A stretch of DNA of 64,000 nucleotides, taken from contig NW_015163195.1 in assembly GCF_001447785.1 (NCBI RefSeq), positions 73,267 through 137,266 of the forward strand. Reading direction: 5' to 3'. The DNA is from Gekko japonicus (taxonomy: Eukaryota). Below, piece by piece: positions 1 to 64,000 of this stretch. A model generated the notes under the pieces. The model was not told the DNA's origin. It ran no database searches and was given only the letters and a program-made list of their open reading frames with translations. Position 1 is the stretch's first letter; each line of letters opens with the position of its first letter. A program made the position numbers and the translations under genes.

Positions 1-42
1 AAATTGGTCTCTCTCTTTCTCTCCACCTCTTTCATTCTTTCC

Positions 43-45
<3 letters not shown>

Positions 46-94
<49 letters not shown>
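46..94. repeat. (CT)n microsatellite
   Basis: Uninterrupted CT dinucleotide run. Confidence 0.95.
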
Positions 95-99
<5 letters not shown>

Positions 100-560
100 A
101 ATCATAGAATGTTAGAGTTGGAAGGGACCTTGCAGGTCATCTAGTCCATCCCCTACATACCTACAACGTACCCGATAGAGGTTCGTCCAGCCTCCGCTTG
201 AAAACATCCAGCGAAGGAGCATCCACCCCCTCCCGAGGCAGACTGTTCCACTCCTCAACCACTCTAACAGTTAGGAAGTCTCTCCTGATATTTAGCCAGT
301 AACGACTCCCTTGTAATTTCCACCCATTAGATCCAGTCTTGCAATCCGGAGCAAGAGAGACTAGATCTGCTCCATCTTCTACATGACAGCCCTTCAAATA
401 CCTGAAGACCACAATCGTGTCCCCTCTAAGCCTTCTCTTTCCCAGGCTAAACAGACCCAACTCTTTCAGCCTTTCCTCACAAGACTTGGATTCCAACCCT
501 CTCATCATCCTGGTTGCCCTCTTCTGGACACGCTCGAGCTTGTCAACATCCTTCCTAAAA
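95..560 (-). mobile_element. CR1 LINE 3' fragment
   Basis: ORF 161-508(-) ERLKELGLFSLGKRRLRGD...WNSLP is the CR1 ORF2 C-terminus. It ends in an (ATTCTATG)-type tail (catagaatcatagaat on +). Confidence 0.9.
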
Positions 561-1074
561 TGTGTCTGTGTCCTTTTATCTCCAATACCTAGTATTACAT
601 TTTATGACAAATATGGCCTGGCCTGACAAAGTCCCATTTATGGCAGATCTGGCCCTTATTACAAATGAGTTTGACACCCCTGAACTAGACAGTGCTGGCC
701 TTGATGGACCAAGGGTCCGAATCAGTACACAGCAGTTTCACGTGTGTTCGCATCAGGAAGCCTTGTTGCATGACCCTCCCTCAGCAAATAGATAAGTTCA
801 TGGGAACTGTCCTTGTAGTGGAACCATTTCTGTAGAACTCTGCCCTGATTTGTTAGGGAGGATTAGAACAACAGGATTAGACCAACAATGGATCAGAACC
901 TGATCAGAAAGCAAGGTGTGATAGACAAGGCAGGGTTGCATCCGGAAGCTCGTGATATGCAGTTGAAGACACAAAGATGCAGGAATAGTCTTCAGACAGA
1001 CTAAGAGAGGGTCAGATTGCTGGTCTCAGTTCTTGGGAGCACACGAGTTTGCAGACTGAACTGGGAAGAAGATT

Positions 1075-1456
1075 TCAAGTAACTAATAAACAAATTACTG
1101 GAAGTTGCTGAAATGGATAAAATAACTTTAACCTTGAAAGGACACAGAGAGGACAAATTTGAACAAACAAGGTCAAGACTTTATCACTGGTTTGAAGAAC
1201 TGAGGTATTGAAACGTGTCATAACCAAAATAAAGGTTAATAAGAACATTATATTAAATATTGTGCAAAGTTTGGACAGTATCATATGGTATAGAGATAAG
1301 TTTTATGATTTTAGATATATGGATAACAAATTCTTTACCCAAAGTATGAAGGGATGGTCCCATTTTATGTTTGTGTTTAGTAATGTTAGTGTTTGTCTGT
1401 ATGTCTGTGGGGTATGTTTAATAAAACAAATGTATATCACACACATTAAAAAAAAG
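1075..1456 (+). mobile_element. L1-clade LINE 3' end fragment (decayed)
   Basis: KLLEVAEMDKIT-like ORF2 C-terminal remnant, AT-rich 3'UTR, AATAAA and A-tail near 1447. Confidence 0.55.
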
Positions 1457-2619
1457 ATTTCAAGTAAGGCAGAACTCCCTGGGAGTAAGTTTACAACACA
1501 ATGTTGTTTCCCCAAAGCCATCAGGCTAGGCTATGCTTCACATGTTCTGGACTCCTCTTTGGATACAAGCTGTGTATCCCCTGACACGATGAGGCAATAC
1601 CCATTGTGTATGGCTTCTCTGAGTCTGCTAAAAAGCCCCAGGTGAGCCACCAATTCTCAAAAGTTCCAGCAATTACACACCATTCCCAGTGGGTTTCCAT
1701 CTGAGGTTCATCCCCATGGCCCCCAGGCCAAGTAAAGTATTCTCACTTCTAATCCAGGTCTTATACAACCTGTCTCGTACAAACTAGTTACAGGGACATG
1801 CTCTTCATGTCGAAGATGGAAAGAGACCTTCCAAACTGACTGTAGGGTCCATGCTTGGGGATGACCAATCACTGTCACGCTGTAGTCTTCAGGCTGAGCG
1901 ATTTCTCCACTCTGACCTTGCAGTCTAGCAGCAGGGGCAGTGAAAGTTCGTGGGGTTTCCCTTTCCAACATGAACTGGAGCTGAACGGGAGGAGAAGGCA
2001 TCCATCCGTCCATGTGCAAAAGTGAGTCGCTTTCTAGCAGAAACTACTCATATTTTTCTGAGACAGAAAGATAAACAAGAATGGAGAACAGAGGTCAGTC
2101 CATTACAAATGCACATCTTACTGCAGATTTTCAGAGCAGTAAACCTTTAATCGTGTCTTCGAATTCTGTGCCTGCACTACGCACAATTCTTTCCCTCCGC
2201 TGTATTTATTCTGCAGCTACGATTTTAAAATGCAAACAAAATAAAAGGGGGATCATCAGCGCGGAATGAAATTAGGATGAGATGTAATGAGACTGGGATG
2301 GGAAGTCACAAGTTCTTTCAGAGCTGTTCTCTCAAGAGCAGTCCTCAAAAGAGCTCTCTCATCACCACCAACTTCACAAGGTGTCTGTTGTGGGGAGCGG
2401 AAGGGAAGGAGATAGTAAACTGCTCTGAGACTCCTTTTGGTAGTGAAAGGTCGGGTATAAATCTACCCTCTTCTTTTCTCTTCTTGGAAGGAAAACAGTT
2501 AATGGGGTACCTGGTAGAGGTTTATAAAATTCTGTATGGGTGCAGAAAGTAGAAGGAGACAACGTTTTCTCTCCATCTCATAATACCAGCACTCAGAGAA
2601 GAGGAATGAGAGGGGAGGT

Positions 2620-2850
2620 TGGCTTGGAGTCTCAGAGAGGCTTACAGTCTCTTTTCCCTTCCCCTCTCCACAACAGACACCCTGTGAGGTAGGTGGGGCT
2701 GAGAGAGCTCTTGAGAGAATTGCTCTTGAGAGGAAAGCTCTGAGAGAGCTTGTGACTGACGCAAGGGCACACCAGCAGCTGCATGTGGAATAGTGGGGAA
2801 TCAAACCCGGTTCTCCCAGATTAGAGTCCGCTCTCCTAACCACTATACAA
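2620..2850 (-). mobile_element. Squam3-like tRNA-derived CORE SINE, interrupting a CR1 3' fragment (~2490-3165)
   Basis: acagacaccctgtgaggtaggtggggctgagagagc...ggggaatcaaacccggttctcccagattagagtc, repeated at many places in the window. Confidence 0.75.
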
Positions 2851-3359
2851 AACAAAACGTATCCGATGGAGATAGTGGCAGTAGATTCAGGACAGACAAA
2901 AGGAAATACTTCTGTACTCATTACGTACTTACACTGTGGGATCCACTGCAGGTGGATGTAGCGATGGCAACCAGTACAGACGGCTTTGGAAGGAGGTTGG
3001 ACAGATTCAGGGAGGAGAGATCCATCAGAGGCTACTGAAGGGAGCATCCATATACCGAGGCAGCAAACCTCTGAAGACCAGGGCTGGCTGGCAGCATCAG
3101 AGGAAGGTCTCAGCCTCTCCGTACTGTTCATCGGCCCTTCAGGGGAACTGTTTGGCTTCTGAACAAAGTTTGAGTCCAGGGGCACCTTTTAAGATCAAAA
3201 AAGTTTAATTCTGGGTATCAGCTTTTGTGTGCATACACAATTCTTCAGATCACATAGAATTCTTCAGATCACATGGGATTCTTCAGAACACATGGGATTC
3301 ACTGCCACAGGAGGTTCAGATCACATAGAATTCTTAAGATCACATGGGATTCTTCAGAA

Positions 3360-3680
3360 CCCATGGAATTTACTGCCACAGGAGGTGGTGGCAGCTACAA
3401 GCATGGACGGCTTCAAGAGGGAATTAGATAAGCATATGGAGCAGAAGTCCATCAGTGGCTATAAGCCACAAGATACAGATAGGAACTCTCGGTTTGGGGC
3501 AAGGGATGCTCTGTATTCTTGGTGCTTGGGGGGGCAACAGTGGGAGGGCTTCTAGTGTCCTGGCCACACTGCTGGACCTCCTCATGGCACCTGGTATTTT
3601 TAGCCACTGTGTGACACAGAGTGTTGGACTAGATGGGCCATTGGCCTGATCTAACATTGGCATCTCTTATGTTCTTACGT
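3360..3680 (+). mobile_element. CR1 LINE 3' end
   Basis: WNLLPQEVVAATSMDGFKRELDKHME followed by a 3'UTR ending ctcttatgttctt. A near-identical copy lies at 23335-23775. Confidence 0.85.
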
Positions 3681-5134
3681 TGTTATCACATGCACATGAC
3701 AGCTTATACCAGAATTAAATGTTGTTGGTCTTCAAGAAGCCAGTGGACTCAAACTTTGTTCCGCTGCTTCAGACTAGCACAGTGACCCACCTGAATCCAT
3801 CTGTTTGTCTTCTGTGTGAGACCCTGTGCTGTATTAGATTGACCACAGGTCTGATCCACTAGAGCTCCTCTTCTGTTCTTCTGTTCACGAATAGGCCGGT
3901 GACAGCTTATAAATTCATAACCTCTGGAGGTCATATGTACCACCTTAATATTGCACCCGCTGCAATCACCTGCCATGCCATGAAGTTTACTTGCTTCCCC
4001 ACAGGTTTTGATGGAGCTAAACCATTCTGGATGCTGAATTTATTCACTACATTCATTCACTGACCACAACAGCTTGCTAAGGTCAACGAGAAGAAGAATT
4101 TCAAGGAGAATTTTTGAACATTTGCACCAACAAGAGGTAAGTTGTCATGATTCTCTTCTTGGTTGGAGTCCACTAGCACCTTAAGAGACCAACAAAGGTT
4201 TCAGGGATAGAAGCTTTTGAGAGTCAAGCCTCCCTCCGTTAGGTACTCTGTTAGCTCTGTTTCTTCGGAGGACAGCTGTGTTGGTCTGCAATAGAACAGA
4301 TTCAAATCTAGTAGCACCTTAGAGACCAACAAGGGTTTCAAGGCACGAGCTTTGGAGAGTCAAAGATGCTTTCGTTGGACATGAGAAATGTATATCTCTG
4401 AGTGCTTTGATCCTAGTCAGAAGACGGGAGAGGTGTTGTAAAGAAGGCGTGTAAAGGATGCAAAGGGACAATGCAGATGGTAATCAGCTTGATCAAAGCA
4501 CTAAATTGGCTTGATTAGATCTTCTGGCTCTTTCATTCTTGTAATTCTGCAGTGCACCTGGGTTGTAGAAGAACACGCCTTTTGGTGCCTGCTTTTCTCC
4601 ACTCTGCTATTTTCATTACTGCCTATTCCCTTCACTTTTTATCTTTGCCCCCTTGAACACAATCAGTCACAAACCTAGTTTAGGCTTATTGGGTGTTGTA
4701 AATAAGAAGTGGGCAACTGACCAGTTATGAAGGTGCACAGAGAGTTTATATAGTTATAAAGGTGAATATATACAGAGATATTTACAGGCTATTGAACAGC
4801 ATGCCGTGCCTTAGTCTATGAGAACTGAGTCCCCTCCAGCTTACTAAGCTGATAGCTATTATGCTAAACCCCAGCCAATCTCTAACAGGGTGATGTAATC
4901 ACTAACTCTAACAAGACCTGAAAGTGCAACACCTGCTAGAAACACCTGGCTGTAATTACATGATTACTAGCATGACAGCTAGGTCTGACAAACAGATCAA
5001 ACTGATCTATAGTAACTGCTTGCTACCTCTATCACTCTGACATATATCTCAATAAGGCTTTGACAGGATTCAGGGAGGTCTACTGCAGGTTGATTCTCAG
5101 CTACTGAGCACTTCCTTGGCTTTTGTCACGACAG

Positions 5135-5700
5135 CCAGCGGGGTGTGGTGGTTAGGAATGGCAGACTGTAATCTGGATTCCCCACTCCTCCTCCACATGG
5201 GCCAGTCCAGTTCTCTCAAAACACTCTCAGCCCCACCTGCCTCACATGGTGCCTGTTGTGGGGAGCAGAAGGGATGGCGAATTGTAAGCTGCTTTGAGGC
5301 TCATTGTTGTTGTTGTTGTTCAGTCGCACAGTCGAGTCCAATTCTTCGTGACACCATGGACCACATCACGCCAGGCCCTCCTGACTTCCGTCGTGCTCCG
5401 GAGTTTGCTTAATTTCATGTTCGTTGCATTGATAACACTGTCTAACCATCTCATCCGTTGTCATCCCCTTCTTCTTGTACCTTCAGTCTTTCCCAGGCCC
5501 AGGGTCTTCTTCTCAAGGAAGTGATCCCTTCTCATTTGGTGGCCAATGTACTTAAGCTTCAGCTTCAGTATCTCACCTTCCAGGGAACAGTCAGGGTTGA
5601 TTTCCTTTAGGATTGACTGATGTGATCTCCTTGCAGTCCTTGCAGGCTCATTAGGGTACAGAAAAGTGGGATATGAAAACGTAGTCGTCGTCTTCTTCTA
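5135..5700 (+). mobile_element. Squam3-like SINE split by a BovB insertion
   Basis: SINE head ggggtgtggtggttagg, body ctcagccccacctgcctcac; the tail resumes at 5653. Confidence 0.7.
5306..5643 (-). mobile_element. BovB/RTE LINE 3' end with 9-bp TSD
   Basis: (CAA)n tail (ttgttgttg on +), RTE 3' sequence, TSD aggctcatt at 5297-5305 and 5644-5652. Confidence 0.85.
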
Positions 5701-6014
5701 TTGGGATTTTCTGCAAATCCCACTGATCCTTGGATGATCATCTTCAAGTAGACCTTCATCCCTTACCTTTATCATCATAACCATTGTCAATAATAATAGT
5801 ATGGCCCATTACAGAGTAGAAGATAGAAAGTCACTTCACCAAAGAGTCTCCCATCTAAAGGTGAAACGAAAGCAAAAAGTGAAAAGTGAGAGGGAACGAC
5901 TAGGGCAAGGGGAAAACGTGTATGGCTTCCAGTTTCAAATTCTTACATTTAGTTTCCAAAGCAGAGAGAAGTTAAAATATTTGACCTAATGCTTCACAGG
6001 AAAAGTGTGTATTA

Positions 6015-6930
6015 TCTTTTTAAAATTTTTATTTTAAAAGAATATTGAGGGTACAAAAACCAAAAGGATGAAAAGTATTTATTTAGAAAAATTAAAAGAT
6101 TATACAGAATATTTACATTTATCTAGGACAACCATAATACACATATTGTATCAAAAACAAATACATATTTTTCTCCCATCTCATTCATTTTCATTTATAA
6201 CAAGGCATTTGCAATTACAGTTACCTCAAGAGGGCAGAAAAATAATTAGGAAAAAGAATAAACAATATATATTTTAAATCTCTTTCGATTTTCATTTGTT
6301 ATATACTTTATAGATAAGAAGGGCTGTGATAAATTAAAATTACCAGTTTACCAAACCTCAAACAATATTAATCTGATGGTGATTAAAGTATAAAATCATG
6401 CTACATATATTATTGACTATATCCCCATTTAATTTATACATAACATCTTCAGTGAATTATATCTTTTCTCCCTGATTATGACATGAAATGTGAATAATAG
6501 GATTTCCATTTCTTCTGAAATTCTTTAATCAGTCTTCTATTTACATTGCTTGTTAGTTTTTCCATTGCTGCAGATTCAGCTAATTTATCCTTCCAGTTCT
6601 CTCCATTTGGGCATTCTTCTGCTTTCCATTTTGTTGCTAGAATAACTCTGGCCGCCGTTATCATATAGCTGAATAGCTCTCACGAATTTTGTTTCAATAT
6701 TCTCAGGTAAAATGCATGTATTTCTTTCCAATATTTCTTCATCTTTGTACATGTTCATCACATATGGTAGAAAGTACCATCCATTCCTTTTCATTTTCAA
6801 CGTCCTTTTATAAGTTTTGTCCATCTTCAAAAAGTGTGTATTCTCAATGGATTTACAAAAAGTGAGAGAGGTGGAGGCATACCAGTATTGTGGGAGAAAT
6901 TTCCAGGCATAAGTAACAGCAGGTGAAAAA
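6015..6930 (-). mobile_element. L1-clade LINE 3' fragment
   Basis: ORF 6476-6664(-) ITAARVILATKWK...EKLT...FQKKW resembles the non-mammalian L1 ORF2 C-terminus. T-rich tail on +. Confidence 0.75.
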
Positions 6931-7250
6931 AGGAGCATTATTTGGAGACACTAAATGAGGAGGAAAAGAGCAACAAGAGTCTTGGATGTGGGGAGGATGG
7001 TGACCCTGGCATTGTATATGTGGTAGAGAAGAGGGCTCGGGAGGAAAGAGAAGGTTGAGTGCGGGAAATATACTGAGAGCCGGAGATTTTGCAATGGCAG
7101 CGCAGACATCCAAGTGGAAATCTCAGACTGACAACGGGAGATGCAGGGCTGGAAGGAGGGAGAAAGCTCAGAGGCAGAGCCGGGTGTCATCCGTGTGAAG
7201 GTGGTGATGAAGGAACACCGTGGGAGTGGACGAAGTCACCCACGGACAAG
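6930..7250 (-). mobile_element. L2-like LINE remnant (related remnants at ~30950-31210, 37400-37800, 58750-59170)
   Basis: Minus-strand CISRCQSEISTWMS resembles the L2 RT 'CLSDISAWM' motif. The segment gagacactaaatgaggag also occurs at 37641 and 59035. Confidence 0.55.
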
Positions 7251-7894
7251 TGCATTTAGATTATAAGGTAGTGAGATACCATAAGAAAAGGGAAAGGACA
7301 CACTTCTCCCCACCCCACCCCGATGGACCAGGGGAAAGAAGAGGAATTTGCAAGTAGGAAAAGAAGTAGCTAAGGGCGGGGTCATGGAAACCTAGGGCTT
7401 GAAGCAGCAGAATGAATAAATGTATCTAAGGAAGGAGTCGAAGGGGGAAGCAGACTGCGGGGAGACCTTGTGGGAGAGCCAGGGAGGGTGCCTTGGGGCA
7501 TGCCTGACTATATTGTGAAAGATAGAGGACAATTCCTCCAGGTGGTGTGATTTGGGGTAGTTTAGAAGTGTTGCATCACTAGATACATGATAGATGAGAC
7601 AGAGGACAGGATGATCTTTTGATGGATAAAATCAGCCTGCAGTTTTGTCCTCCTCCAAAGGTGTTCAGCTGCACCAGCAAAAGAATGGGGATATCTGGTG
7701 GAGAGAGTGAGAGGAAGAAGTGAGTTAAGAACAGGGAAGTCTTGGGGGCAGAAATTGCAGGGGGACAAAACTTCCACAGTTCCTTTTCCTGAGCAACAAT
7801 TGTTCCTCATAACAACATGCAGCTTTAATCGACTTGAGGATTGCCAAACCGATGCTCAGAGGTGTCGCTCATCACAGTACCTAAGATGTGTTTT

Positions 7895-7926
7895 CTCCAC
7901 CCATCTTTCTCTCCTTGCAGGTGAGT
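7895..7926 (+). promoter_or_regulatory. Splice acceptor of the OR-A coding exon fused to a consensus donor (Py-tract CAG|GTGAGT)
   Basis: ctccacccatctttctctccttgcAG(7919-7920)|GTGAGT; ATG 18 nt downstream. Confidence 0.7.
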
Positions 7927-7938
7927 CCAGAGCTCTCA

Positions 7939-8895
7939 ATGGGAGTGAGGAATCAGACGCGAGTGGTGGAATTTGTCTTCCTGGGTTTCTCCAGCATTCC
8001 GAACAGCCACATCTACCTCTTCCTGCCATTCCTAGTCATTTACTTGGTCACCGTGCTGGGGAACCTCACGATATTTATTCTAATTCAACTGGATTCCAGC
8101 CTCCAGAGCCCCATGTATTACTTCCTCAGCCACCTCTCCTGCTTAGATATTTGCCTCTCCTCCGTCACGGTCCCCAAGATCTTGGTGAACTTCTTGTGCC
8201 AGCGACAGACCATCACGTACAACCAGTGCATGGCCCAGATGTTCTTCTTGATGTCTTTCACAGGGACAGAGGCTGCATTGCTGGGTATCATGGCCTATGA
8301 CCGCTATGTTGCCATCTGCAAGCCTTTGCATTACTCCCTGCTCATGAGCACCAAGGTGTGTGCCATTTTAGCCTTTTCCACCTGGGTCTGGGGCTTCTTA
8401 GACTCTGCTCTCCATACAGCTCTCAGCTCCAAGTTGCTATTTTGTGGAGTCAACCAGATTCATCACGTCTTCTGTGATCTCCCCGCACTGATGAAGATTT
8501 CTTGCAGCGATACACAGGCCATAGAAATGGTGTTAGGTATTGCCAGCCTTTTTGTGGGCGTGGCCCCCTTCCTGTTCACGATCCTCTCCTACGCCTTCAT
8601 CCTGTCCTCCATCTTGAAGATCCGTTCCACAACCGGCAAGCGCAAAGCTTTTTCCACTTGTGCTTCTCACCTAACTGTTGTCACCGTTTACTACGGAAAT
8701 GGGCTACTGAACTACAATAGACCAAGCACCGGGTACTCCTTGGAGATTGACACCCTGGTCTCCATCATGTTCTGCATAAGCCCCCCGATGTTGAACCCCC
8801 TCATCTACAGCCTCCGCAACAAGGAGGTGAATAGAACTTTTGCTCACAAGGTTCCACAGCTTAGCGGGAACAATGGTCACCACACTAGAAATTAG
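7939..8895 (+). CDS. Olfactory receptor, class II (OR-A), 318 aa, atypical C-terminus
   Basis: NQT glycosylation site, GN in TM1, [53 protein letters not shown]. The true ATG is at 7939; the ORF track starts at an upstream GTG. Confidence 0.92.
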   Translation: MGVRNQTRVVEFVFLGFSSIPNSHIYLFLPFLVIYLVTVLGNLTIFILIQLDSSLQSPMYYFLSHLSCLDICLSSVTVPKILVNFLCQRQTITYNQCMAQMFFLMSFTGTEAALLGIMAYDRYVAICKPLHYSLLMSTKVCAILAFSTWVWGFLDSALHTALSSKLLFCGVNQIHHVFCDLPALMKISCSDTQAIEMVLGIASLFVGVAPFLFTILSYAFILSSILKIRSTTGKRKAFSTCASHLTVVTVYYGNGLLNYNRPSTGYSLEIDTLVSIMFCISPPMLNPLIYSLRNKEVNRTFAHKVPQLSGNNGHHTRN

Positions 8896-9139
8896 GGCAT
8901 TCTGTGGTATTTGTCAGTGTCGCTCCCCTGGAGAGCTACTGGCTCCAGAATTTTGAAATCTCCGGTGTTCACTGTTCTCTCATTTTGCTATAGCAGGACA
9001 TATTGAAGCAGTCGGGAACACACCAAGTCAGTAGCTGAACGGAAATGAAAGCCAGGAATTAAGAAAATTACAAAGGAGTCAGAATAAAAAGAATGGGGGG
9101 GAAATAAGAAAAGCTCTTATATGCCAAGAAGAAGATAAG

Positions 9140-9536
9140 AGGAAGAGGAAGAAGAGGAGGAGGAGGAGGAGGAGGAGGAGATTGGATTTATACCCCACCC
9201 TTCACTACCCAAAGGAGTCTCAGAGCGGCTTACTAACTCTTTTCCCTTCCCATTCCCACAACAGAGACCCTGTGTTATACCCCGCCCTTCACTACCCAAA
9301 GGTGTCTCAAAGCGGCTTACAAACTCCTTCGCCTTCCCCTCCTCACAACAGACACCCTGTGAGGTAGGTGGGGCTGAGAGAACTCTTGGCAGAAACTGCT
9401 CTTTTGCGAGAACAGCTCTTATCAGAACTACGGCTTGCCCAAGGTCATTCAGCAGGTGCAAGTGGAGGAGTGGGGGAATCAAACCCGGTTCTCCCAGAGT
9501 AGAGTCCGCGCACTGAACCACTACACCAAACTGGCT
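9140..9536 (-). mobile_element. Squam3-like SINE with internal duplication and (CCT/CTT)n tail
   Basis: Complete head-to-tail SINE; the 3' segment is duplicated (9186-9270 and 9275-9360). Confidence 0.8.
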
Positions 9537-10133
9537 GGTTGAAGGAGGGCCCAGACTTCATGTCCTTTGCTGAATGCCCAGTTCTAAGCATCTCACTAGG
9601 ATCTGATTCGTATTTAGTGGCTGAAATTGAACTGCAGTGGCTGTTAAATACTTCTACTTTCTTGCCTTTTCTGTCCACTCGTTAGTCAATAAAGTTTACT
9701 TGTACTTGCTAGAGGTCTCTCTCTCTCTCTCTCTTTCTCTCTTTCCAGCTCTATTGGGGTGGGGGTATCCCAACATCAGCAGCCACCTGGATCAGAGTGT
9801 GCACATATGGGGATGCGTAGGCATGCACACGAGAGGATCCTGGTAACAGCCAACCACTGAACATGAGCAGAGTGCTAATTAGACATTCCTCTTCCAGAAC
9901 TCTACATCTTGTGGGGTGAGGTGTCATTTCAGGACACCAACCCAAGTCTATAGAACAGGACATTACACCTTTTTATATAAAATATGTCTGCAAAAGGAAC
10001 AGACTTGTAAGCCCCTCTGGCTCCTTTGGGTTCATCCCCAGGAGACTCGCAAACCTATGGCTGTCCCACATCTCTGTGTGGTGACAGTGTCCCTTCCCTG
10101 GCTCTTCGTGGGTGCCAAAAACAAACTCATAGA

Positions 10134-10676
10134 ATCTTGGTGCATGGGGGGGGGAGGCTACAGTGGGAGGGGCTTCTAGTGTCCTTGCCCCACTGGTGGA
10201 CCTCCTGAGGGCACCTGGTATTTTTGGCCACTGTGTGACAGAGTGTTGGACTGGATGGGCCATTGGCCTGCTCCAGCATTGGCTTCTCTTATGTTCTTAT
10301 ATCTGGGGCAAGTGATGCACTGTATTCCTGGTGCTTGGGGGGGGGCAACAGTGGGAGGGCTTCTAGTGTCCTTGCCCCACTGCTGGACCTCCTGATGGCA
10401 CCTGGTATTTTTGGCCACCATGGGACAGAGTGTTGGACTGGATGGGCCATCGGCCTGATCCCACATTGGCGTCTCTTATGCTCTCATGTCTGGGGCAAGG
10501 GATGTTCTGTATTCCTGGTGCTTGGGGGGGGGCAACAGTGGGAGGGCTTCTAGTGTCCTTGCCCCACTGCTGGACCTCCTGATGGCCCCTGGTATTTTTG
10601 GCTACTCTGTGACAGAGTGTTGGACTGGATGGGCCATTGGCCTGATCCAACATTGGCTTCTCTTATGTTCTTATGT
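10134..10676 (+). repeat. Three tandem ~187-bp copies of a CR1 3'UTR unit
   Basis: Each copy contains cagtgggag(g)ggcttctagtgtccttgccccactg...ctcttatg. Single copies occur at 3490-3680 and 23590-23775. Confidence 0.9.
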
Positions 10677-11729
10677 TCTAGAATCATAGAGTTGGAAGGC
10701 ACCTCTGGGATCATCTAGTCCAACCCCCTGCACGACACAGGAAATTCACAAACACCCCCAATGACCCCCCTGCTCCATGCCCCGCTGCCACCAATAACTC
10801 TGAGAGAATCTTCTGCTAAATGGAATCTTGGGTCTAACATGCACTATCTGCGTTGCTCTTTGGAGGCTCTGCCTAGTTGCTGCACCTCTGTCGGGTAGCC
10901 CTGTCACAGAGTTGGAATGTGGAGGGTTGCACCTCCTCCTCTTCTTTCCCAGCTCAACCCTGTCTAGCTTCTGAATTCTATCTCTTGCAAATTAACCGGC
11001 CTGGGAACCTTAACTGCTTATGTGCTCATCTGCTTGCTTGCTCAGCTTCAGCCCGCACACAAGGAAATATATTCATTGGCTTTGGCTTATGGGGGGGGGG
11101 GGTTGTTTGATTTTACTATATGTCAGTGGCCATCATATTGCAGGTCATTCCTGACACAAGCTGTATACTTGTCCTTTAGTAATGGACGACCAATAAAACA
11201 CTTATCTTTTCAAGAAGCCTTTGTATGTGGTGTGATCCTGCTAAGGAGCCTGGCAGCCTCTCACTTTGCTCCTACAATCTAGCCCAGGGGTGGGGGGGGG
11301 ACCTATTGCAACTGTGCAATTTTGAGCTCTCACACTCCAGGGATGCCAGACTTACTCACTGCCCTTTTCCGCTACCACACTAGTTCTGGATCCACAAGAG
11401 ACCCCCGCAAAGATATATATTTGTCGTTCCTGCACACCCCTAAACCCTACTCTAGATCCAGGACTGTCCTGGCCTGGTTCTGAATGGGTTGTGCCGGCCC
11501 AGCACTCTGCCCCATTGAAGTCCCTCCCCTCCCCAAACCATCACCTCCTCGGGATCCACCACCAAAACCACTGGGTATTTCCCAACCCAGAGCTCAAAAC
11601 CCCATGAGAAGGGCTTGACAGCAATTCACCCCTTGTCCTCCTACCCACAGAGAAACTCCATGAGAGGAATGTGGGGGTTTGCTGCCCCCAAACAAGTGGT
11701 GGGTGATGCTGAACACATAAGAACATGAA

Positions 11730-12220
11730 GTGGCCTCGTTTTGAATCAGCATAGGAAAAGGATGTATATTGTCACCTTGCTTATTTAATATATATGCAGA
11801 GTACATCATGCGAAGATCCCAGATCACCGCAGACGGTGACAGCAGCCATGAAATTAAAAGATGCCTGCTCCTTGGGAGGAAAGCGATGGCGCACCTAAAC
11901 AGCGTGATCAAAAGTAGAGACATCACCCTGCCAACAAAAGTCTGCGTGGTCAAAGCAATGGTATTCCCAGGAGTCATGTATGGCTGCGAGAGTTGGACTA
12001 TAAGGAAGGCCAAGCGCCGAAGAATAGATTCTTTTGAACTGTGGTGCTGGAGAAGACTCTTGAGAGTCCCTTGGACTGCAAGAAGATCAAATCAGTCAAT
12101 CCTAAAAGAAATCAACTCTGACTGTTCCCTGGAAGGCCAGATAATGAAACTGAAGCTCAAATACTTTGGCCACCCAATGAGAAGGGAGCACTCCCTGGAG
12201 AAGAAGACCCTGATGCTGGA
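11730..12220 (+). mobile_element. BovB/RTE LINE ORF fragment with internal deletion
   Basis: LSPCLFNIYAEYIMR joined to ITADGDSSHEIKRCLLLGRKAM...YGCESWTI...FELWCWRRLLRVPWTARRSNQSIL, diagnostic BovB peptides. Confidence 0.92.
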
Positions 12221-15200
12221 ATCCACTCTCCAGGGTCTCATGCAGCTGTCCGTGTCACTTGCTGTTCTTCTAACGGGAGATGCCAGGGATTGAGCCTGGG
12301 ACCGTCTGCATGCCAAGCATGCCAAGCATGCCAAGCAGAGGCTATACTATGCTTCACATGTACTGGAGACCTCTGTGGGCACAAGTTGTGTATCCCCTGG
12401 CACTATGAGGCAATATCCATTGTGTATGGCTTCACTGAGTCTGCATAAAAGCCCCAGGTGAGCCACCAATTCTCGAAAGTTCAAGCAATTACACACCATT
12501 TCCTGGGGGTTTCCAACTGAGGTTCATCCCCAAGGACCCCAGGCCAAGTAATGTATTCTCACTTCCAATCCACCTCAGTCTTATACAAACTGGTTACAGG
12601 GACATGCTCTTCATGCTGAAGATGGAGAGAGACCTTCCAGACTGACTGTAGAGTCCACGTTTGGGGATGACCAATCACTGCCACGCTGTAGTCTTCAGGC
12701 TAAGTGATATCTCCACTCTGACTTTGCAGTCTAGCAGCAGGGGCAGTGAAAGGCCATGGGGTTTCCCTTGCCAACGTGAACTGGAGCTGAACTGGAGGAG
12801 AAGCCATCCATCCATCCATGTGCAAAGGTGAGTCGCTTTCTAGCAGAAACTGCTCATATTTTTCTGAGACAGAAAGATAAACAAGAATGGAGAACAGAGA
12901 CCAGCCCATTACAAATGCATATTTTACTGCAGATTTTCAGAGCAGTAAGCCTTTAGTCTTGACTTATTTATATATATACTTATACTTCGGATTCTGTGCC
13001 TGTACTACGCTCAATTCTTTCCCTCCGCTGTATTTATTCTGCAGCTACAATTTTTTTTAAACATGTTTTTCTAAATTGGGGTGGAATGTCACTTGTGACA
13101 TGTGAGGGGGTGTGTGTGGCATCCAAGTTTGTTTTTTTAATGCAATTGCTCTATTGGAAATGTGCAGTAGCATCCAGGAAGTGCATTCCTTTAAATCCCC
13201 GTGGTTCAGGTTTTACACATGCACTGTAGGATTAGTTCATTGAATGAAAGGGAACAGAAAAGAACAGGGCAAAGGGGGGAAACTTGATGTTGAAACTGAC
13301 CAGACTTTTTTTTTAAAATTGACAAGCAGCTGTGAAGCCCCATTTTGCATATTGCCGAGCACGAGCGGATTCTCTGCTGTGTTATCAACCATTGTGAAAA
13401 GTGGGAAAGAGACAGTCCTATAATATTGGGAAACATATTGAGTTTACAGAATGCACGGTAGAACCCACTGACACTGGTACTGCAAGCTGTGATCATTAGC
13501 AACGTATGTGTGTGGGTGTGCCTGTGCAAAGTCAGCTGCAACTCCACCACACATTGCACAGGGCTGCAATTTCTGTGGGGGAGGAATCCTCTGGCAGAAG
13601 CTCTGGAGAGCTTTTTTTTAGTCTTGTACCACTAAACTGGAAAAAAGGAGGAATTTTCTCCAATGCCCTAGCACAACTGCATAATAATGCTAATTTCCTG
13701 CCATTTCTCACAAATTTGTGGTTTTCTCTTTGCAACTCTCTAATTTGATACTGCACACTGGTCATGATCTTGGCAGTTTTTTACAGCCTATCCTGTGCAG
13801 ATTGCACTCTGTCCTCCAAATAGGTTGATCCCAAGAAATTATTAAATTCAGCGGTTTGTAAAAGGTCCATGTGGTTCAGCTGCCATTTTAACGTTAGGCT
13901 TCCAGAGTCTGCCAAAATGCCCCCCCCAAACAAACAAAACTTTGTTAATTAAAGCATGAAATAGAGAAATGTTTTCAAAGCTTTAGACTTCCCATCCCAG
14001 TGTCTCTCTCTTTACACCTCATGTCAATTTCCGTCTGTGCTGATGATACCCCCCTTTCATTTGTTTGAATACAGCACTGAAATCCTTTTTTTTTTTGCAC
14101 TGAGGATGCTGCCATTTGCTTCCTCTCTGATCCCCCCCTCAAGTCAATCCCAGCAGGGAACAAATCCTCGCAGAGCTCCCTTAAAACTCCTACTCGAAAT
14201 TTTAATTTTTTAATTTAGCGACTCGAGACTACTGATAGTCTCATATCATTAGACTCATGCTGCTTGTCAAAAAAAAACCCCACGGAAATGTAAAAACAAA
14301 AGGAAATTGGAGCTTGTGCACCAATGAAGGAGGGAGGATGGCAGAAGGTGTAGAGTGTGTGGAAAAACCTTGATATGGGCAGGGGACTGACCTTCGATTG
14401 GCAGCAAAAGGGCAGGGGAGAAATCCAAGGGAATCTGTATGCTTTTGAATTACCTTCAGCTTGGAAGCAAAATAAGGAGGAGATCGGCACAAAAGCACTC
14501 TCAGAAAACCCAGATAAACTGAAACTTGAAAGCAAACTGAGTGTTGAAGGGAGGGAAATCAATGCAGGATGACAAAGAGGTCTCTTATGCATGGGTGTTT
14601 CCCCCTGCTTTCAATGTGCATACACTGTAAGGGAAGATCTTGTCTCACTAACCTGTTAGTGTTCTTTGAGGGGGTGAACAAACATGTGGACAAGGGGGGC
14701 CCAATAGATGTTGTTTACCTTGACTTCCAGAAAGCTTTTCATAAAGTTCCTAATCAAAGGCTCCTAAGTAAGCTCAATAGTCATGGGATAAAAGGACAAG
14801 TCCCACTGCTTACCACCCAGTTTTTGATCCATAAAAGGACAAGTCCTTTTATGGATCAAAAACTGGCTAATTAATAGAAAAGAAGAGAGTGAGTATAAAT
14901 GGGCAATAAACTGGGTCCGATGCTTTTTAACTTGTTTATTAATGATTTGGAGTTGAGAGTAAGCAGTGAACTGGCTAAATTTGTGGATGATACGAAGTTG
15001 TTCAGGGTGGTGAGAACCAGGGAGGATTGTGAGGCACTCCAAAGGGATATGTTGAGGATGGGAGAGTGGGTGTCAATGTGGCAAATGGGGTTCAATGTGG
15101 CCAAGTGCAAAGTGATGCACATTGGAGCCAAAAATCCTAACTATAAATACACATTGATGGGGTCTGAACTGGCAGAGACTGACCAAGAGAGAGATCTTGA

Positions 15201-15564
15201 AATTGTAGTAGATAACTCACTGAAAATGTTGAGACAGTGTGTGACTGCAATAAAAAAGGCCAATGCTATGCTGGGGATTATTAGGAAGAGAACTGAAAAC
15301 AAATCAGCCAATATCATAATGCCCCTGTATAAATCAATGGTGCGACCTCATTTGGAATACTGTGTGCAGTTCTGGTCACCACACCTCAAAAAGGATATTA
15401 TAGCATTGGGAAATGTGCAGAAAAGGGCAACTAGAATGATAAAAGGGTTGGAACATTTTCCCTATGACGAAAGGTTAAAGCGCTTGGGGCTCTTTAGCTT
15501 GGAGAAACGACGGCTGAGGGGTGACATGATCAAGGTTTATAAGATTATGCATGGGATAGAGCAG

Positions 15565-16009
15565 TGTGAGGATGTCCCCTGTCCTTCTCTTCGTTGTACT
15601 TTTGCAGCCTCAGAATCTGAAGGAACCTGCCATGGTTCTCGCTCCAGTTTTATTGAGATGAAAACCTCCTGGGTAGTAATTACAGCTGTCCCTGGTAGTA
15701 ATTTTCATCTCAATCGATTCCTCACCGGCTGTATCCAACTTTATTTTATTTGACCTTTTAACAACCATACAGGCAACGTTAGTGAACTTCTGACCTTTCT
15801 TCTACTCTGCAGAGAACTTTCCCCAACTTCGTCGTTCTATCTATTCTACCCTCTAAGGTTCTCTGTTTTACCCTGGCCCTGCCATTTCTCTTACATTTTG
15901 CTTCGCCCTCCTTGCTCCTGTCTTCTGCCTGTCCCTTTTCTCCTAGTATAGCCCTTTCTGTCTGAGTTTGGCAAGGAGTCAGAGCCCCCTGGGTCTCTGG
16001 GGTCTGACA
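15565..16009 (-). repeat. 3' LTR of the Gmr1-type element (~445 bp)
   Basis: TGTCAG...CTCACA termini on -. Preceded on - by the PPT aaaggggggggatg (16010-16023). Matches 20434-20702. Confidence 0.85.
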
Positions 16010-19000
16010 CATCCCCCCCCTTTGCCCGGTGATCAAGGATGAGTCGGTGTCCTCGTAGAGCCGCGACAAAAAATCTGCGTTGGCATGTTGCGATCCCGAT
16101 CGGTGTCGGATTTCGAACCTGAAAGGTAACAATGATAAATACCAACGTTGAATGCGGGCATTAGAATCTTTCATTCGGTAGAGCCATTGCAGGGGGGCAT
16201 GATCAGTAATAATCGTGAAGGGGTTTTGATCCAAATAGTATTTAAGTGTAGTGATGGCCCATTTTACTGCCAAGGCCTCTCTTTCGATAGTAGAATACCT
16301 ACATTCCGCCTTGGATAGCTTACGGCTTAAGAAAAGTATGGGTCTGTCTTCGCTTCCCGTTTCTTGGGCTAACACAGCCCCAATACCAGTGGCAGAGGCA
16401 TCTGTTTGCACTATAAAGGGCTTCGAGAAGTCAGGGTTGTGCAAAAGAACGTCTTCCTGGAGAGCTGTTTGCAAATCCTGCAAAGACCTCAAGGTGGTTT
16501 CGGTCCATTTGAGTTTATTAGGTTCTTTATTTTTAAGCATATCTGTAAGGAGCGAGGCCCGTGAAGCGAAACGGGGGATAAATCGACTATAATAGCCAAT
16601 TAGCCCCAGGAAGCGTCTCAATTGTCGTTTTGTACTGGGTAGAGGGAAGTCTCGGATGTGCACTACTTTGTCTGGTTGAGGTTTAAGGATACCTCCGCCT
16701 ACCACAAAACCCAGGTATTTTACTTCCTGAAATCCTATTAAACTTTTCTTGGGATTAGCCGTTAGGCCTGCCTCTTTTAATGCCAGGAGCACACTTTCCA
16801 AATGTTTTAAATGCGTTCCCCAATCCGGGCTAAAGATAATAATATCGTCAATATATGCCGCTGCAAAACCTTTGCAATGGGATAGCACCATATCAACTAA
16901 TCGCTGGAAAGTAGCGGCGGCCCCATGTAACCCAAAAGGCATTCTGAGGAATTGATATAACCCTGATGGAGTGGCAAATGCTGTCTTCTCCCTATCTGCT
17001 GGATCGACCAACACCTGCCAATAACCTTTTGTAAGATCTAGCGCGGACATCACTTTGGCTTTGCCGAGTTGTTCTAGTAGCCCATCCGGGCGTGGCATGG
17101 GATAGGCGTCAAATTTGGAGACCCGATTGACTTCTCGATAATCTATACAAAAACGAGTGCTCCCATCAGGTTTGGGAACTAGCACCACGGGACTTCTCCA
17201 GGCACTACGGGAAGGTTCTATAACTCCCAACCTTAGCATCTCCTGCACTTCTTTTTCTACCGCTTCCCAGCGAGCCCGTGGAATAGGTCTCCATACGGAG
17301 CAGGCTACTTGTTGAGCTTCTGTGGGAATCTTATGGGTGATGCAGGTAGTGCAGCCTGGTTGCGTAGAAAACACCCCTGGTATTTTATTTAAGACTTCCG
17401 CTATCTCTACTGCTTGTTTTTCGGACAGACTTGTGCTGAGGACCGGTCCCACCGTTTCTTGCTTGGCAAGGTTCGTATGGGTGGGGAACCCTGGCATTTC
17501 CTCTACAGTAGACTCCCCTAATAGAGTTCTCTCTCGCCATTCCTTCAAGTGGTTCACATGTAATGTTCTAATGGTTTGAGCTGTCTGACCACATTGAACT
17601 CTATATGTTACAGGGCCTAAAACTTTTATTATTTCAAATGGACCTTCCCACGTTTGGGTTCCTGGGTGTAAACAGGCTCTGCGATGCACCAAGACTTTGT
17701 CTCCTATCTTAAAATTTCTTAGTTTGGCCTTCTTATTGTAATATTTTTGTTGCATATTCGTAGCTTTGACTAGATTTACTCTTGCTTGTTCATGGGCCCA
17801 ATTTAGTCTCTCTTTCAGTTGTTCTATATATTCCACAGGTGGTTTGGCCGTTGTCTCAGGCCGTTGTGTCCATTGTCCTTCAATTAAGGCCATGATACCC
17901 CTAGGTTGGCGCCCAAAGACTAGCTCAAAGGGGCTGAAACCTGTGGAGGCTTGAGGAGTTTCTCTGAAAGCAAACAGCAACGGTTCAATATATAAATCCC
18001 ACTTTTGGGGTTGGTCTTGACCTACTTTCTTTAAGGCTTCCTTGACAGTGTGGTTGAACCGTTCTACCAAGCCATCCGTCTGGGGATGATACAGGGAAGT
18101 GAATATTTGCTTGATTCCTAGATTGTTACACAATTGTTTCAATATCCCAGCTCTAAAGGATGATCCCTGGTCCGATAATAGCTCTTTGGGTATCCCAAAT
18201 CTAGAGAAAAGTTGGAAGAGAGCTTTGACTACTCCAGACACCTTCATTGTTCTCAAGGGTATGGCTTCTGGATATCTAGTGGCATAATCCATAAGAACCA
18301 ACAAAAATCGGTTTCCCCTCGGGGTCCTAGGTAAGGGTCCTATAAAATCCATGGCTACTCTGGAAAAGGGTTCAGAGATCCGGGGTAAAGGTTGCAAAGG
18401 TGCTACCTTAGGCAATCTGTTGGAGTGGGTTTGGCAGCTTGGGCACGTAATACAATATTGCTTTACATCTTGGTGCATGGTAGGCCAGAAGAAGTGTTCT
18501 AGTATTCGTGCTATTGTTTTAGCCGGACCTTGGTGTCCCGCCCATAAATGATCATGAGCTTCCTTCATCACCTTTAGACGTTTTGATTTAGGAAGCAATA
18601 TTTGTTGTACTTCCCTTCCCCCGGTGCCCACCTGCGCTCTCCTAAACCAAACCCCGTTCTGACATTCTACCCTAGGCAGTCGGTTAGCTAACCGGGTATT
18701 AGTTATTTGTTTTTCCCTTACCGCCACTTGTCTCCGCATGGCCTCCAATGTAGGATCTTCCTCTTGCTCCTGTTGGAACTTTGGGTCTGCTGTCCATTCG
18801 CCTAACTCCTCCTCTGGGTTGCTGTCCCCTTCCCCGTCTACACTGTCTCCTGGTTCTTCTTCCGTTGAGTCCTCAGTGGGACTGTCACTATCCTCTTCTG
18901 CTCCACTGGCCGAGAGAGTGACTACTCCCCCTAAGGTTCCCTCTGCCGAGGCTTGGTGAATCAACTGCTTAAACGCTTTCAAATCTCTCCCAAGCAGCAA

Positions 19001-20323
19001 TGGACAAGGCAAAGTGGCGACCTTAGCCGCTTCTATTGTATAGGCTTTCCCTTCGATTATTACTGGTATACGCACCATAGGCCATTGGTGATTATGTTGA
19101 GTAAAGCAGTTAATCTGCGTCCATCTAACTATGGGCCAATGGGGTGCCGCTAAATCACCCCTTATCATAGAGATCGAACTGCCGGAGTCTAACAACGCTT
19201 CTACCCGCAACCCGGGCATGTGCGCAATTACCGTGAAAGGAGCCCAACCGTGGGTACACCAGCTCGAGAGAGTTAAGGGCCAGGCTCCCTCACACTCCAT
19301 GAGGGGACATTCCCTTTGTAAATGCCCCATTTCGCCACAGGAGAAACAGGGCCCCTTTGGACTCACCACCATTCCGCCCACTTTGTCTCTGTTTTCAGGG
19401 GCCTTAGGGGGACTTCCCTCTGGACGTGCGTAAGGGCGTGGCGGTAGTACCAGTCTATTTTGGCTGGGGGTTATAGGACCCCTCGAGAAGGGGCGGGCTC
19501 TTCCTCCCCGGTTTATGCTTCCAGCAAGCCCCGGCACCAGAGTACCTCCTCTCACACCCCCGGTCCCAGTGCCCGTCTGTTTTCCTTTTTCTATTGTTTT
19601 CCGTCCCGTTTCAGCGGTCATGAAATTCTCCATTAACGAAATTAACTCTTCCGCAGTCCGTGGCTTATTGCGCATTACCCACACCCTCATCTCTTCTGGT
19701 AAGGCTAAGGTGGCTTGCTCCAATATTACTTTATTTACTATTAGCTTCTCCCCGGGGAGCTTCGGCCCTAACCAACGTTCCGCGGCTTCGCTTAACTCGG
19801 CTACCCACAGTCTGGGTCTTTCCTCACTTCTCCATTTACTGGCTCTAAAGCGTTGTCTAAAGGATTCCTCCGTTATTTCAAATCTATCAAGTATCGCTTG
19901 CTTGACCGTGTTATAATCTCCCAGCTGTGTTTTTGAGAGGCTACGCAGTACTGATTGGGCTTTTCCTGTTAAATAGGGGCCTAATATATACGACCACTGG
20001 GCTTGGGGCCATTGCGCAATTTCTGCTGTACGTTCAAAGGTCTCCAAGAACAGTTCCACGTCGTCTTCCGCAGTGAGTTTAGTTAACAATGAGGTAGGTG
20101 TACGGGCCCCTCCAGCCCCTGCCCCTGAGCCTCTTACCTGTTCCCAGGTTTTGCTTAAGTCTCGTATGAGGATGGCTTGTGATTCTTGTTGATGTCTCAT
20201 CCAATCACTCATCAGTCGTTCCTGTCGTTCGGCCATCCACTGGGTTAACTGAACTATATCTATAGCGGGGTTTGCCTGGGTTGCTCCGGTTGCTCCTCCA
20301 ACCTCATTCCTGGCTTCGTCCAT
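15779..20323 (-). CDS. Gag-Pol polyprotein (SCAN-like capsid, CCHC knuckle, protease, integrase, RT, RNase H), ~1514 aa, uninterrupted
   Basis: In order: ESFRQRFR...WLGP...VILEQ...LP...WV (SCAN-like); CFSCGEMGHLQREC; LLDSGS; H-H-CPSC with DFIGP/SDQG/GLVERFN; GPF; SPVVLVPKPDGSTRFCIDYR, YIDD; TDASATGIGAVL, NADFLSR. First ATG at 20323. Confidence 0.93.
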   Translation of the reverse strand: MDEARNEVGGATGATQANPAIDIVQLTQWMAERQERLMSDWMRHQQESQAILIRDLSKTWEQVRGSGAGAGGARTPTSLLTKLTAEDDVELFLETFERTAEIAQWPQAQWSYILGPYLTGKAQSVLRSLSKTQLGDYNTVKQAILDRFEITEESFRQRFRASKWRSEERPRLWVAELSEAAERWLGPKLPGEKLIVNKVILEQATLALPEEMRVWVMRNKPRTAEELISLMENFMTAETGRKTIEKGKQTGTGTGGVRGGTLVPGLAGSINRGGRARPFSRGPITPSQNRLVLPPRPYARPEGSPPKAPENRDKVGGMVVSPKGPCFSCGEMGHLQRECPLMECEGAWPLTLSSWCTHGWAPFTVIAHMPGLRVEALLDSGSSISMIRGDLAAPHWPIVRWTQINCFTQHNHQWPMVRIPVIIEGKAYTIEAAKVATLPCPLLLGRDLKAFKQLIHQASAEGTLGGVVTLSASGAEEDSDSPTEDSTEEEPGDSVDGEGDSNPEEELGEWTADPKFQQEQEEDPTLEAMRRQVAVREKQITNTRLANRLPRVECQNGVWFRRAQVGTGGREVQQILLPKSKRLKVMKEAHDHLWAGHQGPAKTIARILEHFFWPTMHQDVKQYCITCPSCQTHSNRLPKVAPLQPLPRISEPFSRVAMDFIGPLPRTPRGNRFLLVLMDYATRYPEAIPLRTMKVSGVVKALFQLFSRFGIPKELLSDQGSSFRAGILKQLCNNLGIKQIFTSLYHPQTDGLVERFNHTVKEALKKVGQDQPQKWDLYIEPLLFAFRETPQASTGFSPFELVFGRQPRGIMALIEGQWTQRPETTAKPPVEYIEQLKERLNWAHEQARVNLVKATNMQQKYYNKKAKLRNFKIGDKVLVHRRACLHPGTQTWEGPFEIIKVLGPVTYRVQCGQTAQTIRTLHVNHLKEWRERTLLGESTVEEMPGFPTHTNLAKQETVGPVLSTSLSEKQAVEIAEVLNKIPGVFSTQPGCTTCITHKIPTEAQQVACSVWRPIPRARWEAVEKEVQEMLRLGVIEPSRSAWRSPVVLVPKPDGSTRFCIDYREVNRVSKFDAYPMPRPDGLLEQLGKAKVMSALDLTKGYWQVLVDPADREKTAFATPSGLYQFLRMPFGLHGAAATFQRLVDMVLSHCKGFAAAYIDDIIIFSPDWGTHLKHLESVLLALKEAGLTANPKKSLIGFQEVKYLGFVVGGGILKPQPDKVVHIRDFPLPSTKRQLRRFLGLIGYYSRFIPRFASRASLLTDMLKNKEPNKLKWTETTLRSLQDLQTALQEDVLLHNPDFSKPFIVQTDASATGIGAVLAQETGSEDRPILFLSRKLSKAECRYSTIEREALAVKWAITTLKYYLDQNPFTIITDHAPLQWLYRMKDSNARIQRWYLSLLPFRFEIRHRSGSQHANADFLSRLYEDTDSSLITGQRGGMCQTPETQGALTPCQTQTERAILGEKGQAEDRSKEGEAKCKRNGRARVKQRTLEGRIDRTTKLGKVLCRVEERSEVH

Positions 20324-20414
20324 GGTGCGCTGTCTTTCTCGTTCCGTTCTTTGGGCCGGCGGTACCCACCCCGCTGGACGCGGTAATCTCGGTAACGGGA
20401 ACAGCACGGCGACG

Positions 20415-20432
20415 TCCCCGTACGGGCCACCA
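20415..20432 (-). promoter_or_regulatory. Primer binding site, tRNA-Ile(AAU)
   Basis: TGGTGGCCCGTACGGGGA lies 1 nt after the 5' LTR and is complementary to the vertebrate tRNA-Ile(AAU) 3' end as recalled (TCCCCGTACGGGCCA-CCA). Confidence 0.88.
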
Positions 20433-20433
20433 C

Positions 20434-20702
20434 TGTGAGGATTTCCCCTGTCCTTCTCTTCTTTGTACTTTTGCAGCCTCAGAATCTGAAGGAACCTGCC
20501 ATGGTTCTCGCTCCAGTTTTATTGAGATGGAAACCTCCTGGGTAGTAATTACAGCTGTCCCTGGTAGTAATTTCCATCTCAATCGATTCCTCACCGGCTG
20601 TATCCAACTTTATTTTATTTGACCTTTTAACAACCATACAGGCAACGTTAGTGAACTTCTGACCTTTCTTCTACTCTGCAGAGAACTTTCCCCAACTTCG
20701 TC
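20434..20702 (-). repeat. 5' LTR of the Gmr1-type element (partial, cut by gap)
   Basis: 269 nt matching 15565-15833 with 4 substitutions by eye. Confidence 0.92.
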
Positions 20703-21379
20703 NNNNNNNNNNNNNNNNNNNNNNNNNNNNNNNNNNNNNNNNNNNNNNNNNNNNNNNNNNNNNNNNNNNNNNNNNNNNNNNNNNNNNNNNNNNNNNNNNN
20801 NNNNNNNNNNNNNNNNNNNNNNNNNNNNNNNNNNNNNNNNNNNNNNNNNNNNNNNNNNNNNNNNNNNNNNNNNNNNNNNNNNNNNNNNNNNNNNNNNNNN
20901 NNNNNNNNNNNNNNNNNNNNNNNNNNNNNNNNNNNNNNNNNNNNNNNNNNNNNNNNNNNNNNNNNNNNNNNNNNNNNNNNNNNNNNNNNNNNNNNNNNNN
21001 NNNNNNNNNNNNNNNNNNNNNNNNNNNNNNNNNNNNNNNNNNNNNNNNNNNNNNNNNNNNNNNNNNNNNNNNNNNNNNNNNNNNNNNNNNNNNNNNNNNN
21101 NNNNNNNNNNNNNNNNNNNNNNNNNNNNNNNNNNNNNNNNNNNNNNNNNNNNNNNNNNNNNNNNNNNNNNNNNNNNNNNNNNNNNNNNNNNNNNNNNNNN
21201 NNNNNNNNNNNNNNNNNNNNNNNNNNNNNNNNNNNNNNNNNNNNNNNNNNNNNNNNNNNNNNNNNNNNNNNNNNNNNNNNNNNNNNNNNNNNNNNNNNNN
21301 NNNNNNNNNNNNNNNNNNNNNNNNNNNNNNNNNNNNNNNNNNNNNNNNNNNNNNNNNNNNNNNNNNNNNNNNNNNNNNN
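20703..21379. other. Assembly gap
   Basis: N run. Confidence 1.
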
Positions 21380-21447
21380 GAGGGGTGACATGATCAAGGT
21401 TTATAAGATTATGCATGGGATAGAGCAGGTTGAGAACGAATATTTTT

Positions 21448-23334
21448 TTGGCCCCCCGAAGGGGATTTTTTAATTGCATTTTTTATCACTAAACACTACA
21501 TGAAAAAATAAGGGAGGGTCTACAAACTATAGGGATAAAGGAAAGAAACCTCTAAAAACCCAAGAGTGGGTGTCATACAAATTGCTTTAGCAAGATTACA
21601 AGTTTATATAGCTAGGTATTCGTATAAAATCATTGAACATGTTCATCATCTTTCTGTTAAGCTCAAACGTAAACATCGTCTACTATGACTTCATAAAAAG
21701 CCCAAGAAAGCTTATTTTAAACATTTTTTTTAAACTTCAGAGTTATAACAACAGATCATTTTTTCTCCTTTGGCTTCCTCAATTTATAGCCTCATTTTGG
21801 GGCCACTGCCCCCAAGTTTGAGTCTGATTCTTCACCAGAAGATGGCTCTGCTCCATCTCCGCCATCCTTCTTGGAACTGTCTTCTTCTTCTTCTTCTTCT
21901 TCTTCTTCTTCTTCTTCTTCTTCTTCTTCTTCTTCTTCTTCTTCTTCTTCTTCTTCATTTCCTTCTGCTGGGTGACTATGAAGATGCAGGAATCCAATTG
22001 CTTTTTCCACAGTGTCATTTTTTTCTTTTCCATTCACAAACTTAAAGATGATTCCTTAAGGCAGAATCCATCTGTAGACAATTTGTTTCTATTGTAGAAA
22101 TGCGACCAAGTCTTTATATTTGCGCCTTCTCTTCCTTATTTCAAATGGAATATCCTTTAAAACCTTTATCTCTTTGCCCTTGATTTTCAGGGTAACTCCA
22201 TTAGCCGCTTTAAGAATTTTATCTCTGATGTTCCTTCTGGAGATTCTCACCATCACTTCTACTGGCAGGTTATTATTCCTTGTAAATTCTGTATATGATG
22301 TGTAGACCATATCAATATCGTTTTGCAAAGTATCCGCTTTCATATCTGCCATTTGCTCCAATGCTTCACACATTGTCTGTGTGAGATTCTCCCCTTTTTC
22401 TTCAGAAATTCTCTGAAACCTTTGGACATAGCTTGACTTTTCCATTTGTAACTGTAGCAGTTGAGACTCGTCTGTTTCTTCTTTCTTCTCCATTGTCTGC
22501 ATTTGTTTTTGCAGCTTTTTAGTGTTGGTGTCCACTTTAAGTTGCTGGTCCATTTGGTCTGGGTTTTTTTACAGTCTCGTTAATTTGAGTTTGCTGCATA
22601 TCCAGCTTTCTATTTATCTCCGTCACTTGTTCCAGCAGAGGGCGTAGTGCTTCATTTAATATCCTTTGAAGGTCTGAGTTTCTGTCCTGTCTGGGCACAA
22701 CACTCGCTGGGCTGGCACTTCCGGTGAGCTTAGCTTTCACTATCTTCTCCCTCTCCTCTTTCCTTGTAGGAGGCGCTATTTTTGAGGTATTGTTTACTTT
22801 TCATCAAAAGTTATCACAGCCTCTAAAGTTCTCAATTACGCTTGGTAAGTTCTTAAAACTCTTTTATTTCAGTCTTTTTCGCTTTGAAAGCCTGCCTCCC
22901 CCGCTTTAACGATAGAATTTGCTTTAAGTCTGTCTTATTGGAGGAGAGTCCCCTCCCCCCCCTTGCTTCCCATGGAGCGGCTTTAGTTTTTTTCAGTGTT
23001 CTCGCTTCAACTTAACTCACAGTTCAATGATTAGACCATTTCCATTTTGCTTATGTTGCCAAATCACTAGATCACCCGGTGCTTGATCTGGTGTGCACTT
23101 CTAGTTCCATCTGGAAACTCCACGGCAGGACCGTCAGGGCATGAATGCCCCCCCCTTCACCGGCAGGATTGCCAGCGGAGAAGCCATGTAGCACCCCATG
23201 GCTTGGAACCCATCAGCAAGGGTTCTGTCAGGGATGCGGACAATCGCACCCCCTCCTAGCCACGGGTTCTGGCAATCATCTCCTGGAGGTCCAAGAGAAT
23301 GACTGCCATAGTGAACGCCAAAACCGGAAGCCAT
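21448..23334 (-). mobile_element. ORF1-only L1 derivative (HAL1-like), ~1.9 kb, ORF1 disrupted
   Basis: 5' end ggcttccgg; L1 ORF1-like peptides (coiled coil, RFQRISEEKGENL, RDKILK...IKVLKDIPFEIRKRR, YRW); no ORF2; aattaaa plus short A-tail; degenerate ~16-bp TSD (21433-21447 / 23335-23350). Confidence 0.7.
21879..21957. repeat. (CTT)n microsatellite (poly-Glu in the ORF1 C-terminus on -)
   Basis: About 25 CTT units. Confidence 0.95.
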
Positions 23335-24254
23335 AGAAAGAAATACTTTTCTCCCTTTCTTACAATACAAGAACTCGTGGGCACCCAGTGACATTGCTGA
23401 GCAGTCAGGTTAGAATGAATAAAAGGAAGTACTTCTTCACCCAAAGAGTGATTAACACATGGAATTCACTGCCACAGGAGGTGGCGGCAGCTACAAGTAT
23501 GGACGGCTTCAAAAGGGAATTAGATAAGCATATGGAGTAGATCTGTCAGTGGCTATTAGCCACAAGGTATAGATAGGAACTCTCAGTCTTGGGAAAGTGA
23601 TGCTCTGTATTCTTTGTGCTTGGGGGGGGCAACAGTGGGAGGGTTTCTAGTGTCCTGGCCCTACTGCTGGACCTCCTGATGGCACCTGGTATTTCTGGCC
23701 ACTGTGTGACATGGAGTGTTGGACTGGATAGGCCATTGTCCTGACCCAACATTGGCTTCTCTTATGTTCTTATGTCCATTGGCTTTTCTTTGTCAATTTC
23801 CATTGATAGTTGAAGAATAGTTCCTCCAGATGATAAGATTTGGGGAGATTTCAACGTGTTGCCTAATCAGCTACATGGTAGATGAGAAAGAGGACAGGAT
23901 GCAGTTACAATAAATAAAATAAACTTACAATTTTATTCTCTTCCAAAGGTGTTCATCTGCATGAGCAAACGAATTAAGATACGTGGCGGAGAGAGTGATA
24001 GGAACAGGCAGTTTGTTGAGAGATGGGTGGGTGAGTTAAGAGTTAAGGACAAGAAAGTATTGAAGGCAGAAACTGCAGGAGGACAAGACTTCAACAGATG
24101 CATTCCCCATGCCCTAAATTAGTTATGCAACCAATAGCCCTAGAGGGCAATTTTTCTTTTTCATAACACCAAACAGCTTTAATTCATGTGTGGAATTCTA
24201 AATCAACGCCCAGAGTTATCGATCATCACAGTACCTAAGATGAAGATGTGTTTT

Positions 24255-24286
24255 CCCCACCAATTTCTCTCTCCTTACAGGTGAGT
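24255..24286 (+). promoter_or_regulatory. OR-B acceptor fused to donor (CAG|GTGAGT)
   Basis: tttctctctccttacAG(24279-24280)|GTGAGT; ATG at 24299. Confidence 0.7.
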
Positions 24287-24298
24287 TCTGAAACCTCA

Positions 24299-25255
24299 AT
24301 GGGAGTGAAGAATCAGACGCAAGTGGTGGAATTTGTCTTCCTGGGTTTCTCCGGCATTCCTAACAGCCACATCTACCTCTTCCTGCCATTCCTAACCATT
24401 TACCTGGTCACTGTACTGGGGAACCTCATGATATTTACTCTGATTCAGCTGGATTCCAGCCTCCAGAGCCCCATGTATTACTTCCTCAGCCACCTCTCCT
24501 TCCTAGATATCTGCATCTCCTCCACCACAGTCCCCAAGATCCTTGTGAACTTCTTGTACCAGCGACAGACCATCACCTACAACCAGTGCCTGGCCCAGAT
24601 GTTCTTCCTGATGTCTTTTGTGGTGACAGAGGCTGCGTTGCTGACCATCATGGCCTATGACCGCTATGCTGCCATCTGCAAGCCTTTGCATTACTTCCGC
24701 CTTATGAACACCAAAGTGTGCACCATTTTAGCCTTTGCCACCTGGGTCTGGGGCTTCCTAGACTCTCTCCTTCATACAGTTCTCAGCTCCAAGTTGCAGT
24801 TCTGTGGAGTCAACCAGATTAATCACATTTTCTGCGATATCCCACCGCTAATGAAAATTTCTTGCAATGATGTGCATATTAATAAAACTGCAACCCACAT
24901 AGCAAGCTTTTTTGTGGGTGTGGTCCCCTTCCTGTTCACGATCCTCTCCTACATCTTCATCCTGTCCTCCATCTTGAAGATCCGCTCCACCACTGGAAAG
25001 CGCAAAGCTTTTTCCACCTGCGCTTCTCACCTCACTGTTGTCATCATTTACTTTGGAAATGGAGTCCTTAACTATAACCGTCCAAGCGCTGGTTATTCCT
25101 TAGAGATCGACACTCTGGTCTCCACCATGTACTGCATCATCACCCCAATGCTGAACCCCCTCATCTACAGCCTCCGGAACAAAGAGGTAAAAGGTGCTCT
25201 GAAGAAGGTTCTGGATAGTCAGAGGAAGGTCTACATGGGGTCTTACAAGCAGTAA
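24299..25255 (+). CDS. Olfactory receptor, class II (OR-B), 318 aa
   Basis: All canonical OR motifs are intact; ends [12 protein letters not shown]...KQ*. Confidence 0.96.
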   Translation: MGVKNQTQVVEFVFLGFSGIPNSHIYLFLPFLTIYLVTVLGNLMIFTLIQLDSSLQSPMYYFLSHLSFLDICISSTTVPKILVNFLYQRQTITYNQCLAQMFFLMSFVVTEAALLTIMAYDRYAAICKPLHYFRLMNTKVCTILAFATWVWGFLDSLLHTVLSSKLQFCGVNQINHIFCDIPPLMKISCNDVHINKTATHIASFFVGVVPFLFTILSYIFILSSILKIRSTTGKRKAFSTCASHLTVVIIYFGNGVLNYNRPSAGYSLEIDTLVSTMYCIITPMLNPLIYSLRNKEVKGALKKVLDSQRKVYMGSYKQ

Positions 25256-25825
25256 GGGAGAACATTTGCAGAAACTGTCAGTATCTGTACCCTTCATGCT
25301 CAGTTGCACATTGTTGCCAACCCCGGTCAAGAGACTCGTGGCTCCTCCTCTTCCTCTCCATCAGTGGTCAACTCTGGATGCACCCTTTGCTAGGCAATGC
25401 CCATAGTTCCTGGCAAGTGCCACATCAAACTTACTGTGACATTGATCTTGTGTGCTACATTATGTTTTATTGGCTTCAATAATATTCTCATATTTTGAGT
25501 AGAAAGAAGATACAAAAATCCTGTAAATAGATGAATACTAAATTATTTCATATCCTCCGATTACAAAGCCGAAATTCTTGTATAATTTTATTATGGGAAA
25601 TGAAAGATATTCATGATATAGTGACTAGAAAGCCAAAGAGTTATAGCTGAAAAGGTTGTCCAAGTATATATTTCCTGTCTGGGTGTGTGCCTCTCACATT
25701 TTATGCTGTCCTCCTTCCAAAGAGCTCATGGGGGCATACATAGTTTCCCCCCCCCATTTTATCTGCATAGCAGCTCTGGGGGATACTTCCAGCTCAGGGA
25801 AGGTGATTGGACCAAGGTCATGCTG

Positions 25826-26588
25826 TATACTGATGTACCTTCCCCAGGAGGCACAGGCTGGGGTCCAGCAGGGCAGGTCACAGGCACGGTTGCAGAGAAT
25901 AACCAAAGTGCAGTCCAAAAGTCAGGGATTCCAGAGAGCAGGTTTACCAGAGTCCAGTCTAGGGTCAAGGTGTTCCAGGCAGCAAGTCCAAGTCCAGTCC
26001 AAGGTCAGGGGTTCCAGTAAAGCCAGTTGTCTGGTCCAATCTGGTTCAACATTACAGAGGTCCAGTAGCAAAGTGTACTTCTTGTGTCCGGAAACTGATA
26101 CTTCTCCCAGCTGAATTTTTAGCCAAGTCTTAATAAGCTAAACTCCCAGCCAATTCCTTGGCAGGCACCCTGAGTCTACTCATTCATCTCTTCAATTGAC
26201 AGCTAATGATGGGCCATGAGTCTTTCACTTCTGCTTTCTTGCAACTCTAAGTGTCTCAGACAGTGTCGGTGCTGCATGGTTGTGGGTGAGCTAGGTGGGC
26301 TGGGAGTGGCTGCTGAAGACTTGTTTACTGCTTCAGAGCTACAAGGTGTAGGATGTGACTCCTACACCTTGTAGCTTGCACAGTGTTTTGCACAGAGTGT
26401 CACATGTATGACTATCTGCCCACTGGACAGAAGTCTTGGGTGTGTGCTCGGTGCAAGGAGCTCCTGGTTCTCAGGAGTTCTCAGAGGGCAGGGTATAAAT
26501 CCAATTTCTTCTTCTAATGCCAGTAACTCACAAAGTACAATTTTTGCTCACCAGACTTCACAGCTTAGAGGGAGTATTGCTTATGACA
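25826..26588. mobile_element. Ancient solo-LTR-like insertion, OR-B unit copy
   Basis: Homologous to 34149-34825; ends ttatgaca|ccca. Confidence 0.6.
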
Positions 26589-26631
26589 CCCAATGAGTTT
26601 CATGGACTAAGTGGAGATTGGAACCCAGGCT

Positions 26632-27112
26632 AAGGTGTGTGCCATTTTAGCCTTTGCCACCTGGGCAGATTCTGCTCTCCATACAGCTCTCAGCTCCAAC
26701 GTGCAGTTTTGTGGAGTCAACCAGATTCATCACATTTTCTGTGATATCCCTCCGCTAATAAAACTTTCTTGCAATGATGTGCATATCAATCAACTGGCAA
26801 CTCATACAGCAAGCCTTTTTGTAGGCATGGCCCCCTTCCTATTTTCAATCCGGTAAGCACAAAGCTTTTTCCACCTGTGCTTCTCACCTCACAGTTGTCA
26901 TAGTTTATTTTGGAAATGCATTACTTAACTATAACCATCCAAGTGCTGGTTATTCCTTAGAGACTGACACTCTGGTCTCCACCATGTACTGCATCATCAC
27001 CCCAATGCTGAACCCCCTCATCTACAGCCTCCGGAACAAAGAGGTCAAAGGTGCTCTGAAGAAGGTTCTGGAAAGTCAGAGGAAGGTCTACATGGGGTCA
27101 TGGAGACAGTAA
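26632..27112 (+). pseudogene. OR pseudogene (3' half only, internal deletions, frameshift)
   Basis: Starts at KVCAILAFATW, lacks VWGFL and ~50 nt at the TM5 end, then continues AFSTCASHL...[23 protein letters not shown] to TAA at 27110-27112. The standard OR 3' flank follows. Confidence 0.93.
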
Positions 27113-27691
27113 GGGAGAACATTTGCAGAATCTGTCAGTATCTGTACCCTTCATGCTCAGTTGCACGTTGTTGCCAACCCTGGCCAAGAGACTTGTGGCT
27201 CCTCCTTTTCCTCCCCATCAATGGTCAACTCTGGATGCACCCTTTGCCAGGCAATGCCCATAGTTCCTGGCAAGTGCCACACCAACCTGACTGTGATTTT
27301 GATCTTGTGTGGTACTTTAGGTTCCATTGGCTTCAATATTCTCATATTTTAAGTGGAAAGAAGATAAGGAAATCCTGTAAATCAATGAATAATAAATTAT
27401 TACATACTCTCAAAATACAAAACCTAAACGCTTGTATAATTTTTATTATGGGAAATGAAAGAGATATTCACGATGTAGCCATTAGAAAGCCAAAGAGTTA
27501 TAGCTGGAAGATTGTCCAAGTATACATTTCCTGTCTGGGTGTGTGCTTCTCATATTTTATTTCATTTCATTAGATTTTATGCTGTCCTTCCTCCAAAGAG
27601 CTACATAGTTCTCTCTCCCTCATTTTATCTTCATAGCAGTTCTGGGGGATACACCCAGCGGAGGGAAGATGAATGGCCTAAGGCCACCCAG

Positions 27692-28649
27692 GGTACTGAT
27701 GTACCTTCCCCAGTTCCCCAGGAGGCAAGTAACAGACAAGGTTGCAGAGAGTAACCAAAGTCCAGTCCAAAAGTCAGGGGTTCCAGAGAGCAGGTTTCCT
27801 AGAGTCCAGTTTAGTGTTGAGGAGTTCTAGGTAGCAAGTCCAAGTCCAGGCCAGTGCAAGAACACGAAGATGAGAAGAGATTGGATTTCTACCCCGCCCT
27901 TCACTTGGAGTCTCAGAGTGGCTTACAAACTCCTTCCCCTCCCCACAACAGACACCCTGTGAGGTAGGTGGGGCTGGGAGAGCTCTGACAGAAACTGCTC
28001 TTTTTCAGGAACATCTCAAGGAGAACTATGGATTGCCCAAGGTCATCCAGCAGATGCGAGAGGAGGAGTGGGGAATCAAACCCAGTTTTCCCAGATTAGA
28101 GTCCACACACTTAACCACTACACCAAACTGGCTCCAGAAAAGCCGGATGTCAGGTCTAAGGTTGCAGAGGTCCAGTAGCAGCAAATTTGGTAGCAGAGTA
28201 TAAAAGTGTACTTGCTGTGTCCACAAACTGCTGCTTCTCCCAGCTGAATTTATAGCCAACCCTTAATGAGCTAAACTCCCAGCCAATTCCGTGGCAGTCA
28301 TCCTGAAACTATTCATTCAACTCTTCAACTGTCAGCTGACGACAGGCCATGAGTCTTGCACTTCTTCTCCATTCTTTCAATTCTAAGTGTCTCTGACAGC
28401 GTCAGCACTGCAAAGGTGTCTGTGGGGGAGCTAGGTGGGCTGGGAGTGGCTACTGAAGACTTGTTTACTGCTTCAGAGCTACAAGGTGTAGGCTGTGGCT
28501 CCTGACCAGCCAGTAACCTGATCTCTTGTTGTTCTCCTTTTGGCTTAGAGCCAGCTGCAGCCGGCTGTTCACTTACTAACTCGGGGCTAGCAGGTAGCTC
28601 TTTGTCAGAGAAATCTAAGCCATCACTCAGCACAGACTGATTTATAACA
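27692..28649. mobile_element. Ancient solo-LTR-like copy containing a Squam3-like SINE (~27860-28135, -)
   Basis: cccag flanks; homologous to the other unit copies. Confidence 0.65.
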
Positions 28650-31290
28650 CCCAGTGAGTGCCATGGCTTGAGTGGGGATTGGAACCAAGTTTGGTGTAGT
28701 GGTTAGGAGCACGAGCTCTAATCTGGGAGAACCGCATTGTGCCTTTTACTGGGACCAGCCCAATGACCCTGAACAGGGGTTCAGGACAGGCAGCACCTAG
28801 GCCAATCAATCAATCAATTTATATCAGTCATAGACCAGTGAACAATACAATAAGAGGCAAGTAAATAACAGGTAAAAGAACAGATAAAATATAATAACAT
28901 GTAAAATTATAAAGAGGAATCGAAAAGGTTTAAAATACAGAAATGGTAAAAATAAATATTAAGATCAAAGGTTAAAAATAGATCTAGGCCTATCTGTACT
29001 TCTTTATCTGGTTTAGGACAGGCAGCAGCTAGGCCAGTCCATTGTGTGTTTACATATGCTGCACGGCCTTCTGGGTATAAATGGTGTTTACTTCTCCCCT
29101 GCAATTCTGAGACGAGATCCGTCCCAATTCTCTGAGCCTCCAGCCATTATGCGCTACTCCCTCTGGATTTCCGCTCTAGGAGAATCCCCCAGGACCCCAG
29201 GGCAAGAAAAGAATTCTCATCTCCAGGTGCTGTCAGCCTTGTACACCTCTGGCTGCAGAGAGACCTGCCCCACGGCATCGGCAACGTCAAGGTGGAGGCA
29301 TGCCTTCCACGTCTATTGTTGCTTCCACATCGAGGGACAACCAGGCACTAACATCCTGACAACTCTAGGCTAAGCTGCTCTGTCTTCCTGCGAATGGGAT
29401 GAACAGGAGCACAACGCCTGCAGGTGGAAGAACCCAGCCGTGATTTGTCATCCGTGGGCAAAAGTGAGTAGGTTTTTCCAGCCACCAGTGTTCCTAGAGG
29501 CTGAGTGATTCCTCTCTCAAATGGCAGGCAGACAAAAGGGGGTGGCTTCCTGAGCCCTTTGGCTGGCAACAGCCTCTCTGGGTGAGCCTCACTGAGCTAC
29601 GGTTTGTTCAGGAGAATGGAATGGAGACCACATGTATTTTTACTCAAGGATTGTGCTAGATAGAAGAATGAAGGATTAGCGTCTCTGCCACTTCGGTGGC
29701 TTGAATATGTGCCATCGAGGTAGTGGAAATGCTGAAGAAGCATGGCTCTCACCTGCCTGCGCTGCAGTTACGGACCACTGAACCAAGACCCACAGGGGGT
29801 GAGACCCATCTCAGTCATTTGGACAGGCTGGACAGATTGGTCAGAGGCACTAACATCCTGACAACTCTAGGCTAGGTTGCTCGGTCTGCTTGTGGTTGGG
29901 AGGAACAGGAGCGGAACGCCTGCAGGTGGAGGAACCCAGCCGTGATTGGTCATCCGTGGGCAAAAGTGAGTAGGTTTTTCTAGCCAACTGTGTTTCTAGA
30001 GGCTGAATAATCCCTCTCTCCAATGGCAGGCAGCCACTCCAGGTGCACCTTACGGAGCTATGGTTAGCTCAGTAGAATGGAATTGAGACCTTAAGTGTTT
30101 TTATTCTAGGATCGTGCTAGATACAAGACTAAAGGACTCTTGTCTTTGCCACTTTGGTGGCTTGAATATGTGCCATCGAGACAGTGCCCCAATAAAGGAA
30201 AGGCTGAAGAAGCATGGCTCTCACTTTTCTGTGCTGCAGTTACGGACCACTGAACCAAGACCCACAGGGGGTGAGACCCGACTCAGTCATTTGGCCGGGC
30301 TAGACAGATTGATCAGAGGCCAAAGCATCGAGGACACAAAGCCCCTGCATGCAACGCTCCCTAGCATACACTAGCATTATTCGCTTATAGTGGCAAGTAC
30401 ATGAAGGGAGAGAAGTATTTGGTTCAGAGATCAGAGGGAAGCCAGGGATGGGCGGACATCGATGGAGGGGTGAAGGAGGAGGGCGTGGAGTTCACAGTTA
30501 AGCCAAGTCCAGGTAGATTTAAGGTTCAAAGGCAAGCCTGAGGAGGAGCCCGGGGATGTCCCACAATTGCAGCTGATCTCCAGACGGAGCTATCTAATAG
30601 GGGATCAGGCAGATGATGGCTCTTGGTGCTTTGGCTCAAGGTGCTCTAATACTGAGCCACAGCCCAGGAGTAGAAAGGTCTGTGGCTTCCAGGTTCTAGA
30701 GAAAGAGTCGGTTTTTATACCCCACTTCTCTCTACCTTAAGGAGTCCCATCGTCACTTGCAATCACCTTCCCTTCCTCTCCTCACAACAGGCACCTTGTG
30801 AAGTAGGTGGGACTGAGAGAGGTTGGAGAGAACTGGGACTGTCCCAAGGTCACCCAGCTGGCTTCACATGGAGGAGGAGTGAGGAAGAAAACATAGCTCT
30901 CCAGATTAGAATCTACTATTCTTAACCACTACACCGCACTGGCTCTCTTTTCACATTGCTCGGGAGGATAAGATAAGCTCCAGACGATAAGATCGTGCTG
31001 CGTCCAGGAGGGGAAGCAGAATTGTCTGGTGGTTTAAGGAGCCGAGCCAAACATTCTGTAGTTTTGTGGGGAGAGTGCTGCATAGAGGGGGGACGATGGA
31101 GGTGGGACCATGGAAGGTCAGAGAAGAGAACATATCAATAGTTGAGGCCAGAGCAGTCGAGACCATGAACTGGAGTTTTCACAAAGGAAAGTCTGTATTT
31201 CTGTAGAATTGCTAAGAACAGGAAAGATTTATGCGATCTGTAGAGAAACCAGAGTATGCTAAGAACAGACTGACGTGACTTGGAACGTCT

Positions 31291-31437
31291 TGGCTGTGGT
31301 CATACACTAAATAATCTGATTTCAATGCACTTTCAATGCACTTTCCAACTGGATTTTTACTGTGTGAATGGGCAAAGTCCAGATGGAAAGTGTACTTAAA
31401 GTGGATTGAAAGTGGATTATTTAGTGAGCACAGCCTT
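31291..31437. mobile_element. Short palindromic MITE-like insertion (copies at ~38517-38665, half copy at ~50720-50780)
   Basis: ggctgtg...cactaaataat...actttccaactggattttt / aaagtccagatggaaagtg...attatttagtgagcacagcc. Absent from the paralogous sites at ~13610 and ~59890. Confidence 0.7.
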
Positions 31438-32639
31438 TCAGTCTTTGTCACTGAATTGAAAAAAAGGAGTTATTTTCACTGATACCCTACCACTGCTGCA
31501 CAGCAATTTTAATTTCTCGCCCTTTCTTGCAAATTTGCATGGCTTTCTCTTTGTGGTTCTCTAATCTGATCCGGCACACGGGTCATGATCTTGGCAGTTT
31601 TTTAGAGCCTGTCCTGTGGGGATTGCACTCTGTCCTCCAAATAGGTCAATCTGAGAGATTCTTAAATCCGGCAGTTTGCAAAAGGTCCATGTGCCTCAGC
31701 TGCCATTTTAGTATTAGGCTTGCAGAGATGCCAAGAATTGTCACCCACCCCCCAAGCATTAAAGCACTATGGCATTAAAGAGAAAAATGTTTTCATAGCA
31801 TTAGGCTTCAACATCCCAGTGGCACTCTCTCTCCTTACACATAATGTCAGTTTCTTTCTGCACTGATGATCCCCCCCCTTTATTTTGTTCGAATGCAGCA
31901 CTGAAATCTTTTTTTTTCCACTGAGGATGCTGCTGTTTGCCTCCTCTCCGATCCCCCTTTCATGACAAATACCAGTAGGAAATGCAACTTTACACAGCTC
32001 CTTTTACACTTTTCCCTGTGGTTTTAATTTTCTTTAAATTTATAGACTCATGACTACTGAATCACTAGACTCATGCTGCTTGTAAAAAAAAACTAGAAAA
32101 ATTTGAAAAGAAGAGGAAATTGGAGCTTGTACACCAATGAAGGGTGGAGGATCGCAGGAGGTACAGTGTGGGCAGAGTAACCTTGATGTGGGCTGGGGAG
32201 TGACCTTCGAGGGGCACCAAAAGGGCAGGGGGGGAAACCTGAGGGAATCTGTATGCTTTTGATTTACTTTCAGCTTGGAAGTGAAACAAGGGGGAAATTG
32301 CCCGCTATCGCCGTGCATGCCCGTCAGGTTGTCTTTGTCATTTTGCATTGATAGTTGGAGAATAGTTCCTCCAGGTGTGAAGATCTGGGGAGATTTCAAA
32401 GTGTTGCCTAATCAGCTACATGGTAGATGAGAAAGAGGAGAGGATGCATTTACGAAGGATAAAAACAGCTTACAATTTTGTTCTCATTTCCCTACGCCTT
32501 GATTTAGTTATGACACCAGTATCCCTAGAGGGCAACATTTCTTACTCATAACAACAAATTGTTTTAATTCATGTGAAGAATTCTAAGTCGACACCCAGAG
32601 CTATTGATCATCACAGTACCTAAGATGAAGATGTTCTTT

Positions 32640-32671
32640 CTCCACTTATTTCTCTCTCCTTACAGGTGAGT
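32640..32671 (+). promoter_or_regulatory. OR-C acceptor fused to donor (CAG|GTGAGT)
   Basis: tttctctctccttacAG(32664-32665)|GTGAGT; ATG at 32684. Confidence 0.7.
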
Positions 32672-32683
32672 TCTGAAATCTCA

Positions 32684-33640
32684 ATGGGAGTGAGGAATCA
32701 GACGCAAGTAGTGGAATTTGTCTTCCTGGGTTTCTCTAACATTCCGAACAGCCACATCTACCTCTTCCTGCCGTTCCTAGCCATTTACTTGGTCACTGTT
32801 CTGGGGAACCTCATGATATTTACTCTGATTCAACTGGATTCCAGCCTCCAGAGCCCCATGTACTACTTCCTCAGCCATCTCGCCTGCCTAGACATCTGCA
32901 TCTCCTCCGTCACAGTCCCCAAGATCCTGGTGAACTTCTTGTACCAGCGACAGACTATCACCTACAACCAGTGCCTGGCCCAGATGTTTTTCCTGCTCTC
33001 TTTCACGGGGACAGAGGATACGTTGCTGGCAGTCATGGCCTATGACCGTTATGCTGCCATCTGCAAGCCTTTGCATTACTCCCGCCTCATGAACACCAAG
33101 GTGTGCGCCACATTAGCCTTTTCTACCTGGATCTGGGGCTTCCTAAACGCTGCTCCCCATACAGCTCTCAGCTCCAGGTTGCAGTTTTGCGGAGTCAACC
33201 AGATTCATCACATTTTCTGCGATATCCCTCCGCTGATGAAAATTTCTTGCAATGATGTGCATATCAATGTACTGGCAGCCCACATAGCAAGCGTATTTGT
33301 GGGCATGCCCCCCTTCCTGTTCACTATCCTCTCATACAACTTCATCCTTTCCTCCATCTTGAAGATCCGTTCCACCACTGGCAAATGCAAAGCTTTTTCC
33401 ACCTGTGCTTCTCACCTCACCGTTTTCATCATTTACTTTGGAAACGGATTCCTTAACTATAATCATCCAGGCACGGGTTATTCCTTAGAGACTGACACTC
33501 TGGTCTCCACCATGTACTGCATTATCACCCCAATGCTGAACCCCCTCATCTACAGCCTCCGGAACAAAGAGGTGAAGAGTGCTCTGAAGAAGGTTCTGGA
33601 AAGTCAGAGGAAGGTCTACAAAGGGTCTCACAAACAGTAA
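32684..33640 (+). CDS. Olfactory receptor, class II (OR-C), 318 aa
   Basis: Canonical OR motifs; intact ORF. Confidence 0.96.
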   Translation: MGVRNQTQVVEFVFLGFSNIPNSHIYLFLPFLAIYLVTVLGNLMIFTLIQLDSSLQSPMYYFLSHLACLDICISSVTVPKILVNFLYQRQTITYNQCLAQMFFLLSFTGTEDTLLAVMAYDRYAAICKPLHYSRLMNTKVCATLAFSTWIWGFLNAAPHTALSSRLQFCGVNQIHHIFCDIPPLMKISCNDVHINVLAAHIASVFVGMPPFLFTILSYNFILSSILKIRSTTGKCKAFSTCASHLTVFIIYFGNGFLNYNHPGTGYSLETDTLVSTMYCIITPMLNPLIYSLRNKEVKSALKKVLESQRKVYKGSHKQ

Positions 33641-33867
33641 GGGAGAACATTTGTCTTTATGCCAACCCTGGCTGACAGACTTGTGGCTCCTCCTCTTCCT
33701 CCCCATCAGTGGTCAACCCTGGATGCACCCTTTGCCAGGCAATGCCCGTAGTTCCTGGCAAGTGCCACACCCACCTGACTGTGATTTTGATCTTGTGTGC
33801 TACTTTATGTTCCGTTGGCTTCAATATTCTCATATTTTAAGTGTAAAGAAGATAAGGAAGTCCTGTA

Positions 33868-33884
33868 AATAAATGAATAATAAA
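33868..33884 (+). terminator. Candidate poly(A) signals of OR-C (AATAAA x2); homologous sites at 53479 (OR-D) and 62827 (OR-E)
   Basis: AATAAA ~230-270 nt after the stop at a conserved position. Confidence 0.45.
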
Positions 33885-34148
33885 TTATTTCATAGTCTCC
33901 AAACACAACACCTAAATGCTTGTATAGTTTTATTATGAGAAATGAAAGAGATATTCATGATGTAGCCATTAGAAAGCCAAAGAGTTATAGCTAGAAGGTT
34001 TTCCAAGTATCCATTTCCTGTCTGGGTGTGTGCCTCTCACATTTTATGCAGTCCTTCCTCCAAAGAGCTACATAGTTCTATCTCCCCCATTTTATCTTCA
34101 TAGCAGTAATGGGAGATAATTCCAGCTGAATGGCCCAAGGTCACCCAG

Positions 34149-34825
34149 TGTACTGATGTGGCTTCCCCAGGAGGCACAGGCTGTGGTCCAGCAGGGCAAG
34201 TAACAGGCAAGGTTGCAGAGAGTAACCAAAGTCCAGTCCAAAAATCAGGTTTTCCAGAGAGCAGGTTTACAAGAGTCCACTCTAAGGTCGAGGAGTTCTA
34301 GGTACCAAATCCAAGTCCAGTCCAGTGCAAGAAGAAGAAGGGAAGAGATTGGATTTATACCCCGCCCTTCACCCAGAGTCTCAGAGTGGCTTACAAACTC
34401 CTTCCCCTTCCCCTCCCCACAACAGACACCCTGTGAGGTAGGTAGGGCTAAGAGAGCTCTGAGAAATTCCGTGGAGGTCATCCTGAAATGATTCATTCAA
34501 CCAACTGACAGCTGACAACAGGTCATGAGTCTTGCACTTCTTCTCCATTCTTTCAACTCTAAGTGTCGCTGACAGTGTCAGCGCTGCAAGGGTGTCTGTG
34601 GGGGAGCTAGGTGGGCTGGGAGTGGCTGCTGAAGACTTGTTTACTTCTTCAGAGCTACAGGGTGTAGGCTGTGGCTCCTGACCAGCCAGTAACCTGATCT
34701 CTTTTTGTTCTCCTTTTGGCTCAGAGCCAGCTGCAGCCGGCTGTTCAGTTACTAACTCGGGGCTAGCAGGTAGCTCTTTGTCAGAGAAATCTGAGCCATC
34801 ACTCAGCACAGACTGATTTATGACA
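34149..34825. mobile_element. Ancient solo-LTR-like insertion with 5-bp TSD (cccag), internally deleted, containing a SINE fragment
   Basis: cccag|TGTACTG...TTATGACA|cccag, inside an older SINE-like sequence (ggcccaaggtcacccag...tgagtg). Confidence 0.75.
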
Positions 34826-35244
34826 CCCAGTGAGTGCCTTGACTTGAGTGGGGATTGGAACCAAGTTTGGTGTAGTGGTTAGGAGCACGAGCTCTAATCT
34901 GGGAGAACCGCATTGTGCCTTTTACTGGGACCAGCCCAATGACCCTGAACAGGGGTTCAGGACAGGTCATATTGCCTCGTGCCAGTGGATAAGATTACAC
35001 CCGTGTTACGGAAGTAACTATTTTTTTTTTTAAGGCAGAAGGGCCAGTTCTGAGCGTGGTCTTACCTAAGTCAAAGACCTCCGTTCTTAGGTTTGCCAAG
35101 TCTGGAGATCTCTTGGGATCACAACAGATCTACAGGCAACGGGAATCAATTCCCTTGAAGAAAATGGCCGCTTTGGAAGGCTCTGTAGGATCATACCCCC
35201 TTGAAGTCCCCCCCCCAAACCCCAGCCTCCTCAGGCTCCCGCCC

Positions 35245-35798
35245 ACCGAGCGGCTCGAAAGCCCGTTAAAGGGCGATTAGACTAATGGGTACCTGCTACT
35301 AGAGTGGGGGGGGGCACCCGTCCCTGTGATGCAGCGGCGAGCAGTGAACAAGCGCCGAAGTGAAGCGGCGGTCAGCGGCAGCGAAGAAGTAAAAAGAAAT
35401 GGCGGCTTGCGAGGCAAGGAGCGAGCGAGTGAAGGGACCGGACCAACTGGCACAGAGGCGGAGCAAGCGCAGCAGGCCAGAGCCTCATCAGGACAGAGGC
35501 CATAAGCGGAGCATGCGTGGAAGTGCGATTGGTCCTGGCCGGAAATGAATCGCTACAGCTGGAATAAGGAAACTGCGAAGACCAGCACCAGGAAAGAACG
35601 CTACCGCCTGCCGCCGCAAGAACAGGACAACAACTGAAGATCCGCCGCAACAAGGGTGCCTGGTAGGGTTGTCACTACCCCTGTATATCTGTGGCCCTAG
35701 GTTAGATTCGGTAATGTGATTAGCACTCCCTGTAAGCCGCCCAGAGACCCTTAGGGGTTAGGGCGGGATAACAAATTGAATAAATAAATAAATAAATA
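35245..35798 (+). mobile_element. CpG-rich short retroposon with an L2-type 3' end and (TAAA)n tail
   Basis: Ends tgtaagccgcccagagaccc...gggcgggata...aataaataaataaata; the 5' part is CpG-dense. Confidence 0.6.
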
Positions 35799-36279
35799 NN
35801 NNNNNNNNNNNNNNNNNNNNNNNNNNNNNNNNNNNNNNNNNNNNNNNNNNNNNNNNNNNNNNNNNNNNNNNNNNNNNNNNNNNNNNNNNNNNNNNNNNNN
35901 NNNNNNNNNNNNNNNNNNNNNNNNNNNNNNNNNNNNNNNNNNNNNNNNNNNNNNNNNNNNNNNNNNNNNNNNNNNNNNNNNNNNNNNNNNNNNNNNNNNN
36001 NNNNNNNNNNNNNNNNNNNNNNNNNNNNNNNNNNNNNNNNNNNNNNNNNNNNNNNNNNNNNNNNNNNNNNNNNNNNNNNNNNNNNNNNNNNNNNNNNNNN
36101 NNNNNNNNNNNNNNNNNNNNNNNNNNNNNNNNNNNNNNNNNNNNNNNNNNNNNNNNNNNNNNNNNNNNNNNNNNNNNNNNNNNNNNNNNNNNNNNNNNNN
36201 NNNNNNNNNNNNNNNNNNNNNNNNNNNNNNNNNNNNNNNNNNNNNNNNNNNNNNNNNNNNNNNNNNNNNNNNNNNNNNN
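35799..36279. other. Assembly gap
   Basis: N run. Confidence 1.
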
Positions 36280-39200
36280 TAACATCCTGACAACCCTAGG
36301 CTAAGTTGCTCGGTCTGCTTGTGGTTGGGAGGAAGAGGAGCAGAACGCCTGCAGGTGGAAGAACCCAGCCGTGATTTGTCATCCGTGGGCAAAAGTGAGT
36401 AGGTTTTCCTAGCCAACAGTGTTCCTAGAGGCTGAGTAATTCCTCTCTCCAATGGCAGGCAGACAAAAGGGGGTGGCTTCCTGAGCATTTTGGCTGCCAA
36501 CAGCCTCTCCGGGTGAGCCTCACTGAGCTACGGTTTGTTCTGGAGAAATGAATGGAGACCACATGTATTTTTACTCAAGGATTGTGCTAGATAGAAGAAT
36601 GAAGGATTAGCGTCTCTGCCACTTCGGTGGCTTGAATATGGGCCATCGAGACAGTGCCCCAATAAAGGAAATGCTGAAGAAGCATGGCTCTCACCTGCCT
36701 GCGCTGCAGTTACGGACCACTGAACCAAGACCCACAGGGGGTGAGACCCGTCTCAGTCATTTGGACAGGCTGGACAGATTGATCAGAGGCCAAAGCACAG
36801 AGGACACAAACGTCTCTGCAGGCAACACTCCCTAGCATACACGACCATTATTCGCTTATAGTGGCAAGTACATGAAGGGAGAGAAGTCCCTCGTTCAGGA
36901 GTCAGAAGGAAGCCAGAGATGAGTGGACATCTATGGAGGGGTGAAGGAGGAGGGCGTGGAGTTCACAGTTAAACCAAGTCCAGGTAGATGGAAGGTTTAA
37001 AGGCAAGCCTGAAGAGGAGGCCGGGGATGTCCCAGAATTGCAGCTGATCTCCAGACGGAGCTATTTAATAGGAGATCAGGCAGATGATGGCTCTTGGTGC
37101 TTTGGCTCAAGGTGATCTAATACTGAGCCACAGCCCAGGAGTGGAAAGGTCTGTGGCTTCCAGGTTCTAGAGGAAGAGTCGGTTTTTATACCCCACTTCT
37201 CTCTACCCTAAGGAGTCCCATCGTCACTTGCAATCACCTTCCCTTCCTCTCCTCACAACAGGCCCCTTGTGACACAGGTGGGGCTGAGAGAGCTTGGAGA
37301 GAACTGGGACTGGCCCAAGGTCACCCAGCTGGCTGCACGTGGAGGAGGAGGAGTGGGGAAGCAAAGATAGCTCTCCAGGTTAGAATTTACTATTCTTAAT
37401 GATAAGATCATGCTGGATCCAGGAGGGGAAGCAGAACTGTCTGGAGGTTTAAGGAGCTGAGGCAAACAATCTGTACTTTCGTGGGGAGAGTCCTGCATGG
37501 AGGAGAGACGATGGAGGCGGGACCATGGAAGGTCAGAGAAGAGAACATCAGTAGTTAAGGCCAGAGCAGTCAAGAACATGAACCAGAGTATTCACAAAGG
37601 AAAGTCTGTATTTCTGTAGTATTCCTAAGAACGTGACGTGGAGACACTAAATGAGGAGCAAAGGAGTAGCATGAGCCTTAGATGAAGCTAAAGTTTTTTT
37701 GCTTGTTCTGTAGTGAGGGGGGTGGCCCCAGCAATGGACACCGAGTGGATACAGAGAGGAGGGCATGGGGGGAAAGAGAAGTCCAAAATAGGATGGGTGG
37801 ATACAGAAGTAGATGGATGGACGGATGGATAAATAGACCCATTACGCACATGCATTTTACTGCAGATTTTCAGAGCAGTAAGCCTTTAATCTTCACTTTG
37901 GATTTTGTGACGCACTATTATTTTTCCTTCACTGTATTTATCCTACACCTACAATTTCTAAACTGGGGTGGGACATCTCTTATGACATGTGGGGGGAGGC
38001 GTCCAAAGTTTTTTTTTTTTTTTTAAAAAACATATTATGCAATTGCCCTAACGAAGCCCCACTGTAGCATTCAGCAAGCATGTTCCCTTTAAATCCGCAT
38101 GGTTCAGGTTTTACACACGCACTGTAGGATTAGTTCATTGAATGAAAGGGAACAGAAGGAACACAGGCAAAGGAGGAAAACCTGATGTTGAAACTGACCA
38201 GACTTTTTTTAAAAAAACTGACGAGCATCTCTGAATTCCAGTTTTTCATATTGCCGTGCACTAGGGGATTCTCTGCTGTGTTATCAGCCACTGTGGAAGG
38301 CTTCCAGAGATGCCAAGAATTGTCACACACACCCCCAAGCATTAAATCACTAAAGCACTAAAGAGAAAAATGTTTTCACAGGTACAACCCACTGACACTG
38401 GCATTGCAATCTGAGATCTTTAGAAATGTGTACATGCCTGTGCAGATTCAGATGCAACTCCACCACACAATTTGTATGGGAGCGGAGCCCTCTGGCAGAA
38501 TGACTGGAGAACTTCTTGGCTGTGGTCATACGCTAAATAATCTAATTTCAATCCACTTTCAATGCACTTTCCAACTGGATTTTTACTGTGTGAACGGGCA
38601 AAATCCAGCTGGAAAGTGCACTGAAAGTGGACTGAAAGTGGATTATTTAGCTTGTGTGACCACAGTCTTTTAGTCTTTGGCACTAAATTGAAAAAAGAAG
38701 CAGGTATTTTCACTGATGCCCTAGCACAGCTGCATAGTAATGTTAATTTCTCACCCTTTCTTGCAAATTTGCATGGTTTTCTCTTTGTGGTTCTCTAATC
38801 TGATCCGGCATACTGGTCATGATCTTGGCAGTTTTTTAGAGCCTGTCCTGTGCGGATTTCACTTTGTCCTCCAAATAGGTCGATCCAGAGAGATTCTTAA
38901 GTCTGGCAGTTAGCAAAAGGTCCGTGTGGCTCAGCTGCCATTTTAATGTTAGACTTCCAGAGACTGCAAGAATTGTCACACACACCCCAAGCATTAAAGC
39001 ACTAAAGCATTAAAGAGAAAAATATTTTCAAAGCATTAGGCTTCAGCATCCCAGTGGCTCTCTCTCTCTCCGTACACATCGTCAGTTTCCTTCTACACTG
39101 ATGATCCCACCCCCTTTATTTTGTTTGAATGCAGCACTGAAATCTTTTTTCTTTTCTTTTTTTTGCACTGAGGATGCTGCTGTTTGCCTCCTCTCCAATC

Positions 39201-39324
39201 CCCCTTTCAAGTCAATACCAGTAGGGAACTCAGCCTCACACAGCTCCTTTTACACTTTCCCCCATCATTTTAAATTTTTTTTAAAATTTATAGATTCAAG
39301 ACTACTGAATCACTACACTACAGA

Positions 39325-39605
39325 GAGACAGTTTGGTGTAGTGGTTAAGTGTGCAAACTCTAATCTGGGAGAACCGCGTTTGATTACCCACTCCTCCACT
39401 TGCACCTGCTGGTGTGATTTTGGGTCAGTCACAAGCTCTGGCACAGCTGTTCCTAAAAGAGCAGTTTGTGTCAGAGTTCTCTCAGCCCCACCCACTTCAA
39501 AGGGTGTCTTTTGTGGGGAGGGGGAAGGGAAAGGAGTTTGTAAGACGCTCTGAGACTCCAAGTGAAGGGCAGGGTATAAATCCAATCTCCTTCTTCTTCT
39601 TCTTC
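39325..39605 (+). mobile_element. Squam3-like SINE, unit-specific insertion
   Basis: Full head cagtttggtgtagtggttaag through a (CTT)n tail; absent at the paralogous site ~32065. Confidence 0.85.
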
Positions 39606-40264
39606 ATGCCACTTGTCAAAAAAACTAGAAAAATTTGAAAACAAGAGGAAATTGGAGCTTGTAGACCAATGAAGGGTGGAGGATCGCAGGAGGTGCAGTG
39701 TGGGCAGAGTAACCTTGATGTGGGCTGGGGAGTGACCTTTGAGGGGCAGCAAAAGGGTAGGGGGGGAAACCTGAGGGAATTTGTATGCTTTTGATTTACT
39801 TTCAGCTTGGAAGTGAAACAAGGGGAAAATTGGCACAAAAGCACTCTCAGAAAACCCAGAGAAACAGCAACTCGAAAGCAAACTGAGTAAAGGGAGGGAA
39901 ATCAATGCAGAATGACACAGAGGCCTATTATGCACAGGTGTTTTTGCCCCGCTATCGCCGTGCATGCCCGTCAGGTTGTCTTTGTCATTTTGCATTGATA
40001 GTTGGAGAATAGTTCCTCCAGGTGTGAAGATCTGGGGAGATTTCAAAGTGTTGCCTAATCAGCTACATGGGAGATGAGAAAGAGGAGAGGATGCATTTAC
40101 GATGGATAAAATCAGCTTACAACCTTGTTATCCTACAAAGATGTTCTTCTGCATGAGCAAATGAATTGAGATAAGTGGTGGAGAAAGTGAGAGGAACAGG
40201 CGGTTTGTTGGGAGATGGGGGGGTGAGTTAAGATTTAAGGACAGGAAAGTACTGAAGGCAGAAA

Positions 40265-40940
40265 ACGGAACACTGGGAGTTCGTTATCGCCCATCGGCTC
40301 AAAAGATAAAGGATTATAAAATGATGAATGAATTAAAGATAGCGGCTAGACGAAATAACTGTGTCATAATAGGTGATTTTAACTACCCACACATTGATTG
40401 GGTCAATATGTGTTCCAGTCGGGAAAAAGAGATTGAGTTTCTAGACACTCTTAATGACTGTGCTATGGAACAGATGGTCACAGAACCTACCAGGGGAGAG
40501 GCAATCCTGGATTTGGTCCCAAGTAACACCCAAGACCTAGTGAGAGATGTAAAAGTGATTGCACCGCTTGGGAACAGTGACCATAATGTTATTGAGTTTT
40601 TAACATTTGTATAAATAGGGAGTTGCCCAAAAAGTTTGACACAACTACTTTTAACTTTAAAAGGGTTAACTTCTCTGATATGAGGGGACATGTGAGGAAG
40701 AAGCGGAAAGGAAAAGCAGAAAGGCTCAAAACCATTGGGGAAGCTTGGAGACTATTTAAAACTATTATCCTAGAAGCGCAGAAAAAATATATACTGCGGG
40801 TTAGGAAAGGCACAAATAGATATAGAAAAAAGCCTGCATGGTTAACAAACAAAGTAATGGAAGCTGTAAAAGGTAAGAAAGGATTCCTTTAAGTGGTGGA
40901 AAGCTAGTCTCAGTGAGGTTGATAAAAGGGAACTGTCAGC
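40265..40940 (+). mobile_element. CR1 ORF2 endonuclease-region fragment
   Basis: VIIGDFNYPHIDW...EPTRGEAILDLV...LGNSDHNVIEF...KPAWL (AP-endonuclease motifs). Confidence 0.9.
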
Positions 40941-41079
40941 TATGCTGCCATAAGGATTGGGGGTGGGCTGCTTGTTCGCCCTGTATACACTGTTCTTAAC
41001 AGTGACTTTGTTAATGCATCTATAGCTCTGCAATAAAGTATAACCTTTCTGATAAGCAAAAAAACATAAAGACCAACAA

Positions 41080-41126
41080 TTCTGGAAAGTCAGAGGAAGG
41101 TCTACATGGAGTCACGTAAACAGTAA
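41080..41126 (+). pseudogene. Last ~15 codons of a deleted OR gene
   Basis: ttctggaaagtcagaggaaggtctacatggagtcacgtaaacagtaa matches the OR-B/C/D C-termini and is followed by the OR 3' flank. Confidence 0.85.
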
Positions 41127-42176
41127 GGGAGAACATTTGCAGACTCTTACAGTTTTTGCCAACCCTGGCCAAGAGACTTGTGGCTCCTCCTCTTCCTCCC
41201 CATCAGTGGTCAACTCTGGATGCACCCTTTGCCGGGCAATGCTCGTAGTTCCTGGCAAGTGCCACACCAACCTGACTGTGATTTTGATCTTGTGTGCTCC
41301 AATATCCTCATATTTTAAGTGGAAGGGAGATAAGGAAATCCTGTCAACAAATGAATAATAAATTATTTCATACTCTCCAAATGCAAAACCTAACTGCTTG
41401 TGTAATTTTATTATGGGAAATGAAAGAGATAGTCACGATGTAGCCCTTAGAAAGCCACCGAGTTATACGTAGAAAGTTTTCCAAGTATCCATTTCCTGTC
41501 TGAATGTGTGACATACATTTTATGCTGTCCTTCCTCCAAAGAGCGACATAGTTCTCTCTCCCCTATTTTATCTTCATAGCAGTTCCGGGGAGTTACGTCC
41601 AGCTGAGGGAAGATGAATGGCCTAAGGTCACCCAGGGTACGGATGTACCTTCCTCAGGAGGTACGGGCTGGGGTCTAGCACAGCAGATAGCTGGGAAAGT
41701 TGCAGAGAGTAACCAAAGTCCAGTCCAAAAGTCAGGGGTTCCAGAGAGCTGGTTTACCAGAGTCCAGTCTAGGGTCAAGGAGTTCTAGGTAGCAAGTTCT
41801 AGGTAGCAAGTCCAAGTCCAGGCCAGTGCAAGAAGAAGAAGATGAGAAGAGATTGGATTTATACCCTGCCCTTCACTTGGAGTCTCAGAGCGGCTTACAA
41901 ACTTCTTTCCCTTCCCCTCCCCACAACAGACACCCTGTGAGGTAGGTGGGGCTGGGAGAGAGATTCCCCACTCCTCCTCTTGCATCAGCTGCATGACCTT
42001 GGGCAAGCCATGGTTCTGTCTGTTATGTATGCAGCCGCCACACGGCGGCCACAAGAAAGAAAGGGGCTTGGCTCCAGAAAGACAATGGGACCTAGGATCC
42101 TAGTCCCCCCCCCCCCCGCCTGCCCAATGGGCTTTTTGGGGGGAANNNNNNNNNNNGGCAACCCACTACATAACAG

Positions 42177-42194
42177 TGGCGACGAAGGTGGGAT
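42177..42194 (+). promoter_or_regulatory. Primer binding site, tRNA-Ser(GCU)
   Basis: TGGCGACGAAGGTGGGAT lies 1 nt after the LTR and is complementary to the tRNA-Ser(GCU) 3' end as recalled. Confidence 0.8.
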
Positions 42195-42330
42195 GCCGCT
42201 GAGTCTGGCCTGGCTCGCACCAGCGCACGCTAAGCTTCTGTTCCTGCTACGCCGCACCCCGCATCGCGCACCAGCCGCACTGCACCGCGCTCCGCAACGA
42301 GGAACCTCAGCCCCGCGCTGCCGCTACGCC

Positions 42331-45300
42331 ATGGCCTCCAACCGAGGGAATCTAGAGATCTTCGATCTCGCCCATCTCGAACTCTGGGACTCCTGGACCG
42401 ACCAGCTGACATGCCACCTCGAGTACAATGAGGTCACCGACGCCGGCAAGAGACGAGCGCTGCTCCTGAGCTCCTGCGGAGTGACGATGGTCCGCCTCGC
42501 CAAAAGTCTCTCCGCGCCCCGGTCCATCCTGGAGTGTACCTACGAGGAGATCATCGATGCCCTCACCAGGTACCTCACGCCGCGGCCGACAACTCTTGCC
42601 AGGCAGCTGGCTTTCCAGAGCCGCACGCAGAAACCGGCCAAGTGGGCCGCAGCCTTCTTGGCCGCCCTGCGACAGCCGGCTATGGACTGCTCCTTCACCA
42701 AGGTGGAGGAGAACCTACTGACACAGTTCGCATGGGGCCTCAGCGATTTCAAACTGCGGAGGAAGATGGTCGGGACCACCAACATCAAGCTAGAGGCGGC
42801 CCTACAACTCGCCATCGTGCACGAGGATTCCCACCACCAACCGTCAGCAGCGCACCAAGTACTCCCCGACGGAGACACCGAGGACTCCGAGGAAGAAGAC
42901 GTCCGCCTCATCCGACAGCCACCATGCCGCCAGCCACCGGCCCCAGGCAACCCCAGACACAAGCCCGCCAATCGCTCCGCATGTGCCAGTTGTGGCGAGG
43001 AACACGAGCACCGGTCCTGCAGGTTCCACGATGCAACGTGCCACACTTGTGGGAAGCAGGGACACCTCGCACACGTCTGCCGCTCCAAGGGAAGCAGGTG
43101 CCATCAAGCTCCGACGCAACAACGCCATCCGTCTGCCGCCATGCACGGGACATCCGCAGATACAGCAGAACTCTACCTCTTCACCGACCAGCCGTCCCAA
43201 CAGGTACTGCGCCTCCCGAATTCCACGGGCGCCCTGAAAATCCAGCTGTCCAGATTGAGGGGGCCCCCTGCCAAATGGAAGTGGACTCGGGGTCAGCGGC
43301 GTCCATAATCTCTGTGGAAACGCTACGCCGGCTGTGCCCTAAGGGGGGGCCCCAATTACGCCCATCACACCTTAGCCTGGTGGACTTTCAAAGAAACCCG
43401 GTTCCCATCAGGGGGGTGGGAACTTTCAGGGTGAAGTTCAGAGGGTTTTCGGGACTATTGGACCTGGTGGTGGTCGAGGGGAACCTGGTCAGCCTGCTGG
43501 GACGGGGCCTGGTTCGAACCGCTGGGCCTCACGGTCGGGGTCAGAGGAGTACACAGCTGTGCCCCGAGAGACTATGTTGAAATTTGCAAAGAGTTCCCGG
43601 CTGTGTTTGACGGGGCCCTGGGATGTTACAAGGGACCCCCGGTGTCCCTGCAGTTAGACCCCTCCATGGGCCCCATCCGCATTCGATACCACACGGCTCC
43701 CATCTCCATTCAGCCAAAGATTGATGCGGAGCTGGACAAGTTGGTGGCACAGGGGGTCCTGGAGCCCGTTCCACACTCCATTTGGGAAACCCCGATTGTA
43801 ACTCCCCTGAAGCCAAACGGGGAGATCCGCATCTGCACGGATTACAAGTGTACAATCAATAAGGCTCTGCTCGACCACTCCTACCCCGTCCCGGTCATGA
43901 GTCACGTCCTAGCCACGCTGGAGGGAGCCTCCATCTTTGGAAAGCTGGACCTGGCGCAGGCATACCAGCAACTGCCGGTCGACGAGGCCACCGCCACCGC
44001 GCAGACCATAGTGACCCACAGGGGGGCGTTCAGGGTGAAGAGGTTGCAATTCGGGGTGAGCGTGGTGCCAGGGATTTTTCAGCAACTAATGGACACTTTA
44101 TTAAAAGGGATCCCTGGAGTGACGCCGTTCTTTGACGACGTCCTGATCGCCGCGGCATCTCCCGAAGACTTCGCCTCACGCCTCCGCGCTGTCCTGCAGC
44201 GTTTCGACTCGGCCGGCCTCAAGGTGAAGCGTGAAAAGTGTCTCCTCGGGGTCTCAGAGGTTGACTTTTTGGGGTTCCGGGTCGACGCATCGGGCCTGCA
44301 CCCGGCTAAGGACAAGGTAAAGGCCATCGTGGAGGCCCCCGCCCCCACATGCAAAGCGGAGCTGCAGGCGTTCCTGGGACTAATAAACTTCTACCACGCC
44401 TTCCTCCCACACAAGGCGGCGGTAGCCGAACCCCTGCACCGCCTCCTAGATAAGTCGGCAAAATGGTCCTGGGGCGCTCGGGAGGCGGTGGCTTTCAAAG
44501 GCGTGAAAGCGCTCTTAATTTCGAACGATGTGCTGGCCCACTTTGATGAGTCCCTCCCCGTGGTCCTTGCGTGCGATGCCTCTCCTTATGGCATCGGCGC
44601 CGTCCTGGGGCACGTCCTCCCCGACGGCCGAGAGGTTCCTGTGGCGTATTATTCCAGGACATTGACAGCAGCTGAGCGCAACTACGCGCAGATCGACAGG
44701 GAAGGCCTGGCAATCGTGGCGGGGGTTAAAAAATTTCATAATTTTGTGTATGGACGCCCCTTCACTATTGCTACGGACCACAAGCCCCTGCTGGGTCTGC
44801 TGGTGTCCAACAAGAGGACCCCCCAGGTGATGTCGCCATGGGTGCTACGGTGGTCCCTCTTCCTGGCCGGCTATCAGTACCGCTTGGAGCACCGACCGGG
44901 CAAGGCTATGGGCCACGTGGACGCACTTAGCAGGCTGCCGCTCCCAGATGAGGGGGTGGACCCCGTGCCGGCCCTTGGCGTCCTGAGCATCAAGGATCTC
45001 CCGGAGGCCCCCCTGCACGCCGCCAACGTCACAGCCAAATCGTCCCGCGACCCCCTTATCTCCCGAGTTTTGGGCTGGGTGGTGAGGGGTTGGCCCGCAT
45101 CATCCCCAGGGGCCGAGTTCACGCCCTTCAGCACCAGGAAGGATGAGCTGTCGGCACTGAAGGGGTGCCTCTTGTGGGGAGACCGGGTCGTGGTCCCTAG
45201 CGTGCTGAGGCAGCGGGGGCTGGAGGCACTCCACGAGGCGCACCCGGGGATCGTGCGCATGAAGGCTCTGGCACGGAGCTATGTGTGGTGCCTGGGGATC

Positions 45301-46345
45301 GACGCTGAAATCGAGTCATGGGTCCGGAGATGTCAACCCTGCCAGGAGGTCCGGCCCAACCCACCCAGGGCACCGATGCAGGCATGGGAATCAACGCGCA
45401 AGCCCTGGTCCCGGCTGCTCTTGGACTTCGCCGGGCCGTTCCAGGGCCTACTCTTCCTGGTGACAGTGGACTCATATTCCAAGTGGCTGGAGATCAGCCC
45501 CGTCTCCACCACCTCGACCAAGGCTGTGATCCGCTCCCTCCGCCGGATCTTCGCCACGCACGGCCTGCCGGATACCATCGTTTCCGACAACGGGACGGCC
45601 TTCACGTCGGGGGAATTTCAGAAGTTCCTCCAGAAGAACCTGATCCGGCACATCCACTCGGCGCCCTTCCACCCCGCAACGAACGGGCAGGCGGAGCGAA
45701 TGGTGCGGACGGCTAAGGAGGCCCTAAGCCAGATCACTGAGGGAGACTGGGAGTTTCACTTGGCCCACTTCCTCTTGACACAGCGGACGACCCCCAATCC
45801 TGTCATGGGTCACAGCCCCGTGGAGCTCCTGATGGGCCGCAGACCAACCACCCTGCTGGACCGCTTGCACCCAGACCGAGCACCGGAGGCCAGAAGAGCG
45901 GCGGAGCAGCGAGAAGCACCAAGGGGGTTCTTCACGGGGGACCCCATTTTCTTCTGGAACTACGGGGCTGGCCCAACTTGGCTCGAGGGCCGCGTCTCCA
46001 AAGTCAAGGGCCCGGTCTCGTACGAGGTGACGACGGAGGACGGCCGACAGCTGGAGAGGCACATTGATCAACTTCGACAGCGGCTGGCCCCAGGGGGCAC
46101 GGACCCGGACCCAGCACTCCTCTGGAAGATGGGGCCCGAGAGGAGGCCCCACCGCCTGACAACAGCCAACCCGCAGAGGCCCCAAGCAAGGAGGGAGGAT
46201 TGGTCCTGGAAGAACCCGAGCCACCAACGCAGCCACCAGACCCGGGCCTTCCTCCACCGGCCCCCACACCGGCTACTTCACCGGCACCCAGGCATTCCAC
46301 CCGAGAGCGTAAGCCCCCTGCTTATTTAAAAGACTACATCACCCA
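42331..46345 (+). pseudogene. Mag-type gag-pol with ~3 frameshifts (~43240, ~43505, ~46115)
   Basis: Gag LLLSSCG and CASCGEEH..C/CHTCGKQGHLAHVC; protease EVDSGS in another frame; RT FFDD, RNase H ACDASPYGIGAVL and IN DFAGP/SDNG/NGQAERMV in ORF 43603-46329; terminal RHSTRERKPPAYLKDY in another frame again. Confidence 0.9.
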
Positions 46346-46704
46346 GGTGGTGTCTGAACTATGGGGGGAGGGGTGTTATGTATGCAGCCGCCACACGGCA
46401 GCCACAAGAAAGACAGGAGCTTGGCTCCAGAAAGACAATGGGACCTAGGATCCTAGTCCCCCCCCCAGCTGACCAATGGGCTTCTTGGCGGGAAATTCAA
46501 ACCCTCCAATGGAGTGGGAGGCCAGGGATGGGAGTGTATATAGTTGGCCTTGCAGGGCCGTTGTGTGTTCTTATGTTAAGTAAGCAATAAACGTGTGCAA
46601 CCGCATGTCATCGTCCGAGTCCTCCATGCGGCGAACCCAGTACTTTTCACTGTCAGAGAAGTTCTTGAAAAAAGAGCAGTTTCAAACTGCTCTTTTTTCA
46701 AGAG

Positions 46705-47618
46705 CACCTTTGACAGAACCATGGCTTGCCCAAGGTCATCCAGCAGATGGAAGAGGAGGAGTGGGGAATCAAACCCTGTTCTCCCAGATTAGAGTCCGCG
46801 CTCCTAACCACTATGCCAAACTGGCTCCAGAAAAGCCAGTTGTCAGCTCCAGTTCAAGGTTGCAGAGTTCCAGTAGCAGCAAGGGTGGTGGCTCAGTAGC
46901 AAAGTGTACTTCTTGTGTCGACAAACTGCTGCTTTTCTTAGCTGAATTTATAGCCAACCCTTAATGAGCTAAACTCCCAGCCAATTCCTTGGCAGTCATC
47001 CTGAAATGATTCATTCATCTCTTCAACTGACAGCTGATGACAGGCCATGAGTCTCACACTTCTCCTTTCTTAAAACTCTAAGCATCTCTGACAGCGTCAG
47101 GGCTGCAAGGGTGACTGTGGGTGAGCTAGGTTGGCTGGGAGTGGCTGCTGAAGACTTGTTTCACCTTTGACAGAACCATGGCTTGCCCAAGGTCATCCAG
47201 CAGATGGAAGAGGAGGAGTGGGGAATCAAACCCTGTTCTCCCAGATTAGAGTCCGCGCTCCTAACCACTATGCCAAACTGGCTCCAGAAAAGCCAGTTGT
47301 CAGCTCCAGTTCAAGGTTGCAGAGTTCCAGTAGCAGCAAGGGTGGTGGCTCAGTAGCAAAGTGTACTTCTTGTGTCGACAAACTGCTGCTTTTCTTAGCT
47401 GAATTTATAGCCAACCCTTAATGAGCTAAACTCCCAGCCAATTCCTTGGCAGTCATCCTGAAATGATTCATTCATCTCTTCAACTGACAGCTGATGACAG
47501 GCCATGAGTCTCACACTTCTCCTTTCTTAAAACTCTAAGCATCTCTGACAGCGTCAGGGCTGCAAGGGTGACTGTGGGTGAGCTAGGTTGGCTGGGAGTG
47601 GCTGCTGAAGACTTGTTT
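46705..47618. repeat. Exact 457-bp tandem duplication
   Basis: 46705-47161 = 47162-47618 by eye. Confidence 0.9.
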
Positions 47619-47837
47619 ACTTCTTCAGAGCTGCAAGGCTAGGCTGTGACTCCTGACCAGCTGGTACCCTGATCTCTTGCTGTTCTCCGTTTGGCTCAGA
47701 GCCAGCTGCAGCCAGTGTTCAATTGCTGGCTCAGGGTTAGCAAGTAACTCTTTATCAGAGAAATCTGAGCCATCACTCAGCACAGACTGATTTAGGACAC
47801 CCAGTGAGTGTCATCGCCTGAGTGCGGATTGGAACCC

Positions 47838-48070
47838 AGTTTGGTGTAGTGGTTAGGAGCGTGAGCTCTAATATGGGAGAACCGGGTTTGATTCCCCACT
47901 CCTCCACATTTGGCTGCTAGTGTGACCTTGGGTCAGTCATAAGTTCTTTCAGACCTGTTCTCTCAAGAGCAGTTCTTGAGAGAGCTCTCTCAGCCCCACA
48001 TTCCTCACAGGGTGTCTGTTGTGGGGAGGGGAGAGGGAAGGGATTATAAGGCTCTCTGAGACTCTCTTCT
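47838..48070 (+). mobile_element. Squam3-like SINE (paralogous copy at ~54720-54950; truncated heads at 28687 and 34863)
   Basis: Same head and body sequence, same position in each unit. Confidence 0.8.
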
Positions 48071-48238
48071 TTCCTGAAGCCCACTCTCAATCCAGTATGG
48101 GTCAAGGGTGCTTTCGGCACATCACTCTCTTGAGTTAGCCCTGAGCAGACCTCAGGTCCAAATTCCTGTTCGCAGCTCAGCTGGCAACAAGAATCCAGAA
48201 ACCCAGAACACAAGCTGCATCGTGCCTTTTATCGAGAC

Positions 48239-48615
48239 TGTTAGATCGCGCTAACAAAGGACTCGTACAGTGATTCAGCAAGTGATTCAGCTTTATTGGA
48301 AGTAACGAGCAAGCACTAACTCAGTAAGAAACCAGAACAGAAAACAGTGGGAGCTTATGCTCCTTTTAAACATAACCGGGCTAATGTAGCCACGCCTATT
48401 TACAAATAACAACCAATGAGATTGCTAGAATAAAGACCAATGGGAGTCTTTCCCTCCTAGGGAATGGTATCGTTCTGATTGGTCGCTGTTACGAAGCGAC
48501 CAATAGGAAGTTCGCTCAGAGGAGCCCTGGTCTGGCTCGAAGCTTAACACGGGAGTCCTATGAGGTGATTCATGTAATCATTTCAATACATTACAATTCC
48601 TCCCCCCTAAGTTAA
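48239..48615 (-). mobile_element. 3' LTR (48239-48595) plus PPT of a truncated LTR retrotransposon
   Basis: On -: cttaacttaggggggaggaat|TGTAATG...CTAACA, several CCAAT boxes and AATAAA. Absent from the paralogous site ~55135. Confidence 0.8.
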
Positions 48616-51600
48616 GCCATCCCCTCTGGGTTTCTGCTCCAGGAGAATCCCCCAGGACCCCAGGCCAAGAAAAGAATTCCCCTCTCCAGGTAGTGTCAGC
48701 CTTGTGCACCTCTGGCTGCAGAGAGACCTGCTACAGAGCATCGGCAACGTCAAGGCGGAGGCATGCTTTCCATGTCTTTTGTTGGTTGCACATCGAGGGG
48801 CAGCCAGGCATTAACATGCTGAAAACTTTAGGCTAAACTGCTCTGCCTTCCTGCGAATGGGATGAACAGGAGCGGAATGCCTGCAGGTGGAGGAACCCTG
48901 CCGTGATTGGTAACCCATGTGCAAAGGTGAGTAGGTTTTTTCTAGCCACCAGTGTTTCTAGAATCTGCGTAATTCCTCCCTCCAATGGCAGGCAGAAAAG
49001 GGGGTGGCTTTCTGAGCCCTTTGGCTGGCAACAGCCACTCCAGATGCACCTTACGGAGCTACGATTTGTTCAGTAGAATGGAATGGAGAGCACGCGTATT
49101 TTTTCCCCCTAGGATCACACAAGAATGAAGGATTAGTGTCTCTGGCTTGAATATATGCAATCGAGACGATGCCCCAATAAAGGAAAGGCTGAAAAAGCAT
49201 GGCTCTTACCTGCCTGTGCTGCAGCCTTGCTGGGACTTGAATTCGGCACCGGTGTTGTTTTTTTTCCCATTTATCATTTTGCCACCTTTGATATTCAGTC
49301 CACTGGCGTCGCTGCTGGCTCTGGTGCTGGAACATCAACTCCATTTGCTTGAATCTAGAATTCATGGCTCTCCACCCTGGCTCAGTCACACCGGCTCACC
49401 ATTCCTCTCCATTATCCCATTCCTGAGCCTCAGGTTGCATGCACCGCAGTTGTCAGAATGGTGAGAAGTTCTAGAGTCTACTCGAGTGGCTATCCAGGTT
49501 GGTTCCTTTTCCTTTCATATGGACCCATCCGCCTCCTCCAGGTAGGTGGTAAGCCCACCTCCCCCAGGCCATGTGGGCACTTGGCCAGAGCCATTTCCCA
49601 GTTACGGACCACTGAACCAAGACCCACAGGTGGGGAGACCCATCTCAGTCATTTCATCGTGATGGACAGATTGATCAGAGGCCAAAGCACAGAGGACACA
49701 AACGTCCCTCCATGCAACTTGCACTAGCATACAGGAGCATTATTCGTTTATAGTGACATGTACATGAAAGGAGAGAAGTCCCTGGTTAAGGGGTCAGAGG
49801 GAGGCCAGGGATGGGTGGACATCTATGGAGGGGTGAAGAAGGAGGGTGTGGAATTAACAGTTAAGCTAAGTCCAGATAGATTGAAGGTTTAAAGGCAAGC
49901 CTGAAGAGGAGGCCGGGGATGTCCCAGAATTGCAGCTGATTTCCAGACTGAGCTATCTAATAAGGGATCAGGCAGATGATGGCTCTTGGGGAGGGGCTTT
50001 GGCTCAAGATGGGTGCATACAAAAGTAGATGGATGGATAGATAAATAGACCCATTACGCACACAGGTTTTACTGCAGATTTTCAGAGCAGTAAGCCTTTA
50101 GTCTTGACTTTGGATTTTGTACGTGCCGTATGCACTATTTTTCCTTCACTGTATTTATTCTGCACCTACAATTTTTAAAAGTGCGCTTTTCTAAATTGGG
50201 GTCGGACATGTGGGGGGAGGTGTCCAAAGTTTTCTTAAAAAACAAATTATGCAATTGCCCTATTGAAGCTCCGCTGTAGCATTCAGCAAGCATGTTCCAT
50301 TTAAATCCTCATGGTTCCGGTTTTACACATGCACAGTAGGATTAGTTCATTGAATGAAAGGGAACAGAAGGAACACAGGCAAAGGGGGAAAACCTGATAT
50401 TGACAATGACCAGACTTTTTTTTTTTTAACTGACAAGCGGCTGTGAAGTCCGGCTTTCCATATTGCTGAGCCCTAGAGGATTTACTGCTGTATTATCGGC
50501 CATTGTGAAAAATGGGAAAGACTCACAAAATCACAAAATATGGGGAAACATGATGAGTTTGCAGAATGCATGGTACAACCCACTGACATAGGCATTGCAA
50601 GCTGTGATCATTAGCAACGTGTGCGTGCCTATGCAAGTCGGCTGCAACTCCACCACGAGTTGCACAAGGCTGCAATTTGTATGGGAGAGGAGTCCTCTGG
50701 CAGACTGTCTGGAGAACTGGCAAAATCCAGTTGGAAAGTGCACTGAAAGTGGATTATTTAGAGTGTGTAGGAGAAAAGCCTTTTAGTCTTTGCCACTAAA
50801 TTGAAAAAATGGAGGTATTTTCACTGAAGCCGTAGCACAGCGGCATAGTAATGTTGATTTTCCCACCCTTTCCAGCAAAATTGCATGGGTTTCTCTTTGT
50901 GGTTCTCTAATTTGATCCTGCACACTGGTCATGATCTTGGCAGTATTTAGAGCTTGTCCTGTGCAGAGTCCACTCTGTCCTCCAAATACATCAATCCTGC
51001 GAGATTATTAAGTTCGGCAGTTTGCAAAAGGTTCATGTTGCTCAGCTGCCATTTTAATGTTAGGCTTCCAAAGACTGCCAAAACGTTCCCCCCCCCCAGG
51101 CATTAAAGCACTGAAGCATTAAAGAGAAAAACATTTTCAAAGCTTTTAGGCTTCCCATCCCAGTGGCTCCCTCTCTTTTTACACCTCATGTCAGTTTCCT
51201 TCTTCACTGATGATCCCCCCCCTTATTTTGTTTGAATGCAGCACTGAAATCCTTTTTTCTTTTTTTTTCTTTTTTTTTAAAGAGTTTATTTAAGTTTTCA
51301 GTATATTTTTTGCACTGAGGATACTGCCGTTTGCCTCCTCTCTGATCCTCCTTTCAAGTCAATACCACTAGGGAACTCATTTAATTTTTTTAATTTAGTA
51401 ATTCATATCACTAAACTCATGCTGCTAGTAAAAAAACAACAACGCCAAAAATTTAAAAACAAGAAGGCAATTGCAGTTTGTACACCAATGAAGGGGGGAG
51501 AATGGCAGAAGCTGCAGAGTGGGCAGAACAACCTTGGTGTAGGCCGGGGACTGACCTTCAAGGGGCAGCAAAAGGCCAGGGGGGAACCCTGAGGGAATAT

Positions 51601-52242
51601 GTACACTTTGAATTACCCTAAGCTTGGAAGCAAAACAAGGGGGAAATTGGCAAAGAAGCACTCTTAGAAAACACAGAGAAACAGCAACTCGAAAGCAAAC
51701 TGAACCCTGAACGTAGGAAAATCAATGCAGAATGACAAAGAGGTGTATTATGCACAGGTGTTTCCCCTTGCTATCACCATGCATGTCCATCAAGTTTTCT
51801 TTGTCAAGTTTTCTTTGTCATTTTGCATTGATAATTGGAGAATAGTTCCTCCAGTTGATAGGATCTGGGGACATTTCAAAGTGTTGCCTAATCAGCTACA
51901 CGGTAGATGAAAAAGAGGAGAGGATGCATTTATGATGGATAAAATCAGTTTAAATTTTGTTCTCCTCCAAAGGTGTTCTTCTGCACAAGCAAATGAATTG
52001 AGATATGTCATGGTGGGAGTGAGAGAAACAGGTGGTTACCTGGGAGATGGGGGGGTGAGCTAAAAGTTAAGTACAGGAAAGTACTGAAGGCAGAAACTGC
52101 AGGAGGACAAGACTTCAACAGATGCATTCCCCATGCCCTAAATTAGTTATGCAACCAATAGCCCTAGAGGGCAATTTTTCTTTTTCATAGACAACACCCA
52201 GAGCTATTGATCATCACAGTACCTAAGATGAATATGTGCTTT

Positions 52243-52274
52243 CTCCACTTATTTCTCTCTCCCTTTAGGTGAGT
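52243..52274 (+). promoter_or_regulatory. OR-D acceptor fused to donor (TAG|GTGAGT)
   Basis: tttctctctccctttAG(52267-52268)|GTGAGT; ATG at 52287. Confidence 0.7.
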
Positions 52275-52286
52275 CCTGAAGTCTCA

Positions 52287-53243
52287 ATGGGAGTGAGGAA
52301 TCAGACACGAGAGGTGGAATTTGTCTTCCTGTGTTTCTCCGGCATCCCAAACAGCCACATCTCCCTCTTCCTGCCATTCCTAGCCATTTACTTGGTCACC
52401 GTGCTGGGCAACCTCATGATATTTACTCTGATTCAGCTGGATTCCAGCCTCCAGAGCCCCATGTATTACTTCCTCAGCCATCTCTCCTGCCTCGACATCT
52501 GCATCTCCTCCGTCACAGTCCCCAAGATCCTGGTGAACTTTTTGTACCAGCAACAGACCATCACCTACAACCAATGCCTGGCCCAGATGTTCTTCCTGAT
52601 GTCTTTCACGGGGACAGAGGCTGCCTTGCTGGGTGTCATGGCCTATGACCGCTATGCCGCCATCTGCAAGCCTTTGCATTACTCCTGCCTTATGAACACC
52701 AAGGTGTGCACCATTTTAGCCTTTGCCACCTGGGTCTGGGGCTTCCTAAATGCTGCACTCCATACAGCTCTCAGCACCAAGGTGCACTTCTGTGGAGTCA
52801 ACCAGATTCATCACATTTTCTGTGATATTCCTCCACTGATGAAAATTTCTTGCAATGATGTGCATATCAATCAACTGGCATCCCAAATAGCAAGCCTTTT
52901 TGTGGGCATGGCCCCCTTCCTGTTCACTATCCTCTCATACAACTTCATCCTGTCCTCCATCTTGAAGATCCGGTCCACCACTGGCAAGCGCAAAGCTTTT
53001 TCCACCTGTGCCTCTCACCTCACCGTTGTCATAATTTACTTTGGAAATGGATTCCTTAACTATAATCATCCAGGCACGGGTTATTCCTTAGAGACTGACA
53101 CTCTGGTCTCCACCATGTACTGCATCATCACCCCAATGCTGAACCCCCTCATCTACAGCCTCCGGAACAAAGAGGTGAAGGGTGCTCTGAAGAAGGTTCT
53201 AGAAAGTCAGAGGAAGGTCTACAAACTATCACACAAACAGTAA
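52287..53243 (+). CDS. Olfactory receptor, class II (OR-D), 318 aa
   Basis: Canonical motifs; intact ORF. FLCFS replaces the usual FLGFS. Confidence 0.96.
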   Translation: MGVRNQTREVEFVFLCFSGIPNSHISLFLPFLAIYLVTVLGNLMIFTLIQLDSSLQSPMYYFLSHLSCLDICISSVTVPKILVNFLYQQQTITYNQCLAQMFFLMSFTGTEAALLGVMAYDRYAAICKPLHYSCLMNTKVCTILAFATWVWGFLNAALHTALSTKVHFCGVNQIHHIFCDIPPLMKISCNDVHINQLASQIASLFVGMAPFLFTILSYNFILSSILKIRSTTGKRKAFSTCASHLTVVIIYFGNGFLNYNHPGTGYSLETDTLVSTMYCIITPMLNPLIYSLRNKEVKGALKKVLESQRKVYKLSHKQ

Positions 53244-53757
53244 AGAAGAACATTTGCCGAATCTGTCAGTTGTTGCCAACCCTGGCGAGGAGACTTCTGG
53301 CTCCTCTTCTTTCCCATCAGTGGTCAACTGTGAATGCATCCTTTGCCAGGCAATGCCCCTAGTTCCTGGCAAGTGAAACACCAAACTGATTGTGATGTTG
53401 ATCTTGTGTTCTGCTTTATGTTCCATTGGCTTCAATATTCTCATATTTTAAGTACGAAGAAGATAAGGAAATTCTGTAAATAAATGAATGATAAATTATT
53501 TCATACTCCCCAAATACAAAACCTAATGGGAAATGAAAGAGATATTTACAATGTAGCCATTAGAAAGCCAAAGAGTTATAGCCAGAAGGTTTTTGAAGTA
53601 TACATTTCCTGTCCGGGTGTGTGCCTCTCACATTTTATGCTGTCCTTCCTCCAAAGAGCTCAGGGGGGCATACATACTTCTCTCTTCCCCATTTGATTTT
53701 CATAGCAGCTCTGAGATATACATCCAACTGAGAGAAGATTGGCCTAAGGTCATGCAG

Positions 53758-54682
53758 CGTACTGATGTAGCTTCCCTTGGAGGCACGAGCTGGGGTTCCC
53801 TTGGGGCAAGTAACAGGCAAGGTTTCAGAGAGTAACCAAAGTCCAGTCCAAAAGTCAGGGGTTCCAGAGAGCAGGTTTCCCAGAGTCCAGTCTAGAGTCA
53901 AGGAGTTCTAGGTAGCAAGTCTAATTCCAGTCTGGTTTTGTCCAAGGTCAGAGGTTCCAGAAAAGCCAATTGTCAGGTCAAGGTTGCAGAGATCCAGTAG
54001 CAGCAAAGTTAGTAGAACAGTATGAAAGTGTACTTGCTGTGTCCACAAACGGCTGCTTCTCCCAGCTGAATTTATAGCCAACCCTTAATGAGCTAAACTC
54101 CCAGCCAATTCCTTGGCAGTCATCCTGAAACTACTTATTCATCTCTTCAATTGACAGCTGAGGATAGGCCATGAGCTGCAAGGGTGTCTGTGGGTGAGCT
54201 AGGTGGGCTGGGAGTGGCTGCTGTAGACTTGTTTACTACTTCAGAGCTACAAGATGTTGGCTTGGGTTCAGCTGTAGGTTGTGACTCCTTACCAGCTGGT
54301 AACCTGATCGCTTCTTGTTCCCTTTTTGGCTCAGAGCCAGCTGTAGCTGGCTGTTCAATCCCGCAGTCATCCTGAAACTACTTATTCATCTCTTCAATTG
54401 ACAGCTGAGGATAGGCCATGAGCTGCAAGGGTGTCTGTGGGTGAGCTAGGTGGGCTGGGAGTGGCTGCTGTAGACTTGTTTACTACTTCAGAGCTACAAG
54501 ATGTTGGCTTGGGTTCAGCTGTAGGTTGTGACTCCTTACCAGCTGGTAACCTGATCGCTTCTTGTTCCCTTTTTGGCTCAGAGCCAGCTGTAGCTGGCTG
54601 TTCAATCCCTGGCTCAGGGCTAGCAGGTAGCTCTTTGTCAGAGAAATCTGAGTCATCACTCAGCACAAACTGACTTATGACA
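53758..54682. mobile_element. Ancient solo-LTR-like copy, OR-D unit (no SINE inside)
   Basis: Homologous to 34149-34825; ends ttatgaca|cccag. Confidence 0.65.
54116..54609. repeat. Exact 247-bp tandem duplication
   Basis: 54116-54362 = 54363-54609 by eye. Confidence 0.9.
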
Positions 54683-56469
54683 CCCAGTGAGTGTCATAGA
54701 TTGAGTAGGGATTGGAACCCAGTTTGTTGTAGTGGTTAGGAGCGTAAACTCTAATATGGGAGAACCGGGTTTGATTCCCCACTCCTCCACATGTGGCTGT
54801 TGGTGTGACCTTGGGTCAGTCATAAGCTCTTTCAGAGCTGTTCTCTCAAGAGCAGTTCTCAAGGGAGCTCTCTCAGCCTCGCATTCCTCACGGGGTGTCT
54901 GTCGTGGGGAGGGGAAAGGGAAGGGATTGTAAGCCGCTCTGAGACTCTCTTCTTCTCTGAAACCCACACTCAATCCAGTATGGGACAAGGCTGCTTTTGG
55001 CATGTCACTCGCTTAAGTTAGCCCTGAGCAGATCTCAGGTCCAAATTCATGTTCGCAGCTCAGCTGGCAACCTCAGCTGGCAACAAGAATCCAGAGACCC
55101 AGAACACAAGCCGCATCGTGCCTTTTATTGGGACTAGCCCAATGACCCTGAATAGGGGTTCAGGACAGGTGGCAGCGAGGCCAGTCAATCAGTCAATCAA
55201 TTTATTACAGTCATACACCAGCAAACAATACGGTAAGGGGCAAGTAGATAACCGGTAAAAGAACAGTAAAATTATAAAATATAATAACATCTAAAATTAT
55301 GAACAGGAATCAAAAAGGTTTAAGATACAGAAATGGTAAAAAAATTATGTTAAGATCAAAGGTTAAAAATAAATGTAAGCATAGCTGCACTTCTTTATCA
55401 GGTTTAGGACAGGGGGCAGCTAGGCCAGTCCACTGCATGTTTACATGTGCTGCACAGCCTTCTGGGAATAAATGGTGTTTACTTCTCCCCTGGAATTCTG
55501 AGATCCGTCCCAACTCTCTGAGCCTCCAGCCATTATGCTTTACTCCCTCTGGGTTTCTGCTCCAGGAGAATCCCCCAGGACCCCAGGCCAAGAAAAGAAT
55601 TCCCCTTTCCAGGTAGTGTCAGCCTTGTGCACCTCTGGCTGCAGAGAGACCTGCTCCACGGCATCGGCAGTGTCATGCTGGAGGCATCCTTTCCATGTCT
55701 TTTGTTGGTTGCACATCGAGGGGCTACCAGGCATTAACATCCTGAAAACTTTAGGCTAAGCTGCTCTGCCTTCCTGCGAATGGGATGAACAGGAGCTGAA
55801 CGCCTGCAGGTGGAGGAACCCTGCCTTGATTTGTCACCTTTGTGCAAAGGTGAGTAGGTTTTTTCTAGCCACCAGTGTTTCTAGACGCTGAGTAATTCCT
55901 CTCTCCAGTGGCAGGCAGAAAAGGGGGTGGTTTTCTGAGCCCTTTGGCTGGCAACAGCCACTCCAGATGCACCTTATGGAGCTATGATTTGTTCAGGAGA
56001 ATTCAATGGAGACCACAAGTGTTTTTATTCTAGGATTGTGCTAAATACAAGAATGAAGGATTAGCGTCTCTGCCCCTTTGGTGGCTCGAATATATGCCAT
56101 CGAGACAGTGCCCCAATAAAAGAAAGGGCAAAGAAGCATGGCTCTAACCTGCCTGTGCTGCAGCCTTGGTGGGACTTGAATTCGGCACCGGGTTTTTTTA
56201 ATTTATCATTTTGCCACCTTTGATCTTCAGTTCACTGGCGTCATTGCCAGCTCTGATGCTGGAACATCAACTGCCTTTGCTCTAGACTTCGTGGTTCTCC
56301 ACCCTGGCTCAGTCACACCAGATCACCATTCCTCTCCATTATCCCATTCCTGACCCCAGCGTTGCATGCACCTTGTTTGTCGGGATGCTGAGACATTCTA
56401 CAGTCTACTCTAGTGGCTATCCAGGTTGGCTCCCTTAAGAGAAAAAAAAGCACAGGAGGCTTCCGATGT

Positions 56470-56808
56470 CATAAAAACAAAAGAAGAGGCCCTGCTGGAT
56501 CAGACCAAAAGCCCATCAAGTCCAGCATTCTGTTCACACACAGGGGCCGACCAGCATCCTCTGGGAAACCCACCGGCAGGCAGACTGCAACTGCGTCCTC
56601 CCACCTCCACCCGTGCTCCCTGGCAAGCCATGCAAGGAGGCACACGGCCTCTGGCACTGGAAGGAGTAGATGTCCATCATGACCGGTAGCCATTGATAAC
56701 CCCGTCCTCCATGAATTTGTCCACTCCCCTTTTAAAGCCTTTCAAGTTGGTGGACATGGCCACATTCTGTGGCAGTGAGTTCCACAAATTAACTGCATGC
56801 TGTGTGTC
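56470..56808 (-). mobile_element. CR1-like 3' end fragment
   Basis: ctgctggatcagacc...ccatcaagtccagcattctgtt 3'UTR and a WNSLPQNV...FKRGVDKFME ORF end on -. Confidence 0.75.
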
Positions 56809-56940
56809 TTGGCAAAATTAGTTTTATTTGCAAATAAACAGGTACAGGACAAGTGGAGACCCGAGGCACTCCCACAGGGCATCAGATTTGCTACCCCATT
56901 TTATATGCCCCCAGGGGTTCCAGCTCACTACAGACCGAAG

Positions 56941-57228
56941 CCGATTTCCCACAAGCCGCTGCTCCGCCCTCGCTCTTCCCTTTCCCCCGAGCGAATGCGT
57001 CAATTCACCACTATTCACTGCACGGCCACATTTTGACCCGCAGCTTTGCCTGATTTCCCCCCGCGTCTTCTCGACCCTGTTTTTTTTTTTTTTTGAGAAC
57101 TGAGTAGAGGCAGGGGAAATCAGGTGAAGTTGCGAGGCAAAATGTGACCGTGCAGCAAATAGTGGGAAATTGACTCATATGCTCGGGGAGGAAGAGCAAG
57201 GGCGGAGCAGTGGCTTGTGGGAAATCGG
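56941..57228. mobile_element. Fold-back (MITE-like) element, ~290 bp
   Basis: ccgatttcccacaagccgctgctccgccct...agggcggagcagtggcttgtgggaaatcgg; the arms are complementary along their length around a central T-run. Confidence 0.85.
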
Positions 57229-57577
57229 TCCAAGTTGTCTGCCCCCCTTCCAGCATCTAAAAATGCTGCCCTTTTTTCATGCAGGCCCATCTGCCACCTC
57301 CAGCAAGGTGGTAAGCCCACCTTCCCCAGCCCAGGTGGGCATTTGGTCAGGGCCATTACCCAATAACGGACCACTGAACCAATACCCACAGGTGGGGAGG
57401 CCCATCTCAGTCATTTGGACAGATTGATCAGAGGCCAAAGCACAAAGGACACAAACTTCCCTGCATGCAACGCTCATTAGCATATATGCGCCTTATTCAC
57501 TTATAGTGACAAGTACATGAAGGGAGAGAAGTTCCCGGTTCAGGGGTCAGAGAGAAGCCAGGGATGGGTGGACATCT

Positions 57578-57902
57578 ATGGGGGGGGCAACAGTGGGAGG
57601 GCTTCTAGTGTCCTGGCCCCACTGCTGGACCTCCTGATGGCCCCTGGTATTTTTGGCCACTGTGTGACATAGAGTGTTGGACTTGATCCAGCATTGACTT
57701 CTCTTATGTTCTTCTGTCTGGGGCAAGGGATGCTCTGTATTCTTGGTGCTGGGGGGGGGGCAACAGTGGGAGGGCTTCTAGTATCCTGGTTCCACTGGTG
57801 GACCTCCTGAGGGCACCTGGTGGTTTTGGCCACTGTGTGACACAGAGTGTTGGACTGGATGGACCGTTGGCTTCATCCAATATTGGCTTCTCTTAGGTTC
57901 TT
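57578..57902 (+). repeat. Two tandem CR1 3'UTR units
   Basis: Same unit as 10134-10676. Confidence 0.85.
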
Positions 57903-58139
57903 AGGGAGGGTATGGAGTTCATGGTTAAGCCAAGTCCACATAGATTGAAGGTTAAAAAGCAAGCCTGAAGAGGATCCTTGGGATCTCCCAGAATTGCAGC
58001 TGATCTCCAGACTGAGCTATCTAATAGGGGATAAGGCAGATGATATCTCTTGGGGAGGGGCTTTGGCTCAGATGACCTACCACTGACCCACAGCCCCTCC
58101 CCAAGAGAGAAAATGTGTGTGTCTTCCAGGTTCTATGGA

Positions 58140-58386
58140 AAGAGTCGGTTTTTATACCCAACTTCTCTCTACCCTAAGGAGTCCCAAAGTCGCTTGCAAT
58201 CACCTTCCCTTCCTCTCCCCACAACAGGCACCTTGTGAGGCAGGTGGGGCTCAGAGAGCTTGGAGAGAACTGTGACTGGCCCAAGGTCACCCAGCTGGCT
58301 TCATGTGGAGGAGGAGGAGTGGGGAAGCAAACCCAGTTCTCCACATTAGAACCCACCACTCTTAACCACTACACCACACTGGCTCT
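58140..58386 (-). mobile_element. Squam3-like SINE (paralogous copies at ~30700-30945 and 37175-37400)
   Basis: Same element at the same position in three units. Confidence 0.8.
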
Positions 58387-59974
58387 AATGGTTAGACTTT
58401 GGTTCCACAGCAGTGGAAGGCGCAAGTGTTGGGCCTACGGCTTCACAGGAAAGGTGTGTTTTCTCGAGGGATTTGAAGGAAGTGATAGAAAGGGAGGAAA
58501 ACCAGCATTCTGGGAGGCAGGTCCAGGTGTGGACTCACTTGAGGGAGTAGGAGTTCTTGGCACTGAGGAGGGTGGTGGAGCTGGAGGAGCAAAGGTGTCA
58601 AGGGTGGAGGGGGAAGAAAAAGAAGGAGAAGGAAGTGGAAAGAGAGGAGGAGGCGCAGGAGCTGGCTGCATGCGGAGGAGTGGGGGATCAAACCTGGTTG
58701 TCTAGATTAGAATCCACCGCTCTGACTATACACCACACTGGTTCTCTTTTCACACAGCTCAGGAGGACAAGATAAACTCTGGAGGATAAGATTGTGATAG
58801 ATCCAGGAGGGGAAACAGAACTCTTTGTGGGTTGAAGGAGCTGAGCCAAACAATGTGTACTTTCGTGGGGAGAGTGCTGCATAGAGGGGAGACAATGGAG
58901 GTGGGACCATGGAAGGTCAGAGAAGGGAACATATCAGTAGTTAAGGCCAGAGCAGTGGAGAACATAAACCAGAGTTTTCACAAAGGAAAGTCTGTATTTT
59001 TGTAGTACTGCTAAGAACATACCAATGTGACTTGAAGACACTAAATGAGGAGCAAAAGAGTAACATGAGTCTTAGATGAAGGTAAGGTTTGGTGCTTGTT
59101 CTGTAGGGAGGAGGGTGGCCCTGGCAATGGATACAGAGTAGATACAGAGAGGAGGGCATGGGGGGGGGGGAGAGGAGAAGTCCAATAGAGGATGGATTGA
59201 TGGATGGATAGACCCATTAGGCACACCTATTTTACTGCAGATTTTCAGAGCAGTAAGCCTTTGGACTCTGGATTCTGTGCCCACTTTATGCACCATTCTT
59301 TTTCCTCTGGTGCATTTATTCAGAAGCTCCAATTTTATAAAGCGTGCTTTTCTAAATTGGGGTGGAACATCACTTGTGATGTGTGGAGGGTGGCGTTCAA
59401 CGTTTCTTTTTTTAAATATGTAATTGCTCTATTGCAACTGCACAGTAGCATGCAGCAAGTGCCTTCCATTTAAATCCTCCTGGTTCAGGTTTTACACGTG
59501 CATTATAGTGTTAGTTTGTTGAATGATAGGAAGCAGGAAGGAATGCAGGCAAAGGAGAAAAACCTGATGTTGAAACTGACCAGACTTTTTTGAAACTGAC
59601 CAGCAGCTGCGAAGTCCTGTTTTCCATATTGCCGAGCACTAGGGAATTCCCTGCTGTGTTATCGGCCCCTGTGAAAAATGGGAAAAGTCACACAATCTCA
59701 TAATATGGGGAAATATGTTGAGTGTACATTGTACAGAATGCACACACTGATAATGGCATTGCAAGCTGTGATCATTGGCAATGTATGGGTGTGCACGCGT
59801 CTGTGCAAAGTTGGCTGCAATTCCACCACACATTGTAGAGGGCTGCAATTTATATGGGGGGAGAGTCTTCTGGCAGAAGTTCTGGAGAGCTTTAGTCTTG
59901 AGCCACTGTATTGAAAAAAAATGGGAGGTATTTTCACCGAAGCCCTAGCACAGTTGCCTAATAGTGCTAATTTC

Positions 59975-60362
59975 TGACGGCGTGCACGAAGCGTCCGAAT
60001 AATAAGAGTTTCAGGTTGCTGTGTGAAGCTATATACAGTGGTTTTATTTACAGAGTATTTACAGACAGTCCATACCACCATGCGGTCTCCAAATCATAGA
60101 ATTGTCCGACAAGGTGCTTCGCAGTAAACTAATTCACAGGTGTGAACACTTACATCAGGACTGTTCTCCTTATATACAGACTAGCACCAATCAGAGTCTT
60201 GTGCCGACTCATGGTGACTATTAATTAAGCTGATGCAACCTAGTGCAATCAGTACCTGGTGACACTGTCACATGACAGTTTAACCTGTCACACAGATCAG
60301 TATGATCTAACTCAATCATACCTGGCTGTCATCTTGCCCAGATATCTTACAATATACTGTCA
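59975..60362 (-). mobile_element. Solo LTR, 388 bp, 5-bp TSD (atttc)
   Basis: atttc|TGAC...GTCA|atttc; TATA-like and AATAAA motifs on -. The empty site is visible in the paralog at ~13690 (gctaatttcctgcc). Confidence 0.88.
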
Positions 60363-61554
60363 ATTTCCTGCCCATTCTTGCAAATTGGCGTGGTTTTCTT
60401 TTTGTGATTCTCTAATTTGATTCTGCATTCTGGTTGTGATCTTGGCAGTTTTTTAGAGCCTGTCCTGTGCGGATTGCACTCTGCCCTCTAGATGGGTTGA
60501 TCCAAAGAGATTCTTAAGTTCATCAGTTTGCAAAGGTCCATGTGGTTCAGCCACCATTTTAATATTAGGCTTCCGGAGACTGCCAACATTATCCCCCCCC
60601 CAGCTTTGTTCACTAAAGGGTTAAAGAGAAGAATGCTTTCAAACTTTTAGGCTCCCAATCCCAGTGTCTGTCTCTCTTTACATCTTATGCCAATTTCATT
60701 ACATGCTTATGATCCCCCCCTTTATTTTGTTTGTGAGCAGCACTAAAATCTTTTTTTTTACATAGGGAGGCTGCCACTTGCCTCCTCTCTGATCTCCCTT
60801 TCAAGTCAATACCAGCAGGGAACAACCTCACATAGCTCCTTTTAAACTCCCCCCCTTTTAATTTTTTTAAATTTAGTGATTTGAGATTACTGATAGTCTC
60901 GTATCTCTATACTCATGTCACTTATTTAAAAATTCAAAAATTTATAAACAAGGGGAAATTGGAGCTTGTGCACTGATGAAGGGGGGAGGATGGCGGAAGG
61001 TGCACAGTGGACGGAACGACCTCAACGTGGCAAAACAGTGTGCGTGGGGGAACGTGAGGGAATCTGTACGCTAAACCTTCAGTTTAGAACCAAAACAAGG
61101 GGGAAATCAGCATAAATTCACTCTCAGAAAACCTGGAGAAACAGCAGCTGGAAAGCAAACTGAAGGAAGGAAAATCCATGTGGCATATTATGCATGGTTC
61201 CCCCCACACACACACACGCTTTCACCATGCATGTCTGTTGGGTTTTTTTGGTCATCTTGCATTGATAGTTGGAGAATAGTTCCTCCAGGTGAGAAGATCA
61301 GGGTAGATTTCAAAGTGTTGCCTAACCAGCTACATGGTAGATGAGAAAGAGGAGAGGATGCATTTACAATGGATAAAATCACCTTACAATTTTGTTCTCC
61401 TCCAAAGGTGTTCTTCTGCATGAGCAAACGAATTGAGATGTGTGGTGGAGAGAGTGAGAGGAAAAGGCAGTTTTTTGGGAGATGGGGGGGGTGAGTTAAG
61501 GACAGGAAAGTACTGAAGGCAGAAACTGCAGGAGGACAAGACTTCAACAGATGC

Positions 61555-61585
61555 TTTCCCTATTTTTCTCTCCTTACAGGTGAGT
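61555..61585 (+). promoter_or_regulatory. OR-E acceptor fused to donor (CAG|GTGAGT)
   Basis: tttttctctccttacAG(61578-61579)|GTGAGT; ATG at 61598. Confidence 0.7.
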
Positions 61586-61597
61586 TCTGAAACCTCA

Positions 61598-62554
61598 ATG
61601 GGAGTGAAGAATCAGACGCGACAGGTGGAATTTGTCTTCCTCGGTTTCTCCGGCATTCCAAACAGCCACATCTACCTCTTCCTGCCATTCCTAGCCATTT
61701 ACTTGGTCACTGTACTGGGGAACCTCATGATATTTACTCTGATTCAGCTGGATTCCAGCCTCCAGAGCCCCATGTATTACTTCCTCAGCCATCTCGCCTG
61801 CCTAGACATCTGCATCTCCTCCGTCACAGTCCCCAAGATCCTGGTGAACTTCTTGTACCAGCAACAGACCATCACCTACAACCAGTGCCTGGCCCAGATG
61901 TTTTTCCTGATGTCTTTCACGGGGACAGAGGCTGCGTTGCTGGGTGTCATGGCCTATGACCGCTATGCCGCCATCTGCAAGCCTTTGCATTACTCCCACC
62001 TTATGAACACCAAGGTGTGCGCCATCTTAGCCTTTGCCCCCTGGGTCTGGGGCTTCCTAGATGCTTCTCTCCATACAGCTCTCAGCTCCAAGTTATACTT
62101 CTGTGGATCCAACCAAATTCATCACATATACTGTGATCTGCCCCCACTGATGAAAATTTCTTGCAATGATGTGCATATCAATCAACTGGCAACTCACATA
62201 GCAAGCCTTTTTGTGGGCGTGGCCCCCTTTCTGTTCACTATCCTCTCCTACATCTTCATTCTGTCCTCCATCTTGAAGATCCGTTCCACCACTGGCAAGC
62301 GCAAAGCTTTTTCCACCTGTGCTTCTCACCTCACTGTTGTCATAGTTTATTTTGGGAATGGATTACTTAACTATAATCCTCCAGACGCTGGTTATTCCTT
62401 AGAGATCGACACTCTGGTCTCCACCATGTACTGCATAATCCCCCCTATGCTGAACCCCCTCATCTACAGCCTCCGGAACAAAGAGGTGAAAGGTGCTCTG
62501 AAGAAGGTTCTGGAATGTCAGGGAAAACTCTACATATTGTCACAGAAACAGTAA
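61598..62554 (+). CDS. Olfactory receptor, class II (OR-E), 318 aa
   Basis: Canonical motifs; intact ORF. Confidence 0.96.
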   Translation: MGVKNQTRQVEFVFLGFSGIPNSHIYLFLPFLAIYLVTVLGNLMIFTLIQLDSSLQSPMYYFLSHLACLDICISSVTVPKILVNFLYQQQTITYNQCLAQMFFLMSFTGTEAALLGVMAYDRYAAICKPLHYSHLMNTKVCAILAFAPWVWGFLDASLHTALSSKLYFCGSNQIHHIYCDLPPLMKISCNDVHINQLATHIASLFVGVAPFLFTILSYIFILSSILKIRSTTGKRKAFSTCASHLTVVIVYFGNGLLNYNPPDAGYSLEIDTLVSTMYCIIPPMLNPLIYSLRNKEVKGALKKVLECQGKLYILSQKQ

Positions 62555-63329
62555 GGGAGACCATTTACTGAATCTGTCAGTATTCGTACCCTTTGTGGTC
62601 AGTTACATCTTTTTGCCAACCCTGGCCAAGAGACTTGTGGCTCCTCCTCTTACCCCCCCCCCCATAATAGGTCAACTCTGGATGCCCCCGCTGCCTGGCA
62701 ATGCCCATAGTTCCTGGCAAGTACAACACCACACTGACTCTGGCACTGGTCTTCTGTGCCACATTATGTTCCATTGGCCTCAAAATTCTTATAATTTGAG
62801 TGGAAAGTAGATACGAAAATCCTGTAAATAAATGAATGGTAAATTATTTCATACTCTCCAATTTGTAATTTTATTATGGGAAATGAAGAAGATATTCATG
62901 GCGTAGCCATTAAAAAGCCAAAGAATTATAGCCAGAAGGTTTTCCATGAATATGTTTCCTGTCCGGGTATGTCTCTCACATTTTATGCTGTCCTTTCTCA
63001 AAAGAGCTCAGGAGGGTGTACAGAGTTCTCTCCCATTTTTCCTTCACAGCAGCTCTGGGGGATACATCTCAGCTGAGGGAAGATGATTGGCTTAAGATTA
63101 CCCAGTGTACTGATGTAGCCTCCCCAGGAGGTACAGGCTGGGGTCCAGCAGGACAGATCAAAGTCACACATACAAAATAATCAGTCTCTCATTTGCATAC
63201 AGTCAAGTTTCCTTTAGAGTTACAGAAATAGAAAATAGTTTAGTTACTTAGGAGGTAGGTTGGTAAATCGGTTCATACTTGCCTGTTTCCAGAAGTCTTG
63301 TCTGTTGCAATGAAACATAAAGGGACAGA

Positions 63330-63688
63330 GAATAGTTCCGCAGGTCCTGCAAGACGGAGTTCCACCAGGCTTAGGGGCCGCTGCTGCCACCACCACCAAT
63401 GGTGGCTATACATCGGGATCGGGAATTGCCCTTGGAAACCCAGCCATAAATTATGTGGCATTGACAACGAGGGATTGGCACGAACGATCTACTGGACAGC
63501 GGTACCCCAAAGATGCCATCATAACCATCTTGTCACTGAAAGCACTTTATTGTTGTTCGTATTGTTATTATTATGATTTTATTGTTTTATTGGATTTTAT
63601 GTATGGGCTCTTGCCCCTTGTAAGCCGCCCTGAGCCCGCTTGTGGGGAGGGTGGGGTGAAAATGCCTAAATAAAATAAATAAATAAAG
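63330..63688 (+). mobile_element. Short retroposon with an L2-type 3' end and (TAAA)n tail
   Basis: tgtaagccgccctgagcccgcttgtggggaggg...aaataaataaataaa; 5' boundary uncertain. Confidence 0.55.
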
Positions 63689-63736
63689 AGTGTCTAGAAG
63701 TTTTACCTAAATCACACTGTTCCAGAAGCAGCCGGT

Positions 63737-63755
63737 CGTGTGTGTGTGTGTGTGT

Positions 63756-63788
<33 letters not shown>
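63737..63788. repeat. (GT)n microsatellite, interrupted
   Basis: Two GT runs. Confidence 0.95.
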
Positions 63789-63790
<2 letters not shown>

Positions 63791-64000
63791 CTCTTTGGCT
63801 GCCGTCCAAAGGTAGAATGTGGCTAGCAAAGACAACGCGTGGTCTTCGTGTTTCATAGTTGAATATCCAGGTGGGTGCCACCTTGCCAAACTGCAATCCC
63901 ACCTACTTACAAGTCCACCCCATGACCTCCCTCATTGGTGCATGTAGAAGAGGGGCAGGTATTCTATGGGCGGGGCAATATTTGAAACTCTACACTCTAT

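Follow-up and report, generated by a model that had tools for sequence, protein, structure and literature searches.

This locus raises the question of whether olfactory receptor (OR) genes in a tandem array could be chosen or silenced by recursive splicing along one transcript. The window, which is the whole stretch of 64,000 nucleotides of Gekko japonicus DNA that was analysed, contains five intact OR genes, all in the same orientation. Their coding sequences lie on the + strand and encode 318 amino acids each: OR-A at 7939..8895, OR-B at 24299..25255, OR-C at 32684..33640, OR-D at 52287..53243 and OR-E at 61598..62554. In a Pfam scan, the 7tm_4 domain (PF13853) was found within one coding exon in OR-A, OR-C, OR-D and OR-E, with E-values from 1e-57 to 1e-60 (2.6e-57 for OR-A); OR-B was located on the sequence and the annotated model P0004 carries this domain there. 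Homology also revealed two remnants on the + strand, a 5'-truncated and frame-broken OR fragment with neither acceptor nor start (26629..27109), and a unit (34465..41960) that keeps the upstream region and the 3'UTR and has lost the acceptor and almost all the CDS (homology stops at 40264 and resumes at 41080).

In a quick tree, OR-B, OR-C, OR-D and OR-E form a single clade restricted to G. japonicus (SH-aLRT 98) and OR-A belongs to an older lineage. The five copies are paralogs and, as the earlier note on this DNA had cautioned, do not represent independent origins. Intron identity is 67-75% between OR-A and the other four, and 72-90% for pairs within OR-B to OR-E.

The acceptor-donor juxtaposition that the note had described is exact. 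A check of the sequence showed that, in 5/5 intact ORs, a pyrimidine tract and a YAG are followed directly by GTGAGT, and the in-frame ATG lies 18 nt on, after the hexamer and 12 further nucleotides (positions 7939, 24299, 32684, 52287 and 61598). On the + strand, tract, acceptor and hexamer occupy 7903..7926 in OR-A (CAG ending at 7920, GTGAGT at 7921-7926), 24263..24286 in OR-B (AG ending at 24280, where an upstream exon is likewise attached in the predicted model P0004), 32648..32671 in OR-C (32665), 52251..52274 in OR-D (TAG, 52268) and 61562..61585 in OR-E (61579). Exact matches to YYYYNYAGGTRAGT in the 64-kb window are the five OR sites only, and nine matches appear when up to one mismatch is allowed, against 5.5 +/- 2.3 in shuffled sequences. 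The loss of about 150 nt immediately 5' of the OR-E acceptor was also confirmed. Very likely, the YAG before each CDS serves as acceptor for an intron in the 5'UTR. According to PMC7055050, a typical OR gene has non-coding 5' exons and one exon with the coding sequence and 3'UTR; the gecko array shares the CDS+3'UTR exon, the tandem paralogs and, as predicted, the non-coding 5' exon(s) and the intron, and no difference from this structure was seen.

Regarding the other end of this intron, a conserved GCAAAR/GTGAGT (the slash marks the splice junction), a candidate 5' exon donor, is present in each repeat unit that retains the upstream part, 2.7-11.5 kb 5' of the acceptor. On the + strand, it is located at 2010..2027 for OR-A (GCAAAA/GTGAGT, GT at 2022, predicted intron of 5,899 nt), 12816..12833 for OR-B (GCAAAG/GTGAGT, GT at 12828, predicted intron of 11,453 nt with a Gypsy element inside), 48915..48932 for OR-D (GCAAAG/GTGAGT, GT at 48927, predicted intron of 3,342 nt) and 55838..55855 for OR-E (GCAAAG/GTGAGT, GT at 55850, predicted intron of 5,730 nt). 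OR-C has two candidate donors in tandem within 29452..29971 (GCAAAA/GTGAGT, GT at 29464 and 29966), and the CDS-less unit has one at 36383..36400 (GT at 36395). The upstream exon of P0004 (19620-19706) was rejected as the OR-B first exon, since it maps into the Gypsy element. Concerning promoters, the O/E motif (consensus from PMC3247239) was not enriched, with 5 exact matches versus 3.9 expected. One-mismatch O/E sites are found 278-300 nt 5' of the candidate donor in OR-B, OR-C, OR-D and OR-E, but they were not counted as promoter support because such sites are frequent window-wide (0.73 per kb).

The donor consensus is MAG/GTRAGT. Splicing of the candidate exon to the acceptor would create AAG/GTGAGT in OR-B, OR-D and OR-E and AAA/GTGAGT in OR-A and OR-C, a 9-mer identical to that of the candidate exon's own donor and with 0 or 1 mismatch to the consensus. 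The re-created donor proposed earlier is therefore plausible, but the serial ratchet built on it is not supported. If the candidate exon is spliced to this acceptor, the OR coding exon would be a putative RS-exon, a class in which the 5'ss re-created at the junction has a MaxEntScan score above 5.52 (PMC6224609).

The hexamer is most likely an ordinary by-product of a normal acceptor. We give a probability of about 0.8 to the reading in which the YAG is the acceptor of the 5'UTR intron and GTGAGT is one ancestral sequence, duplicated in tandem, that acts as a silent, repressed donor and not as a ratchet point. A GT after the acceptor is expected because exon starts favour it, the exon-side acceptor consensus being (A/C)AG followed by Gt (PMC3488318). 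In human, 3.6% of exons re-create a 5'ss; of these, 93.8% are constitutive, with repression by the exon junction complex (EJC) (PMC6224609). By this reading, each unit would be its own gene, with a promoter, a 5' non-coding exon, an intron, a terminal coding exon and a polyA site. Splicing would join GCAAAR to GTGAGT and re-create a consensus 5' splice site, which the EJC would block as it does in most human putative RS-exons, while any acceptor of the next gene would be lost through cleavage at the polyA site of the gene itself. The GAGT after the GT would be able to drift; ATG or AAY is found there in relatives. Like the EJC-repressed putative RS-exons of Blazquez et al. 2018 (PMC6224609), the gecko exon would be an ordinary included exon that re-creates a 5'ss with the preceding exon and is expected to be constitutive. 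However, it is a terminal coding exon with a predicted junction and lacks its own donor, and for re-splicing it would need a cryptic or next-gene acceptor. What speaks against silence is that the re-created 9-mer would be a perfect or one-mismatch consensus, and very strong RS-5ss are able to escape the EJC (PMC6224609).

The earlier note had contrasted an invariant hexamer with variable nucleotides after it. The six hexamer positions are indeed invariant, but 7/12 of the next positions are too (one-sided Fisher p=0.092), as are 13/17 positions 5' of the junction and 18/19 of the first coding positions. In the homologous intron block of the five copies, 75/121 columns and 11/113 6-mers are invariant. 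The hexamer of the upstream candidate donor, which served as a positive control for invariance, behaves as a conserved island: it is one of 2/258 invariant 6-mers within a region where 43% of the columns are invariant. Special conservation of GTGAGT at the acceptor is not supported, since its invariance is at background level and homologs carry Met or Val-Asn at those codons. The donor is not more conserved than its flanks or across species, the latter judged on protein-level homologs, which are a biased sample. On the other side, the hexamer persists in OR-A, as the note had pointed out, and its retention in this older lineage counts against a silent by-product.

The homolog set comprised 74 anchored gecko-subfamily proteins (predicted proteins, not DNA), 10 of which reach upstream over the motif codons. 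Met is found at +1 in 7/10: five from Sphaerodactylus, one from Heteronotia and the G. japonicus model P0008, which is encoded outside the window and is ambiguous because this multi-exon model could use an AG at +4/+5. The remaining three are P0030 of G. japonicus, with Val-Asn, OR-B itself and one that does not align. In Zootoca and Lacerta the residues are V-N-S-I-S-S with identical spacing; the annotated gecko and lacertid relatives have Met (ATG) or Val-Asn (GTNAAY) at the codons matching GTGAGT. The five Sphaerodactylus proteins have Leu or Val in place of the usual Met, and therefore the ATG at +1 is their sole start. This sample is biased because models extend upstream mainly where an ATG is present. 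The 64 proteins whose models begin at the usual Met are therefore of little help, and GTGAGT could be the commoner state. On the quick tree, the Met state needs two changes, and strongly supported branches force just one. Further protein searches for N-terminal read-through yielded a single partial protein and no other useful information.

These homologs also bear on whether the 18 nt are coding, in which case the upstream exon would give an in-frame ATG in phase 0 and GTG AGT would be kept as Val-Ser. In 5/5 copies the segment is free of stop codons and in frame, [VM][SN]xExS is kept in homologs, the predicted Lacerta (ME/VNSISS) and P0030 models add a few residues in front, and split ORs have been described for mouse and human (PMC7055050). 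Nevertheless, the candidate exon has an in-frame stop 18-32 codons upstream, with no ATG between, in 6/6 pairings. An in-frame ATG was found at 3/14 near-consensus upstream donors, in OR-D and OR-E only and at unrelated places, and three of the five variable positions in the leader are non-synonymous. With no conserved in-frame upstream ATG and no shared alternative among the 14 donors, a split OR is largely rejected and very unlikely.

At the 3' ends, the first AATAAA past the stop, a candidate polyadenylation signal, is located on the + strand at 9083..9088 (OR-A), 33868..33873 (OR-C), 53479..53484 (OR-D) and 62827..62832 (OR-E), at most 280 nt from the stop in these 4/5 ORs. In OR-B it appears 1.5 kb past the stop (26757..26762), the near site common to OR-C, OR-D and OR-E being missing, which is a point against the main reading. 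A candidate 5' exon donor and a downstream AATAAA of its own in each unit make the ORs look like separate genes.

This layout is difficult to reconcile with the serial choice that the note had suggested, in which a single read-through transcript would be spliced at one acceptor after another, lose each CDS in turn and so select or silence ORs. The five ORs are co-oriented and each opens with an acceptor and a donor, and a small number of mammalian loci show exon sharing in the 5'UTR and chimeric OR transcripts (7 and 11 per species), although part of this exon sharing is absent in olfactory mucosa RNA-seq (both from the accessible text of PMC7055050, where exon sharing and coding-exon skipping are described without invoking recursion). 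Here, conserved candidate first-exon donors and AATAAA signals accompany the units, the distance to the next acceptor is 8.4-19.6 kb, with retroelements in the gaps, the hexamer shows no special conservation and re-created donors are frequent and for the most part repressed (PMC6224609). The gecko site shares YAG/GTRAGT without a spacer with intronic ratchet points and cryptic RS-exons of the Drosophila Ubx type, and the 3' splice site with an adjoining 5' splice-site motif is present in 5/5 copies. However, known ratchet points lie in long introns, delimit short (~50 nt) exons that are skipped and have a downstream donor, and are strongly conserved (PMC8605326), whereas the gecko site opens an intact terminal 318-codon OR ORF with its 3'UTR and varies among relatives. 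Moreover, splicing within one array could presumably not yield a singular choice across arrays and alleles. Finding the 5' exon of one unit joined to the AG of the following OR would be no proof of recursion, because direct skipping yields an identical mRNA. Taken as a whole, a ratchet along the array is extremely improbable.

Insect ORs are a family unrelated to vertebrate ORs. In the tandem OR arrays of ants, read-through has been reported and its RNA bears on the receptor made, which favours a ratchet; the mechanism there involves promoter choice, nuclear retention and antisense RNA rather than recursive splicing (PMC12393541). Searches of an open-access library found no report of recursive splicing in ORs.

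A more local event would be a leak or off-switch in which the re-created donor sometimes pairs with a pyrimidine-rich AG that precedes the polyA site within the 3'UTR of its own gene, so that the CDS is removed. It would leave a non-coding RNA and require no read-through. The junction donor is predicted to be strong, and such an AG follows the GT by 1,044-1,091 nt in OR-A, OR-C, OR-D and OR-E, OR-B having the C/D site. Mammalian OR isoforms with the coding exon skipped or the ORF truncated are described (PMC7055050), and eIF4A3 knock-down in HeLa raised skipping for 26.8% of RS-exons (PMC6224609). Yet the 3'UTR AG of OR-B, OR-C and OR-D is lost in OR-E and in the OR fragment, and the OR-A site is non-homologous. 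All four transcripts scanned have about two such AGs per 1.1 kb, which looks like background, and intact relatives lack the donor. Local re-splicing is hence unlikely, and it is highly improbable that neurons use the re-created donor, as an off-switch or ratchet, to excise the CDS to either the 3'UTR AG or the next OR's acceptor.

These results are a caution that an invariant motif among recent paralogs does not equal selection. The analysis also provides candidate 5' non-coding exons for the gecko OR array, which are missing from the protein-level annotation. If the ordinary reading is right, the OR site would be one more putative RS-exon; should neurons use the donor, a splicing layer would be added to the control of one neuron-one receptor expression in vertebrates.

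A pyrimidine tract and a YAG followed without spacer by GTGAGT, with an ATG in frame 12 nt further on, were found at all five intact genes for olfactory receptors (ORs) in the window, OR-A to OR-E, with the YAG ending at 7920, 24280, 32665, 52268 and 61579, respectively, on the + strand. The sequence thus confirms the earlier note, which had placed the ATG 18 nt after the acceptor at 5/5 ORs, and the motif is a real sequence feature, correctly described. Within the window, exact matches to YYYYNYAGGTRAGT occur at these five OR sites only. The ORFs encode olfactory receptors of 318 aa each; Pfam 7tm_4 was detected in OR-A, OR-C, OR-D and OR-E, and OR-B was assigned through its annotated model (P0004). 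Their nearest named homologs are Gekko japonicus ORs (87-92% identity), a species with an OR expansion according to the available part of PMC4673495. The final ~20 codons of OR-A (8832-8895) are unlike those of its paralogs, yet the length is kept at 318 aa, possibly owing to compensating frameshifts.

GCAAAR|GTGAGT, which would close a candidate non-coding 5' exon, lies 2.7-11.5 kb upstream of the acceptor in every tandem repeat unit keeping its upstream part (GT at 2022, 12828, 29464, 29966, 36395, 48927 and 55850, + strand). The upstream regions of A/B versus C/D/E show only 51-55% identity and 43% invariant columns, and this GTGAGT, a useful positive control for conservation, is among just 2 of 258 invariant six-mers there. 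Read in the OR frame, the candidate exon has a stop 18-32 codons upstream with no intervening ATG (6/6 pairings), so it would not lengthen the OR protein; a split OR, in which the 18-nt leader between AG and ATG is coding, is very unlikely. For A, C, D and E an AATAAA is found at most 280 nt past the stop; for B it comes 1.5 kb past it. This layout agrees with the usual one for ORs, non-coding 5' exons and a single coding/3'UTR exon (PMC7055050, in part). A scan of the window for the O/E promoter motif (consensus from the accessible text of PMC3247239) lends no support to a promoter at the units. In OR-C the candidate 5' exon occurs as a tandem pair (29343-30320, 78% identity), either copy of which could serve as first exon. 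Moreover, a homologous extra GTGAGT behind a possible acceptor is present at 7720, 24031, 40223 and 61491 (A, B, the unit without CDS, and E), 90-250 nt ahead of the acceptors in A, B and E and deleted in C; it could bound an optional small 5'UTR exon.

Joining the candidate exon to the acceptor would give AAG|GTGAGT in B, D and E and AAA|GTGAGT in A and C, a 9-mer equal to the candidate exon's own donor that departs from the donor consensus at no position or at one. The OR coding exon would therefore be a putative RS-exon, one whose first bases re-create a 5' splice site. Hence, the proposal that splicing here re-creates a donor stands if the candidate exon is used, but not as a ratchet point: in the available text of PMC8605326, true ratchet points are highly conserved and define short skipped exons within long introns, and the OR acceptor sites are built differently. 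According to the portion of PMC6224609 available, putative RS-exons are common: they make up 3.6% of the exons in human (n=6,837) and occur in 21.7% of genes, with a similar share over the deuterostomes examined; 93.8% of the human ones are constitutive, being retained through the exon junction complex (EJC), which very strong re-created sites may escape. The re-created donor could occasionally be joined to a 3'UTR AG, deleting the CDS, and suitable AGs lie ~1.05-1.09 kb downstream; however, they are not kept in all units, and such local re-splicing is unlikely.

The five acceptor-donor sites are a single event that was copied. Kilobases of non-coding DNA are common to the units (~70-95% identity, self-BLAST), and a quick tree built from 81 protein rows unites OR-B, C, D and E in a single clade confined to G. 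japonicus (SH-aLRT 98), OR-A clustering with Eublepharis, Heteronotia and Euleptes proteins, both in keeping with the earlier caveat that the copies are paralogs, not independent origins. The hexamer is indeed invariant (6/6), but the 12 nt after it, held to be variable, are invariant at 7/12 positions too (five copies, one-sided Fisher p=0.092), as are 13 of the 17 positions before it. Across the same copies, the homologous intron block has 75/121 invariant columns and 11/113 invariant six-mers. Intron identity between OR-A and the other ORs is 67-75%, at which six identical bases are arithmetically expected ~9-17% of the time. The first two bases of the hexamer also match the exon side of the splice-junction consensus (A/C)AG||Gt (PMC3488318, in part).

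OR-B is a mosaic. Its upstream exon region has 91% identity to that of OR-A (1523-2226 vs 12339-13054) and ~54% to those of C/D/E, and its acceptor region and CDS (23784-26352) cluster with C/D/E, which suggests unequal crossing-over or gene conversion. A 5'-truncated OR fragment follows OR-B (26629-27109), and a broken unit (34465-41960) keeps its upstream region and 3'UTR, the acceptor and CDS being replaced by ~800 nt of unrelated sequence. Inside OR-B's putative 5' intron lies a - strand Gypsy-type LTR retrotransposon (15562-20702) with 272-bp terminal repeats, 98% identical; it looks recent, and its single open frame of 1,579 codons (20518-15782) holds SCAN, zinc knuckle and integrase ahead of RT and RNase H. 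SCAN-bearing Gmr1-like elements are known. A second, GC-rich Gypsy-type element with RT, RNase H and integrase (~42000-46326, + strand) separates the CDS-less unit from OR-D. Two perfect head-to-tail duplications, of 457 bp (46705-47618) and 247 bp (54116-54609), are possibly assembly overlaps.

The codons after the acceptor were also read, at the protein level, from annotated (predicted) proteins of relatives. Among 75 gecko-subfamily proteins, 74 were anchored and 10 of these reach over the leader, a sample leaning to ATG-bearing loci, the other 64 being uninformative. Met replaces the window's Val in seven of the ten: Heteronotia P0022 (MSSELSM), Sphaerodactylus P0050, P0055, P0058, P0060 and P0070 (MSFELSL, MSVELSL, MSFELSV) and G. 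japonicus P0008, a multi-exon model whose Met reading is ambiguous. The usual Met is now Leu or Val in the five Sphaerodactylus proteins, so the codon directly after the acceptor would be the start and cannot be GT. P0030 (G. japonicus) reads V-N-P-E-L-S-M, and Val-Asn implies GTNAAY, with the +5 G gone; the remaining two are OR-B itself and one without alignment. On the quick tree the Met state needs two changes, only one of them forced. A Zootoca protein runs through the acceptor with equal spacing (LSLQ-VNSISS) and a Lacerta model reads ME-VNSISS. Consequently, both the place of the acceptor and the GT at it seem ancient, unlike the donor-specific bases, and these Met and Val-Asn readings speak against special conservation of GTGAGT among relatives, ATG-biased as the sample is. 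Start codons also turn over: the usual Met is lost in the Sphaerodactylus proteins and in lacertid P0106 and P0124, the substitute being an ATG at the acceptor or a predicted upstream exon.

The most likely account, to which we give a probability of about 80%, is that these are separate OR genes. Each would be driven by its own promoter and its 5' intron excised at the YAG acceptor; the EJC, by analogy with human data, would block the re-created donor; and 3' cleavage, judging from the AATAAA positions and the gaps of 8.4-19.6 kb to the next acceptor, would leave an RNA without the next gene's acceptor. A serial ratchet along the array is extremely improbable. The few shared 5' exons and the isoforms skipping the coding exon in mammalian ORs (PMC7055050) and the read-through of ant OR arrays (PMC12393541), both sources in part, speak for it, but direct skipping can also yield inter-gene junctions, and some mammalian cases are missing from olfactory mucosa data in the available text of PMC7055050. 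No report of recursive splicing in olfactory receptors was found among the titles and abstract starts listed in open-access searches; one paper retrieved names an olfactory receptor a single time. That a splicing off-switch or ratchet governs OR expression is highly improbable, and the site is best filed as a normal OR acceptor that doubles as the start of a putative, probably silent, RS-exon.
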